In this document: piece after piece, positions 1 to 64,000 of the stretch | Layout of the letters: every line of letters starts with the position of its first letter | Numbering within the stretch: the stretch's first letter is position 1 | Assembly (NCBI RefSeq): GCF_037042905.1 | Contig: NC_087251.1 | Location: 4,156,001-4,220,000, forward strand | Direction of reading: 5' to 3' | Source of the DNA: Lytechinus pictus | Taxonomy: Eukaryota | DNA: 64,000 bases | Translations under genes and position numbers: made by a program | Notes under the pieces: model-generated | Databases searched by the model: none | Told to the model about the DNA's origin: nothing | Seen by the model: the letters and a program-made list of their open reading frames with translations, nothing else

Positions 1-305
1 AATGGAATTCCACGTGTTCAGGGAGGAATGAAACTTCATTTCACATGACAATGACAAGAAAATCAAAATATTTCATATTTCATATAATAAAATACAAAAG
101 AAATAGTGAGTGAGTGATGTCATCGACTCTCTCATTTGGATGTAACTGGCTCGTTCATAAAACTATTTTGTTAAAAATAAGCGAATCTTTGAAATGTCAT
201 AACTTTCTTATTTTACATCCGATTTTGATGAAATTTTCAGTGTTATGCTTGTTGAATTTTTCTCTTTTTATTCAAATCAAGTTTTTGTTGGGGTGGACTT
301 GTCCT
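1..305. mobile_element. Right end of a TTAA-flanked non-autonomous DNA transposon (Kolobok-like family A)
   Basis: Ends GGGGTGGACTTGTCCT|TTAA. Similar to 17.7-18.0 kb and 49.6-49.9 kb. Confidence 0.8.
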
Positions 306-669
306 TTAAGGAGTCTTATTGTGCAGGTGCTAAAAGCACTTTCAAGTACATGCACAAAGAACACTAGCTGACTAGACCCTACCAATTCATTGTGAATGAG
401 GTCACAAAGGCTCATGTGCTGTCAATCTAAATTTTGACACCATGACCCTTGATATCATACACACTATAATGATTCCATAATAAAACTGTATAGTATAATA
501 TGCATTGAAATTATCTAGTAAAATGCAAGTACTGTCCTTGTTTTTAAATCTAGACTAATTTGATTTACTGGACTCTGAAAGATCTTTATTGTTGTTGGTA
601 CCTGTCACTTACATGTATAATGTTATTTGTTGACATATATTTTATATACCGTAGTGTAGATGATGTTAA

Positions 670-1269
670 AGGGATGGTTCAGGCTGGAGATATCTATATC
701 TCAATAAATAGAGTAAAATTCAGAGCAAAATGATGAAAATTTGATCAAAATCGGATAACAAATAGGAAGTTATTGAATTTTAAAGATTTGCATTATTCTG
801 GTGTAACATTCGAGGCATGTCTTCATGAATATTCATTAGGTGGGCTGATGATGTCAAATCCCCACTTGTTTTGTATTTCATTATATGAAATTTGGTTTAT
901 TCAAAAATTTTCTACTAAGAACAAAAACAATAGGATTGACAACTGATTATTAAAGTGCATTAGTTATTTGTTGCCGCAACTTATTTCATCATAATGGAGA
1001 CACATCATTTACACATGTATGAAAAAATGAAACATTTATGATTTCATGTAATAACATAAGAAAAAGGAAAGTGGGGATATGACATCATCAGCCCACCTAA
1101 TGAATATTCATGATGATGTGCAATTAACTGTTTTCACAAAATATTGATAAACTTTAAAATTCCATAACTTTGTTCTTTGTTATCCAATTTTGATGAAATT
1201 GTCAACATTTTGCTCTGTGAATTTTACTCTATTTATTTAGATATTATACATTCAGCCTGGACCATCCCT
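670..1269. mobile_element. TTAA-flanked MITE with long inverted arms (Kolobok-like family B)
   Basis: TTAA|AGGGATGGTTCAGGCTG ... CAGCCTGGACCATCCCT|TTAA. Purine-purine termini with a TTAA TSD. Confidence 0.85.
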
Positions 1270-4200
1270 TTAAGTTAAACCGTAGAGTGCTTTTCTAGAA
1301 CAAAATATAACATAGAACATGCCAATCCTGCAGTACTTACAAAATAAATATTTTAACATTAATGAAAAATAATAAAATAAATTACTCATAATTATACAAA
1401 CATACATTGTAAAAAATACAATGTACAAAATTGTACATGTATGGAGATATAACACCAATACAGCGTGGTTGAGGTTTTGCGGAAGAAGGACCTCCTAATT
1501 TGATAAAACTGTTTCCTTCGTGGTACTTTACGTGTACATGTATGTACTACTCTGGAAAAAATAATTATTCACTCATTTCACTGAGTTGCTTTATTGTCCT
1601 ACATGTAGTTGGTCCTTGCATGAACTGATCAATAGTTAGCCTGCCTTATTTTACATTGATTTCTATTTCATATTTTATTCACATATTTACCTGCAATTAA
1701 TGGCACTAGAAATTCAGTCAGATCCTTGAGAATATGAATTCCCCACATACAGATACATGAAATTGACAAACTTCCAATTTACTATGATGCCCCAAAACAC
1801 TTAGCCCATCCAAACCACTTTGCATTATATCGCTCAAATACAATGGTTTACAATGTGAAAGAAGAGAGATAGTCATAGACGATTTTGTTCACCACCAATA
1901 GAAACCATCCTGTATGAAATATAAATCAAAATGGAAAAGGTAAATGAATTGAGTATGATGTGTTTACAAACACCAACATAGAATAACATGTAAAGAAATG
2001 ACCCAGATCACTTTGCACAAGTCAGACATGTGGGCTGATGATAAAACCTTGTTAGTCATTGTATGGGTGGGATCCACTCCATTGTGAACTAACGGAGAGG
2101 AGATATATGAAATACCTTTAACTGTGAGTAATGCAAGGAATTCAGTGGGCGGGGTCCCCATTGACTGGACCCTATGCATTGTGGATAACTACACGCAGCA
2201 GGCAATACTCTGAGGAAGAAATGCAGCACAAGATTTGTTATTTTGCACTGGAGAACAATGGCAAACAAAACACAGGTATCAAAGGTCTTCTTGATTTTAT
2301 GACAATAGGAAACTATTTCTCCCAGCCAAGAAGGATCAGGACAACCATCTTGATGTATTTTTAAAACAAATTACACCAAATTGCATCAAGTAAATGATTT
2401 TTCTTTGGAAAGAAATTGGATATTACTTCTAAACTGAATTTTATACATTCATGCAAATGTTTCTGCAGGTTAACTGTAAATTCAAAATCAATTGAAAAGG
2501 TCAAAATATAGTGCAATATACATAAAACTCAATCACAGTATCGCAATTAAAGTGCAAATGGTGCTAAATGCAACAGTATATATGAATACTCATTTAGTGA
2601 ATTTGATGAAAATGTAAGTTTATGCATCCCATGTAGTCATTATTATATATTAAAGCTATGTTGTACATTTATTATTACTGAAAGGAATTATCTGATACTT
2701 GGTGACTACATGTATCAAAACTATAACAGCATAATGTTACACATGCACATGTGGCCAAACCATTAACATTTATTGTACCTTGACTGAACTTTGACTAAGG
2801 TCTACTCTAGATGGATCAGTACTGCATAATTGGCATGGACAAGTTGTGAAATTTACATTCACCAGTGTCACTTACAATGTCAGGCAATGATTTTCCTGCT
2901 ATCGCATCACAATTTATTACACAATTTTTTTTAAGTTATACAAACAAAAAAATTTATGTAGCAGTTTTTTACAAAGGACTGTACCGGTATTAAAGAGAAT
3001 TTGGTTGTGAACTTTTCTCTTATGACCAAAAATGATAATCATTTGTAAATAGAATAAATGCAGAAGAAATCATTTTCAAATGATCATACTGCATACTGCC
3101 TGAAATATGGATGAGAAAACTATGTTACTTTGTGCTGACAAGGGTCCACACTGACAGCTTAGGTGTAATTAACTATGCGATTTATAACACCTACCATGGT
3201 AATATAAGAAGCCTGTAAATAATGAAGGTTTTTACAAAAATCCATCAAAAAGAGTTACAAACTTAAAATAAAATTTAATTTTTGTGGTGTCACAAATTTT
3301 TTAATGGTTGATGACTCAAAATAATCTTTTCAAAGAAGTAATGTAACATGTGTAGGCCTACCTAATATGATTTTTCAATTATCAGAGAAAATAGCATTTA
3401 CAAAAAATGTTTGGTTTATTAAATTGAACTTGGAAAGGAAAAAAAAACAACATAACTTTGTGCTTAAAAATATTGTGCTGATGACCTAGGTCTTTCATGA
3501 CCTTCATACCTGTACATGTAGGCCTCATGGCCCTGGGAAGTGGGGATGGGAAGTACCAACCAAGATTTTTCTAGGGGTGCTGCATAATGTTATAAACCAT
3601 ACACAGCACCCTCTGGAAATTAGGTTGGTATGCTAAAATGTAGAGATTTGACCCTAACCTCGATTATTTGGAGTGAAAACCTCCCTCTTTGCTCGTTAAC
3701 CAGTACACCTCTTCTTCAATGGCCCCTGGTATGCCTACATGTCTTCTGAATCTGAAAATCTCTATGATCAATCTTGCATCATGTGTGATATATTTTGGTA
3801 ATTACCCAAATGTGCATTTAAATATTCTAGTTTAATGTGTTATTTTATATTATGATGGTGTAGATAATCTGAAATAAAACACATTTCAATGGTTCTATTT
3901 GGTTGGTGATTTCAAATGAAAATTGATTATGACCAAACACCTTATCAAAATCAAAATAACTTTTACAATTGTTCTCATTTTGGTATTTTTACAAGTGCCA
4001 TCAAATACACTGAAAATCAATTTTGTACACTAAGTAGCTTTCTGATATATCCAATCATTAAATTTGTTTTTCTTTAAATGGGGGAGAGTTAAATCAGATG
4101 AAAAAAAATATTATTGAGAGAGGGTGCTACATGTGAATATTTTGAACTGTAAAATTAAAATTTTCACAAATAATCCTTTAAGAAATGGTCATTTAAACTT

Positions 4201-5836
4201 TTGAAAGATTGGAATGTTACTAAAAGATAATTAAACCTTAGTTAACATTATATGGGCTTTGAAAGACAGATGGACAGGCAGACCAATGGACGAATGAACG
4301 AATGACTAATGCTACACAGTGATCCCTTTTTAATAGTCTTCCTCCACCTGCGGTTGTACTCAACAAAAATATTTCCGCTACCAGAGGCCTCAAGATGTAA
4401 AGCTTAGATGTGCAAGTTTTTTTTTCTTTTATACTATGTTCTTTTTATTATTAAGGCCGAAGCTGAAGCCTAAATAAATATGAAGTTAAGACAACAGTTT
4501 TTCTAACTTTCCCAGTGTTATATATGTATGAAAAAGATATATAAGCCATAATAAGCCTACATGCTCAGTTAAACTACAACACTACTTACAGGTATACAAA
4601 TTGAATATTATAGGCTCAGGCTAGATAAAATTAAGTTTTTCATGAAATTGCATGATTTCAACTTACCCCCATTTCATTCCTATGGTAGAAAGAAATAGCA
4701 AATAGAAGAGTGACAATACACGCACACACAAATAATAAAATACATTGTAGATAGTATAGTGTCAGGCCTTAAATTTTGATATTTTTAGGGACAGGTCCCT
4801 TTTCTACACAGGGCATATTTCTCCAGGAAAAACGTTTCTGGCAAAAATTTGGAAAATTAAAAAGGGGAGAAAAATATCCAAGTTACATGTAAATGAAGGG
4901 CATCCAATACGGCCTGTAGACTAGTAGGGGGTGGGGGTAATTTTGTTATGGTAAGAGCCCCCCCCCCCTCCCCCCAGAGTTTGGTATGGGTGTGGTTTCT
5001 AATTCTAGTCTAGACACATAATTCAAAGAGAAATTTATACTAATAAAAAATCAAACATTAAATTATTTAAATTTAGGTACACCATGTTATCAAATAGTGT
5101 AAAATGAAGCCCCGAGATCTACATTTAAAAAAATCATGCAAAGATGCAATATAAATACAAAAAAATATATATTAAAGGGGTAGCTCACAGTTCAAGTGAA
5201 TTGCATTATTCAGTCACTTTCAAAACCTTCCTATTTGTGATTCACTGCCAACATGTAATACCTACCCACCTTTTAACATACTCATATGCCACAGACATAA
5301 TAAGCAATGAAATAACTATTCAAGCATCCAAAAAATTACCTAATCTCTAAATGAAACCCTACAGGACTTGAACAAAACCAGCAGTACAAGCTTCATTCAC
5401 AAACAAACAGTGAATTAATCAGAGTAGATACTGTCTGAATATTAAATATCTGCACCCTCTAATGGGGGAAATATCTATCTCCTTTATTGCTACAGCCCAC
5501 AACCACTAGGGCAGAAAAAAATGATTCTTCACCAGAAATTTTGAATATACATTTGGAAACAAATTCATCAAAACATTTGGTAAGTTTCATTGTATTCTTC
5601 ATTAAGCATAAACAAGGTTTTACTATAAAATTATAGCTCTTCAGCCATAACATTGCAGTCATATTTTACGTATGACCCCTTGAGTGGATACAGCTTTCAA
5701 AATCATTGCTCTCCCGATCCTCCATAGCTCAGTCTCAGACTCCTCATTCATTGATTTGTTTCATCTTTTATGTTAGTTTTAAGTACCGGTAAGAACTAAC
5801 ATTAGGTTTCAGAACTAAGTTCTTTTAGTAAAATTA

Positions 5837-6290
5837 CTACCTTATGAGCAACGTCTTGACAGACTCAACCTTCACTCACTGTTTTATAGAAGACAATGAG
5901 ATTTGATTACTGAAGATAAACTGCTAAATGGAAAGTTGGGGATATCTAGTGACACATTCTTCACACCAGCAATCCATTCAGCAACTAGTGGTCACAATTT
6001 CAAGCTTTACACCGGATGACCATGGTTGGAACTTAGGAGTAAAGTTTTTAGTCAAAAAGTAATTTCTGATTGGAACAGACTGCCTACATGTACAGAAGTA
6101 GTGGAAGCTATATCAGGAGAAAGGTTTTAAGATCTGTTGAACAAGTTTTGGTGGGGGGGAAGATTTAGAACCTCCATTTCTCAAAGCGGGTAAAGTTTCA
6201 CAAGTTCAAACTATCTAAATAATCATGAATTACCAGAAAGACCGGAAAATCTACAGGAGAAGTCCTTCATTTTCGTACTTGATGTGATGT
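5837..6290 (+). mobile_element. Decayed CR1-type LINE 3' fragment (ORF2 C-terminus and probable 3' UTR)
   Basis: Translates with stops to LPYEQRLDRLNLHSLFYRRQ*DLI...TSGHNFKL...LELRSKVFSQKVISDWNRLP...VVEA, matching the typical CR1 ORF2 end. Confidence 0.8.
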
Positions 6291-7779
6291 AACACTGTCA
6301 GCACTAAAATTGTTAGTTCTGTAATCTTAATTTAAGTCACAGTAGTTGGGTGATATACATGTAGCTCATGTGATATAGATCCTGGGTGTATAGCGAGTGA
6401 TTGTTTTACTGACCGGCCTTGTATCAAACGAGCATATTTTTCAATACGCTTAAAATTTTGCATCATCTTTCCAAAGAAAGGTAGTTTGAATAGAAATTTG
6501 ATGAAAATGGCCAAAACATGAATTTGATGAAACACATTTTCAAAATCAAAGTCTTTATTTTCTCAATTCTAAACAAAATATGGTTTTAAAAAAATAGTTG
6601 ATCAGTGACTGACATAGACCAATAAATAGGTCTAATTTTTGTCATGGATATGGGCTATTCCACTGTTACACACGTTACATTTGGAGACACCTTGACTCAT
6701 ACTTGGAGCTGTAACTCCATTATTATTGATAGGAACTAAACATCTCTTTATCACAACAAAGTAGGCAGTCTGACTATCCTTTGTATAAAGACAAAACTTG
6801 GGAAATTTTATTATGCTCCTGGCAAATCTTTGAACTGTGTCGGTTACTCATGTTACATGATTTGGACATGCATAAAATGAAAAGTCGACATAAGTGAAAA
6901 GTGTCCTCATACAAGGCTTTTATGAAAGTTGATTATATCCATTTCAAAGAAGTATATTCGGGAGACAAACTTTGTATATAATTTAAAAAATAAAGAACAC
7001 ATGGTTTTTACTAGGGGTGCAGATAAAGTGGTTACTCACGTTACAATTTGTCCATGTATGGTCAACAACATAAATGTCACTAAAAATTCAATAATGTGTG
7101 TAAGATTCATGTTTCTGTTTCTGTAATAATATGAGTAGGATTTCAGACACCAGTTTATGTTTAAAGGTAACATTCTGAATAAGTTTCCTCCTCTCTTTTA
7201 CTTATTGGTCATTATATTTGTAATGTATCCCCTAAACTGTACGAGATCTGGCTTGGGCTGTGTAAATCAAAAAATGTAAAACAAATGCATTCCATTTCTT
7301 GCCTCAAGCCCTCAACATCAATTAAAGAACCAGCAATAAGTATAAGTAAGGCAAACACAATTAAAATGTACAGTTCAGATGGGCTATATATTGAATTTTT
7401 AAGCTCATGTCCACCAACCTATGGAATTGCCCATATGCTTCGCTGAGACTTCGTCTGGCTCCGCAGTATCCCCTCCGTCAATAGACCGAGGACGGCCATT
7501 GGGCCTGTAATGGTGGAGGATTGAACGACGCTTAACTACAGCGTCTATGGAAAAGGGTGCGCTAGCGCAAGCTCCTCGATTACTGCGTAAAATCTCCTTT
7601 TGGTGGAAATGGGCGAATATGGGCGCAATAATAAAAACTATAGGGTCAATGATGTGGAGCTCATCCGGCATCTCGCAACGAAATTTTAACACAATTTTCA
7701 TTTCAGCCCAGTTGACACTGTAGTGAATTACATTGGTGACATAAATTGAGGATACGTATTGATGAAGAAATGACATAGA

Positions 7780-9945
7780 AGCATTTTTTGTGATCTATGA
7801 ATAAATTAAGCATAAATAATTATCTAGTCAAAATTTCTAAACTCTGTGTAGAACCTTGGTGAAGCTCATGTAGCTCTCAGATGGAGCAAAAAATAATCAA
7901 AATCAATCAACAAATAAATAAGTATTTTTTGTGAGTTTTGAAAATATAGGAATAAATTAGTATATTTTATGAGTTTCAAAATTCTGAGTTGACATTTTGT
8001 ATCTTCACCTCGAGCTATCATATAAAGCAAACAAAATTGAAATTGATCAATAAATGTTTTTTGTGATTTATGAATAAACTTTGCATAAATTAGCATAAAT
8101 AATTTTCTAGACAAAATTTCAAAATTTTGTGTACAAGTTTGGTGAACCTCGTGCAGCTCTACCAGATGGAAGAAAAAAAAATCAAAATCGGTCAACAAAT
8201 AGAGAAGAGGCATTTTCTGTGATTTATGAAAACATTTTGCATAAATTAGCATATATAATTTTCTACTAAAAATTTCAAAATTCTGTGTAGAAGTTTGGTG
8301 AACCTCATGAAGTTCTACCAGATGGAAGAAAAAAATCAAAATCGGTCAACAATTAAAGAAGAAGCATTTTATGTGAATTTTTGAAAATATGCATAAATCA
8401 GCATATTTAATGACATTCAAAATGTTGTGTAGATGTTTTGAATCTCCCACCTAATGCTATCATATAAATCAAACAAAATTGAAATCAGACTTGAAATGAG
8501 TGACAAAGAAGAAGCATTTTGAAATTCAGTCAACAAATAAAGAGGCATTTTCTGTGATTTATGAATTTCGCATAAATTAGCATAAATAATTTTCTATCCA
8601 AATTTAAAAATTCTGTATAGAAGTTTGGTGAACCTCATAAAGCTCTACCAGATGGAAGAAAAAAAATCAAAATCGGTCAACAAATAAAGAAGAAGCATTT
8701 TATGTGAATTTTTAAAAATATGCATAAATTAGCATAACAAGTGGAATGCCTCTGGCCGTCTCACCTGCATCACGCGATTCAATATAGCAGCAGTGCTGAT
8801 TTTGAAAACTACTATAACTCGCACAAGATGTTCAGTGATACTTGGTTACTCTTATTTCCATGTTTTATGAACTAGACCAATACACTTATAGAGATATGAT
8901 GGCAATTCAACAAATACCCCCAACGTGGCCAAAGTTCTTTGACCTTACATGACCTTTGACCTTGATCATGTGACCTGAAACTCGCACAGGATGTTCAGTG
9001 ATACTTGATTACTATTATGTCCAAGTTTTATGAACTAGACCAACACACTTTCAAATTTATGGCTGTAATTCAACAAATACCCCAATTTGGCCAAAGTTCA
9101 TTGACCCTAAATGACCTTTGACCTTGATCATGTGACCTGAAACTTGCACAGGATGTACAGTAATACTTGATTACTATTATGTCCAACTTTCATGAATCAG
9201 ATCCATAAACTTTCAAAGTTATGATGGTAATTCAACAGATACCCCCAATTCGGCCAAAGTTCATTGACCCTAAATGACCTTTGACCTTGGTCATGTGATG
9301 TGAAACTCATGCAGGAAGTTCAGTGATACTTGATTAACCTTATGTATAAGTTTCATGAACTAGGTCCATATATTTTCTAAGTTATGATGACATTTCAAAA
9401 ACTTAACCTTAGGTTAAGATTTTGATGTTGATTCCCCCAACATGGTCTAAGTTCATTGACCCTAAATGACCTTTGACCTTGGTCATGTGACATGAAACTC
9501 AGGCAGGATGTTCAGTAATACTTGATTAACCTTATGGCCAAGTTTCATGAACTAGGTCCATATACTTTCTAAGTTATGCTGTCATTTCAAAAACTTAACC
9601 TCAGGTTAAGATTTGGTGTTGACGCCGCCGTCGCCGCCGCCGCCGCCGTCGGAAAAGCGGCGCCTATAGTCTCACTCTGCTATGCAGGTGAGACAAAAAT
9701 TGTTCTAGTCAAAATTTCAAAATTCTGTGTAGAAGTTTGGTGAACCTCATAAAGCTCTACCAGAAGCAAAAAATTCAAAATCGGTCAATAAATAAAGAAG
9801 AAGCATTTTTTGTGAATTTTGAAAAATGCGCATAAATTAGCATATTTAATGAGTTTCAAAATTCTGTGTATTAGTTTTAAATCCCCCACCTAGTGCTATC
9901 ATATAAAGCAAACAGAATTGAAATCGGACTTGAAATGTTGACATC
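7780..9945. repeat. Diverged tandem array of about 125-bp units, probably TE-internal, interrupted by the 8736..9697 element
   Basis: Recurrent GCATAAATTAGCATA...GAAGTTTGGTGAACCTC...AAAATCGGTCAACAAATAAAGAAGAAGCATTTT. Confidence 0.8.
8736..9697. mobile_element. Helentron/HINE-like non-autonomous element with internal tandem repeats of about 162-192 bp
   Basis: Starts AACAAG. Subterminal inverted repeat GTCTCACCTGCAT (8758) / ATGCAGGTGAGAC (9682), terminal hairpin 9669..9694, (GCC)n tract near 9625, and repeated GACCTTTGACCTTG units. Confidence 0.65.
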
Positions 9946-11799
9946 ATACTCATACATGTAGTTATAGAACTGATTTGGAGGGGTCAAAATATTTCGCCAC
10001 CACGACAAGAATCGGCCGTAAATTTAGTGTATCGTGGGTGGTCGGTTTCAAAAGAAGGGTGCAAGTGAGCAAATGTAAAATCGACACATTCGTTGTTCGC
10101 CAGTAGATACGTGAATAGAATCGGAGTCGTCAATCGAAACATGGGAATCTGATCCGCTCAATTTTCTGCACAAATGAGACGAAAAACTTGGTAAAACTGA
10201 TAAATATTTTCGCACATACGATGCTTAGAATATTAGGTGGTCGATAAGGGGTAGTTCCAACCCACTCATGGGATCAATGCATCTCGCGTGCGAAGGATTC
10301 ATATGCACATGGTGCACGCGAATTTTTCACACCCTTTTTACTAAAATAACTATGCCATTCCTTTTAAAATAATGTTTCTAATTGTGCTATGACACTTACC
10401 GAACCCTATGGATCGTTTCTTGACTTCTCTTTGGTGTGTTTTTAAGAAAAAAAAAGCATTTTCTCGTGATCTTCACGTAGATACCGCAGGGTCATCGTGG
10501 TTGTAAACTTTTGCTTAAAGAGGGCGCGCGATATTATTCACAAGATGTTTGTTTACGGTTCTGCAGCTTGTACTGCTAGCTGCATTTTAGACGCTCAGCA
10601 TTATTTTCCTCTTTCTGTTTTTTTTTTTTGCTGTCAAGCGGTATTTTCTATTGTAGCGCCATCAGCGATGATGAAATGTAAAGAGTCGCCTTGAAATGAA
10701 GAAAAATTATGTCACATTAATTCGTTAGTTTGTTTCCTATTTTTTTGCACTTTTTTCTTCTTCCTCATCTATATATGATCAAAGGTGAATACCTTTTTTT
10801 GATATCTGTTCTAAAAGCTGGACATTTTAAATATTTTGTTCAAGTAAATAAATCAACAGGATAGTAATCAAAATGGGATAGAGCTGCCCGAGCTGAAAAT
10901 TCTGATACAAGGACTTGAAAATAAAACATTCTGAGCACTTTTTATAACCATGATGAGGAGACCTATATATATATGTATATGAAATAAGCTAACACGAAAA
11001 AAAGACGTTTTGGGGACTGTTAAATAAGAATTCATAAGTGGTATAGGTAACTATCTATTCTTGTTCGTTTTCTATTATTATTTGTGTGTTGTGTTTATTT
11101 TTCTTGAAGCACCAAAAGGTGGACATGTCCGCTAAGATATATTAACGAAGTCACCATTATTATCACAAGCTAACGGATCAAAATGCGAGCGTGAAACGTG
11201 AGCTTCTTTTTTTCTTAATTCAGTCTTAACGATACTTTTTCATCATATTTTAAAGGTGAATCTCATGATTCAAAATGATAAATGCTTGTCGCACGGGCAG
11301 AAATAGCGGGACCAATAGTTATTTTCAATATTCCGAACTGCATTCTGGACGTTGTATAAGCGCCTTTGTATAACAATTAAAAGGGTAGGCCTATTTACCT
11401 TACAAATTATGCGAGCGCTGAACTTTTGGACATTTAAACCTCAACAAATGGACATTTTTAAAATATGAACAACATCATAAATGTCACTTACAAAAATGAT
11501 GCCAGCGCGAAGCTCGCGCTTAGAGTTTTTGATATTGATGACAGGACTGTATCTAAATGAAAAATAATGCGAGGGCATTTGCGCTTAAGATTTAAATTTG
11601 GGATTTGAAAAGTCCGACAGATTACCTATACTTTTAAAAGAGGAATGACCTCCAGAATTCAAGCGCGAGGCGCCAGTAGATTTATGTTGAAGTTTAGACC
11701 TAGAACAGGGACGTTGAACCGTTATAATCATGAAAAAGATGGTATTTTTATAAATAAAACATGGGAGTCTAATTTTGTTTTAGTGTTAATATTCAGATC

Positions 11800-12310
11800 T
11801 TCAAACTTGACATTTTCCTATCCCCTTCATCATCCCCTCTCCTTCTCCCTTTCCCCATTTTCGTTCTCCATTCTTTTCTTCTCTCCCTTTCCCTTCCCTT
11901 TTTCGTCTTTCCTTTCCCTTCTTTTCTTTCCTTTCTCCCTCCCCTACTCTTTTCTCGCTCTTTCCATTTTTCTTTCCCTCTCCCTTCCCCTCTTCCTTTC
12001 TTTTGTTTTCTTTCTATTTTATGGTCTCCTTTTCCCTCTTTCTCCTTTACCTTTCCCCCTCCCCTGATCTGTCTTTTCTTGTCTCTCCTTCCCTTTCCCG
12101 CCCCCTCCATTCCCTTTCTCGCTTTTACCTTTCTCTTCTTTTCTTTCCTTTCTCCCTCCCCTACTCTTTTCTCGCTCTTTCCATTTTTCTTTCCCTCTCC
12201 CTTCCCCTCTTCCTTTCCTTTGTTTTCTTTCTATTTTATGGTCTCCTTTTCCCTCTCTCTCCTCTACCTTTCCCCCTCCCCTTTTCCTTTCCCTTTCCCT
12301 CTCCTTTTTT
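11800..12310. repeat. Polypyrimidine low-complexity tract with an internal duplication of about 145 bp (period about 217 bp)
   Basis: CCCCTACTCTTTTCTCGCTCTTTCC... occurs at 11941 and 12158. Confidence 0.8.
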
Positions 12311-13282
12311 GTGCAAACATTAACACGAACATCTTGCTTCCTACACACACACACAAACGCCCGCAATCTAACACACGTAATGCGAAACAATCGGGACATT
12401 ATCATTTTGTTCATATATACATATGTATATTTTCTCAATGAACATTTTCATCTATTTAAAGCTTTGAAAATTATTAAACAATGATTCCATAGGCGAAATC
12501 TCAATGATCATTAGGAAGGTACTTTACCCATTTTCATTTTATGTCATTGTGATTATTCCATACTAAGGCAACATATTTTGGATATAAAAATACGTGAAGG
12601 ATATGTTCCTCTTCTGTTTTATACTTTAACAGAAAACATTTTGTTCAACCAAATTATGATTTGTATTTCCAAGTTCCATGTAATATTTTCATTGGAAAAT
12701 CTCTTAAAGGTCAAGTGCACCCCAGAAAAGATTGCAACCTGTTGATTTTTGGTACAATTTCCTATTATGCGCCGACGACTTGAATCGAGAATGTTCGATA
12801 GGAAAATTTCGCATTTCGATTGTTGTTTGCGTAATTTCCACCGCAGTATGAGGATGACTAAGGACGGATCGAACGAAGTATCCTGGTTGAGATTTGGAGG
12901 TAAGCGATAAAAACACTTTAATAAATAATTTATAGGGCCCAATTCCTTTTTCAAATAAACTTAAATCATACGATCAAGATTAACATAGTGGACAAATATT
13001 GAAAGGTTTGGCGTAGTTTAGTCCCTCACATTCGTGTGATGAATGAAAACGTCAAAATGCACTATGAAATCACATGTGTTGTGCTAACCCAGAGAGCTCC
13101 CGCCCGCGCAGCGGGCGGGAGCCCAGAAGCTTACCGTGTATTTTACCATTGTCACCGGACTAGGGTGATTTATGGTCTAAATATTTCTCCAAATGAATTG
13201 TGAAAACGGAAAGTATACAATTACCACGGTTATATGGATGAAGGTCTAACGAGTGGCAGATTCCTGACATCTGGGCACAGTC

Positions 13283-13414
13283 TGGAACCTCAAAAAAACG
13301 AAAAGTTCTCTCCTTCTACCCAGTCTCGATCGGCCATTTTGTTACGATTTTTAACAAAAATGGCCGATCGAGACGGGGTAGAAGGAGAGAACTTTTCGTT
13401 TTTTTTAGGTTCCA
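13283..13414. repeat. Near-perfect inverted repeat with arms of about 60 bp
   Basis: TGGAACCT...AAAAGTTCTCTCCTTCTACCC...GATCGGCCATTTT is mirrored by AAAATGGCCGATC...GGGTAGAAGGAGAGAACTTTT...AGGTTCCA. Confidence 0.85.
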
Positions 13415-13945
13415 AATTTGGGGATGGAAATCCCCAAATGGCAACACTATCAAAGAAACGTGATATTGCAAATTCAACTTGCGTACACGCGAAATCGCAC
13501 GCGCCGTCATGCAAACATCTCTTTTCGATTTCGTATGTTCAGTTCACTCACTAAGTCTAAGTTAAAGTTTAAACTCAGACTCTCAGTCATAAACTCAAAA
13601 CTTAACATACCGTACTGCCGTGCACTGTAACATGTATGAACGCTTGACGATATAAAATCTACCGCTACCAATGCTACTGAGAACCAAACAACAAATAAAT
13701 TCCTTACCAGATAACATGAAGTAAATTCTCATCAAAAGACTAACGTTACAGTCCCTTGCACTCAGATCCATGTCCAAGACGCCATGTCGTAAACAAATTT
13801 GTGTACACCCAACATCCGGGTCACGTTATGGCTTCTCGACTTCCTTGTCGATATCCGGATCATTACCCGGATCCGAGTCCGAATTACTACACCTGCCACC
13901 GTAATTGATTTCTCCCAAAATTATTATTCAATGTGCATGACACCA

Positions 13946-14206
13946 GGGCCCTGATCCAATCAATCGTAACTCTATGGAAATCCATCAGTGCCAATTTTAT
14001 GTACATGAAATTTGCTAAATGTCCTTTATAAACCCCGAGGCGAACACACAAAATTATCAAGAAACCGATGATTTTATGTCATATAGGACATCATATCTAA
14101 CGTTAGAAAATATTTTGAACAAACATGCATTTTGGACGTGGGCGTTGCTGGCTTTCCATAGTTCAGGTTGATCAGATCAATAGCAACTCTTTGTAAGACG
14201 GGGCCC
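13946..14206. mobile_element. Short MITE-like element with GGGCCC termini
   Basis: GGGCCC at both ends with partially inverted subterminal GATC/CTATGGAAA blocks. Confidence 0.45.
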
Positions 14207-14821
14207 AGTTCTTCTTTGTATGGTGGATTTAATATTTATTTTTCGAATCCTAGTACTGATCTGCTTTCATTATGATAAATTCAATTTTCTTGCAAGCACG
14301 TTGTGTGAAAGCGAGCATAATAATTTTTAGTACAAGTCGACTAGCTATCAAAATTAATGTGCCCTCAAATTAGATTCTTATTTCATGAAAAGTAATTATG
14401 TATATCGAGCTCGAAATATTGAAATATTCGACCATCCCGATCCTCTTATCCATTCAGCTATTTTCTCTCAATAGAGTAGGTGAATTATAATTTTGTTCGC
14501 AATATTCAATTCCTATTTTTAGCAGGCAGCTATAGGCCTTGCCGATTATACTTTTTGGCTTATTTGCTGCTTGTACAGCTATCTCTGCAAAATCTCCTCG
14601 TGAGTTTTTTTTCTTCTTTAAGTTTAGCATTGTAAAAATTAGTTTTTTGGGGGGGGGGTAGAAAAAGTGTCGGTCCACTTTCCTTGTTCTGAGTCTCGGG
14701 TCCGGGAAATAGGCCCGGAAATCGACCGGTCTTGGTATCAAGACTCGTTCCCACTACTATCATACCTAAACGAGTATGAGTCGTGGGAACAATTAAGTTA
14801 TTATATATCCGCAACATCATA

Positions 14822-14913
14822 ACTTACACGTGTCAGACCTCCGTCTGAATCATGCAGATAGGCTTCAAAGTTGTGTGTGCAATAATCGTACATCCTCTTT
14901 GGTTTATAAGGTG
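14822..14913 (+). promoter_or_regulatory. Putative proximal promoter of paralog 1: E-box block ACTTACACGTGTCA and TATAAGGTG
   Basis: Both blocks recur in the same order upstream of paralog 2. Confidence 0.5.
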
Positions 14914-15030
14914 TAAAAGCTAGGCCGTTATCATTCGCTACATAGTCATTTGTAAAAGACTATATAATTTTGATAAGAAGGTAGTCTGTTTCGCGTTTTT
15001 AATCAATATTGATTACAATTCCGATAAACG

Positions 15031-18000
15031 ATGGGTTGTATTCTATCTCGGATGGGTTGTCTTTTCACTGAGTGCATGACTGTCGAGAGTCCGTCAAAGC
15101 TGTTAATGATTGGTCTGGATGCAGCAGGTATACTGAAGCTCGAATCTTATTTCTTTATATTAATTCAACAATTTACTTCAAAAGTAAGATGCCTATTTAT
15201 CCAAGTCCCTCTTTCAGATTTGATATCTGCACTTGAGAGTATTAGGGGGAAATGGTGGGGGTGGTGGTCGGCCGAATATCCACAGAGTGAGAGCAATTAA
15301 TTTATTCCAAATAGCCTATATGTTACCTCTCAGCCCTCGCAATCGGTCTATGGGAATTCTATGAATAAGGCTCACATTGATGTAAATTAATCGTTGAATA
15401 ATAACATTATACCACATGATTATTCTATCAAATTGACAGGAAAGACCACAATTCTATACAGGCTGAAGCTAAGTAAAACCGTGACAGTTATCCCGACCAT
15501 CGGATTCAACATCGAGACCATCACACCGGGACCAGGTCTAACATTCGACGTCTGGGATATTGGATATTCCGAAAAACTCAGACCACTATCGAAACATTAT
15601 TACCCTGGAACACAAGGTAAGGACAACATGGCTTTAATTTATTGTTGAAAATTGATGTTACTGTATGTAGTTGTCACTTTAGGCTGCATGAGTGACTTAA
15701 GTGGAATAACGTACCCTACTTTGTTTTATACAATCGTCTGTTAATTATTTTTTCAATATTGTTTTCCGTTTTAAAGGATTTATCTTTGTGGTAGACAGTC
15801 AAGACCAAGAGCGTTTCTCTGAAGCCAGAGAATTACTACACGATATGGTGTATGCTAATGAAATGGATGCAAATATACCAATCTTAATCCTTGCCAACAA
15901 ACAAGATCTGGCAGGTATGTTTGATTTTTTTTTCATTTCTTCTTTTTATTTTCAACATACCACTGAGAAATATAAAAATTCAAAACAATGAGCAGAAATA
16001 TTTACTGACACTTAAAATGTGAAGAATCCATAAAAAAGGAACACATAAATAAAAGGACAAGTCCACCCTAACATAAAGTCGATTGAAAAAACGAGAAAAA
16101 TCCAACAAGCATTTCATCAAAATCGGATGTAAGATAAGAAAATTATGACATTTTAATTTGTCGCTTAATTTCACAAAACAATTATATGCACGTCCTGGTC
16201 GGTATGCTAATGAGGCAGGCGCGTAGCCAGGGGGGAAGGGCGGTCGCCCCCCCCCCCCCCCCCAAAAAAAAAAAAAAACGTCCCCAAAAAGAAAAAAAAG
16301 GGAAAAAAGAGAGGAGAAAAGGAAAAGGGAAGGGAGGAAAGGGAAGAAAGGTAGCTTTTTTTTTTTTTTTAATTCTTTATTTTTTTCTCAAAAGAGAAAC
16401 TCTTGCTCTAAATTTATATATGAATTTTGCTTCCGCGCTGCGCGCGGTTAAATGACAATATTAAAGTTCTCCATTGTTTCCCCCACCCTTTCTCTAACCC
16501 TGTTTTTCCACCTCAGCTATATGTGTTTCTTGCCAAGTTAAATGTACACATTAGGGCATGGAATTTTGAGTAAGATTAGGCCGAACTATATGAAGTTATC
16601 TTTTTTTTTTTATCGCGCAACTTCTGGTCGGGTCGGCTCCAGGCGGGTAAAATCAATATCTGCCGTCACCTCCATAAAGTCAACTTTTCCCGCTTTTCAG
16701 CTTAATACTAAACAACCATAATTTTGGGGCAAACAGGTTCCTAATTTAAAAAGAGGAAGGTATAAAATTCGTGTCGTATTAAATAAAAAGTACAATATTT
16801 GTATCGAATTCTATTAAACTTCATGTCATTTCCCTGCACATTCATCTCCTGTCCTGTTTTGCGCCCTCAGTTTGAAATTTTGAATGACACTTGAGATAGT
16901 TCAAAATGAAGCGCTTCAGGATAAGTCAAAGAAATTAGGCATCCTTTTTTATATAATTTCAATAAATCACAAAAGTTTCAACTTTTTGCGCACTATTTTC
17001 CTTGTAATGAAGTTCAATAATCTTATCAAATCAATTGAATTAGAGCCGATGGGCATGATGGGGTATTTCGGATATCTGCATTTTTGATGAAACGTCCGCC
17101 CTTTGAAATTTCAGAGTTTCATTGCTCTGCGCGGGGAGGAATATCTTCCTCCCGGCATATACATTTCTTCTCCTCTGTTTTGCGAGTTAAAGATATGCAC
17201 TGTCGCTAAATTGTAATCAAATCTGATCTTTCCAAGGGAAGTATTCAATGTATCTTTGAGAATACCCTTTTCTCGGGACCCTTTTCATGGCAAAAAAATT
17301 GATAACACGCTTTAGCTTCCGCGCTTCGCGCGGGTTTATTATTATTTTAATTTCCTCCATTGTATTCCTTTTTTGTGCGTTCACAATCATTTTTGAAAAC
17401 AAGGTTCAAAATCACAATATAGGCAACTGAATTGGAGCTGATATAGGTACTAGAGACAAGAGAGACGGCTCCTTTTCATTTTAATTTATGAAACACCAAA
17501 AGCTTCGCGCTTCGCGCGGGAGGGGGAAACTAGGGAGCGCGCTTCGCGCGCTCTGTAATCGTTGGCACGCTTCGCGTGCATTTACCGCCCCCTCCAAAAT
17601 GAAATCCTGGCTACGCGGTTGTAATGAGGATACTGATGACATCACTCACTATTTCTTTTGTATTTCATTATATGAAATATTTAAATTTTCTACTCATTGC
17701 CATGTGAAACAAAGTGTTATTCCTCCCTGAACATGTGGAACTACCATTGTTTTACAAAATTTTGGTTCAGTCAAGATGGTCATTATTGTCAAATCTGTAA
17801 AAAATGAAATATTTTATAATTCAAACAATAAAAACACAATAAATGGTGAGGGATGGACATCATCGACTGTCTCATTTGCATGTCACTGAGTTATGCATAT
17901 AACTGTTTTGTGAAAAATAAGCGAAATTTTAAAATGTAATAACTATCTTATTTTACATCCGATTGTAATGAAATTTTCAGTGTTATGCTTGTTTGATTTT

Positions 18001-18783
18001 TCTCTATTGAATCAAACCAATATTTTTTTAGGGTGGACTTGACCTTTAATGTTTTTTTTTAGATAAACATGAATTTCGTATTGGTATTTCACCATATGGG
18101 AGCGGGTTGTCTTGCCCCCTAGAGGAACCAAAACGTCGCGCATGATCAGAAGAATATTTTCTGACAGAGGCGTCGATCCTGAGGGGGGGGGGGCGATCGC
18201 CCCACCAATGAAAATATTGGGGTGGCAAGCATATCAATTTGCCCCCCTAATAATTCCGTAAGAGCAAAATAAAATAAAATTGTAATATCATAACAGAAAT
18301 CAGCAAATTAACCAAACACAATATAATATTTAGTTTTTACATCTATAGTACAGTACAAAATCATGATTTCTACGCGCGCTTCGCGCGGGAAACGATTCCA
18401 TCTATCATTGCAACTTTTGTTAGGTAGGCCCTACATTTACAAAGAATCTCATCATACAGGCATGCAATTCTTTTCTGCCAATGAATAAACAAGAAAATGG
18501 CAAACCCCTTTTTCCATAGGCGTATCCAGGTGAGTTATATGAGTATCTATTTTTAATTCCAATAAACTATCTAAAAAATATTTCCAAAATTTGGGCTCGA
18601 GATTTGCACTCGCAAATTTGATGGTTGAATAATGTTTTCTCTTCATGGGTAACTGCAAACAGTCCTTAACAATTTCCCTTTTCAGGCCCAGAACAATATT
18701 TAAAAATCGTGCTCGCGTTGGCGGTAATTGTTTAGTTACATACGCATCTTGTTCAGGATTACAAACATTGCTCAGAAGGCTCA

Positions 18784-18822
<39 letters not shown>

Positions 18823-19144
18823 ATATTATATATATATATAGGATATTATATATAAATATTATATATACTTCATTTTCTTAAGCAAGGGATTGCGGCTCAT
18901 TTAAATCGGACCTATATGAGCAAAAACTGAAAGCAAGACAAAATCTGTATTATTAATTACATTTTTCCTTCCATCTTATTTCCAAGGTGCACATGACGTT
19001 ACTAAGTTGATCGACGAGCTCCAACTCCGCGACCTTACCCAGAATCCTTGGCATATCCAAGGCGCATGCGCCACAACTGGAGATGGTTTGTACGAAGGAC
19101 TTATCGAATTATCAAACATGATCAGAGAATACAAGAAATCTTAA
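15031..19144 (+). CDS. ARF/ARL-family small GTPase, paralog 1 (atypical G3 motif); join(15031..15127,15440..15616,15777..15914,18987..19144), 189 aa
   Basis: All introns are GT-AG. Exons of 97+177+138+158 = 570 nt give an open frame [12 protein letters not shown]...GLDAAGKTT...IPTIGFNIE...WDIGYSEK...ANKQD...[10 protein letters not shown]...EYKKS*. G1, G2, G4 and G5 motifs and Gly2 are present. Confidence 0.93.
16054..18045. mobile_element. Kolobok-like family A element in intron 3 of paralog 1, split by a nested hAT element
   Basis: AGGACAAGTCCACCCTA ... TAGGGTGGACTTGACCT|TTAA. Confidence 0.85.
16216..17621. mobile_element. Non-autonomous hAT-like element with 8-bp TSD TAATGAGG
   Basis: TIRs CAGGCGCGTAGCCAGG / CCTGGCTACGCGGTTG (14/16 match). 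Exact TAATGAGG at 16208..16215 and 17622..17629. Confidence 0.85.
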
Positions 19145-20235
19145 CATCACTCACCAAGGATAAAATGGAATAGAAGATTCAAATCGATGCCCAACAATGT
19201 CCGACGATGCCCCAAACCACTAAGCTTTGAAACTGTTTCATCTATGTTTTAAAAGAAAGAATCACCATGAGTGTGCCGTTTGATTTATTATGTATGATAT
19301 AGTAATCGGATACCTTATGAGTGGTTGAACCATAACAAGTGGCGGCATCAGGATTTTTAAACGAGTTGGGCAAATGGGGGGGGGGGGGGATTATCATTTG
19401 GGGGGGGGCAAAGGTGGACATTAGTATTATTATTATTTTGCCTAAGTTTACAAAATCGCGAGCGACGCGCGAGCTAAAATTTTTAATGTAGGCCCAACTG
19501 AAGAGAAAAGGGACATGTTAAAGAGTGTTTGCAGTGACTATAGTGAAGTTGACATGTCATCTCACCTAATAAAATGATGGGAGCGTGAAGCGCGAGCTGA
19601 AAATTTTCAATATCCTGATATTATAACTGGACGTTATCAGCACTTTTGGTAACCATAAAAAGTATGGGTATCTAACAATTGACAATATTCGAACATCTAA
19701 CCGTTATACAATAGATTGATTTACTTGTCAACTTCTTTTATGATTAAATGCCTATTTGTTTGCATGATATGCCACAACATATACTACCATGCCCAAGGAA
19801 AAGGAAACTAGATACACTATTATTTACTCATGAATTTGCCCGATGCCATGCCTTAAAATATACTTGATTTCATAGCTTTGACCGCTTCTTGGAAACGACT
19901 CCTATATGCTTGGAACCAAAATGTCAAGAGCTCTTATGTAACATGCCACCAATCGAAAAGGCATTTTAAACATCTTGTAATTTAAACATTGCAATTTCTT
20001 CATTCTAGCCATCAATCGTTTAAAAATAACCCCAAAAAATGCATATCAGTGATTCTGCCACCCCCCCCCCCTTTACACTAATTCCACTTCTCTCTATTTC
20101 CATTCAAACCCTCTCCCTCTCTTCTGAATTTGCTTTCACCATTTCTCCTTTTTTCTCTTTTATCCAGCTTTAGTTTTCCTTCTTGTTTTTCTCCTTTTTT
20201 CTATTGTTTTCTTCCTCTCTTTTTTTCTTCTTTTT

Positions 20236-20266
<31 letters not shown>

Positions 20267-20959
20267 ATCTTTCTTCTTGCTTTCTTTCTTTCTTCATTTC
20301 TTTCCTTCTTCTAAACCTGCATTTGCGAATTATTTCTTCATTCTTATTTTGTTATTTATTGAACTGTATTTTAACGTTAGTGTTCTTTTTTAGCACCAGC
20401 CAATGAGGAGAGTCTTTTAACAGAAACTTGATTTCTTTTGATAATCCCCAGGCATTAGCTGGTGTTCTTTCCTTTTTTTGTGTGTTTTTTTTTTTTTTTT
20501 TTTTTTGTATATTGGATATTGTATGATGATTATTTTCAATGTAATGAATTTGACCATTGTTACGAGTATAATGTGTACCTGTAAATAAAATAAAATAAAT
20601 AAAATAAAATAACTCAACAATATTATTGATGCGCGCAAGCGCGTGGCGCGAGCTGAAATTTTTTCAATATTCAACACTTTTTTAAATCATGAACATGCAT
20701 GCATATGTCGCTAAATAATGAAACTCAAATCTGCAGAAGAATAATTTGTACATATTGATTTTAACACTGGATGTTTAAGCTCCGTGTTATCTTATTGAAC
20801 AGATCATTTATTTATCTCAATCAACAGCCACTGCGAGCGCGAGGCGCGAGCAATATTTTGAATTTTGTATAATGACCTGAAAGATTTATGTTAGTGACTA
20901 ATATTGTTGGAAGCTAACAGTGACTGGATGCAAAATGCTCCTTTGGAGCACTTTACATC

Positions 20960-21460
20960 TTTAGTAAAAAAAAAAGAGTAAGAGAGAGGGAGGGAGAGAG
21001 AAAGAAGGGAAAGGAAAAAATAGAAAGCAGAAGCTTAGGGAGAAATTAGGGAAGAGAAAAAAGGAAAGGGGAGTGAAAAGGAAGGGAAAAGAGAGAGAGG
21101 GAGAGGGGAAAGAAAAGGAAGGGGGAGAGAAAAGGAAGGAAAGGGAGTGAGAAAGAGAGAAACAATGAAGGAGGGGGAAGGGAAGAGAAAAGAAGAAGAA
21201 AAAGAAAGGAGAGGGGAAAGAAGGGAAAAGAATGAAAGAAAAAATTGAAATTGACTAGAGAGAAAATGAAAACAAAAGAGAAAGGAGAGAGGGAAAATGA
21301 GAGAGAAAACGAAAGAAAGAGGGCAGAGGAAAGAAAGGGAAAAGAAAGGAGAGGAAAGAGAAAAGGAGGGGAAAAGAAAAGGAAAAAAAGGTAAACGGAG
21401 GAGAAAGAAAATTGAAAAATAGAGGGAAAAACGAAAAGATGGAAAAGGGTGAAAAGAAAC
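20960..21460. repeat. Polypurine (GA-rich) low-complexity tract
   Basis: Almost exclusively G and A. Confidence 0.85.
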
Positions 21461-21565
21461 ATACGACATCGAAAAAAAACTGATCTTGCTACCACATACA
21501 AAACTGCATTTTTTTTCAAATATTTTGATTTTGCTGGGGACAACATTCATAATCTTCGGGATCAC

Positions 21566-22040
21566 ATTAGACCAAGTGTGTTAGACCAAACGATCATTAG
21601 ACCATATGACAATTAGACGAAATGAAAATTAGACAAATTGACGATTAGCCAAGCTTGTCAATAGACCACTAGTAGACCAAGTGGTCATTAGACCAATTAG
21701 TTATTAGACCAAGAGGAAACTAGATTAAATGGAATTTAGAACAAGTGTAAATTAGACCAAACGGTCATTAGACCATATGACAATTAGACGAAATGAAAAT
21801 TAGACCTAGTGGAAATTAGCCGAAGTGGAAATTTGACCAAGTGGTGTTAGACGAACTGGAAATTAGACTAAATGATTTTAGCCCAACTGCTCATTAGACG
21901 AAATGGATATTAGACCAAGTGGGAATTAGACGAATTGGATATTAGACCAAGAACTGGATATTAGACTAACTGGTTGTAGACGAAATGGGTTTAGACTATG
22001 TGAAGTTGGACAAACTGACCAAGTGGTATTAGACCATCCG
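21566..22040. repeat. Degenerate tandem repeat of about 20 bp (TTAGACCAA/TTAGACGAA core)
   Basis: The core recurs about every 20 nt. The same unit type occurs at 37950..38376. Confidence 0.8.
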
Positions 22041-23042
22041 ATAATTCACTAATTAATAGTTGGTTGCTGCATTGATTCAATGATTGCTTTTCAATCACTG
22101 ACCATCGCTGTAATTATACAGATGAAAAGAAAGATGAAATGTGAATGTTCAACAAAACCATTTTTGGGTGGTGGGAGGGGGGCCATCAATGTTCCTTTCA
22201 AGTCCTATCTTCCTAGTGATATGAAAAACATCACTAAGAAAAAAAAAGGGCGTTTTGTTTTGTAAAATTATACCGGAGGAATGCGTTTAATTAATGTCTG
22301 TATGCCAATTTCTTGTAAGTATTGTAATTCTTAATGATTTATAACAAAAACATAAATATATTTATTGAAAGAAGTATGTATACAATATGCTCACGATATC
22401 AAACATGCATTTCATTTTTGCATATCGATTGTCGATATAAATTTGTAAGTAGTGTAATTTATGCAGACTGAACAAGCGTTGCTTTTTTATATCAGGTTCC
22501 CTCTTATTTTACATTAATAAAATTGTCTTTGATTATAAATCACTGTATTATTTTGATACAAATGAATGACGTCATGTCTGATTTATATGTCATGTTGAAT
22601 CTTGTGATGTTATATTGTTTTTGTATTATTATTATGTTCACATGTGAAATATGCAAAATAAATTCAAATTCAAAATCAAATATATTCGTTAGTTATTTGG
22701 CTCGGTCACACGTAAATGTGTACAAGAAGACCAATGTATAAATGATTAAGTTTATGATAATGTCATCATTTACTTCGGCTAACTTCGATTAGCATATTGT
22801 TATAATTTCAGCTCTCGATTACCAAATGTGTGTTTATAATGATAACGAGTCATATGAATGTATGTGAAATTTGGTAATAATTATTATTATCATGCACATA
22901 AATGAATATAAAACTTGTGCCAAGTCACACTCTTACAATCTAATTGCATGGGAAAGACAAGAAGATTGCAACTGAACATGATTGATTTTTTTTTCCAAAA
23001 AAAATGTTTTATAGTTTACAGGTTTTGAAAAAAAACGTAGTA

Positions 23043-23516
23043 GGTGGTTTCAGACCGCCTCGAAGTTCGCCAGTTCCAGGTATTCTCTGATCGGGAAATT
23101 TACCCCGATCAGAAAATACCAGGTATTTTGGCGGTCTGAAAGCAAACTACGCGTAATATCCCCGAAAGAAAATACCCGATAAATAGTACGTACTTGGCGA
23201 AATTACGAGAACTTTCGCGGGGATTTTTCCAAGGTCGTGGGTATTTTGGCGGTCTGAAAGCAAATTACGGGAACTTTTAGCCCAGCGTGTCGTTGGGTGC
23301 GGCGCCGTGCATGGGTTGCTGCTGGGCTAGTGATTTTGAATTTCGCGCCTTGCTGCTTATCAGACCATACTGCGCATGCTCGTAACTTCAGGAACTTATC
23401 CCGAAGGGTATGTTTCAGGGCGGTGTGAATGCAGGAATAATTAATGGGTATTTTTCAGCCTAAAAAAGTTCTCGTAATTTAACGGGGATTCTTGTGATCG
23501 AGGCGGTTTGAAACCA
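23043..23516. mobile_element. MITE with TIR TGGTTTCAGACCGCCTCGA (possibly PIF/Harbinger-like)
   Basis: The right end TCGAGGCGGTTTGAAACCA matches the left end. Internal repeat GGTATTTTGGCGGTCTGAAAGCAAA occurs twice. Confidence 0.7.
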
Positions 23517-24461
23517 GAGAGGATGAGAGAGAGAGAGAGAAATAAAAAAAAAAAGAGAGAGGAAGGGAGGGGGGTAGAACTAAGGGACATGGAGAGAGCT
23601 ACTGTGCTTTAACCAGGGTTAGGCCCAAACTTGTATGCTCATAACGTTCCTGTGACATTAGTTTTGCTTGTTTGTTTTCAAAATTTATTCCATTTTCTGC
23701 GATTTAAAGGCCCTTCAAGGTCTCTTGTATATAGGGTGCGTTAATTAGTATTGGAACTAAGTTAGAGACTTGCCTTTTTTTACAAGCTCTGCTTTTCTTG
23801 GCAAGTTAAATTGACTTCAATTAACTTCAGTTATTTTAACGTCAATATTTTGCATGAAATGTCTTTGAACTTTATGTATTATTTTGTACATGTATTTGTA
23901 CTGTTACTCCGAATATATTATTGTGTTGAACGGAAATAAATGAATCTAAATCTAAATCTAAATCTTCAATAAAAGATAATGATTATTTTGTCGATAAGTC
24001 ATTGTTTGAGAGGATACTCATTTTGGTTTGAGGTTTATTATTTATTTCATTGGGATAAAGATGGGCGGGGACTTGGAGGGCTCTGCCCCCTCGCCCCCCC
24101 CCCCCCCCCGAAATCGAAAGGGAAGGGAAAGGTTGAAAATTGTATCATTTGTTGATATCATACATGTAAAAAAAATATTGCAAAATTAGATTTTCATTTT
24201 AAAAAGGCCAAAATTTTGCCAGCCTTTTTTAAACAGAAATTTTCCAACATACGCAATGCTGAGCCCCCTCCAAGCTTATGGTTCATTTTGCTCACCCGGG
24301 ACAATGGTTCATTGTCATGCCCTACAATAAAGCAGCTTGAATAAAAAGATTCGTGGATTTTCTAGTTCGGTGCCTCACTTACAGTGACAAATGCTTAAAC
24401 CCTCGAGCTATCTATTCATAGTTCCATCCTTAAATAAGATATATCTTAGAGGGTTCATCAA

Positions 24462-24533
24462 TCCTTGGTAGTATAGTGGTAAGTATCTCCGCCTGTCACG
24501 CGGAAGACCGGGGTTCGATTCCCCGCCAAGGAG
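24462..24533 (+). tRNA. tRNA-Asp (anticodon GTC)
   Basis: 72-nt cloverleaf: acceptor TCCTTGG/CCAAGGA, anticodon arm TCCGC-ctGTCac-GCGGA, T arm CGGGG-TTCGATT-CCCCG. A and B boxes are intact. Confidence 0.97.
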
Positions 24534-24537
24534 ATCG

Positions 24538-24545
24538 TTTTTTTT
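24538..24545 (+). terminator. RNA polymerase III oligo-T terminator of tRNA-Asp
   Basis: T8 run starting 5 nt after the tRNA 3' end. Confidence 0.8.
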
Positions 24546-26453
24546 AATCGTGATATGTTTCATATTTTACATTCAAACTCAATAGACCAGTTCGTAGTTA
24601 CTTCATGGACGATTTTGGTCAAATGACCTTTCATTTCTTTCACTATGATAGGCAGATTTAAAAGCAAGATTATTACGTAAGCATGCCTTCCATAGCAGGA
24701 TAAAGATATTGAATAGACCAGGTGACCAGAATAGCACACCAATGAACACTCTATGAAGGTATATTTGTTGCATTTCTACTTTGAATGCATAATTATAGCA
24801 TGTTGTCCAATGTACTTGGCAAACTGAAATACCAGTTGTTCGTGGACGCATTGTTATTTTTTGTGGAGGTAAATCAAAAGAATATATGAATAATCAAGAC
24901 GAGTGAGTAAACTATTGACCTTTTTCAAATTAAAATCTAATTTTGTGCTAGATTTTGAAATCTCACCCATTTTCCTTTCCTTTTCTTGCCTTTTTATCTT
25001 CAGTGTGGACTTCTTTTCAATATCTTTTTCTTTTCTTGGACCCGCACCCCTATACGACAGTGGTTAAAAAACTAACACAAATCTCTCATCTCTCAGTGAA
25101 TCATGGCTTGAATCGGTCAAAATGAAATAAGGTGTGTGAAAAAAAAGTAAAGATAAAAGCGATATATATATAGAAAACGACAGAGAACAGGGAATGATAG
25201 AATTGAGAGGGTATTTTTGATCAACCTCAAATGTTATGTTATCTTACAAAAAAAAAAGTAGGCCTATAGTATCCCAATATTTCTCTCTGTTCTATAAATA
25301 GAACTTTCATTTATTCCCTCAAAGGAAAAGGGAAAGACGAGTCTATTGAACCAATATTTCTTCCACTTCTGAAAAGCCACGTATCAATAGTTGACATAAC
25401 AATAGGAATCACCGGTCTATGACGTGGAGTGTGTGACAGACGCAGACAACACGTAAATTTATACGATGTCAACATGTCGATGTAATCAATTTGTTTGCTT
25501 TTTAACAATAGTCTAGGTAAAAGGATTTTATCATGATCATATCGCCAGCACACAAAAGCACATGCAGGCAGGCTTTACTGTAGTCGTATACACGTCACTT
25601 AAACACGTAACCTTGGCAACTAATTTTGTGCATACTCATATTATTAGGCTGCATGGTGCATTGCCCCCTACTTTGTGGTTATAGATGCACTAGTTTTCTG
25701 TCCAATCAACAGTTTTATTTGCTTTGATTTTTTTTTCTTCTGTATTGTCAAACAGGCCGATTAGAAAAATATCAATTGATATTTTACGGGAAATAAATAG
25801 GCATACTCTTTATTTTGTAGTCCTTATTATCCTTATTCTTAATTTCGTTCTTCTTCTTTCTTATCTTCTTCTCATTATTTATCTACTAATTTATTATCAT
25901 TATTATTATCATTTTTTTTTTATTGTTATTATTATCATTATTATTATTACTACTATCATCATCATTACTATTATTATTAGCAATTAAGATTTATATTTAT
26001 ATTTTACTTCTGACAATATTATTGTAAGCGCTGTGATATATTTTTGTGTATAGCGCATATAAATAACCGTTATTATTATTATTATTATTATCAACATCAT
26101 CATCGTCGTCGTTGCCATCGTCGTCATCATAATTAGGATGACGATTGATGTGATCGTGATGATGATGATGATGATGATGATGAAATTGATGACGGGTAAT
26201 AATATACTGCTACTAGTACTATACCAGTTGTATGTCCGAAAGGGTTGTTTTTCATTATGACAGCTTTTATGTCAAAATCTTCCACCAAAGGCAGACAAAA
26301 CATGATTCAGTGACTCATGACTTGTATTTGGTTCCTACCTTATTTGTTGGTTAAGATTCATGTTGACAGGGTTTACGGTCTCACATCCGGGAATTTGGCA
26401 TGAAAAGTCCCTCTTCAGCTATTGGTCGAAGCGAGGCGGTGTGTGACAACTTT

Positions 26454-26519
26454 ACTTACACGTGTCAAATTTCGCATCATCGAATTATCAATAGCCTGCT
26501 TGGTTTTCTATATAAGGTG
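26454..26519 (+). promoter_or_regulatory. Putative proximal promoter of paralog 2: E-box block ACTTACACGTGTCA and TATATAAGGTG
   Basis: 14-bp and 9-bp identities with the paralog 1 upstream region in otherwise unalignable sequence. Confidence 0.5.
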
Positions 26520-26742
26520 GTAGAGGGATGTTTGACAAATCATAATTCTACTTTTCTCAGATCAAAATTCAGACTTGGATACTGAAGAATTTTACAAGAG
26601 ATTTATATAATTCCATAGCCTTTACACGCAGCAGAGTGGATTTGATATCATTATCAGTAACATAGGAGGATTATATTATTATCATTATATTATTATATTT
26701 GTACTTTTGGAAGTTGAAATTGTTGATCTGAAGGCTGTAGAG

Positions 26743-27277
26743 ATGGGTTTATTAATGTCTCGGGTAATGACTCTCTTCAAGGATTGGTCTCAGGGAAGTC
26801 CTTCAAGAGTTCTTATGCTTGGTCTGGATGCAGCAGGTAGGTCTATCTTTTTTTGCATCTTTACGTCATTGTTTAAAATTATCATGATAATTTTTTTTTC
26901 ACTGTATGCATTATTACAACAAGTATGATCTGCTTCAAGTTATATATAGGAATATTTATAACATTGACCTCTTGAATAAAAGTACTGGAGCTAGTTAAGT
27001 AGGCATGATTTTTTTGTTTTTAAATGGAAGTAATGTTGGAGGTTATCAGGCTGACAAATATCAGAGATTGAATGTCGGAGGTAAAAATTTAAGAGGTATA
27101 TTGTCGAAGATTTAAAAAAAATATAGAAAAATAATGTCAGAAGCGCGGTGACACGGTGTTATTTCGTAAGAGCGCTATATAAATGAACATATTTATTATT
27201 ATTATTATTATTATCATTACTATTATTATTATTGTTATTATTAATAATTATTATTATTTATCATTATTATCATTATC

Positions 27278-27310
<33 letters not shown>

Positions 27311-29367
27311 GAATTATATTTACAGAAATAAAATGTTCAAAATAACTCATGTCGGAGGAAAAATTGAGCCGGATGTAAAATGTGTAGTGTCAGACGAAAT
27401 CGGCCAGGTAATAATATCACAGAGAGAGGAGGGGTTACTGATGGAAATAAAAATGAGCTTCTGATTAACTGAAGAGAATACATGTATTGCAGGGATGAGG
27501 AAGAAATGGAGGGGGGTCATGTATCTATTGCCTTGTAAATGTTAATGGATTTTTTAATTGTTCTTTTTGTTTCTAGGAAAGACTACATGTTTGTACAAGC
27601 TGAAGCTGAATGAAACAGTGACAACGATCCCTACCATAGGATTCAATGTCGAAACCGTGACACCAGTACCAGGTCTATCATTCACCGTTTGGGATGTAGG
27701 CGGTCAAGAGAAAATCAGGGCACTTTGGAGACATTACTACTATGGCACACATGGTAAGGATTATTATTTGATCTGAATTATTATCTGAATCTATTTTAGA
27801 ATTAGGGAATGCATAATTGTGTGTTTGTGCTTACTTAATGCGTCTATGAATTGGCCTACTGGAACCTTATTGACTTATCAATAAACCAAAATGGAAATTT
27901 GAGTTAAAAAAAAAACAGACAATAACATACATAGACCCGAATTATACTTTTTGTATGGAAATTGTTCATTTTTTTAAATAATAAACTACTGAGCATGACG
28001 ATCGAGTTTAATATAAATTCTTCAAAAAAAATTCAGTATAGCGAACAGCACTCTATAGGGGAAGGCGGGGTAAGTTGTGACACTTTTTGCTTTTAGCATG
28101 TTAGAATTGATATGATTAATAATCTTGTAGAAATAAGTACCTTGCCTTAATTAATTTTTCTGAAATATTTTTCACCTATATATAACTTTCTACCCCCACA
28201 CTGAAAGTCATTGTCACCTTTAAAAAAAGAGGTGTCAAATGGCTTAAATTGCCCCATCTGTGGGGTACGTTGAGCCACAAAAACTATGTACAAAATGTAT
28301 GGGGGAAGAACCGGCATGTCAATTTTTTATTTAAAGTCTTTTCACTAGCCAATTCTCTATAAATACTAACATCCTCTAAAAGGAAAAGATCAGTTATGTA
28401 AATTTGCTCCATTCTGTCTGCATATCGATGGCTTTTTAAGGTTTGTTTGTTTTTATATACATTACCATAAGAAATACCATGGCTCAACTTGCCCCATGTT
28501 GTCTGGCTCAACTTACCCCATTCCGAACTTAATGTGATAATTTCGCATCCACACATTTCTTATGCATCCATCATGTAAAAGACAAGAATGAAGATCCATA
28601 CCTGGACTAACAATGTTGTTCTTATGTCTTTATTATATTTAAAGACGTGTGTGTGTAAAAAGCACTTATCTATTTCTCACCCTTTTTACTTTTTTTTGCT
28701 GAAATCTGTATTTTTCCCTCTAAAAAAGTACTTTTTGTTTCAAAGTTGAAAACAATGTGGTGGGGTTAGGGGTTATGCAACGGGTCATCAATACATGACA
28801 CCACCACAATGTCTGACTCATTCATTATCGAACTGGGGGTGGTGGCTCAACTTACCCCTATGCTCAACTTACCCTGCCTTCCCCTAAGGTGCAGAATCTT
28901 AATTTAATTATTTTAATTCGCATGGCAGGTTGGAAATGGAGGAGGCTGCTAAAAAGCGGAGCTTGTAGAGTGCAGCCTCCTAATAAATATTTTTGTAATT
29001 ACATAGCATATAAAAATCAAAATAACAACTTGAGCATAAACCAGCTAAATAAAAAAATAAATAGGGGGAAATTAAAATAGAAAAGTAAATAAGAAAAAGA
29101 GAGATTAAAGGTCTCCAGAAGGACCTCGTTGATCAACAGGAAAACGAAAGAGATGGAACAGTGTGCGTCACATTATTTATATTCGTGTTTGATTTAAAAA
29201 AAAAGAGTTTGAGTGATGAAGAGTTATTTCAATGGTTATCTTGGAGAAACTTTTTGGAATTTAGGCTTGGTGATTCTTTGATGTTATTATCAATAGTTCC
29301 CCAGAGTTGCGTACCTAGGATTTTCCACAGGGGGGGGGGGCAAAATCGGCCGCCAAAAAAATTGACA

Positions 29368-29398
<31 letters not shown>

Positions 29399-30439
29399 GG
29401 TCTTCAAGCTCGTCTGGGGGGGGCATAAAAGGTCTTTCAAGTTCGTCAGGGGGGGCAGTGATATGTATTTTGTATGGGTTGTGGCTCGTCAGGGGGGGGG
29501 GCAGAGTGCCCCCTCTGCCCCCCCCCGTAGGTACGCTAGTGGTCTAGGGCCTTCAAAAATAAAAACTGATTTTGCAAGAATGGTCCGGGTTAGTGGTAAA
29601 TGGAATTCATCTGATTGACATGTGGGATATTTGTGAAGATGCGATATTGTATGTCAAATGTATAAAACAAACTGTGATTGTTGAAAATGGAAATAAACGA
29701 AATGAAAACGAAATGATTTTTTTTTTTCAGGTGTTATCTTTGTAGTAGACAGTCAAGATCGAGAACGATTCGCAGAAGCTCGAGGTGAACTGCTTGCTAT
29801 ACTACAAGCTCAAGAAATGACTGGGAACGTCCCTGTGCTAATACTTGCTAACAAACAAGATCTACCAGGTAGGCGATATACCTCACTCATTAAATTTTGC
29901 TATGAGAAAAACCCAGAATAATGCCACGAACGCGTGCATTATAATTGCATATTGAATATCCTTTTAAAGAAAGGTTGATACTTCACAATTTTTTCTTTGT
30001 ATTCGTATTGCAACTATTTTGTTTATATTTTGGATTATTCATGTTTATTGTATTTGCAAACATATTCTTATTTTACCATTTGTACTGAGAAATAAAAGCA
30101 ACCAAAAAAAATCTAGATAACTACATATTTATTTTCGATTAGAATAGGCAAACATTGGAAATGGATTTCTCCGATATTTTGGGTTTAATATTTCAAATAA
30201 TTTCAGATCTACCGTTTAATATCAATTCTAACCGTCATTTTATCTTCCCACATTTTTCATCAGGTGCACACGGTGTGACCAAATTGATTGACGAACTCCA
30301 ACTCCGAAATCTTACCCAGAATCCTTGGCATATCCAAGGCGCATGCGCCACGACAGGGGATGGTTTATACGAAGGACTCCAACAACTGTCCAAGATGATC
30401 CGAGAATTCAAGAAATCTGGAGGAAAGGTGTCCATGTAA
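26743..30439 (+). CDS. ARF/ARL-family small GTPase, paralog 2 (canonical motifs); join(26743..26836,27577..27753,29731..29868,30264..30439), 194 aa
   Basis: GT-AG introns, 585-nt open frame: MGLLMSRV...GLDAAGKTT...IPTIGFNVE...[17 protein letters not shown]...ANKQD...[14 protein letters not shown]...GGKVSM*. Confidence 0.95.
28058..28884. mobile_element. TA-flanked non-autonomous DNA transposon (TIR GGGGAAGGCGGGGTAAGTTG) in intron 2 of paralog 2
   Basis: TA|GGGGAAGGCGGGGTAAGTTG ... CAACTTACCCTGCCTTCCCC|TA. A second, inverted copy lies at 49225..50522. Confidence 0.85.
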
Positions 30440-32742
30440 GAAGATACCTGACACCATTAATTGACCGGTCATCTGCAAATTGGTGTAATCGCGTTGTGAC
30501 GATGTAGTCGAATGTCGATCCATGCAATATTTGGGATGAGTGGGGACGGGAGGGGGAAGGGGTTGCATGAGCGGCAACTTGGCAACAATGTTGCATGTTA
30601 TGGCCAGTATCCGGGGCGTGCCCCCTCTTTTGTTGGGGAGGCGTATCCCAGCGAGTCAAAAATCCATGGATTTAAACGCTATTCATCTAAAAAATAACAT
30701 TTTAATTTAACAATAGGCCGAAGTGACCTGAAAGAATATTAGTATCAAACTTGACGGAATTGTTTAATCTTTAAACAAAATAGATAGTGATTGATTTAAT
30801 ACCTCGGGTGTAGGAATTTAAAGTTGACAAATTATTTGCCTCTCGTTGACTTCTCATAAAGAATTCCGGAACACCTTTTAATGGTACTTTACGGCATTAG
30901 AACATGGACAAGCAAAGCTTTCATTTTGGTAATTTCTCTTTTCTCGAGTTCCAAAATTTCAACAAATTGGATTTGAAGCTGTCTAAAAGCGCCTTTAAAC
31001 GAAATGGGATGTGGCGCCCTAGGCCATAATTCATATTACAGAAGATATTATAAAAACACGTATGATTAAATGCACTTTCGTAATCCGATAAGTAAATACC
31101 ATCCCTTTTCGTAGCAAGTTTCTTTGTACTATAAAACAGCGACGAAGTTTAGATTTTGAAATGAAAATAATATGCTCGAGTATGACTTGTGTTAACAAGA
31201 TCGAAATGTATTATGTTTACATGTATTATGAAATAGTCGAAACTAATCTTAATCACACCGATCTTCATTTTTTATACTTATTTTTGTTTTGTGTGTTTGG
31301 CTAAACATGTTTGATATGGAATTAACGGTCCGAAAATATTTGTACATATTCAGCTGCAATCTATGCTCGTGAAAAGTTGTAAGAATCAACATCGTGTATC
31401 ATTATAGTTTACATAGAAAATGTGTATATTATTGTAAATAAAAGCAAAGATCACTTTATGAGAAAAATATATTTTATAATAAAGTTTCGCAAATCTATTT
31501 TGGGTGCCTGATTTCAAATATAGATAACTATACTATAAAGCATATTTATAGCAAGTGAACTCAATGAACATAATTATGTCTGGCAGTTGCGTAAAGGCTA
31601 TATGAGAGTTCACATTGAGCCACATAAGAGATAGAGAGGAAAAGACAGAGAGGTAGAAATGGATTGACGAGAGAGAGGGGGAGATGGGGGGTGAACCTAT
31701 ATGGCTCCATTCTACATTATAAGCAAAATTCGAAGCTACTTTGTTCACTAAATCCTGTCTAAAATTATCAAATTGGACTATTATTACAGCATTCAATGTA
31801 GTTTCGTTTATTAATTCTCTGAATTTTCTTGCAATTTCATTGAACAGATTTAGTGGGTTTATATACAGGTATTCTGCTTTATATGGAGATCAACCTATCG
31901 CGTTGGTTAACATGAGCCTTGTTGGTTAAGATTTGTTTTTGCATATAATTTCCTTTTGATCAACAGTTGATATGTTCATTATGTTAGCCAACCGAATTTT
32001 TTTTTCTACGAGTACATATTCTGACATTTGGTCTGATTTGATTTGCTTTATTGTTTTCTTCTGCATTTATTCGTATGAAACATTTTGTCATTACATATCA
32101 AACAATTGATTACTGTTTTTGGAATGAATCATAAAGAAAAGAAATGGATTAAAATATTTATACCAAAGTATTAAAACAATTTTATTGGGATCTGCTTTTT
32201 TTTTCTTCTTTTTTTTTACTTTAGACATCTTCCCAATAGTTTTTTCCTACAACATGCATAATAACTTAAATACTTTTATGAGAAAATGAATCAATGAATT
32301 TGAAAGTTAATCATTATTTCACCAACCTTTTTTTAATTGTCTTATTTCCACTTCGATCATGATGATTACTTATTAATATCATTTCTGGCAATGCGATAAA
32401 TGACATTCCGAAGTAGATATTTGACCGATGAGTGGACTGGACAAAGTCCCATCACGGCCTTATTCAGAGAACTTTATCAGTTTATGGTATCAGACTATCT
32501 GTCCATCTTAAATAAACATAATATTCATGCGTCTTTGCAATGCACATAAAGCAAAACATTATCATTAATCATTGGTATAGGTATGTCCTTCCGACAGGTC
32601 ACGTAACAGAGGTTACTCCATATCAAGGAGGTCTTTTTATTTATCTTTTATCCATCGCAAAAGGAACAACTTTGCAACATAAATTAGAATTTCGTCAATT
32701 TAAATGAAACTTGATAAAGATTGTCGCACCACTCCTCCATTC

Positions 32743-32787
32743 ATGATGATGATGATGATGATAATGATGATGATGATGATGATGATA

Positions 32788-32825
<38 letters not shown>

Positions 32826-32894
32826 AATGATGATGATGATGATGATGATAATGATGATGATGATGATGATGATAATGATGATGATGATGATGAT
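32743..32894. repeat. (GAT)n microsatellite
   Basis: About 50 ATG/ATA triplets. Confidence 0.95.
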
Positions 32895-33025
32895 AGCGCA
32901 ACAAACAAGAATGATATTGATTATGATGGTGATTTTAACATTTTTAATAATGATAACGATTTAAATCATTACTTGTTCATGTATATTTTCTTGAAGCGCC
33001 ATGGGCACCGAAAATGATCAATGGT

Positions 33026-34192
33026 GGGGGGCCACTTACATTGACGAGTGGATACCATGCGCGACCAAAAAAACACGTAAAAAGGATGTCTTTTTCAAGA
33101 TAGGCCACGTTACGTACGTAACGTGATAAGGGTGTCAAAAACACAAAAATAATGAAAAAAGGGTATTTATTTCGCTAGGAAAATTACGTGTTTAGGGTCA
33201 AATTTGCGGGGATGATAAAACAAAATTAAAATGTTTTATAAAGGATGTCCTTTTTTCCCCAACACTACGTGTTTAGAGTCCGATTTGCACGAGGTGTGAA
33301 AGGTGGGGTCGTACTAAACCAAATGATGTGTATAAGGTAAAACCAACGACCGAAGGACCCGTGACAAAATATTCATGTACTTGTTTAGGGGTTCATTTCA
33401 GGGAATACTTGCCAAGAGTATCGTTTTGTTTCCAATACTTGTTAAGGGTAGGGTTTCACACGCCAATACGTGTTAAGGGGTGCATTTTCAGAATATGGAA
33501 AATACGTGTTTAGGGTGCTTTTCGAGACCCCATGGTCGCGCATGGTATCCACTCGTCAATGGAAGTGGCCCCCCCCCCCCCCCCGGGGTGGTGACCCGGG
33601 GAGGGGGGCACTTCCATTGACGAGAGGATACCATGCGCGACCACGGGGTCTCGAAAAGCACCATTAACAAGTATTTTCCATATTCTGAAAATGCACCCCT
33701 TAACAAGTAGGCCTATTAATTGGCGTGTGAAATCCTACCCTTAACAAGTAATGGGAACAAAACGATACCCTTGGCCCCTAGCAAGTATACAGCGATATTT
33801 TAGTTATGTCACGGACGTCGGTTTTACCTTTACCTTCACTGACCATTGGGTATAGTACGGCCCAACCTCCCACACCTCGCGCAAATCGGACTCTAAACAC
33901 GTGTTGACGGGGCAAAAGTACATCCTTTATATAACATTTTAGTATTTATATCACGGACGGCTTTACCTTTACTTTCATTGGGTTTAGTACTACCCTCACC
34001 TCGCTCAATGGCTTAAATTGGACCGTAAACACGTAGTTTTCCAAGCAAAATAATATACATTTTTTCAATATATTAGTGTCTTTGACACCCTTATTATTGT
34101 ACGTAACGTGCCCTATCTTGAAAAAGAGATTCCTTTTACGTGTTTTTTGGTCACGCATGGTATTCAAGGGAAGTGCTTAGGAAGTGCCCCCC
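33026..34192. mobile_element. Two copies of one MITE family in inverted, tail-to-tail arrangement (about 33026..33588 and 33595..34192)
   Basis: TIR GGGGG(C)CACTT(A/C)CATTGACGAG.GGATACCATGCGCGACCA. The second copy begins with the reverse complement of the first copy's right end. Confidence 0.8.
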
Positions 34193-35120
34193 ATGCTTGT
34201 AAGCAAGCATCCAGATGACCGTCGCGACGGCGCGCTAGAAGTAGCCACTATTATTCATAATATTTTTTTGAAATGAAATGATATTCCGGATTATGCACCT
34301 CCTTAGTTTATTGTCCTGATCATGGTCAAACGCACAGAACTATTTAGATTGCACCATTGATGGGGCCCCTGGGGCTTAGGTTCGATCGAGAAATTAAAGT
34401 ATCCTTATTTTTATAGACTACAGATAGCGCTGTTGCTTTTATTATAATCATGTCCATGTTATAATATAAGCTCTTTAGTATTCCACGAATGAATTCCACC
34501 AGCAAACGCATGCCGAAGTACTAACATCGTGATTTGAGAGACAACAAAAATGAAAATATGTATCTAAAAAAAAGTGAAGTAAGAATTAAAAGTTTAGTGC
34601 TGAGTACAAACTGGATTTAGAATATAACAATAAAAACGAAAATAGATAACACAAGATGTATTTCCATTTGATTGCATATTTTCAAAGAACCTTCCATGCA
34701 ATGGGGCTGTGTTAGACTTGGTTTGTCTATGAGGACAAGCACATATAGGTAAAAATACTTATATCGAACATAACTGAATATATCACATGAGATCTTGATT
34801 TAGTTTTAATTTCGGTTGTGATTATGATGTCAGCTGAGACCATCCGAAATCCGTGATTAATTGTCAGGATTGTCACCACTGAGTTGGCGGTCGTGGTTAA
34901 AAACAAGATCAATGTGGTCGACACAAGTTTACACAAAGATTTGCAAGATGTGTCTTTTTAAGCTCTATTCAATAATAATATCTGGTATATGCATATAAAG
35001 TCATCACGATCATACAAATATCAATACGACTCGTGTATTAATTGGCCTATGATAATAGTTGCAATGTTGTAACAGAAATAGAGTTCAAGATTCAGTTATA
35101 ACATTGCACCTATTATCCTA

Positions 35121-35317
35121 CACTCTTAAAAATGTTGGGCAACATACGGTCCACACAACAATTGGTTAAAACTTTATCCAATTCTGGGTAGTTTTACACC
35201 AATAATATGTGCTTTGGGTGAAAACTACACAGTATTGGTTGAAAACTACCCAGAGTTGGATAACTTTTTTAACCAATTGTTGTGTGGACCGTATGTTGCC
35301 CAACATTTTTAAGAGTG
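35121..35317. mobile_element. Palindromic TA-flanked MITE
   Basis: TA|CACTCTTAAAAATGTTGGGCAACATACGGTCCACACAACAATTGG ... with the exact reverse complement at the right end|TA. Confidence 0.85.
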
Positions 35318-35464
35318 TAGAATAGACCAACATTGCAACAAGTTTGGTTCAATTATTATCGAAAGCATAATCGTCCACTCTTTCTTCAGTGTGATACTTT
35401 CCGTCCAGTGTCATTTGAAATAAAATCATTTATTGTCGGTCCGTGATACAAGGAACCTTTTCTA

Positions 35465-36450
35465 CAGTGCGTATCAAAAAAAAAGTTTGCACTTTGAAAA
35501 AATCCTGTAAAATTATACATTTGTAATATCCCGAAGATTTTTCCACATTTTAACATTGGTACAAATCCATTTAAGCAAATGACGATATAACTGTCGAAAA
35601 ATATTTCCGCTTGAGTGAGCACCACTTACTTTTGAAAAGTTAGTGAAAAAGAATTTGCGCAGGACTTTGAAATAGTTATGCGAATGAAAGTGGACCTTAA
35701 TCATGAAGAACACATTGAATTTAGCTAGTAAAATTGATTTGAAGACATCTTTTATCTTCTTTAACTTGTTTCCTTGCCCAAAACACTTCGAAGAGTGAAT
35801 TGTGCCCCACCCCACTCCCCACACACCGAGGCCATCGTGACGATATTTGCTTTACACTGAGCTGTGATTTACATGAAATGGCTTAGGCTTGATTTTCATT
35901 TTGTTAATCATTGTCAAGCTTGGAAAAAGTGTGGAGAAACAAGTATTAAATGAAAAATGAAATGTAAACCCTCTTTAAATGATGAAAACTTAGTGAAAAA
36001 ATGCTGGAGATGTCTGATATAAACTTTTGTTCAGATTCAGTTATGTCCTCACATCCAGCTGGCACAAAAAGGGTAAAGGTTGTGCTTACTAAGTGTTGAA
36101 ATTTCAATTTGGGTGGCAAAATTGTTACAAAATGCTTGAATGTATTTGTTTTATTTCAATTGACTAAAAGTGGAAGGGAAATGTATGAGAAATGTTTCGC
36201 AGGGTAAGTTTGATTTCGCCCTTTCCCCTTGACACAACATGAAAACAAGCATTTCTGCGCAAACAGATTTCTGCGAGCTTTACAAAAATTGACAGGGCTC
36301 ACTCAAGTGTAACATTCTGTCAAAACTTTTAATTTCATTGGATAGATGAGCCCACACCCAAGATTATATGTATAAAAATTACCTACATGTTGTATATTTT
36401 TCAATTCCCAGGGCTTTTTCAAAGTGTAAACTTTTTTTTGATACGCACTG
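35465..36450. mobile_element. Tc1/mariner-like non-autonomous element
   Basis: TA|CAGTGCGTATCAAAAAAAAAGTTTGCACTTTGAAAAA ... TTTTTCAAAGTGTAAACTTTTTTTTGATACGCACTG|TA. Confidence 0.85.
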
Positions 36451-36544
36451 TATATAGATTCGCGAGATTGTTTAATTTCCAACAACAACGACAAAAATCA
36501 AGTAAAGTTATTTGAAACAAATTACACTTTTATTGTTTGTTCTA

Positions 36545-36827
36545 CACTGTTAGAAAATTTATCCTTAAAATAAAAGAAGTTCCTGCAGCAGAGTCTCAAG
36601 AACACCTGTAATCTTACCAGATTGCTAAAATTACAGGAAATTGATATTTATTGTATGGAACCTTACAAATTTCCTTAAATAAAACACCCTTTTTCCCTTT
36701 TTTTACAGACCTGTTCTGTTAAATTGCAGAAAAAAATCATTTTTTATGAATTTACAGAATGATTCTGTTATTGCTTTCTGCAATGTCTTCTTTTTTTCCC
36801 CTGTAAAATCAGTTTTTTTTAACAGTG
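36545..36827. mobile_element. Short MITE with CACTGTTA termini
   Basis: TA|CACTGTTAGAAAA ... TTTTTTAACAGTG. Confidence 0.55.
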
Positions 36828-37949
36828 CATGCATCTGTTTAATTGATTTGAATATGTTATACGAGAAGTTCAATCAAAGGCCGGTCTGGGGCAAGGGGGA
36901 TTTTGTTCAGAAAAAAATCTAACTAGCCAAAAAGAAGAAAAACAAAATAAAAAGGATCTTCCCTCCCGAATGAAGGTATGAAGTCATAACAAAAAATTCA
37001 CAAGCAAAAAAATAAATGAATAAAAAAAAAAAAAAAAAAAAAAAAAACACCATGCAGGTCTACACTTGCCTATATAATATTATATTCGACATTATCCACT
37101 TCGTAGGCCTACATGACTCCCCCTGGATCCATCACCGAGTTCAATCTAGAACGAGGCTAATCATTTAAATAATTGTCCACTAAAAGAGCAATGTTTGCAG
37201 TATGGGAGAGATTTGGGAAAGAGAGGGGAGAGGCTATCTTTTCTTGTAACGATGATGCTGACACATTCCCCAGAATATTTGCTTGAAATGAACTGAATGC
37301 TTAAACTTGACCACCCCCCAAAAAAGTAGATTATATCTCATGAGAATTCGATCAGAAAATTGTTCATGGAAAAAATATCTGCCTCCTCGTAAATGGGACC
37401 ATGCCGGATCCCAATATTTAAAACATCTCGCTTACAGGTCTGAACAAGAGATGTACATCTTTATGGTCTGAATATCAATAATATTCAGCTCGCACTTCGC
37501 GCGTGCATCATTACATTGGAGAGGATTTCATACAGTCATGAAAATCAATATTAAATTTTTCAGATTAGTGTAGTAAAATTTCAGCTCGCGCTTCGCGCTC
37601 GCATATCTATCAACTATATGTTATTGAACAGAATACAACACATTCAAAACTTTAATTTGGGTGAAGAATAAAATTATTGCAGCCAAAGTGTATTGTTTAT
37701 TCGTGAATTATAATAATCTTTCTTGATGAAAACAGTTAATTTTAAGGAGAGAATTGTAATAGCAACTTCCCCAAACGTATCAAAATCATAAATACACTAG
37801 TAATGTTCTTAATGCTGATGAATATACAAGAAAGGAAACAGACATCAATTAAACATTTGATAGCATGAGAGAGCATAACTAGAGAGATGGAAGGCAAAAC
37901 AAATAATAGAATGGGGTATAGCTGGAAAGGCAACACCCATAATAGAAAT

Positions 37950-38376
37950 GGTAAATTGCCAATTTCGTCTACTGCCAACTCGTCCACTCACCACATAGTC
38001 TCACTTCATTTAATTTAATGCTATTCCGTTCATCAACATCTCGTCTAATATCCATCTGGTCGAATAACCATTTTGGTCCAATCATCACTTCGTCTAATAA
38101 CCAGTTCGTCTTTGACGATTTCGTCTCATAACCAGTTGGTCTAATCTCAATCTTGTTTTCATTCATTTCGCCCAATGAACACTAATTTTTACTCTACTTA
38201 GACCAAATGGTATATGGACGAAATGGCTATTGGACAAACTGATTATTAAACGGTATGGGGAGTTGACGACATGGCAATTAGGCCATGTGTAAATAAAACG
38301 AACTGATTGTAGACCAAATGATAGTAGACGAGTTGGTAATTGGACGAATTGGCATTAGAACAATTAAAAATAAACC
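37950..38376. mobile_element. MITE-like element made of ~20-bp repeats in opposite orientation in its two halves
   Basis: TTCGTCTA/TTGGTCTA units on the left and TAGACCAA/TGGACGAA units on the right. Confidence 0.55.
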
Positions 38377-39021
38377 TAAGGAATTACCATAGGATATTAT
38401 CTTTAGTTAAGCTTCAGTTAAGGCAAGGAGCTTCCTTGGTTAAGGCAACACTCTTAGTTCATACCCAAGCTTAACTTCACGTGACATACAACACTCATCA
38501 TGCTTCTAAACCAATCAGGTACTTTGATGAGCAAATAACGCGGAAACGACCTGGATGCAACACGCATGGAAAAATATGATAGCGCTCAGTTGAATAGTTG
38601 TGATAATCTGATTCTGTTCAGTGCGGATATCGGGGAAAAGGGAGAATAATAGCGGAAAAGCTTAGAGGATTTTACCAAACTGAACGCAAATTCCTGTTTT
38701 CGTATTACCGGTATTGATTTCTTGTTGTATTGGGTTTGGACTCGTTTGAAGCAATAGAACAACGGCAGAGGGTGAACTGTGGTGGATGATCACAATGATA
38801 TCATCTTGTAGAACTTGATGAGGTTGACTGTATTCACTGCAATCACTGCAACTATTAGTGATCAATATATTTGCGGAATTTCGTGCAGTGTCGGGGTGCT
38901 CATGCAGTGGCAAACTTTCCACCAATAGGGGCTATACGAGTTGGTGCTGAGTGGGAACCAAGTTACCTTTAGACCAGTGGAGGAGCTATTGGAGAGTTTT
39001 TAGACCAAAACAGGACCAACA

Positions 39022-42000
39022 ATGGGTAATGTGGTTAACAAGTTCACGAGTGCCTTTGGTGATTGGTCCAAAAACCCTACGCGTGTTCTCATGCTAGGCC
39101 TCGATGCTGCTGGTGAGTTCTTTATTGGTATTCTTGTGATCCTGCCATGTACCCGTTTTCATTTGATCGTATTGATTTACTTTTAATGGGCCTATACATT
39201 GAACGTACATAGATCTAGATAATACCTGTAAATAAGTACTTGTAGAAGTTTCTAGTGTGCTCTGACCACCAAGTGCTAATAGTATGGTAGAAAAGGAATG
39301 GGGTAAACTTCCTGAACATGGGAGGAAACTGTAAAGAAATACAAATTTGATATTTAAAACCCTGAAACAATCTAGGCTTGACTGCTTGTATGATGTTGTA
39401 ATGAGATGTAACATTCACATATCACGTGAATGATGTCTAAGTGGTAGAAATGGGAAGAAACTTTGCATATAAAATATGGTGTGGCTCAAATACAGGACAA
39501 TTTTAAAATAATAAAATGATATTGTGATTACAAAATAATACAGCAGTTTGGTGTTGACTATTATATACGTGATCATTATAAATGTTGTGTTGCATAGGGA
39601 AATGTGAACCAGCTTTATATCATGTCTATACAGCTCCGCTCACAATGATAGGGGGTATGAAGATGACATCTATAGGGGTTCCCCCTGAACTATTTATACA
39701 TTTGTTAGCTCTCGTGTGCATTGATGTGCAATGATTATATGAAGGAAAAGAAACACACTAAAACTGAATTCTTTCTGAATGTGTTACAAAACCAACTATT
39801 CGGGTATGTGTGTGGAAATAATGATATTTCTTCCGCATTTCGCGTTTCAGTGGTTTACATGTAGTATATTGTCAGCGCTTTGGATTGTATACACCTATCA
39901 TAGTTTCTTAGGAGTAAACAAAAAAGGAGGAAAAGAAAGAAAGAAAAAAGAAGTGAATAACATTACAGCACCTATACACTTACATTACATCATTAATTAG
40001 ATATGTAATTCCAGTCAGAATTTGACTCATGAAAAAATAACTATCAATCGATGGCCCATGGGTGCAAGTTCAATTCAATTCAAATAAACATTTATTTTCT
40101 TCTATTTCATTACATTTTTCGTAAACATTAATTCATACAAAAATCAATTATTATGAAGAATATAAATATATGTTGGGTTTAAAGAAGGAGGCGTATACCC
40201 TAAAGTTATGTCTTCTCACCCGCCCCTTCTTTACCAATCCGTCACTGTCAGTTCAAAGTCTGGCTTGTATACAGTGCGTCCCACAAAAAGGACATCCGTT
40301 TTCAGAGATAGATTTCACATTTATCAAATATGTTTTTACTATAAATTTGATACTCATGGCAAGAATGGGATCTCATCTCTAATTTGAAACCAACAGCTTA
40401 GCAAATCGTTCACGCATGGCAGCTTACAAACAATAAATATTGAGGCATATCAGAAACGATTTGCGCAGAAAATCACGTGTGAATCTGAATCCACTCTAAT
40501 TTTAGGGATCAGCGAGAGACTCTTAAAGGGGTGGTCCGGGCTGAAAATATTTTTATCTTAATACATAGAGTAGAATTCACTGAGCAAAATGCTGAAAATT
40601 TCATCAAAATCGGCTAACAAATAATAAAGTTATTGAAGTTTAAAGTTTAGCAATATTTTGTGAAAACAGTCGTCATGAATATTCATTAGGTGGGCTGATG
40701 ACGTCACATCTCCACTTTCCGTTTTCTTATGTTATTACATAAAATCATAATTTTTTCATTATTTCATACTTGTGTGAATAATATGTCTCCCTTATAATGA
40801 AATAAGTTGCAGCAATAAATATCTAATGCACTAAATCAGTTGTCAATCCAATTTTTCTAGTTCTTGGAGGAAAAAATTTGAATAAACCTAATTTCATATA
40901 ATAAAATACAAAAGAACAAGTGGAGATGTGACATCATCAGTCCACCTACTGAATATTCATGACGACTGTTTTCACAAAATATTGTTAAACTTTAAAATTC
41001 AATAACTTTGTTATTTGTTATCCGATTTCGATGAAATTTTCAGCATTTTGCTCAGTGAATTCTACTCTATTTATTAAGCTATCAATACTTTCAGCCCGGA
41101 CCATCCCTTTAACAAAGAATACAAAGAAATGCTAATGAGCGAGCAAATCTTGTCCAATGTTTCTGCGCAACCTGCTTTTTGCATTAACATTTCAAACACG
41201 TCTTGTCCATTAATGTGTTAAATGTTCATCTCATATTAGGTATCAAAATAAAGAGGAATAGTTGAATTATATGATTATGTGAATGAAATATCATAATTCA
41301 ATTCAATTTTCAATTCAATTTTATTCACATCTCTTTAAAAACATCAAAAGATCAAGTTTATTCAATACAAAATACAACATATATTATAAATAACATTATA
41401 AAAGAAATGGTAAAGTTGAAGGGAGGAGGATGTGGGGGATAAACAAAAGGCCATTGGCCTGTCAAGGTAAATCCTCGAATTTACCCCACTTCAAAAAATA
41501 ATACAAAATAACACATTACGAACACACAAACACACACTGTAATTGTAGAAAACATAAATTGGAATCCCGGTTTCCCCTTTTTTCTGGGACATACTGTATC
41601 AATTCATTATACTGGGATAAGTTACTTTGATATAAAAGGAAGTTTCTATCATAATTTGTCAAATCAATTAAACATGTTATGGGGGAGCAAATAAAAAATA
41701 CATAGTAATTCCAGAAGAGACCTTTATTGGGTTGAATGTATATAACCACTTAGACTTACAAAAGATTTGCATAATTATGTTTTCAAGTATATAAACAAAT
41801 ATATAGAGCGACATTATTGAACCCGAAACCGAAAATAGTTATGCAGCTTATAGTATGTTCTGTTGGATCATTAACACATTGTTCGTACCATTTAGTATAT
41901 CTTAAACAAAATATAATTGTTTTTATTGGGATTTTTTTAATGATTAAACCAACTAAATGTGAGATATGGTTGCTAATAATGAATAACACGAGATCAGTCC

Positions 42001-43667
42001 GATAACCAATCTCTCAAAATAATATCATTGAAAGTTCTTTAAACTCATCTATTATTTAAAAGTAATAAATAGACTCATATTAAATAGCCATTATCATGGA
42101 ACAAATTGATTGCAATATAGTTTTCGATACCTGCAAAACAGGAAAAATATAAATCATTGGGAAAATTCCATTTAAAGAAGAATTGAAAACGCAAAATCCT
42201 GATCGTTATATACAGGGTCAAACGCATGTTAATAATTTTTTTTTCTCCAAAAATCAATGAATGTTAGGACTATTAACTCATTTCCATACGCCATTGTTAA
42301 TTAACCAATAACTTCCTGATCCCTTGTTGGTAACGAGTTAATAGTGTCACTGAACTAGTTGAACATGATGTTTATGATGGTGTTTATGATAATGATGGTG
42401 GTATAAGTAGTAGTTGTGGTATCGTAAGCGGTATATTTTGATGACGGATACTAATTTTGGACAACTGGCCATGACGACGACGATGGAGATGATGACGACG
42501 ATGGCTTTTTTGCGGTGATGGTACATGGTACTGGTAGTGATAGCGGCAGTGTTTATGGTGGATGGTTGTGTTAGGAGATGAAGATGGTGGTGGTGGAGCC
42601 AAAAGTGTGATAATGTTCATGATGATGATGGCAGTTTAAGACTGTAATAATTAATCAAATCCTGTTCTATCTTCTAACCAGGTAAGACTACAATCCTATA
42701 CAAGCTGAAGTGTAATGAGACTGTTCAAACCATTCCTACCATTGGGTTTAATGTAGAGACAATTACACCCGTTCCTGGTCTAACTCTCACGGTATGGGAT
42801 GTAGGTGGTCAAGAAAGACTCAGGGCGCTATGGAGGCATTACTATGTAGGCACTGAAGGTAAATATACTTACTCTTTCATGGCGTATCACAATAATTATT
42901 TACCCAGGGTAGCCACTCTCAGCTGTAAGCTGTTCTTCCAGCGGGTCCTGCATAACCCTTCTGAATTCTCATACGTCGAGCGCCTGACAACAAGGCAGAA
43001 GTTCCAATTTTTAGAAGTCTTGGTATGACTCGTATAAGAAAAAATAAAAATAAAAGATATATAGTCCCTTGTATTTTTAGGGGGTGGTGTATTAGTTGCG
43101 CCATTTATAAACACATGGAAATATAACGTAGATTCAAAATAATCATATTATGTTGAGGAAAACATAAACAGCCTTGGACTTGTTTTTATACCAATACAAA
43201 CAGGGTCAACAATATATTTTAAGCTTCCCATTTGAATCAAAGTTGAAAAAAAATATAGCTATGTATAAAATAAGATTAAACGTTTTTTTACCAAGGCAAA
43301 GTCAAGCGCAGGAATATCTTTTATGTTGTGATCCATAATGATTGCCTTTAAAATAATATTGTGTGCAAGTTGATTTTAAACAGGCCATGAAGACGTAGAT
43401 CATGTTAAGGGCAAGGCGGTATATATATATACAGTATATAAACAAAAGAAGATCTAATAGAAACGCCGCGAGGAGACATAATCTTCCAAATTTTCGGTCA
43501 TAGACCTTTTTCAGGGATGATTTTATTAAATCCAAAACAGGTTGCATCATTTGGTGATGATACCAACGCGCAATAAATACATTGCGCAACAACATAACGC
43601 GGCAGGTGCATTGTTAGAAGACATTGTGACGTAATGAGTAAAGTCCAGGCAACTATTATGACGTAGA

Positions 43668-43743
<76 letters not shown>

Positions 43744-46700
43744 TCAGAAATCAGAAATGCGAAACAAATTCACGAGTAATGCAGTTTTTGAAGTGCCAAC
43801 AATTAAGTTCTTTTATTCACTCTCCAAATTTTCGGTAGACATCTACCTTCTTCACAATTCACAATTCACGAATCTTCCCTGAAGAAGGTAGATGTCTACC
43901 GAAAATTTGGAGAGTGAATAAAAGAACTTAATTGTTGGCACTTCAAAAACTGCATTACTCGTGAATTTGTTTCGCATTTCTGATGTCTTATTATTATTAT
44001 TGCCAATACGTGGAAAACCAAGATGCTTATATATATATATATATGTATATATATATGCGTCATCTGTTGAGTTGGCCTCGCCTCAACTCAACAGCGATTG
44101 GTAGAAGTAAACTTATCATCACACTATATACTGATATATATATATATATATATTATATGCCCCTTTTGGACCAAAATTTAACATATGAATTAGTTCCCTG
44201 TGGTTACTAATGTTTCTCCATTCGCCATATGGAAATGAAGATGGAAATATGTCCCTTCTTGAATTGATGGTATTTTTGTCATTTTTTATTGCAATTATGT
44301 CCTTTCAGGCATCGACAATATACCATTTTTTTTTGCTTCTAAAAGGGGTGGATCCGTTTTCTGCGCCACGTTTCCCCAATACTAGATCTGTCCCCAGCAA
44401 CATCTTAGCATCATATCATTATACCCACGTAGAAACCAAGTACAGATCATGAGCTTCTCCTCAGATCATAATACATACTTCCTTCCCTATATAAACACTC
44501 GACAAGCTATGAAAGACATAATACTTCCATAGAATGTATAGCTATGGTAGTAGGTGATGAAAAAAAGCTAAAAAATCGTTTATGATTGTTCATTGCTATA
44601 CGACCGCTACAATTTACACTGAGAAAAAATGAATAAAACTCTGTAAAAGTGTGTTTATACCATGTATAAATATATAACATTATTCTCAGATGATTTATCA
44701 AGTCATGTTTATGTATGACGAAGTATTCATTGCTCATTTATCATATACATGTACGTAATTTCCTGAATATTATTCTTAGAGTAATGGTCATTTTATATAC
44801 ATTAAAGGGAATTATGAGATTAAAAATATGCTACAGTGGTTGAATCTAAACACAGGGGCAACACTAGAAGAGCAGGGGCGATAGCCCCTATGATTTAACA
44901 AGTTAAAGCATATAAAGAAGAGAAGGGAAAAGAGAGAAGGGGGAAGAAGTAAAGTATCTAAAATAAAACTGTGTCTTGTAATTCTGTATTACCTTGTTAT
45001 TCAAACTTACGTCACTTTTAGGTTGTTTTGCCACGCCCTCTCCGTTTCAAACTACCCTGGCGCCGCTCTATTCAATTCAATTCAATAAAAAATTCAAATA
45101 AAAATAAAAATATTTAGATAAAATGTAAAATAATATAATATATGCATAAATGTAGCAACACATACAACAAATAAATATAATTTATACATTCATGTAAACC
45201 TCATAATTATATACGTTTGGTAATTATTGGAGCATATGGGGTTATTGCCTATCTCCCAAATACCCCCTTCACCCTGCCCAGTACACTATAGTGGTGACGT
45301 CACTAGTTCCCTGTGAGTTGCAGTCAAACTAGTTTATGTTGCACTTATCGAAATGATACTCCATTTTACCCTTTCTTACTAAGAAACTTAATATACATAA
45401 GAAAAGGAACACATGGACATTTTGTAAATCTCACACTTATCACAGTGAAAAGTGTCGGTAATTGACGTAAATATGATATGGAAAATGTAAAATGTCTCTA
45501 GCTTGTAAAGATTGTGTAATTCATTTCGGAAGAGATGTGAAAATATTTAGCAATGAATTATGAATGATCTTCCTAAGTGCTCTAAAAAAAAATGAAGGCA
45601 ATGTATATAGGTCACTGACGTCTACGCTTAATTCTGTTTGTGTTTATTTTATTATCTGCCTTTTTTTAATGCAATTCATTAAAGTCAATTGATAGCCATG
45701 TATAGTGCAAGATTTATTTGTGCAGATTGTTATTCCGAGGGGCAATAACGCGATTTCAAATGTTGAGCTCTGTGTCCAATGTGTCGTGTGATTGCCTCCT
45801 TTATTTTGACTGATCAAAAATTTCACTTTTTGTATAGACGAATATTATGAACACGGAACTCTAATTACACGCTCTGGCCCACATAATAATGGAGGGGTGG
45901 TGGTGGGTGGGGGCTTTGGGACCATCTCGTAGGAAAAAAGGAGAACAGTAAAGAAGATGTGTAGGATATGTTGATTTTTATGAATATTATATCAAAATCT
46001 AATACAAATTAGATTGCTATTTCGAAAAAGTCATTTTTACTCGCTCGGGACTTTTAAGAAATATTGCCACGCACGCCATGCTAAAAAGTTTGGGTACATT
46101 TGCATTGGCGGATCAAAGGAGGGGGGGGGGGGGTGGGCTGAAAGAAAAGTGTGATAAAAAAAAGACTATAAAGTGTGTATATATTTTTGTATCCCCACCC
46201 CTGGCGTCGTGGTTAGAGTAGATTCCTTTTTTCCACGGGAAACTCACAAATGTTGTGACCTTTTTCCTCTGTGTTTGACATCATTTGTAATGGGTTAGTG
46301 GTGACGTTTTTTCTCTGTGTTTGACATCATTTGTAAAACGTTATTAGGCCCAATTTTTGCCCCATTTCCTCAGATCCGCCACTTTTATTTTACGATGTCG
46401 CACATTACACCAAGCAAACTGACTTTGATTCATGATTATTTGACTCAGGACCTTGCTCAACTCATTGGGAATCTGCAGTGTCGTACAGATGGGAGGGCTT
46501 GTAGGGCGCTTTGCCCCCCCCCCCCCCAAAAAAAAAAAAAAAAAAAAACAGAAAAAAAAATCACTATAAAAAATAGAAAAGGAAAGACAATCAAAGAGAG
46601 AAGGGTGAAATGTGATATTATTTTCTGAATATAATGTCAACATTTATCACAAAATTTGTTTTTTTTTTTTATTTTAAATATGTCGATTTTTGGCTCGCTT

Positions 46701-49700
46701 CACGACAAATTCGGCCCCCTCACAAATTTTGGGTCATTACGCCACTGAGAATTTGAGACTGAAGTTTTATTATCCCATCGACGTGCTTCGACATAAATTT
46801 AATTCGCTATAATTAAAACATTACTTCAGACTTCAAAAATAAATGACGTGGGTACGTTTTGCCTATTTGGAAATACGATTTGTTTCGGTTATATTTGGTA
46901 ACTTGAAATAGGAAAATAAAGCACTTAACATTTTAAATTGCTTCCTTCATTTGAATAAAACCACTCAATGCGGTATCGCTCGAAATTGAAACATCATTTT
47001 AATAATTAATGGAAAGTAACAATTGGCAAAACATCCATCTTTGAAGGACGTAATCTTCGTTGGAGATTTCCCTTGATTTTTTTCTTGTGAACAATACCTT
47101 AGACATGTTGAAAGCGACTCGAGTGCAGAAGCAGAAGGGGGGGGTGAGAGTAAGTGTGTTGATTAATTGTACGATACAATACGATCTTACGGGGTGTTAC
47201 CAAATACTTCCTAAATTATCTTCTCATTTGTTTATCACTTGACTCGAGTATAAACAGGACTGATATTTGTCGTTTGCCGCGCTAAAATCAAGACGGTATA
47301 AGTTTGTAATTTTATCGTTCATACTGATACTGCAATTGTTATTGTACATTTGTAAAATAATCTAATGAAATCAATTTTACCAATTCTATCAAATTACTCC
47401 TTGAAAAGGGATCACAGGTTTGGTATGAAAGCTTGGTAAAAGTTATAATCATCCCAAAAATAATTTGTGTAGCCCTCGATATGGTAGATAATCAGACAAA
47501 TAAGTAAAACCTTCATATTAATCTGCCATATTCATGATCTGCGTTAGAAGGCAAACTCTGTAAGCCCATATTATGATTTGACTTGATATGAGATTGGCAA
47601 GCATTTTACATCCCAAGCCTATATTGTCTGTCGAACAGTAAAGGTAGTTTCTTATAACCTATTAACAGTGAAACTGGGATCATTCGGAAAAAGGAAGTTC
47701 CTGGACCTATTGGGGAGGAAGTGATGAATTCCTGCCAACCCACCATGCCCACAATAAGACTACCTGAAACAATATTAATTGGTCATCGTTGTCAATATAT
47801 ACCAGTACAGTGTAAGGTATCTTTCAATTTCAATTCAACTTTGCTAAAAATACTTCGAATGATTGAATGATACCTCAAGCGAGAAATTGGGAGTGCGTTA
47901 TTCATGTTTTAGGGCATTTTGTATAGCATGAAATAAATTTCATTATTAGAAATGTGAAACAAGTGAAATGGAATTTATTAAATGAAAATATAGGACTGGA
48001 CAAAACTTTAATGAAAGTGCATTAAAGCTATTAACATTTTTCTCAGAACTAATTTGATAAATAATTGCCCACAAAAAGTCCATGTGACTCCAATTTTCAG
48101 TCTTTGCAAAGGCTTGCATCAGGAGTACCAGTTTCTAAATAACTCCCTGGGAACAGTATGCTGTCAAAGTATGCCATATGATTAGTTTCGTTTTTGGAAT
48201 ATAAGTCATAAAAACATAACTATAAAACAATATATTCACAGTGCTTAAACCATTGCTCAAACCACTTGACTTTGACTTCAAGAATTCACTTCAAATGGAC
48301 AAATACCCTTTCTCCTAGATAAAAAGACGTATATTCAGTAATTAATCACTGAATAAATTGAGGTTCAATCGTGCATTATTATATTTAAAAATGAAATGCA
48401 ATGATCTAACAAACCTATCGATGAATTGATGTGAGGGGCTAATACCCCTATACAACGGCACAGCAAATTATCGATGCGAGTAGATCGCGGTTACTTCATT
48501 CAAAACAGAGTATCAATATATGAATAGCAATGGGCATTTTTTTTTTATATTCAATACCGTTTATATTGTCATGGTAGTATTACAACGTAATTAACAATCT
48601 GTGATTAGATAAAATGGTGGCTATTATAGCTTATTGTGTAAGAAAATTCAGATATTATTTGGGTTTTAATAAACGTATTTAATTTTGATGAAAATATTTT
48701 GATATGATTTAAGAATGGTGATTACAGCTTTAGATATTTATTATTTGTTCCAGGGGCCTATATCACGAAATTCATCTTCATATATTTGGATAGAAAGGCA
48801 TTTCCAGCCTTGACTTGGAATTTCTAACTTACTAACAGAGTAGCAATGCCAAGAATAAAACTAGTTCAACACGTTTTAGGGATTATACACAGTAAAACGC
48901 TTAATATTAATGAAGGCCTGGTCCCACTGGCCGACGGACACAAAACGATACCGGGTACAGCGGACAAGCAAAATTTCGGAGGTGGCTCTATCCGTTTTCA
49001 TCCGCTCCAGGCAATGGACAAAATGGGCGAACAATGAAATCACAGTGTCGGGACGGATGCTAGAGCGTTTGAAACGTCGTATGCAAAGAGTACAAATCGG
49101 ATGCATATAACGTTTTCCAATGGATGGCAAGATTCTTTTCCGTTTTACATCCTGTCTGCATCCGTAAGTGCAGTGGGACCGAGTCTTAACAATTTGACAT
49201 TTTTGATGTATGAACTGAGAAGTAGGGGAAGGCTGGGTAAGTTGAGCATAGTATAGGGGTAAGTTGAGCCACCACCCCAGGCCAATAATAAATGAGTCAG
49301 ACATTGTGGTGGTGTCATGTATTGATGACCCATTACGTAACCTTTATCCCCACCACATTGTTTTCAACTTTGAAACAAAAAGTACATTTTTAGAGGGAAA
49401 AATACAAATTCAATTTTTACTTAATTTCACAAAACATTTATATTCACATCCTGGTTGGTATGCAAATGAGGGGACTGATGTCATCACTCACTCACTATTT
49501 CTTTTGTATTTCATTATATGAAGTATGAAATATTCCAATTTTCTCCCCGTTGTACTGTGAAAAAAGTTGTATTCCTCCCTGAACATGTCGAATTATCATT
49601 GTTTCAAGTTAACATTTTTATGGTTCGGTCAAGTTGGTCCTTATTGTCAAATCTGTAAAAATTGAAATATTGTATAATTCAAACAATACAAAAAAAGAAA

Positions 49701-52700
49701 TAGTGAGTGAGGGACGTCAACGACTCTCATTTGCATGTCACTGAGTTGTGCAAATAACTGTTTTGTGAAAAATAAGCGAAATTTTAAATTTTCGTAACTT
49801 TCTTATTTCATATCCGATTTTGATCAAAATTTCAGCGTTATGCTTGTTTGATTTTTCTCTTTTGATTAAAATCAACATTTTTCTGGGGTGGACTTGACCT
49901 TTAAATATAATAAAGAAATACGAACAATATTGTTAGCCCAGGTATGGATTATCATTCTTGTCATATATAGTTTTTTACATGATGGATGCATAAGAAATGT
50001 ATGGATGTGAAAATATGCATTAAGTTCGGACTGGGGTAATTTGAGCCAGCCAACATGGGGCAAGTTGAGCCAAGGTAATTCTTATGCTAATGTATACTAA
50101 TAAAAAAAACTTAAAAGGCCATTGATATGCAGGCAGAAAGGAGCAAATTCATATGACATTTCTTTTACTTTTAGAGGATGTTAGTATTTATAAAGAATTA
50201 GTAAGTGAAAAGACTTTAAATAAAAATTTGACATGCTGGTTCTTCCCGCATACATTTTGTACATAGTTTTTGTGGCTCAACTTAACCCAGAAGGTGGCAC
50301 AACTTACCCCACAGATGGGGCAAGTTGAGCCATTTGACATCGGTTTTTTTTTCAAAGGTGACAATGACCATGATGATTTTCAGTATGGGGGTAGAAAGTT
50401 ATTTGTAGGTGAAAAATATTTCTTTAGAATTAAATTTAAAGGCAAGGTACTTATTTCTACAAGATTATTTGTCATATCAATTCTAACATGCAAAATGTGT
50501 CACAACTTACCCCGCCTTCCCCTACTGTTTGTGCAGGTTTTAAACGAAAGTTTTGACATGTAGGGCCTAAACAGCAATGTCCAGTTCTGAAATTAATTGT
50601 TTAAAAATGAACTTCGTATTATTTTTTGAAAATTATTCAAACGTATTCAAACTGTAAGAATTGCCCATAACTTCATAAAGTAAATCAGGTCAAAGGCCTA
50701 CAGATGGGGGACCTTGGGGTGTTTGCCACAAACAAATTTTTACGACCAAGTAACAAAGGAAGGAAAAGAAAAGGGTGAAATGTCATATTATTTTCTGAAT
50801 ATTATGTTAAAATCTATCACAAAATTTTATTTTTGTACTAAAAATGTCGAAATATTTGCTCGCTCGCAACTTTTTGTGTGTAAATTTTGCCCGATATGCC
50901 AGACCTGGCGCCCTCAGAATTTTGGGCTCATTATTCCACTGAATCAGGTTGTTTGAATTTATATACTGTAGATTGTAAAGATTGTACAGTGTAATTTGTC
51001 TTTTAACTCCATAATAGTAATAGTTATACTCCATCTATAAAAAAAAAAACCCGAGGCATTCAAAATTTTTCATCTTAAAAAAAAAATTAAATGGTTAGTT
51101 GTGGGCTACCCATACAATCGCGTCTTTTGCACAAAATTATTTTGTTTAACGATTATTATGATCTTTCATTATTTTAACCCAACAATACAGTTCAACAATG
51201 AATAACTTTATCAAAAAATAAATTTTGGCTGTAGGAATCAACATCCTGATTGCAGAATAGTATACTGGTATAGCGTATAATATGCACACAACCCAAGTAT
51301 ATATGTCTAGCTGTAAAACATTATATGCCTACAATATTCATAAGTGAAACTAGCATTGTGAAAGGTTAATGAGATTATATTTTGTCATTAATAACAGTAT
51401 GGCCTATAGGGCATAACGAGTGGATGTTGATGGTGGTGGTGGTGGTGGTGAGGGGAATGGAGGGGATATGTTACAAACACAGAAAGGGCAAACTGGATTT
51501 TTGAAATAATTTTTTACTTCTATTCATATAATTCCTTATTATTTTGTGTACGTGTGAAAGTATCCCAGCTGTTGTTCGGGATCTTATCTGCATGAGTCTA
51601 ACCGTTATTTTAACCTGCCTTTCAACAGGAATCATCTTTGTAATAGACAGTGCAGATCAAATGAGATTCTTGGATGCAAGAGAAGAATTATTCAACATGT
51701 TGAATTCAGATGATATCTTGGATGGTACACCGCTTCTTATACTCTGCAACAAGCAAGACATGAGCGGTAAGATTAGTCTTTTATTTCTTTGGCCTAATTG
51801 ATAGGATTTGGGGCAGACGAGTTCTTTTTTTCACAAGAGATTTATTTTGTGACACCATAATATTTTTCATTATTCCAAACCTTTGACAGATTCATTACTT
51901 TTTAAAAGGCAGTAATAATGCCCTGGATCGAAAACTCAGTCACCTCAGCATCCAATTGCACTACTGGTTTAATTATACAATAATTTCTCATAAAGGACAG
52001 GAGGCATGATGATATACCTATATCTCTTTATCCTTAGACAAAATATTGAATTAAAAAAATATTGGGTGTGACGGTTTCCAGAAAATCAATTGTGCTCCCT
52101 CAAATATTTTTCAAGCACCTGAGAGTCGCAACCAGTTGAAAATATTTGCGGTAATCGGTAATGGGCAAAAGTCGTAAGGATATGGAACGTTTTATCATTC
52201 TGGAAATCATTGAAACTGATAATGCCTGAATTAAAAGGTGGTGCTGGTAGTTTTATCTAGCAAAGATTTTTCACCTAATTACTTTTTCTTTTGTCTTCAT
52301 AAATAAATTACCTTTCTTGTCAATGGCAATACACTTTCCGTTCATTTCCGATATATCAACGTTGTTGTTTTTTGTTTTACTTTCCTTTGTTTCTAAATGT
52401 TTTCCGGGATTGTTTCAATTTCTAACCATCCCAGCCTATGACCTCCGTTCAAAACGAATGCTTAAAATAATTCGATTGAGTTATATTTCTTTTAAGTTGA
52501 ATCTGATTTGAAGTAAATGAACTGTTAAAAGTTAATGGAAGTTAAGATGAAAATAGGAGATTGAATTATTTCATTCTTCTTAATGTCAAGAAAAAGTTTT
52601 CCAAAGACATTATCAGTACATGTTGGGTACACGCATTTAAATTCAGTCTTGTTTAAACAGTGCAAAGTTTACTCCATTCATTCCAGACAACTTGAAATGG

Positions 52701-54418
52701 GGCCGGAGGAATCCTCCTTTAACTCCCTTGCAAGTTTCATAAGATGATACTCTATGAGTTACAACTCTCAAAGTGTCTACATGTAAATTAAGTAGATTAT
52801 TATTTAGTTTAGAAACATCACTTTCAAGAGCTGCATGCCGAAATTCTCGAATCAACAGCCTGAGTTGGAGTGTATATAGCCATATAGTTTTTACTTGATC
52901 TCATGAAATCATAATGAGCTCTGTTAGTTGTGGATTGATTCAGCAAACATGATAATTGTCAGTAAAACACGATGCACAGCTCTAAACTGCTAGATTTCCC
53001 TTCTGAAAATAGAGCAAGATAATCAATGCACAAAGAAATGAAGCTATCCTAGAAAATTTCAAGTTAATATTTGGTCAACTCCATCCACCACGTCCATTTC
53101 GACAACCATTTGCCAGTGCTGACAACCTACATAAAATGCTGCACAGGTAGGCGTTTCCGGGGCGTTTCATGAAATTTGTCAGAACTGACAATGTCAGTGA
53201 ATCCTTGGTTTTGATTTGATTTGATTTGATTTATAGTTTTCTTCTGCATCCATGGAACATTCGTATAATACATTTTCCATAACATAATAAACATGATATG
53301 TTAGCATTTTTGGCATGAATCATAAATAAAGTGTATTAAAAAAGAATAATAATAATTCCAGACAAAAATGATTAACTACCAAATTATTATATGATATTCA
53401 CAATTTGCAGGAGGATTGTCATCATAAGCAGATTGCTTGAAGAAAAATGACAAATTGGCTTATAAGCACTGGCCTCTGACTGTTACTATGGTAACTGCCT
53501 GAAAATGACAGCTAGGTTGTTTGGATAAAAATATTTTGTAGGATAAAACATCGAAAAAGTCCTTCCATGAAATGATAACTTGATCTATTTGCTCTCATAA
53601 AGGGATGCACCGGGCTAAAAATATTCATATCTTAATATATAGAATAATATTCATAGATCAAAATGCTGAAAATTTCATCAAAATCGGATAACAAATAACG
53701 AAGTTATTGAATTCTAAAGATTAGCAATATTTTGTAAAAACAGTTATGCACTTCGTCATGAATATTATTAGGTGGGCTGATGATGTCTCATCCCCACTTT
53801 TCTTTTTCTTATGTTATTACATGAAATCATAATTGTCTAATTTTTTCATAAATGTGTAAATGATGTGTCTCCATTATGGTGAAATAAATTGCAGCAATGA
53901 ATAACTAATGCGCTTAATCAGTTGTCAATCTAATTGTTTTAGTTCTCGGAAGAATATTTGTAAATATATCCAATTTCATATAATAAAATACAAAAGGACA
54001 AGTGGGGATATGACATCATCAGCCCACCTAATGAATATTCATGAAGACATGCCAACTAACTGTTACACCAAAATAATGCAAATCTTTAAAATTCAATAAC
54101 TTTGTTATTTGTTATCTAATTTTGATCAAATTTTCCGCACTTTGCTTTGTGAATTTTACTCTATTTATTAAGATATAAATATCTTCAGCCTGGAGTATCC
54201 CTTTAAATATATTTTCTCTCATTCTTTCAGAAGCCGAGTCAGTCTCGAGGATCAGTGAGACCTTAGATCTGAAGAGGATCACTAAGAACCCTTGGCATAT
54301 CCAGGCCATCTCAGCATTAAGTGGAGAAGGACTTCTTGAAGGAATGACCAAAATTGCCAAAATGGTCAAGAATTTCAAAAAAGAGAACATGAAGAAAGAT
54401 CATGCATCGTCTTCGTGA
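39022..54418 (+). CDS. ARF/ARL-family small GTPase, paralog 3; join(39022..39112,42682..42858,51629..51766,54231..54418), 197 aa
   Basis: In-frame TAG upstream of the ATG, GT-AG introns, 594-nt open frame: MGNVVNKF...GLDAAGKTT...IPTIGFNVE...[17 protein letters not shown]...CNKQD...ISALSGEGL...DHASSS*. Internal exons are 177 and 138 nt, as in paralogs 1 and 2. Confidence 0.93.
40272..41596. mobile_element. Tc1/mariner-like non-autonomous element in intron 1 of paralog 3, host to a nested MITE
   Basis: TA|CAGTGCGTCCCACAAAAAGG ... CCTTTTTTCTGGGACATACTG|TA. Confidence 0.65.
40527..41108. mobile_element. Kolobok-like family B MITE (nested)
   Basis: TTAA|AGGGGTGGTCCGGGCTGAAA ... TTTCAGCCCGGACCATCCCT|TTAA. 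Confidence 0.88.
43485..43517 (-). ncRNA. Degenerate hammerhead-like motif (core G8 changed to A)
   Basis: Reverse complement reads TCC-CTGAAAA-A-GGTC(tat)GACC-GAAA-ATTT-GGA. Confidence 0.45.
43669..43741. repeat. (TA)n microsatellite
   Basis: About 36 perfect TA units. Confidence 0.95.
43750..43984. mobile_element. Penelope-like element remnant: 105-bp inverted arms with a 25-nt spacer, flanked by (TA)n
   Basis: 43750..43854 is the reverse complement of 43880..43984. It contains a hammerhead motif, with TA tracts on both sides. Confidence 0.6.
43873..43918 (+). ncRNA. Minimal type I hammerhead-ribozyme-like motif (Penelope-like)
   Basis: CTGAAGA-A-GGTAG(atgt)CTACC-GAAA-ATTT-GGA. Stem I is TCC/GGA, extendable by TTCAC/GTGAA. 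Stem III is the loopless palindrome AATT. Confidence 0.65.
46476..46747. mobile_element. Small hAT-like MITE
   Basis: CAGTGTCGTA ... TACGCCACTG, with flanks GGAATCTG / AGAATTTG (decayed 8-bp TSD). Confidence 0.5.
48914..49186. mobile_element. PIF/Harbinger-like MITE
   Basis: AGGCCTGGTCCCACTG ... CAGTGGGACCGAGTCT with TGA/TAA flanks. Confidence 0.6.
49225..50522. mobile_element. Inverted copy of the 28058..28884 element, carrying a truncated Kolobok-like family A insert (about 49415..49900)
   Basis: TA|GGGGAAGGCTGGGTAAGTTG ... CAACTTACCCCGCCTTCCCC|TA. The insert ends GGGGTGGACTTGACCT|TTAA. Confidence 0.85.
53601..54202. mobile_element. Kolobok-like family B MITE in intron 3 of paralog 3
   Basis: ATAA|AGGGATGCACCGGGCT ... 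AGCCTGGAGTATCCCT|TTAA. Body is similar to 670..1269 and 40527..41108. Confidence 0.85.
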
Positions 54419-57400
54419 TTGTGACAAGAAAAAAAAACACTGTGAATTTACTGCTTTCATGTTATCAGGAATACAGTACTTACTGAAGAGGTATAACAGA
54501 TGACGGACGCTTGGAATAATTCCAGAAAATTAAGGATACACCACTTGACAATCAAAACTGAAAACATCAACTGTCATCACTTTCAGAGACGTGGAAAACA
54601 TCATCTTTAAGATTTTTTGACTGGATATTGACTGAATTAAGAATTGAGGAATGCTTTTTGAAGGTAGAACAGGCGATATTTACCTTTCAGATATTTGTAC
54701 AACATTGAATACTAGTAACATGATGAACTTGGTTCACTGTCAATCTTCGATGAGCTGTCATCACATACAAACCCAAAATAACATGGAAATTCCACATGGT
54801 GGTATATTTGATGATTTGCCAATGCATTGCTGTACAAAGAAGGCACTGGGCATAAGCTTTGCTCGACCCTGGATTCACTTCTTCTTTTCATGTTTTCCTG
54901 CTTGTAACTTTTGACGGCGACAATGACAACGACTAAAAAAAATGGAACAGTTTTTAGGCCCCCTAACAGGCCTTGCATTAATGAATTCCTGGATCCGCCT
55001 CAGATGCCACGCACGTAGACCTCTCAGATCTTTGTCATCATTGGCGAGTGTAATTAAGAGAAGGATAAGATACAGCTTCCTTTATCCTTGATTGATCTGC
55101 GAACAAGGAAGAAATTAAAGCAAGCGATTATTGATTATAATGGTCAAAATTATACTATGGACCCAGGATTGATCGAGTGGAAGGGGGGAAGGGGGGGGGG
55201 GCAAGGTCAAAGAGATATCAGAACACCCCGCTTAACCAAAACTAATGATAATACAAAAAATATATCGTCAAGAGGAGTAGTAGGGTAGTCTGAAGAGGAA
55301 GGTGTATATAGACTCAATTATATGTCCTTTTTGTGCTTACTTCAAGAGAAGCTATATTCAGTCCGGTTTGAAATACAGACCAGTCTTGGGTTCACACCTG
55401 CTAAGCAGGGGTGTAAGCACAAAAGAGATCAATTTTGGAGCTATATCGCAGCTAGTAACTCCATTAGGACAAGAAGAAGTCCAGGGACGATTGGCACCAC
55501 CCCAGATCCACTACTTCTACATTTGCTATGAAGAACCTGATATGATAATTCACAAGTATATACAGTGATTTTGTAGGGGTATAGGTGTGTCCAGAATTGT
55601 CAGTTACAGAAGAAGCACTTTAATTTGTATCAAATTGTTGATAAATGTCCATAAAAAGAAAGTTTGGCACACTATGTATATTGCTGTTTATATTCAATAT
55701 CGGGAGAGCGAATAGAAACTATAAGCACTTGACAAAAATATCAGGATACTTCCGCCATGCTGATCACATGATTAGCTAGCTCCTAAATGTAAATAGTTAT
55801 GTAGTAAACATAGAACTAAACTATACTTGAATCCTTCTTTATCACAACTCGGCTGGCCGTGTCGGTAGTAGAGAAGGAAATCAAACAATATATTATAAGG
55901 GTGTTCAATTTGTATTATTTATATCATTATTATTTAGGCCTACTTTAAACATATAGGTCTAATTATCTCACCAGAGATAATTAATCACCTACGACCTTGG
56001 CTGATTTTGATACCAATACTACTCTTTGGAACTGTTATCTTCATTTATTTACAAGTTGGAATGTTCATATAAATTTGTTTATTCCCCCCCCCCCCCCATT
56101 GTAAACGGACGGTGTAGTGTGTGCCGGGCTTACCAAATCTCACCTAAATGCAGTCCGATTATGGTATTTAATTCGCAGTATCAAAATGTCACGATTGGAT
56201 TATGGTGCCATTGAATTTTCTAGTCTTTAAATGTAAATAGGTTGTTTGGTATACCCAACCTTTTTTATTCGTAATTTGTATTTAGAACATACACACTAAG
56301 AAATAGGGGTTCAAATTTGAACACTTCATGTATACAATAGCAGCACCACAAAAGAAGCAAATGCGTATAATTATGCTCATCTGTCCCCCTTTATTAAGGG
56401 TGCAGTTAGCTAAGCACCCTATGGAGTGCAGAAATGAACCATATCATATAGGTTCAAATTTGAACCTTTTTAATGTCAAGTATTATGCACCTTTAAAGGT
56501 GAAAAGTTGCATTTCTTAATTTGCATTTTGCACCTTTTTTTCCTCTTAGGGTCCTAGATTTGAAATTGGATTCTATTTCTTCAAAGTCGTTAAAGGCACA
56601 AAAATATATTTCTTGATCTTGGGGCCCAACTTAAAAAAGAGGTTATTATTAAACGTATTTTGGACTTTCTCTAAATGCAACTCTTTCTAAACAGACACTG
56701 TTGTTTGTGAGAACGAGCTGTCTTTTATTATACTTATCATAAAGAAACTCATCTATATGAAGGTGAAATTAATGAAAATGATTGTTATCCTTTTTGTTTA
56801 TTACACTAAGGGAAATGGATGAATATTAAACATATTTAAAGTTGATAAAAACTATTTTTATGTACATTCCTAGAATCGATTGGCTTCGCATATAACGTAT
56901 AAAGATATTAATCTACTTTATGCTTTTCATGTTCACAACTGGTGTGTCGTAAAATGTGTTGAAACCAGTGTGGATAGCTACGAAATATTAATGTTGGCTA
57001 TAGTATTTGATGCCCTCAATATAACAAACTGTTCTCAACTTTTAGCCCACATTTCGGTTCTTTTACGGCAGTGGGAAGCAACTAATCATCTGTGTTGTCG
57101 TATATAGATTGACACAGATTGCATATTTTGTTATATGTTATATTTAACTATTGATTAAATGACATTGTAATACTCAATCGCCTTGATTCCATATAGTTTT
57201 ATTTACCTGCACAGTACAATAGTTTTATTTACCTGCACAGTACAATAGTTTTATTTCGATAGAAGAATGTACATACATGCATGGTTAAACAATAAGAGGT
57301 TTTCATAAGAAAGGTACTATTATAACATTAATTTGTTGCAGACCGTTTCGCATTCCAAGATATTTGGGATTCACTTGACGTAAAATTCACCTTTAAAAAA

Positions 57401-57574
57401 AATTGCAATAAAAAGGTAGGTTTAAAAATAGGGGAGGTTGCCGTGTGTGTTGGGGCGGGTGCGCATCTTTGAGAGCAAGCGGCGTACAAATGGAAAAAAA
57501 AGTTTAACGATTAAGGGGAAAAAAATATATACATAACGATATTACATTTCGCGTGTTGGACACATATGAGATAA

Positions 57575-57759
57575 AAGAGGCAAAGAGGTAATGCATTGTA
57601 CTAGTTCCAAAAGATTTTATTTCAAAGTCCAAATTTTCGACGTAAATCCCACGTCTTCTTTATTGTATCCCTGAAGAAGACGTGGGATTAACGTCGAAAA
57701 TTTGGACTTGGAAATAAACTCTGTTGGAACTAGTACAATGCATTACCTCTTTGCCTCTT
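57575..57759. mobile_element. Penelope-like element remnant: about 86-bp inverted arms, hammerhead motif, abutting (TA)n
   Basis: 57575..57660 pairs with 57674..57759 with about 4 mismatches. Confidence 0.6.
57667..57707 (+). ncRNA. Minimal type I hammerhead-ribozyme-like motif (Penelope-like)
   Basis: TCC-CTGAAGA-A-GACGT(gggatta)ACGTC-GAAA-ATTT-GGA. Same core as at 43873 with a different but paired stem II. Confidence 0.65.
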
Positions 57760-57943
57760 ATATATATATATATATATATATTGTAAAGAAACTGATAAAG
57801 AGAACCATGGGTGTCGATCGGTATTCTTGGTTGGGGGGGATGATTGACACAAATGTTCTTGTGGATGGGGATCTTTCAACATTACCCCCACTAAAATCAC
57901 AAGTTAGGACATTTGGGAGTGGTTGATATGCATGGTGTTCTTG

Positions 57944-58900
57944 CAGTGGCGTACCGTGAGTCACGGCATGGGGGGGGGGGTACCAGCAACATTTTTGAGT
58001 CACTTAGGAGCGCGCGAAGCGCGCTCAGTTGCCAGGTGTACTGACCTAATATAGGGACATTTTAAGGACAGTGCCATTAAACGGATATGTATCTCACTGC
58101 TCAAATAATGCGAGCGCGAAGCGCGATCTGAAAATTTTTGATATGCAGACCAAAAAAGGACATTATAAGCAAATTTTTGTAATCATGATACATACCTGTT
58201 TCGCTAAACAAACAATGCGAGCGCGAAGCGCGAGCTGAAATTTTTGTAAATATTTACCCCAAACAAGGACATGTTAAGGACTATATTTTAGGAATCCATT
58301 AAGAGTATACATATCTCACCATAGTCATCTAATGCGAGTGCAAAGCGCTTGCTAATTTTGCTACATCTAAACACATGAAGCACTTTTTGTAGTCAATGTA
58401 ATCATGATAATACGCATCTCACTCATCAAATATTGCGAGCGCGAAGCGCGAGCTGAAAATTTAGGATATTCAGACCCGAAGAGAGGCATTCTAAGGCATG
58501 TTTGTAAGAATTCACTAAGACCATACGATACGTATTTCACTAAACAAATGATGCGATCGAAAAATGTTGATATTCAGATCAGAAAAAGGGACATTTTAAG
58601 GACTGATTTTTAGGAATTCATGAAGAGCAGTCATATCTCACCAATCTACTAGTGCGAACGTAAGCACGGACAGGAAATGTTTTATATTAACACATTAAAA
58701 TGGGGCAATCACTTTAAGTAGTAATGAAAAAGAACCATATGTCACTACATAAAACAATAATAAGTCGAAGTGCGAGGAAATATATTTGGTGTATATTGAC
58801 TTAAAAACGTTAAACAGACAATGCGAGTACCGGGAACAATGAAGAAATCTAGGCCTGAGCAAAATAAAGTTATGAAAAAACTTATTGTAATATTCTTATG
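57944..58900. mobile_element. Partial hAT-like element with repeated GCGAGCGCGAAGCGCG motifs
   Basis: Left end CAGTGGCGTA followed by a G-run. The motif also recurs at about 11.2-11.7, 17.3-17.6, 19.4-19.6, 20.6-20.9 and 37.5 kb. Right end not found. Confidence 0.5.
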
Positions 58901-59461
58901 AGAAACTAAATTGTCATGATGTACTACCCTATCATGTGAACATAAAATTGGGTATAAAAGTAATCTACCTGTCTTCAATTTATTTCTATATATTAACAAT
59001 TGTGGACCTTACCCCTTTTGCAAGTAAACTGAAATGAATCTAATCTCTTCTGATTAAAAAAGTGACTTTTCTTTGCCACTTTCATTCACGTTTTCATTTG
59101 AATTTCAAATTGTCTTTGGTATCATCAGAGTGACTAAAAGTTTAGAGGCTTAGAGACAGAAAACAATAAAATGTATGAAAAATGGACCTAACCCCTTTTG
59201 AAAAAAAGGGATTTTCTTTGCCATTTTAGTTCACTTTTTAATTCAACTTTGGTATCATCTTATAGAGCTACTAAAAATCTATACATTAAGACATAAAAAT
59301 CAAATTGGTGAAAAATGGACCTAACCCCTTTTGCAAGTGAGCTCTTCATATATATTTATATAAGTGTGATCAATCTTGGCGATGTACGTGTACGGGTCTC
59401 CTTCATAATTTTATTTATCATTGTTATTAGAAGGCCTATATTTTGTATTTCATTGGTTTAG

Positions 59462-59497
59462 ATCCTGATGAAGGGCATTTATGCCCGAAAGCTTGAT
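59462..59497 (+). ncRNA. Minimal type I hammerhead-ribozyme-like motif
   Basis: ATC-CTGATGA-A-GGGCA(ttta)TGCCC-GAAA-GCTT-GAT. Canonical CUGAUGA/GAAA core with palindromic stem III AGCT. Confidence 0.6.
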
Positions 59498-61311
59498 GAA
59501 GACTGGTATTGACCTTTGTCCGCAAAAATCTCGCCCCTCACATTACCTTGAATAAATTATGCCTCTGTTTGAGAGAAAGGAGGGGGGGGGTATGATGTAA
59601 AACGGATGAAAATGATAAATTTTAAATGAGTTTATAGATGAAAGGAGAAGGAGAAATTAAGAATAAGTGTAAAGATAAAACGGGATGGAGAAAGAGGGAA
59701 GAGGGTGAATGGGGGGGGGGGGGGGATAGTGTATTTGGGAGAAAGAGGGAGAGACAGACAGAGGGGGCAGGGTATAGAAATTGAAATTCAGAGAGTTGTT
59801 GTCAATCAATGTTTGATGAGTCCCCCCTTCAATACATCAACAGACACCATTATCTGACGATAGCAGACTCAGGAACACCCGATGAAGATGGAAGTGCTAA
59901 AGTTATTTAGCGCCAGCTGTAGTTGAACTGAGGCAAAACGATCACTGATCTATATATGAAAACATGAGGCGTTTGTTTGTTTGGGGAGGGGTGGAGGGGC
60001 AAAAAGAAGAAGAAGAAGAAAAAAGAAAAAGAAGAATTTTTTACTTTTCAAAATGAAACTTAATTTACAATCAAACTATAACATATATACAAATAAAGAA
60101 GAAGAAATGTCGAGTACCACTTGTGATGCAAAATGGTTTTGATGTCTGTTAGATTGTAAGTCTTTTTGGAATTGTCAAATATTCACGACCCAAAGTGGAA
60201 TTCAGATAAGTTGCTAAAATGCAACCAATATTCATCTGAAAATAATCTTTCGAGAATTACTATGCATTACAACCTGAACCCACCACTCAGGAAAGGTTTC
60301 ATCCACGTTTGGTGTAGAAGAGATGCGACATTAATGCCCGGCATTAATGTTAACGTATTTACAGCTAAATACAGTATAAACGTCCTTGTGATTGGTCACA
60401 CAATAATGCATGCACGCCGGTTGCGCACGCTCTAAAACTTAAATTTCAACAATCTTCGCTTTACGACGTTGATTGTATTGCGATCGGTTCACTTAAATTG
60501 CACTTCCCGATCTGGGAAGTAATGATACTTATAGTCTAGCTATATATATCGTTTTCAATAGTCATGTTAGAAGGTTTTGTGAAGCTGGTTGAACCTAATA
60601 AATACCCGATGATAATGATCGTCTGTTGAGGAAAACAAGAGCGCGATTACTCATAGCCTGTTAACCTCAAAGTGTAACCCAACCGACCGTGATACAGGTT
60701 ATACATTGCTCGCTAGTACTCCTACTCAAAACCTTTCAAAGTGTTAAAAGTAACAGACAAATGGCCACCACTGGCTGCATCGCATAACGTGTTTTGAATT
60801 CAACCAACTATCTCTGAGATTTTTTTGTATCCAGTACACCTTTTGGATTGTCGGCTTTAATGTACGCCCGAAATACTCTTTACTGCCACATCATTATCTT
60901 AACTATTCGTTTTCGATGAGTGGTATTATCATTCTTTTACTCAGTAGAAGCTTTGAATAATCCGTTATTTCGAATCGTCTGTGAGCAGTATACTGTTCTA
61001 AGGAATACGTCAGTCGAAAATACAACCCTGACAATAATGAACCTGTTCCGTTAGGCCCTTAACTCAAAGTTGCCAACTTTTGAATCCCAGGAAAGAGAGG
61101 GGAAAGCTGCACCATTACGTTGATGTGTGGAAGGAAATAGAAGGAGAAGGGATATCACTGGCCCTTGAAAGATCAAGGAGTTTCCAGCTACACCGTTAGG
61201 GGTATCTAGAGGTAAACCCTCTATCGATATCCTAGAGGGTGTCTCGTCGCAGTCCACTCCATTCAGCAGTCCTTCTCTTCCAAATCGACAGATAAGCATT
61301 CTATCTTCATC

Positions 61312-61420
61312 ATGGGGCATGTCATGGGAAAATTATCGGATATTTTGAGTGTAGATTGTAGATTCCCGATCAACGGTGACAGAGAATCAAGGATATTAAT
61401 GCTGGGTCTAGATGCAGCCG
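61312..61420 (+). CDS. ARF/ARL-family small GTPase, paralog 4, first coding exon only (remainder not in the window)
   Basis: [37 protein letters not shown] followed by a GTAAG donor at the same phase-1 P-loop position as the other paralogs. No exon 2 was seen before 64000. Confidence 0.85.
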
Positions 61421-62024
61421 GTAAGCACTGTGACTTTAGATCATTATATTAATATGGAGATAGAACAAATATTATATATGAATACGGTTTGATAATTTGT
61501 GCTTTTTGCCCTGAAAATGTGCTAAAGACGTTAGAATTCATATTTTTCGTTTGGTTTCATGTATCACTGTAACTGTGTTACATTGTTTCCATGTTTTCAC
61601 TATTAATCAAGACACATGCAGTCTAAATACCTCTGCGAAGTTGCCTAAAGTGTATGAACAAGATGAAGGTAGCCTATTCCCAAGTTTGCAAGTTTCCTAT
61701 TGGATACTCCTCCAAAATTAACACAGAAGAGACACAGAAGTGCTTACTTGTTTTAACAAAGTTTTCAGTCAAAACAATAGTTACTTTGCTGACAGACATG
61801 TCTAATTTGCAGTCTTACTTTAACCTCAGTCCATCGATTGACACAACAACATTATTTTGCTATAGTTATTTCATGGTTTATACTATTGAAAAATATGCAA
61901 AACTGATAGATACAACCGCTATAGGGTTAACAATGTTAAAGCCACAAGGCCAATAGTCACACTTGTGTCAGCTGGGAAAAACATGTTGCTTCATTGTAAA
62001 ATATTATGTAAAATTATGTCCTTA

Positions 62025-62256
62025 CACTGCAAAAACTCCGGTGTTGATTTAACACCAGCCCGGAATCTATATCTGTCAACACCAGAGAAGTGTTAAACAA
62101 CACCAGTTTGGTTTTGGTCTAACACCAGATACAACACCAATTAGTATTAAAACAGCATCGGTTTGATTCCAAACTGGTGTTATTTCAATACTTCTCTGGT
62201 GTGGACAGATATAGATTCCGGGCTGGTGTTAAATCAACACCGGAGTTTTTGCAGTG
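62025..62256. mobile_element. Palindromic TA-flanked MITE in intron 1 of paralog 4
   Basis: TA|CACTGCAAAAACTCCGGTGTTGATTTAACACCAGCCCGGAATCTATATCTGTC ... reverse complement|TA. Confidence 0.88.
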
Positions 62257-64000
62257 TAATGTATAAAACCAACGATTCGATATCCTTTATTCCTTTCCGT
62301 CGCTCAACATAATATTCCGGTGAAGTTAACCATTTACTTATCCTTTAGAAAGTCTGTGAATCTGAAAAGAGGATTTTTTTTTTTATTAAGCCTTTTGTGA
62401 GAGGAAGTCCTTCAAGTGCTTGTCAAAAAGTGGAGGTACCTTTGTTCACTGAGTGGAAGAATGATGTTTGCTCTGTTGGTATTCATCAACATTTCTCAGG
62501 CATGTCTAAGAACAAGTTTGTACTTATATACAATACACGTGTATATCCAAATATCCAAGGATGTGCAATGATAAATGATGCTGACTCGTTCATTCGTTTG
62601 ATATATGTGCATATACAATATCATTTCAACCTTGAATTTTTCTATATATTTTTCAATCTTCGTTCTGATTTTTTTCTAATCTCGCCACTGATAGGGCTTG
62701 GTATAATGTTAGGCCTATTATGTAAATACTTAATCATAATCTTGCCTGTATAGATTTCATTCCGGCATGCAATGTGTGTAATCCTGTAATGAGATGTGTA
62801 ACGGATTTTCTCAGACCTATCTCAATAACAATCCCATAGACGAACTGTGGAAAAAGAAACATCGGGTATATATCGGGCCTATAATGTAAGAGAAAGTAGG
62901 CCTATATATTTCATTAACCAGAAACTGACCTATGTATGAAAAGAAAAGAATCAGGCACATTAGCATAGCGAAGAAATCCGTGGGTTTTGAAAATATGTCT
63001 GTGTGAATTTATGCCGGGAAATATTATCAAACTTTGAAAAAAAGTTAATGAGACTACATAGTCGGGGATGGGGTTGGGGGCTGGAAGAGATTTTATCTGT
63101 TATTGATATGACCGGTAATCTACTGAGCTGGGAAAGTTGTCAATTTTTGTTATAATCAACCGATTTTCTTAAGTTTCTTTTTATTTTCAACCTCACTTTC
63201 ATTCATCATTCAATTTGCTTTTTAGAATAGGGCCTATATACTTCGTTGATGAGGACCCGCTTGATGGACTTACTACATTGGCGGGACTTGAGGAAATAAA
63301 AGCTTATCAAAAATTCATGTCATGAATCTATGTTGATAGATGTCCTTATAGTGATGACTTTAATGACTCATTAATATGAGCTCGTGTTCAAACCTCTGGC
63401 TGTGATTATGTAATCGATTTCATTTAAAGGGAAATATTTGGGTATATTGTTTCGTCACTAGCGACTTCATACATAAAAAATAACGATCTAGGCTATAGCT
63501 ATTTTATGTAGACTAAAATATTGAATTTGATATTCGGATCCATGATTATAAACACGCCCAACCCTTGTTCTTAACTGAATTTACAATGGTCCAGCAAATA
63601 ATCAAGTCAAAGAAGACAAAAGGGACTGAATGTTTCATGAATAATGAATGGGAGAAATTTTGAAACAGCATAACACAAATTCACTCAAATGGTCTGCTAT
63701 ATGAATAATAAAATAATGATCGAGTATCTATTTCAATATCATACCTATTGATAAAATGCAAAGACAAAAATCTACTTATTACATCATTGTTTTCTACATG
63801 GAATATCAATCACATCGCCAATGTTCATGAAAGAAAACCGGAAAACAAATTAAAAAGCATAACTTCTGCCAATTTTGTTCCTGTTTTGATTTTCAAATTT
63901 CCAAGATATACGTGAAATGTGATTTTTTACATTTCCTCACTTTTCATTGACCTGTGTCATCCAACTTGAGGATAACAGAAACAATTGAAATAATATTTTG

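Follow-up and report, generated by a model that had tools for sequence, protein, structure and literature searches.

The window analyzed here is a 64,000-nt stretch of the Lytechinus pictus genome (contig NC_087251.1, positions 4,156,001 to 4,220,000). Spliced models revealed an array of four co-oriented, intact, four-exon ARF-family genes with open frames, designated g1 to g4, all on the forward (+) strand. In g1, exon 1 (15031..15127, 97 nt) encodes Gly2, Cys3, Cys10, Cys15, and the P-loop up to a split glycine codon; exon 2 (15440..15616, 177 nt) carries an intact switch I and an altered G3/switch II; exon 3 (15777..15914, 138 nt) contains the NKQD motif; and exon 4 (18987..19144, coding to a TAA stop) shares 88% amino acid identity with exon 4 of g2 across 50 codons. 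The g1 protein (189 aa) is identical throughout to the RefSeq model XP_063957785.1. The second gene, g2, comprises exon 1 (26743..26836, 94 nt), exon 2 (27577..27753, 177 nt; canonical switch I and II), exon 3 (29731..29868, 138 nt), and exon 4 (30264..30439, to TAA), where a GT donor after position 30435 overlaps the last codon and the stop. In g3, exons 1 to 4 lie at 39022..39112 (91 nt), 42682..42858 (177 nt), 51629..51766 (138 nt), and 54231..54418 (to TGA; spliced model), respectively. The g2 and g3 proteins are 194 and 197 aa long. Exon 1 of g4 (61312..61420, 109 nt) encodes Cys16 and a second in-frame Met-Gly at codon 5, and is followed by the start of a 17.5-kb intron that occupies the window from 61421 to 64000. 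Every intron is bounded by GT-AG, all three introns are in phase 1 in each gene, and intron 1 interrupts the last glycine codon of GLDAAG. The original prediction had described four co-oriented paralogs with a phase-1 intron in the P-loop glycine codon, internal exons of 177 and 138 nt, and first coding exons of 97, 94, 91, and 109 nt, and the spliced models confirmed all of these features.

The remaining g4 exons lie beyond the window. When the search was extended by tblastn, as had been proposed, g4 was completed with the same 177/138 template, with exon 2 at extrapolated window positions 78907-79083 (contig 4234907-4235083, 177 nt), exon 3 at 85724-85861 (contig 4241724-4241861, 138 nt), and exon 4 at 86393-86610 (contig 4242393-4242610). 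The gene thus ends 22.6 kb past the window and encodes 213 aa; its exon 4 carries an altered G5 motif, also present in S. purpuratus and Diadema. No fifth array copy was found in the 224 kb covered (60 kb upstream, the window, and 100 kb downstream). A search of the same genome with exon 2 returned 21 matches, four of them at the array locus. A fifth family member, the counterpart of Arl19e, lies on the same contig 16 Mb away, and a larger array was rejected on these grounds. Because this distant member has the same 91/177/138 template, the equal exon lengths follow simply from intron positions shared across a core free of indels. Among flanking ORFs (84 chosen from 190), Pfam hits were confined to two weak kinase fragments on the upstream side and one reverse transcriptase lying about 70 kb beyond the window end. 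The Pfam Arf domain (PF00025) scored 184-209 bits, versus a curated cut-off of 22.3, in g1 and in the L. variegatus orthologues that represented g2 to g4 (98.5-100% identical to them). Given these scores, and given that the g1 and g3 proteins match RefSeq models letter for letter, the array is not a product of chance. A tandem layout of Arl19 genes was not found in the literature searched.

By sequence comparison, the array is assigned to Arl19, a family that has already been named (Vargova et al. 2021, PMC8358228). The supplement of that paper lists four S. purpuratus entries, Arl19a (XP_003730305.1), Arl19b (XP_001199912.2), Arl19d (XP_782942.1), and Arl19e (XP_001175949.1). The g2 protein is 94.8% identical to Arl19b, g4 is 97.2% identical to Arl19d, and g3, compared by eye, is about 94% identical to Arl19a; they are the respective orthologues. 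In a broad tree built without Arl20, ARL11, or ARL14 rows, g1 to g4 formed one clade (99/99) with three reference Arl19 proteins (SpuArl19b, SpuArl19d, and SkoArl19) and Arl4, apart from Arf1/4/6, TRIM23, Arl1, Arl2, Arl5, and Arl6. This bore out the original view of one local subfamily, and derivation of the four genes from four different ancient ARF/ARL orthogroups was rejected. We also rejected their being true Arfs (Arf1, Arf4, or Arf6), as they fall outside those groups, show 48-55% identity, and share one intron with Arf1 and none with Arf6; an apparent match of intron 3 to Arf6 was offset by one codon. A phase-1 intron in the Gly87 codon is common to the array genes and Arf1, and is presumably the one to which PMC8358228 refers, in the sections covered, as an Arl19 intron shared with Arf1. 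Gly2 is present in all four proteins, with an N-terminal hydrophobic moment of 0.26-0.55 versus 0.58 for Arf1. The interswitch-toggle signature (Asp67, Gly69-Gly70-Gln71, Arg75, and Trp78) was complete in the alignment in g2, g3, and g4. The array itself is therefore unsurprising, given that the family and three of the orthologues were already catalogued and that tandem ARF copies are common. The original prediction had raised the possibility of a described family with one-to-one orthologues across animals; the family is indeed described, and one-to-one orthology holds among sea urchins but not for animals at large. No functional study of any Arl19 protein was found in the searchable literature.

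Conservation differed among the four genes. Identity to L. variegatus was 95.2, 98.5, 99.5, or 100% for g1, g2, g3, or g4, respectively, and identity to Diadema was 96.2% for g4 and 88.1% for g2. For g2 and g4, one-to-one orthologues with 88-100% identity occur in Lytechinus, Strongylocentrotus, and Diadema. For g3 they occur in Lytechinus and Strongylocentrotus (S. purpuratus by eye), and homologue searches directed at other genes returned none from Diadema, which carries no weight. Within the array, g4 is only 45-53% identical to the other genes. The fastest-evolving copy, g1, shows 69% identity to its g1-like counterpart in S. purpuratus. For pairs other than g1/g2, synonymous sites were near or beyond saturation, which points to old duplications. 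In an echinoderm tree that left out Arl19e, Amphiura domain 3, and two Diadema copies (long or near-duplicate branches), g4, which has a long branch, grouped with the second copies of sea stars and brittle stars (95/93), although neither the broad tree nor a tree of fewer taxa with the switch II columns removed recovered this grouping. A single clade of all 15 sea-urchin array sequences was rejected (p-AU 0.021; AU tests used 26 of 43 alignment rows). We consider that the g4 lineage probably separated before sea urchins and sea stars did, an origin not found in the literature searched. In the trees, g1 was nested inside the g2 clade, from which we infer that g1 arose from g2 inside sea urchins. 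Recent gene conversion between exons 4 of g1 and g2 was rejected, as synonymous divergence was about 1.1 and the similarity ended no more than 30 nt from the exon edges.

The distinguishing feature of g1 is its switch. In Arf1 numbering, Gly70 is replaced by Tyr, Gln71 by Ser, and Trp78 by Ser, and the same changes occur in the L. variegatus orthologue. In an alignment census of 178 single-domain relatives, Gly70 was kept in 164, Gln71 in 169, and Trp78 in 175, and the change of Trp78 to Ser was limited to the two Lytechinus g1 proteins. Because the S. purpuratus g1-like protein retains Gln71 and Trp78, only Lytechinus shows loss of all three residues. Position 70 is aromatic in Lytechinus, Strongylocentrotus, and five Diadema proteins; one Diadema copy also lacks Asp67, and two carry switch II deletions. 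The best tree gave g1 and the altered Diadema copies a single origin, with independent origins also acceptable (p-AU 0.08). Two Lytechinus species retain an intact g1 frame, and a simple pairwise estimate put the dN/dS of g1 versus g2 at 0.32, 0.17, or 0.06 in exon 2, 3, or 4, respectively; the per-exon comparison that had been suggested thus gave no sign of diversifying selection. An AlphaFold model of g1 kept the Arf fold (mean pLDDT 85.6), with Arf1 and Arf6 as the best structural matches and a low-confidence helix at residues 4-15; its rmsd was about 1.6 angstrom to GTP-form Arf structures and mostly 4-6 to GDP forms, a difference given no weight because canonical relatives dominate the underlying alignment.

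Sections of PMC3012027 describe the roles of Gly70, Gln71, and Trp78, and by analogy g1 is likely to be hydrolysis-impaired. It probably still binds nucleotide, since the P-loop, Thr48, Asp67, Arg75, NKQD, and the G5 motif are kept. We lean slightly toward a g1 that binds nucleotide and cycles abnormally, and that may act as a weakly regulated scaffold or as a decoy for the regulators of g2. Ras-inspired substitutions are often poor predictors of ARL biochemistry (PMC12722892). Neither the triple change in this faster-evolving offshoot of g2 nor any biochemistry of g1 was found in the literature searched. A broader reading, which we regard as possible yet doubtful, is that Arl19 duplicates repeatedly become switch-dead partners, a copy with an aromatic residue at Gly70, the gamma-phosphate-sensing position, having been kept beside its intact parent since before the split of Diadema and Lytechinus. 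If so, such a copy would be a built-in decoy or an always-on scaffold for the exchange factor or effectors of its parent, and a naturally occurring dominant allele of an Arf-family switch; the same Gly70 change in two further Arl19-like proteins (P0176 and P0189) would make this a recurrent design.

For g2 to g4, a role as Arf-type switches at different membranes is likely by analogy with Arf1 and Arf6. Following that paradigm, GTP loading would fall to an exchange factor of the Sec7 type, and the interswitch toggle would drive the N-terminal helix with its lipid out into a membrane. Effectors would be recruited through switch I and II, and the cycle would be closed by an ArfGAP via Gln71. The basic C-terminal helix may give g2 and g3 a preference for acidic membranes (plasma membrane and endosomes), as in Arl4, and the differing N-termini may tune the target membrane. 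Myristoylation is predicted for g2 and g3 and palmitoylation at Cys16 for g4, and g1 carries a putative Gly2-Cys3 double-acylation pattern; lipid predictions for Arl19 proteins are also given in the supplement of PMC8358228. The suggestion that the paralogs differ in membrane target thus stands as a prediction, in that the N- and C-terminal differences among g1 to g4 would lead to different membrane anchoring. Taken together, it is quite probable that the locus is an old tandem Arl19 cluster of three conserved Arf-type switches acting at different membranes, accompanied by g1 as a hydrolysis-impaired offshoot of g2.

The original prediction favored a different explanation, namely a locally expanded subfamily of immune or stress type in which the copies diversify against pathogens or stress. 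Such an expansion would fit the multiple Arl19 copies that the supplement of PMC8358228 lists for many invertebrates (nine in Schmidtea and eight in Adineta), the consecutive gene numbers in bivalves and bichir, and the fast evolution of g1 and of the several Diadema variants; moreover, among vertebrate relatives, ARL14 influences MHC-II transport and ARL11 shows lymphoid enrichment (PMC12722892). However, g2 to g4 are nearly frozen, at 88-100% identity across sea urchins (g4 at 96% in Diadema), and dN/dS was below 1 wherever measurable and below 0.35 for g1 versus g2, the other pairs being old duplications near or beyond synonymous saturation. Only g1 is fast, and no immune link was found in the literature searched. 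The contrast drawn with core ARF genes did not hold either, as Arf1 itself occurs in tandem clusters in the same genome. We therefore regard diversifying, immune-type expansion as quite improbable. It is somewhat less improbable, though still unlikely, that g1 is redundant and decaying into a pseudogene and that g2 to g4 are ordinary, partly redundant genes kept for dosage or expression differences. The rapid evolution of g1, its three lost switch residues, and the Diadema copies with a lost Asp67 or switch II deletions would fit such decay, whereas the canonical splice sites in the window, the frame kept in both Lytechinus species, the dN/dS in exon 4, and the aromatic residue at position 70 shared from Lytechinus and Strongylocentrotus to five Diadema proteins argue against it; likewise, a nearly frozen g4 that is so distant from its neighbors is hard to square with dosage.

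The array might also yield tandem double-GTPase proteins by read-through splicing from g2 to g3 via a candidate linker exon (31848..31920, + strand, 73 nt, flanked by AG and GT). The RefSeq model XP_063957411.1 (421 aa) joins g2 and g3 with in-frame use of this exon at canonical GT-AG sites present in the window, and merged two- or three-domain models exist in Amphiura, Patiria, Acanthaster, and Asterias rubens. Against this, an older model fused g1 with g2 instead, even though no GT donor ends exon 4 of g1, and separate single-domain models are found in L. variegatus, S. purpuratus, Diadema, and Asterias amurensis. Tandem Arf1 genes are merged in models just as often, which points to a habit of gene prediction. 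Each gene also has its own stop codon, and candidate polyadenylation-like hexamers lie within 700 nt downstream of g1 to g3. Read-through products are accordingly judged very improbable, and the cluster of three conserved switches with an altered fourth copy remains our preferred reading.

Arl19 is a widespread animal ARF subfamily and the proposed source of Arl4, and with four well-separated paralogues, a sea urchin amenable to genetics offers a test set for the function of Arl19, with the natural switch change of g1 as a test of G3 glycine loss in an Arf. Separately, Arl19-like proteins were found in amphibians, coelacanth, lungfish, and bichir. This runs against the published statement that vertebrates lack Arl19, and may matter more to specialists.

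Compared with Arl19 as presented in the covered parts of PMC8358228, the array is alike in its orthologues of Arl19a (g3), Arl19b (g2), and Arl19d (g4), in being multi-copy as in other invertebrates, in sitting beside Arl4 in the tree, and in sharing one intron with Arf1. It differs in that none of the four S. purpuratus entries corresponds to g1 and in that tandem clustering and switch II loss are absent from the text sections covered. With Arf1 and Arf6 (PDB 1hur, 1o3y, and 2j5x) the array shares the fold, the G1-G4 motifs, Gly2, and the N-terminal helix, and with Arf1 also intron 2; within the same genome, g2 has 55% identity with an Arf1 and 54% with Arf6. In contrast, the array genes carry a one-residue insertion with Pro in the interswitch and a longer basic C-terminal helix, and their introns 1 and 3 are off the Arf1 positions. 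Arl4 shares the Arl19+Arl4 branch with the array, both in the broad tree and in the covered parts of PMC8358228, and has basic C-terminal residues as well, which target Arl4 to the plasma membrane according to the portion of bioRxiv 10.1101/2025.10.27.684887 covered; unlike the array genes, Arl4 in this genome lacks introns and stands as a separate gene, with only 38-42% identity to them. Finally, the atypical ARLs (ARL10, ARL13, ARL15, and ARL16) and class II pseudoGTPases such as RND lack the switch II Gln (PMC12722892), and g1 resembles them in having lost the catalytic Gln while retaining nucleotide-binding motifs, but differs in having Tyr for the DxxG glycine and in its apparent origin by duplication within sea urchins.

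A six-frame motif scan of the window, which spans C7:4156001-4220000, identified four P-loop exons, all on the plus strand (positions 15112, 26821, 39097 and 61405). Exon edges were read off the sequence and then spliced by script; the resulting models of the first three genes (g1, g2 and g3) encoded proteins of 189, 194 and 197 aa, respectively, each from four coding exons with three GT-AG introns, all phase-1, and with a 177-nt and a 138-nt internal exon. First-exon lengths in g1 through g4 were 97, 94, 91 and 109 nt. By tblastn over the window with a 60-kb upstream and a 100-kb downstream flank, g4 was completed beyond position 64000 with three further exons (213 aa on the shared template, reaching extrapolated window position 86610), and no fifth array gene was found in this range. 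The original prediction of four co-oriented genes was thus borne out in every detail, including exon lengths and intron phase. The array is ∼71.6 kb long and its proteins are 45-70% identical pairwise, with g1 and g2 the closest pair. Intron 2 occupies the position of an Arf1 intron, and intron 3 lies one codon off an Arf6 intron. Between and inside the genes were palindromic elements of ∼600-1100 bp, resembling non-autonomous DNA transposons, and 163-192 bp tandem repeats (window 664-1274, 33049-34166, 40523-41112, 53598-54206 and 8816-9622). Two open frames lay about 65-72 kb beyond the window end: one for a reverse transcriptase (stretch L008:44-1777, plus strand; Pfam RVT_1, E 1.5e-22) and another of 892 codons that matched nothing in Pfam (L007:6411-9086, minus strand). 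Two fragments ∼9-13 kb upstream of the window (L009:660-1070 and L010:7245-7469, both minus) matched protein kinases weakly, with scores under the Pfam cut-off.

The array had been proposed as a locally expanded, diversifying ARF/ARL subfamily. It is real and was correctly described, but the family is already named: Arl19, an ARF subfamily of Holozoa that branches with Arl4, beside Arf6 (Vargova et al. 2021, PMC8358228), for which Arl19a, b, d and e are tabulated in S. purpuratus (PMC8358228). Three of the four genes are catalogued through strongly conserved S. purpuratus orthologues; g2 matched Arl19b (P0214, XP_001199912.2) at 184/194 positions, g4 matched Arl19d (P0230, XP_782942.1) at 207/213, and a count by eye put g3 ∼12 substitutions and a single gap away from Arl19a. 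In a 51-row tree that included L. pictus Arf1 copies, Arf4, Arf6, TRIM23 and Arl1, 2, 4, 5 and 6, g1-g4, three reference Arl19 proteins and Arl4 formed one clade (99/99); Arl20, ARL11 and ARL14 were left out, and the outgroup, not cleanly on one side of a branch, is approximate. An Arl19e counterpart (201 aa; C7:20507380-20519250, stretches L037 and L018, minus strand) also carries the 91/177/138 template, which is therefore a family trait; its switch II is degenerate, without Gln71, and its tail is arginine-rich, as by eye in its S. purpuratus orthologue.

RefSeq XP_063957785.1 (Lytechinus pictus) is identical to g1, and the second half of XP_063957411.1 (421 aa) is identical to g3. The latter model fuses g2 and g3 in frame through a 73-nt linker exon (window 31848-31920), with a canonical donor at 30435 overlapping the g2 stop codon and an acceptor at 39004, 18 nt ahead of the g3 start; an older gene model fused g1 with g2. 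The g2-g3 fusion is either an artefact or read-through.

Whether the array DIVERSIFYING like an immune family, as originally predicted, is answered mostly no. Identity to L. variegatus was 95.2%, 98.5%, 99.5% and 100% for g1 through g4, and identity to Diadema was 88.1% for g2 and 96.2% for g4. The g1/g2 dN/dS values were 0.32, 0.17 and 0.06 in exons 2, 3 and 4, synonymous sites being near or beyond saturation in every other array pair. The least conserved exon of g4, used as query, matched a single cluster out of 34 candidates, and the members named there are Diadema, Lytechinus and Strongylocentrotus proteins. Adjacent accession numbers together with contigs of equal length, an indirect basis, suggest that the array cluster is retained in L. 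variegatus, S. purpuratus and Diadema. A published alignment holds nine Arl19 copies in Schmidtea, eight in Adineta and three in Mnemiopsis (PMC8358228). A literature search on sea-urchin coelomocytes matched sea-cucumber works only. Nor do core ARFs provide the contrast that had been drawn, as Arf1 is likewise tandem in L. pictus, with three copies on C1 (28.73-28.77 Mb) and three plus one on C13 (cluster at 11.46-11.52 Mb; stretches L020-L024, L035 and L036). One C13 copy is divergent in P-loop and switch I.

In a search to which subscription papers were mostly inaccessible, no literature was found on ARF tandem expansion in echinoderms, nor a description of the Arl19 tandem layout or of g1. 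Within the accessible literature the name Arl19 occurred in at least two works, and one review bore on Gly70 and pseudoGTPases. What is new here is the altered switch of g1 and how old the cluster probably is. In g1, Gly70, Gln71 and Trp78 (Arf1 numbering) are replaced by Tyr, Ser and Ser; these residues are, respectively, the gamma-phosphate sensor, the catalytic residue and a brace for Gly69 and Arg75 (PMC3012027). Among 178 distinct stored single-domain relatives, a non-random sample of top search matches and their cluster members, Gly70 occurs in 164, Gln71 in 169 and Trp78 in 175. The P-loop, Thr48, Asp67, Arg75, NKQD and G5 are retained, and the predicted model keeps the Arf fold. From these motifs and the model, we lean slightly towards a g1 that would bind nucleotide with impaired hydrolysis and altered effector or regulator contacts. 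S. purpuratus XP_030855302.1 shares only Gly70 to Tyr; five Diadema proteins have Phe at this position and His, Gly or Arg at 71. With XP_030855302.1 and several Diadema proteins, g1 nested in the g2 clade (97/98, 39-row tree), also when switch II columns were removed (93/92, 26-row tree); a separate origin of the altered Diadema copies was not rejected (p-AU 0.08). Two Arl19-like proteins whose sequences do not resemble the g1 lineage at first sight (P0176 and P0189) also have Gly70 to Phe, possibly a repeat of the g1-type change.

As to age, g4 grouped with second copies of sea stars and one brittle star (95/93) and g1, g2 and g3 grouped together (88/80) in the 39-row tree, and a topology uniting all 15 array sequences from sea urchins in one clade was rejected (p-AU 0.021). 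Against this, the g4 stem is long, and the g4/sea-star grouping was not resolved in the 26-row tree or in the 51-row tree. A pre-urchin origin of the g4 lineage nevertheless appears likely from these sequence comparisons. RefSeq models with two or three domains in Amphiura, Patiria, Acanthaster and Asterias rubens suggest that tandem Arl19 genes occur there as well.

Eight proteins from frogs, axolotl, a caecilian, lungfish, coelacanth and bichir (P0093, P0096, P0151, P0156, P0159, P0188, P0202 and P0204) formed a 100/99 clade within Arl19 plus Arl4 in the 51-row tree, which lacked ARL11 and ARL14. Vertebrates are said to lack Arl19 (PMC8358228), but the accessible part of that supplement has no Xenopus, Latimeria, Danio, Gallus, mouse or lamprey entry. 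Some of the eight are labelled ARL14 in UniRef; they could represent a slow ARL14 lineage or link Arl19 with ARL14. No literature on Arf-family members in amphibians or coelacanth was found, again mostly outside subscription papers.

N-terminal hydrophobic moments were 0.26, 0.38, 0.55 and 0.53 in g1 through g4, with cysteines at 3, 10 and 15 in g1 and at 16 in g4. Myristoylation is predicted for Arl19a and Arl19b but not Arl19d, for which palmitoylation at Cys16 is predicted (supplement of PMC8358228). Basic tails are reported to direct Arl4 to the plasma membrane and to be frequent in Arl19 (bioRxiv 10.1101/2025.10.27.684887); C-terminal Lys/Arg counts were 3, 5, 6 and 5 in g1 through g4, and acidic residues numbered 1, 1, 2 and 5. 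Given these differing termini, the earlier idea that the four proteins may occupy different membrane targets is plausible. In g4, Met-Gly recurs in frame at codon 5 (window 61312-61329), and exon 4 carries an unusual G5 motif (L003:2393-2610); S. purpuratus and Diadema have both features as well. Arf1 and Arf6 cycle through GTP loading by Sec7 exchange factors, helix insertion and effector recruitment. If Arl19 follows this paradigm, Sec7 exchange factors would load g2-g4 with GTP, and the three proteins would place an N-terminal helix in a membrane and recruit effectors.

Follow-up and report, generated by a model that had tools for sequence, protein, structure and literature searches.

A tandem duplicate of Arl19b in the sea urchin Lytechinus pictus as a putative pseudo-GTPase with a disabled switch II

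The window analysed, i.e. a stretch of 64,000 nucleotides of the Lytechinus pictus genome (NC_087251.1, positions 4,156,001 to 4,220,000), contains a tandem cluster of four ARF-family genes (the fourth running past its end), the first of which—paralog 1 (P1)—has lost the DxxG glycine, the catalytic glutamine and the tryptophan of switch II. Judging from its sequence, P1 would on balance represent a selectively maintained, lipid-anchored, nucleotide-binding, non-hydrolysing pseudo-GTPase with a disabled switch II, that is, a doubly acylated, non-cycling adaptor; this is the reading to which we give a modest preference.

Results

Arl19 cluster and gene model of paralog 1

P1 is followed in tandem by three canonical paralogs (2, 3 and 4), all of them with the WDVGGQ motif (Table 1). 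Between the protein of paralog 2 and XP_001199912.3, 11 of 194 residues differ, and the version XP_001199912.2 of the latter is the SpuArl19b listed by Vargova et al. 2021 (PMC8358228, supplement). As paralog 3 is similar to SpuArl19a and paralog 4 to SpuArl19d, the cluster as a whole is assigned, by sequence resemblance, to the Arl19 group of the ARF family. Arl19 has been described as a holozoan group (10.1101/2020.10.31.363457; PMC8358228), which as a whole is unresolved as a clade according to its authors (10.1101/2020.10.31.363457); the available text of the works consulted on Arl19 (10.1101/2020.10.31.363457; PMC8358228; 10.1101/2025.10.27.684887) gives no function for it.

In the tree that includes the S. 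purpuratus protein named SpuArl19b, P1 nests within the Arl19b clade (support 95/98). It is about 70% identical to the Arl19b orthologues, and its four exons are arranged like those of paralog 2, the three intron positions of P1 being shared with paralogs 2–4. The ARF profile (Pfam PF00025) recognises P1 with 183.8 bits against a cut-off of 22.3, and the N-terminal extension, Gly2 and D30 (the Asp at ARF1 position 26), which characterise the ARF family in the available text of PMC2063696, are all present. No closer P1-type protein was seen among the best 150 matches of the 50%-cluster search, and no paper describing the P1 gene or a glycine-lacking Arl19 was found in the literature searched, the coverage of which leaves out most subscription journals.

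The P1 gene has GT-AG borders at all three introns and an open coding frame of 570 nt (189 amino acids plus the stop codon); the gene model is identical to XP_063957785.1 (P0002, source label Lytechinus pictus). The motifs GLDAAGKTT, NKQD and CAT, as well as T52, are intact. The codons from 15553 (TGG GAT ATT GGA TAT TCC) read WDIGYS instead of WDVGGQ, and those from 15586 (CTA TCG AAA CAT TAT) read LSKHY instead of LWRHY; both changes, together with the canonical state of neighbours 2 and 3, had been given in a preliminary description of the locus, with which the codons and paralogs re-read here agree. In the alignment with ARF1, Y75, S76 and S83 of P1 correspond to G70, Q71 and W78, respectively. 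An assembly error as the source of WDIGYS and LSKHY was considered and rejected; it appears unlikely because the independent protein of the L. variegatus orthologue carries the identical changes. The share of the words of the region 15000–16000 present in eight contig runs from two studies was 0.28–0.37 and thus close to the exon-only share of 0.364; as an unaligned comparison, this is a hint only, and an allelic DNA divergence of about 3% would produce a similar value.

Table 1 Features of the Arl19 cluster in the window (positions counted from the first nucleotide of the window)
Feature	Position	Strand	Remarks
P1 exon 1	15031..15127	+	Met1, Gly2 (myristoylation-type MGxxxS), Cys3/Cys10/Cys15, beta1, start of P-loop GLDAAG; lipidation predicted from sequence
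P1 exon 2	15440..15616	+	GKTT, switch I (E45K, T49V; G2 Thr52 and Phe55 kept), interswitch (T69D), G3, switch II
Exact tandem GGATATT x2 in P1	15554..15567	+	Chance rate about 2%
P1 Tyr75 (TAT) for DxxG glycine (ARF1 G70)	15565..15567	+	Tyr in L. variegatus, Phe in S. purpuratus
P1 Ser76 (TCC) for catalytic glutamine (ARF1 Q71)	15568..15570	+	Ser in L. variegatus, Gln in S. purpuratus copy
P1 Ser83 (TCG) for switch II tryptophan (ARF1 W78), signature wDvGGqxxxRxxW	15589..15591	+	
P1 exon 3	15777..15914	+	beta4, alpha3 (E111L), G4 NKQD
P1 exon 4	18987..19144	+	G5 CAT and C-terminal helix up to the stop codon; 41 nt (19034-19074) shared without mismatch with paralog 2
Paralog 2, canonical Arl19b, parent copy	26743..30439	+	Exons 26743-26836, 27577-27753, 29731-29868, 30264-30439
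Paralog 3, canonical Arl19a-like	39022..54418	+	Exons 39022-39112, 42682-42858, 51629-51766, 54231-54418; compared with SpuArl19a
Paralog 4 exon 1, canonical Arl19d-like	61312..61420	+	Exons 2-4 beyond window end; compared with SpuArl19d

Extent of the changes and retained features

Of the 67 columns with a conservation of 90% or more across 148 homologues (alignment A4), 13 are changed in P1, among them two in switch I (E45K, T49V), one in beta3 (T69D) and one in alpha3 (E111L); the earlier view of an otherwise intact gene thus holds for the frame and splice sites and not for the sequence. None of the 14 nucleotide-contact columns is changed, against 13 of the 53 other conserved columns (p=0.055). 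All direct contacts to guanine, the alpha/beta-phosphates and Mg are kept, as are G1, G2 Thr52, the G3 aspartate D72, G4 NKQD, G5 CA, R80 and the hydrophobic switch I stretch IPTIGF. Also kept is the aromatic triad F55/W71/Y86. Of the interswitch-toggle signature wDvGGqXXXRxxW—in which GG contributes flexibility, R and W contribute the hydrogen bonds of the active state, and which permits the ARF interswitch toggle (PMC2063696)—the second G, the q and the final W are gone and the R is retained, so that P1 has lost two of the four residues of the W/GG/R toggle set plus the catalytic glutamine. With the binding motifs and G-domain kept and both Gly and Gln lost, the motif content of P1 corresponds to that of a class II pseudo-GTPase.

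Among the 148 homologues, the DxxG glycine and the glutamine are each 99% and the tryptophan 97% conserved, these values being somewhat high because A4 was hand-chosen, with P0047, P0009, P0120 and the glycine-lacking rows of the vertebrate clade left out. A survey of 173 distinct Arl19-type proteins (170–215 amino acids with the Arl19-type interswitch spacing, a filter that missed the P1 pair and P0102) yielded 164 proteins with DxxGQ and nine without it; the glycine is absent from eight of these nine (four coming from one cluster), and none of the nine has an aromatic residue in its place.

The AlphaFold model of P1 based on a 150-row alignment adopts the full ARF G-domain fold (pLDDT 85), found by Foldseek to lie within an rmsd of 1.3–1.6 Å of the GTP forms of ARF1 and ARF6. 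It should be noted that, although this model is GTP-like (rmsd about 1.3 Å versus 4.2–4.4 Å for most GDP forms), the shape is driven by the canonical homologues, and the model counts for the fold only, not for the nucleotide state. With an alignment of 12 rows, the resulting model was of low quality (pLDDT 60).

Concerning the N-terminus, P1 has gained Cys3, Cys10 and Cys15 beside the retained Gly2, whereas Arl19b is without N-terminal cysteines. The L. variegatus orthologue also has three of them, and a cysteine within residues 2–16 was found in none of the 164 canonical Arl19-type proteins, as opposed to three in P1. The Cys16 of the canonical paralog 4, however, counts against the preferred reading. 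Combined myristoylation and palmitoylation is known in other members of the ARF family, N-terminal palmitoylation being used by ARL13, ARL15 and ARL16 (10.1101/2020.10.31.363457).

Origin and order of the changes

P1 and its L. variegatus orthologue (P0011) share 95% identity as well as the motifs WDIGYS and LSKHY, the two proteins being separated by nine substitutions in 189 residues and one two-residue indel. The orthologue from S. purpuratus exhibits WDVGFQ and LWSHY; in both of its models, a stretch of 16 residues spanning switch I, with the G2 threonine in it, is missing, as is a homologous exon 1. This copy looks, from its sequence, decayed or mis-modelled, and it may be a pseudogene. 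The P1 pair and the S. purpuratus copy form a clade with a support of 95/96 (89/94 in a second tree), and both a duplication confined to Lytechinus (p-AU 0.034) and a separate duplication in S. purpuratus (p-AU 0.032) were rejected.

Because S. purpuratus has WDVGFQ and the alternative trees are rejected, both the duplication and the replacement of the glycine by an aromatic residue predate the split of the genera. The tandem duplication of Arl19b that gave rise to P1 is thus placed ahead of the separation of Lytechinus and Strongylocentrotus, the DxxG glycine having given way first to an aromatic residue—Phe in S. purpuratus, Tyr in Lytechinus—and the glutamine and switch II tryptophan having been lost later, in the Lytechinus line. 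That split is put at about 45 million years, as a proxy statement only, in PMC11586663; for the split between the two Lytechinus species, neither a date nor a dS value was found in the parts of the literature searched. The grouping of the Diadema protein P0141 as an orthologue of P1 was neither recovered nor rejected (p-AU 0.32–0.40). The stem branch of P1 measures 0.33–0.39 versus 0.025 for the tips, and the history of P1 is seemingly that of a burst of change followed by slow change.

Selection on paralog 1

Over codons 17–189, P1 and paralog 2 are separated by a dS of 0.83 and a dN of 0.18 (dN/dS 0.22), the ratio being below 1 in each of the exons compared (0.36 in exon 2, 0.19 in exon 3 and 0.07 in exon 4). 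With so little change in paralog 2, the branch of P1 itself may have a ratio of about twice 0.22. The 41-nt run shared with paralog 2 is possibly a gene-conversion tract from the latter, and such conversion could have helped to keep exon 4 of P1 intact. In neutral runs (3000 at each level, indels uncounted), the frame stayed open 10 times with 0.2 substitutions per site and never with 0.3 or 0.4. The dS of 0.83, the dN/dS of 0.22 and the open frame, taken together, imply that P1 has been under long purifying selection. None of the marks of a pseudogene, i.e. a broken frame, splice sites or start and neutral evolution, was found in P1, everything being intact here, the L. variegatus model being full-length and dN/dS being 0.22.

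Changes on the stem are rarer in the conserved columns (11 of 67 versus 39 of 122; p=0.025); for the differences between the two Lytechinus P1 proteins, the avoidance of conserved columns was not significant (p=0.12). Between the Lytechinus species, P1 has changed faster than paralogs 2 and 3 together (9 of 189 residues plus the two-residue indel versus 4 of 391; p=0.012). Nine changes are compatible with neutrality up to a neutral divergence of 3% (P=0.22 at 0.03) and are too few for it from 4% upwards (P=0.037 at 0.04; 0.0007 at 0.06). The heterozygosity inside L. variegatus alone amounts to 2.9% (PMC9557091), and the dS between the two species may, as a rough estimate from the ratio of 3 to 11 in the paralog 2 differences, be near 0.2. 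Present-day constraint on P1 is likely. As to whether orthologues conserve the G3 change under purifying selection—a check proposed earlier—L. variegatus does have the same residues and S. purpuratus has Phe and Gln; selection on Tyr, Ser and Ser themselves is another matter, the identity of a few switch residues being expected at a difference rate of 5% and saying nothing for it.

Discussion

Proposed function and rival explanations

The preliminary description had proposed a hydrolysis-deficient or non-switching pseudo-GTPase, and this part of it gains support from the orthologue with the same residues, the dN/dS of 0.22 and the rare survival of the frame under neutrality. The assignment to Arl19, the additional N-terminal cysteines and the presence of another glycine-lacking Arl19 paralog in the genome go beyond that description. 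In the mechanism proposed here, P1 would be myristoylated as well as palmitoylated and would thereby reside at the membrane without a GTP-driven myristoyl switch. It would bind guanine nucleotide, neither hydrolysing GTP nor responding to an ArfGAP, and its switch II would be blind to the gamma-phosphate, with no latch in the canonical active shape, leaving a surface independent of the nucleotide state. P1 could in this way serve as a static membrane adaptor that makes use of switch I and the interswitch and is regulated through its expression or acylation instead of GEF/GAP cycling. As for the binding step, ARL14 keeps its motifs while its nucleotide binding is undetectable (PMC12722892), and intact motifs are therefore no proof of nucleotide binding. 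KRAS G12D/G60R neither hydrolyses GTP intrinsically nor binds NF1 or PI3K, and its SOS exchange is reduced (10.1101/2024.10.22.618529); G-alpha G203A/G226A show no activation (10.1101/2020.11.15.383679). These mutants favour a switch that is disabled, rather than one in a Q71L-like active state or one acting as a GEF trap.

By the same analogy, two of the functions suggested earlier, constitutive signalling of the Q71L type or a decoy, are less supported, KRAS G60R and G-alpha G203A/G226A behaving otherwise. A copy constitutively on in the manner of Q71L would be permanently GTP-loaded and membrane-bound, engaging the effectors of Arl19b without being switched off. The glutamine is indeed lost with G1, G2, G4, G5, R80 and F55/W71/Y86 kept; permanent anchoring would, by the mechanism given in PMC2063696, pull the N-terminal helix off the core; KRAS G60S and G60E are weakly transforming (10.1101/2024.10.22.618529), and ARL11 has been proposed to be constitutively GTP-bound (PMC12722892). 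With a bulky residue at the glycine, however, G12D signalling is suppressed and PI3K no longer bound (10.1101/2024.10.22.618529), the G-alpha mutants fail to activate (10.1101/2020.11.15.383679), and in P1 the stabiliser of the active form, W78, is gone, switch I carrying E45K and T49V in addition; we thus hold a constitutively active P1 to be unlikely. The decoy, in the form of a dominant-negative sink for an ARF GEF or for an ARF-directed pathogen effector, by which paralog 2 would be dampened or protected, appears highly improbable: SOS engagement is lost in KRAS G60R (10.1101/2024.10.22.618529) and no positive selection was seen, the pairwise ratio being below 1 in every exon, even though IPTIGF is kept in switch I, a burst of change followed the duplication and, by the titles of the structures, several bacterial effectors have been solved in complex with ARF1/3/6.

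A redundant duplicate under relaxed selection, drifting towards a pseudogene and having no present function, would agree with the lack of switch I in both models of the S. purpuratus orthologue, with the 13 of 67 conserved columns changed and with a rate exceeding that of paralogs 2 and 3. The S. purpuratus copy is, moreover, absent among SpuArl19 a, b, d and e in the first 23 of 30 places in the supplement of PMC8358228, whose authors omitted putative pseudogenes. Such drift is nevertheless improbable in view of a frame, splice sites and start intact after a dS of 0.83 (neutral survival in 0 of 3000 runs at 0.3–0.4 per site), of a burst followed by slow change (stem 0.33–0.39 versus tips 0.025) and of nine changes being too few if the neutral divergence is at least 4%, where heterozygosity in L. 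variegatus alone is 2.9% (PMC9557091). Quite doubtful, too, is an atypical but cycling GTPase, hydrolysing slowly or relying on a GAP of its own for a catalytic residue in trans: every nucleotide contact of P1 is kept, ARL10, ARL13A/B, ARL15 and ARL16 are without the glutamine and the class III pseudo-GTPases (RGK) keep binding and hydrolysis (PMC12722892), but Gly, Gln and Trp have been lost jointly in P1, and KRAS G12D/G60R has neither intrinsic GTPase activity nor NF1 binding left (10.1101/2024.10.22.618529).

Comparison with known systems

RND, RhoH and the RGK proteins belong to the Rho/Ras branch, with C-terminal targeting and no known interswitch toggle, the DxxG glycine being replaced in the RGK proteins. 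These class II and III pseudo-GTPases bind nucleotide with no hydrolysis or no normal cycling (PMC12722892), as P1 would by the class predicted from its sequence. The atypical human ARLs, of which ARL10, ARL13A/B, ARL15 and ARL16 are without the glutamine and ARL11 and ARL14 show aberrant nucleotide handling, are proteins of the ARF fold that deviate from GDP/GTP cycling, as P1 would, but they belong to other lineages and are described, in the available text, by loss of the glutamine and not by a bulky aromatic residue at DxxG with loss of W78 (PMC12722892); P1, unlike them, is a young duplicate beside its active parent. KRAS G60R and G-alpha G203A/G226A have the same glycine altered as P1, the former having lost hydrolysis and effector/GEF engagement and the latter the activating change; they are, however, disease or laboratory alleles in other families, whereas P1 is natural, occurs in two species and carries further changes.

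Within the sea urchins, SpuArl19b, the nearest Arl19 member, shares with P1 the Arl19b clade, about 70% identity and the four-exon structure, and differs from it by a canonical WDVGGQxxxRxxW and no N-terminal cysteine, P1 being without the G, Q and W and having three cysteines. Arl19e is, similarly to P1, an urchin Arl19 paralog without the DxxG glycine and the glutamine, with an intact frame and the N-terminus MGAC; its motif is LDLGDW both in the L. pictus genome and in S. purpuratus (XP_001175949.1), the latter being already present, without comment, as SpuArl19e in the available supplement of PMC8358228. It is distinguished from P1 by a branch of 1.64, Asp and Trp instead of Tyr and Ser, GLNGAG in G1, NKQE in G4 and a distance of about 16 Mb along the contig that carries both genes. 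An origin shared by Arl19e and P1 was neither recovered nor rejected (p-AU 0.25).

The glycine is absent from 10 of 36 hand-picked rows, corresponding to six changes on the tree; a single origin was rejected (p-AU 3.6e-5), smaller unions of the glycine-lacking rows were not (p-AU 0.07–0.47), and the independent origins may, on these sequences, be as few as three, the echinoid cases possibly sharing one. Each of the three glycine-lacking types from echinoids whose N-terminus is complete (P1, Diadema P0141 and Arl19e) has a cysteine in residues 2–16, while the vertebrate cases and P0120 have no N-terminal cysteine. It may be suggested, tentatively and with more doubt than confidence, that Arl19 duplicates repeatedly become switch-dead by losing the gamma-phosphate-sensing glycine, coupled in sea urchins to the gain of N-terminal cysteines, a fixed lipid anchor convergently replacing the myristoyl switch.

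Pseudo-GTPases and atypical ARLs are established classes, and P1 is not unique, Arl19e and other Arl19-like proteins being without the same glycine; the reach of the finding is limited in this respect, with Arl19e already in a published dataset (PMC8358228). If the proposed reading of P1 is true, the gene offers a natural, two-species test of the ARF fold without the DxxG glycine, the catalytic glutamine and W78. Lying beside a 70% identical active parent, with the partial form WDVGFQ in a third species, it would make the steps from switch to pseudo-GTPase directly testable in an urchin used in the laboratory, and it would bear on how atypical ARLs work without cycling, an open question according to PMC12722892.

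Tandem repeat at the altered motif

The tandem GGATATT-GGATATT pointed out in the preliminary description is present in P1 (Table 1). Exact 7-nt tandems occur in 31 of the 1641 39-mers of the window, and when the stretch was shuffled synonymously 20000 times, 1.9% of the shuffles had one, the repeat being thus mildly unusual and noticed post hoc. For the loss of the glycine, the slippage suggested along with it is not needed as a cause because S. purpuratus, already WDVGFQ, has the aromatic residue yet keeps Val. The codon of the Val-to-Ile change in P1 forms the first GGATATT unit, the S. purpuratus copy still having Val there. A templated step may lie behind the later change of Phe to Tyr or of Gln to Ser.

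Altered G3 motifs in relatives of paralog 1

Elsewhere in the L. pictus genome, a gene on the minus strand (Table) encodes an Arl19e-like protein, in which the G3 motif reads LDLGDW instead of WDVGGQ, in agreement with SpuArl19e, an S. purpuratus Arl19 paralog in the supplement of PMC8358228, and which also carries GLNGAG, NKQE and MGAC. This gene is an older, second Arl19 of this genome without the glycine. A further case is the Arl19b-related protein of Diadema setosum (P0141, XP_072181625.1), with LVVGSG at G3, i.e. with the Asp, Gly and Gln all lost, and with both Cys4 and Cys6 present. Its contig is equal in length to the one given for the Arl19b orthologue of Diadema. In the S. purpuratus orthologue of paralog 1 (models P0047/P0131), a stretch of 16 residues spanning switch I is missing, and the C-terminal half is repeated in one of the two models; these features indicate a copy that is either decayed or mis-assembled.

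Features outside the window (genome G000)
Feature	Location	Strand	Description
Arl19e-like gene (L042/L043)	G000:C7:20507588-20519250	-	intact, 201 aa
Arl4-like ORF (L022)	G000:C10:32315144-32315647	-	intronless; Arl4 label by resemblance

Relations among the tandem copies

Paralog 1 (window positions 19034-19074) and exon 4 of paralog 2 share an identical run of 41 nt (p=0.005, codon shuffles within exon 4) in spite of a synonymous difference of ~50%, and gene conversion may lie behind it. The double-ARF database models join adjacent paralogs (P0001, paralogs 1 and 2; P0353, paralogs 2 and 3; P0134, an Acanthaster pair). Since in the window a stop follows exon 4 of paralog 1 and the point where P0001 makes its join is without a GT donor, all three are probably annotation artefacts.

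Vertebrate and Arl4-like sequences

Eight proteins (P0127, P0102, P0111, P0049, P0072, P0087, P0106 and P0115) originating from coelacanth, lungfish, amphibian and reedfish, together with the Logan protein P0089, form a single clade within the Arl19-like group, some of them with DVCSQ, DVCSH or DVASH. The clade contrasts with Vargova et al. (10.1101/2020.10.31.363457), who give Arl19 as absent from vertebrates; its placement is provisional, because the careful tree contained no ARL4/11/14 references. The Arl4-like ORF has WDAGGA and is without the switch II Gln.
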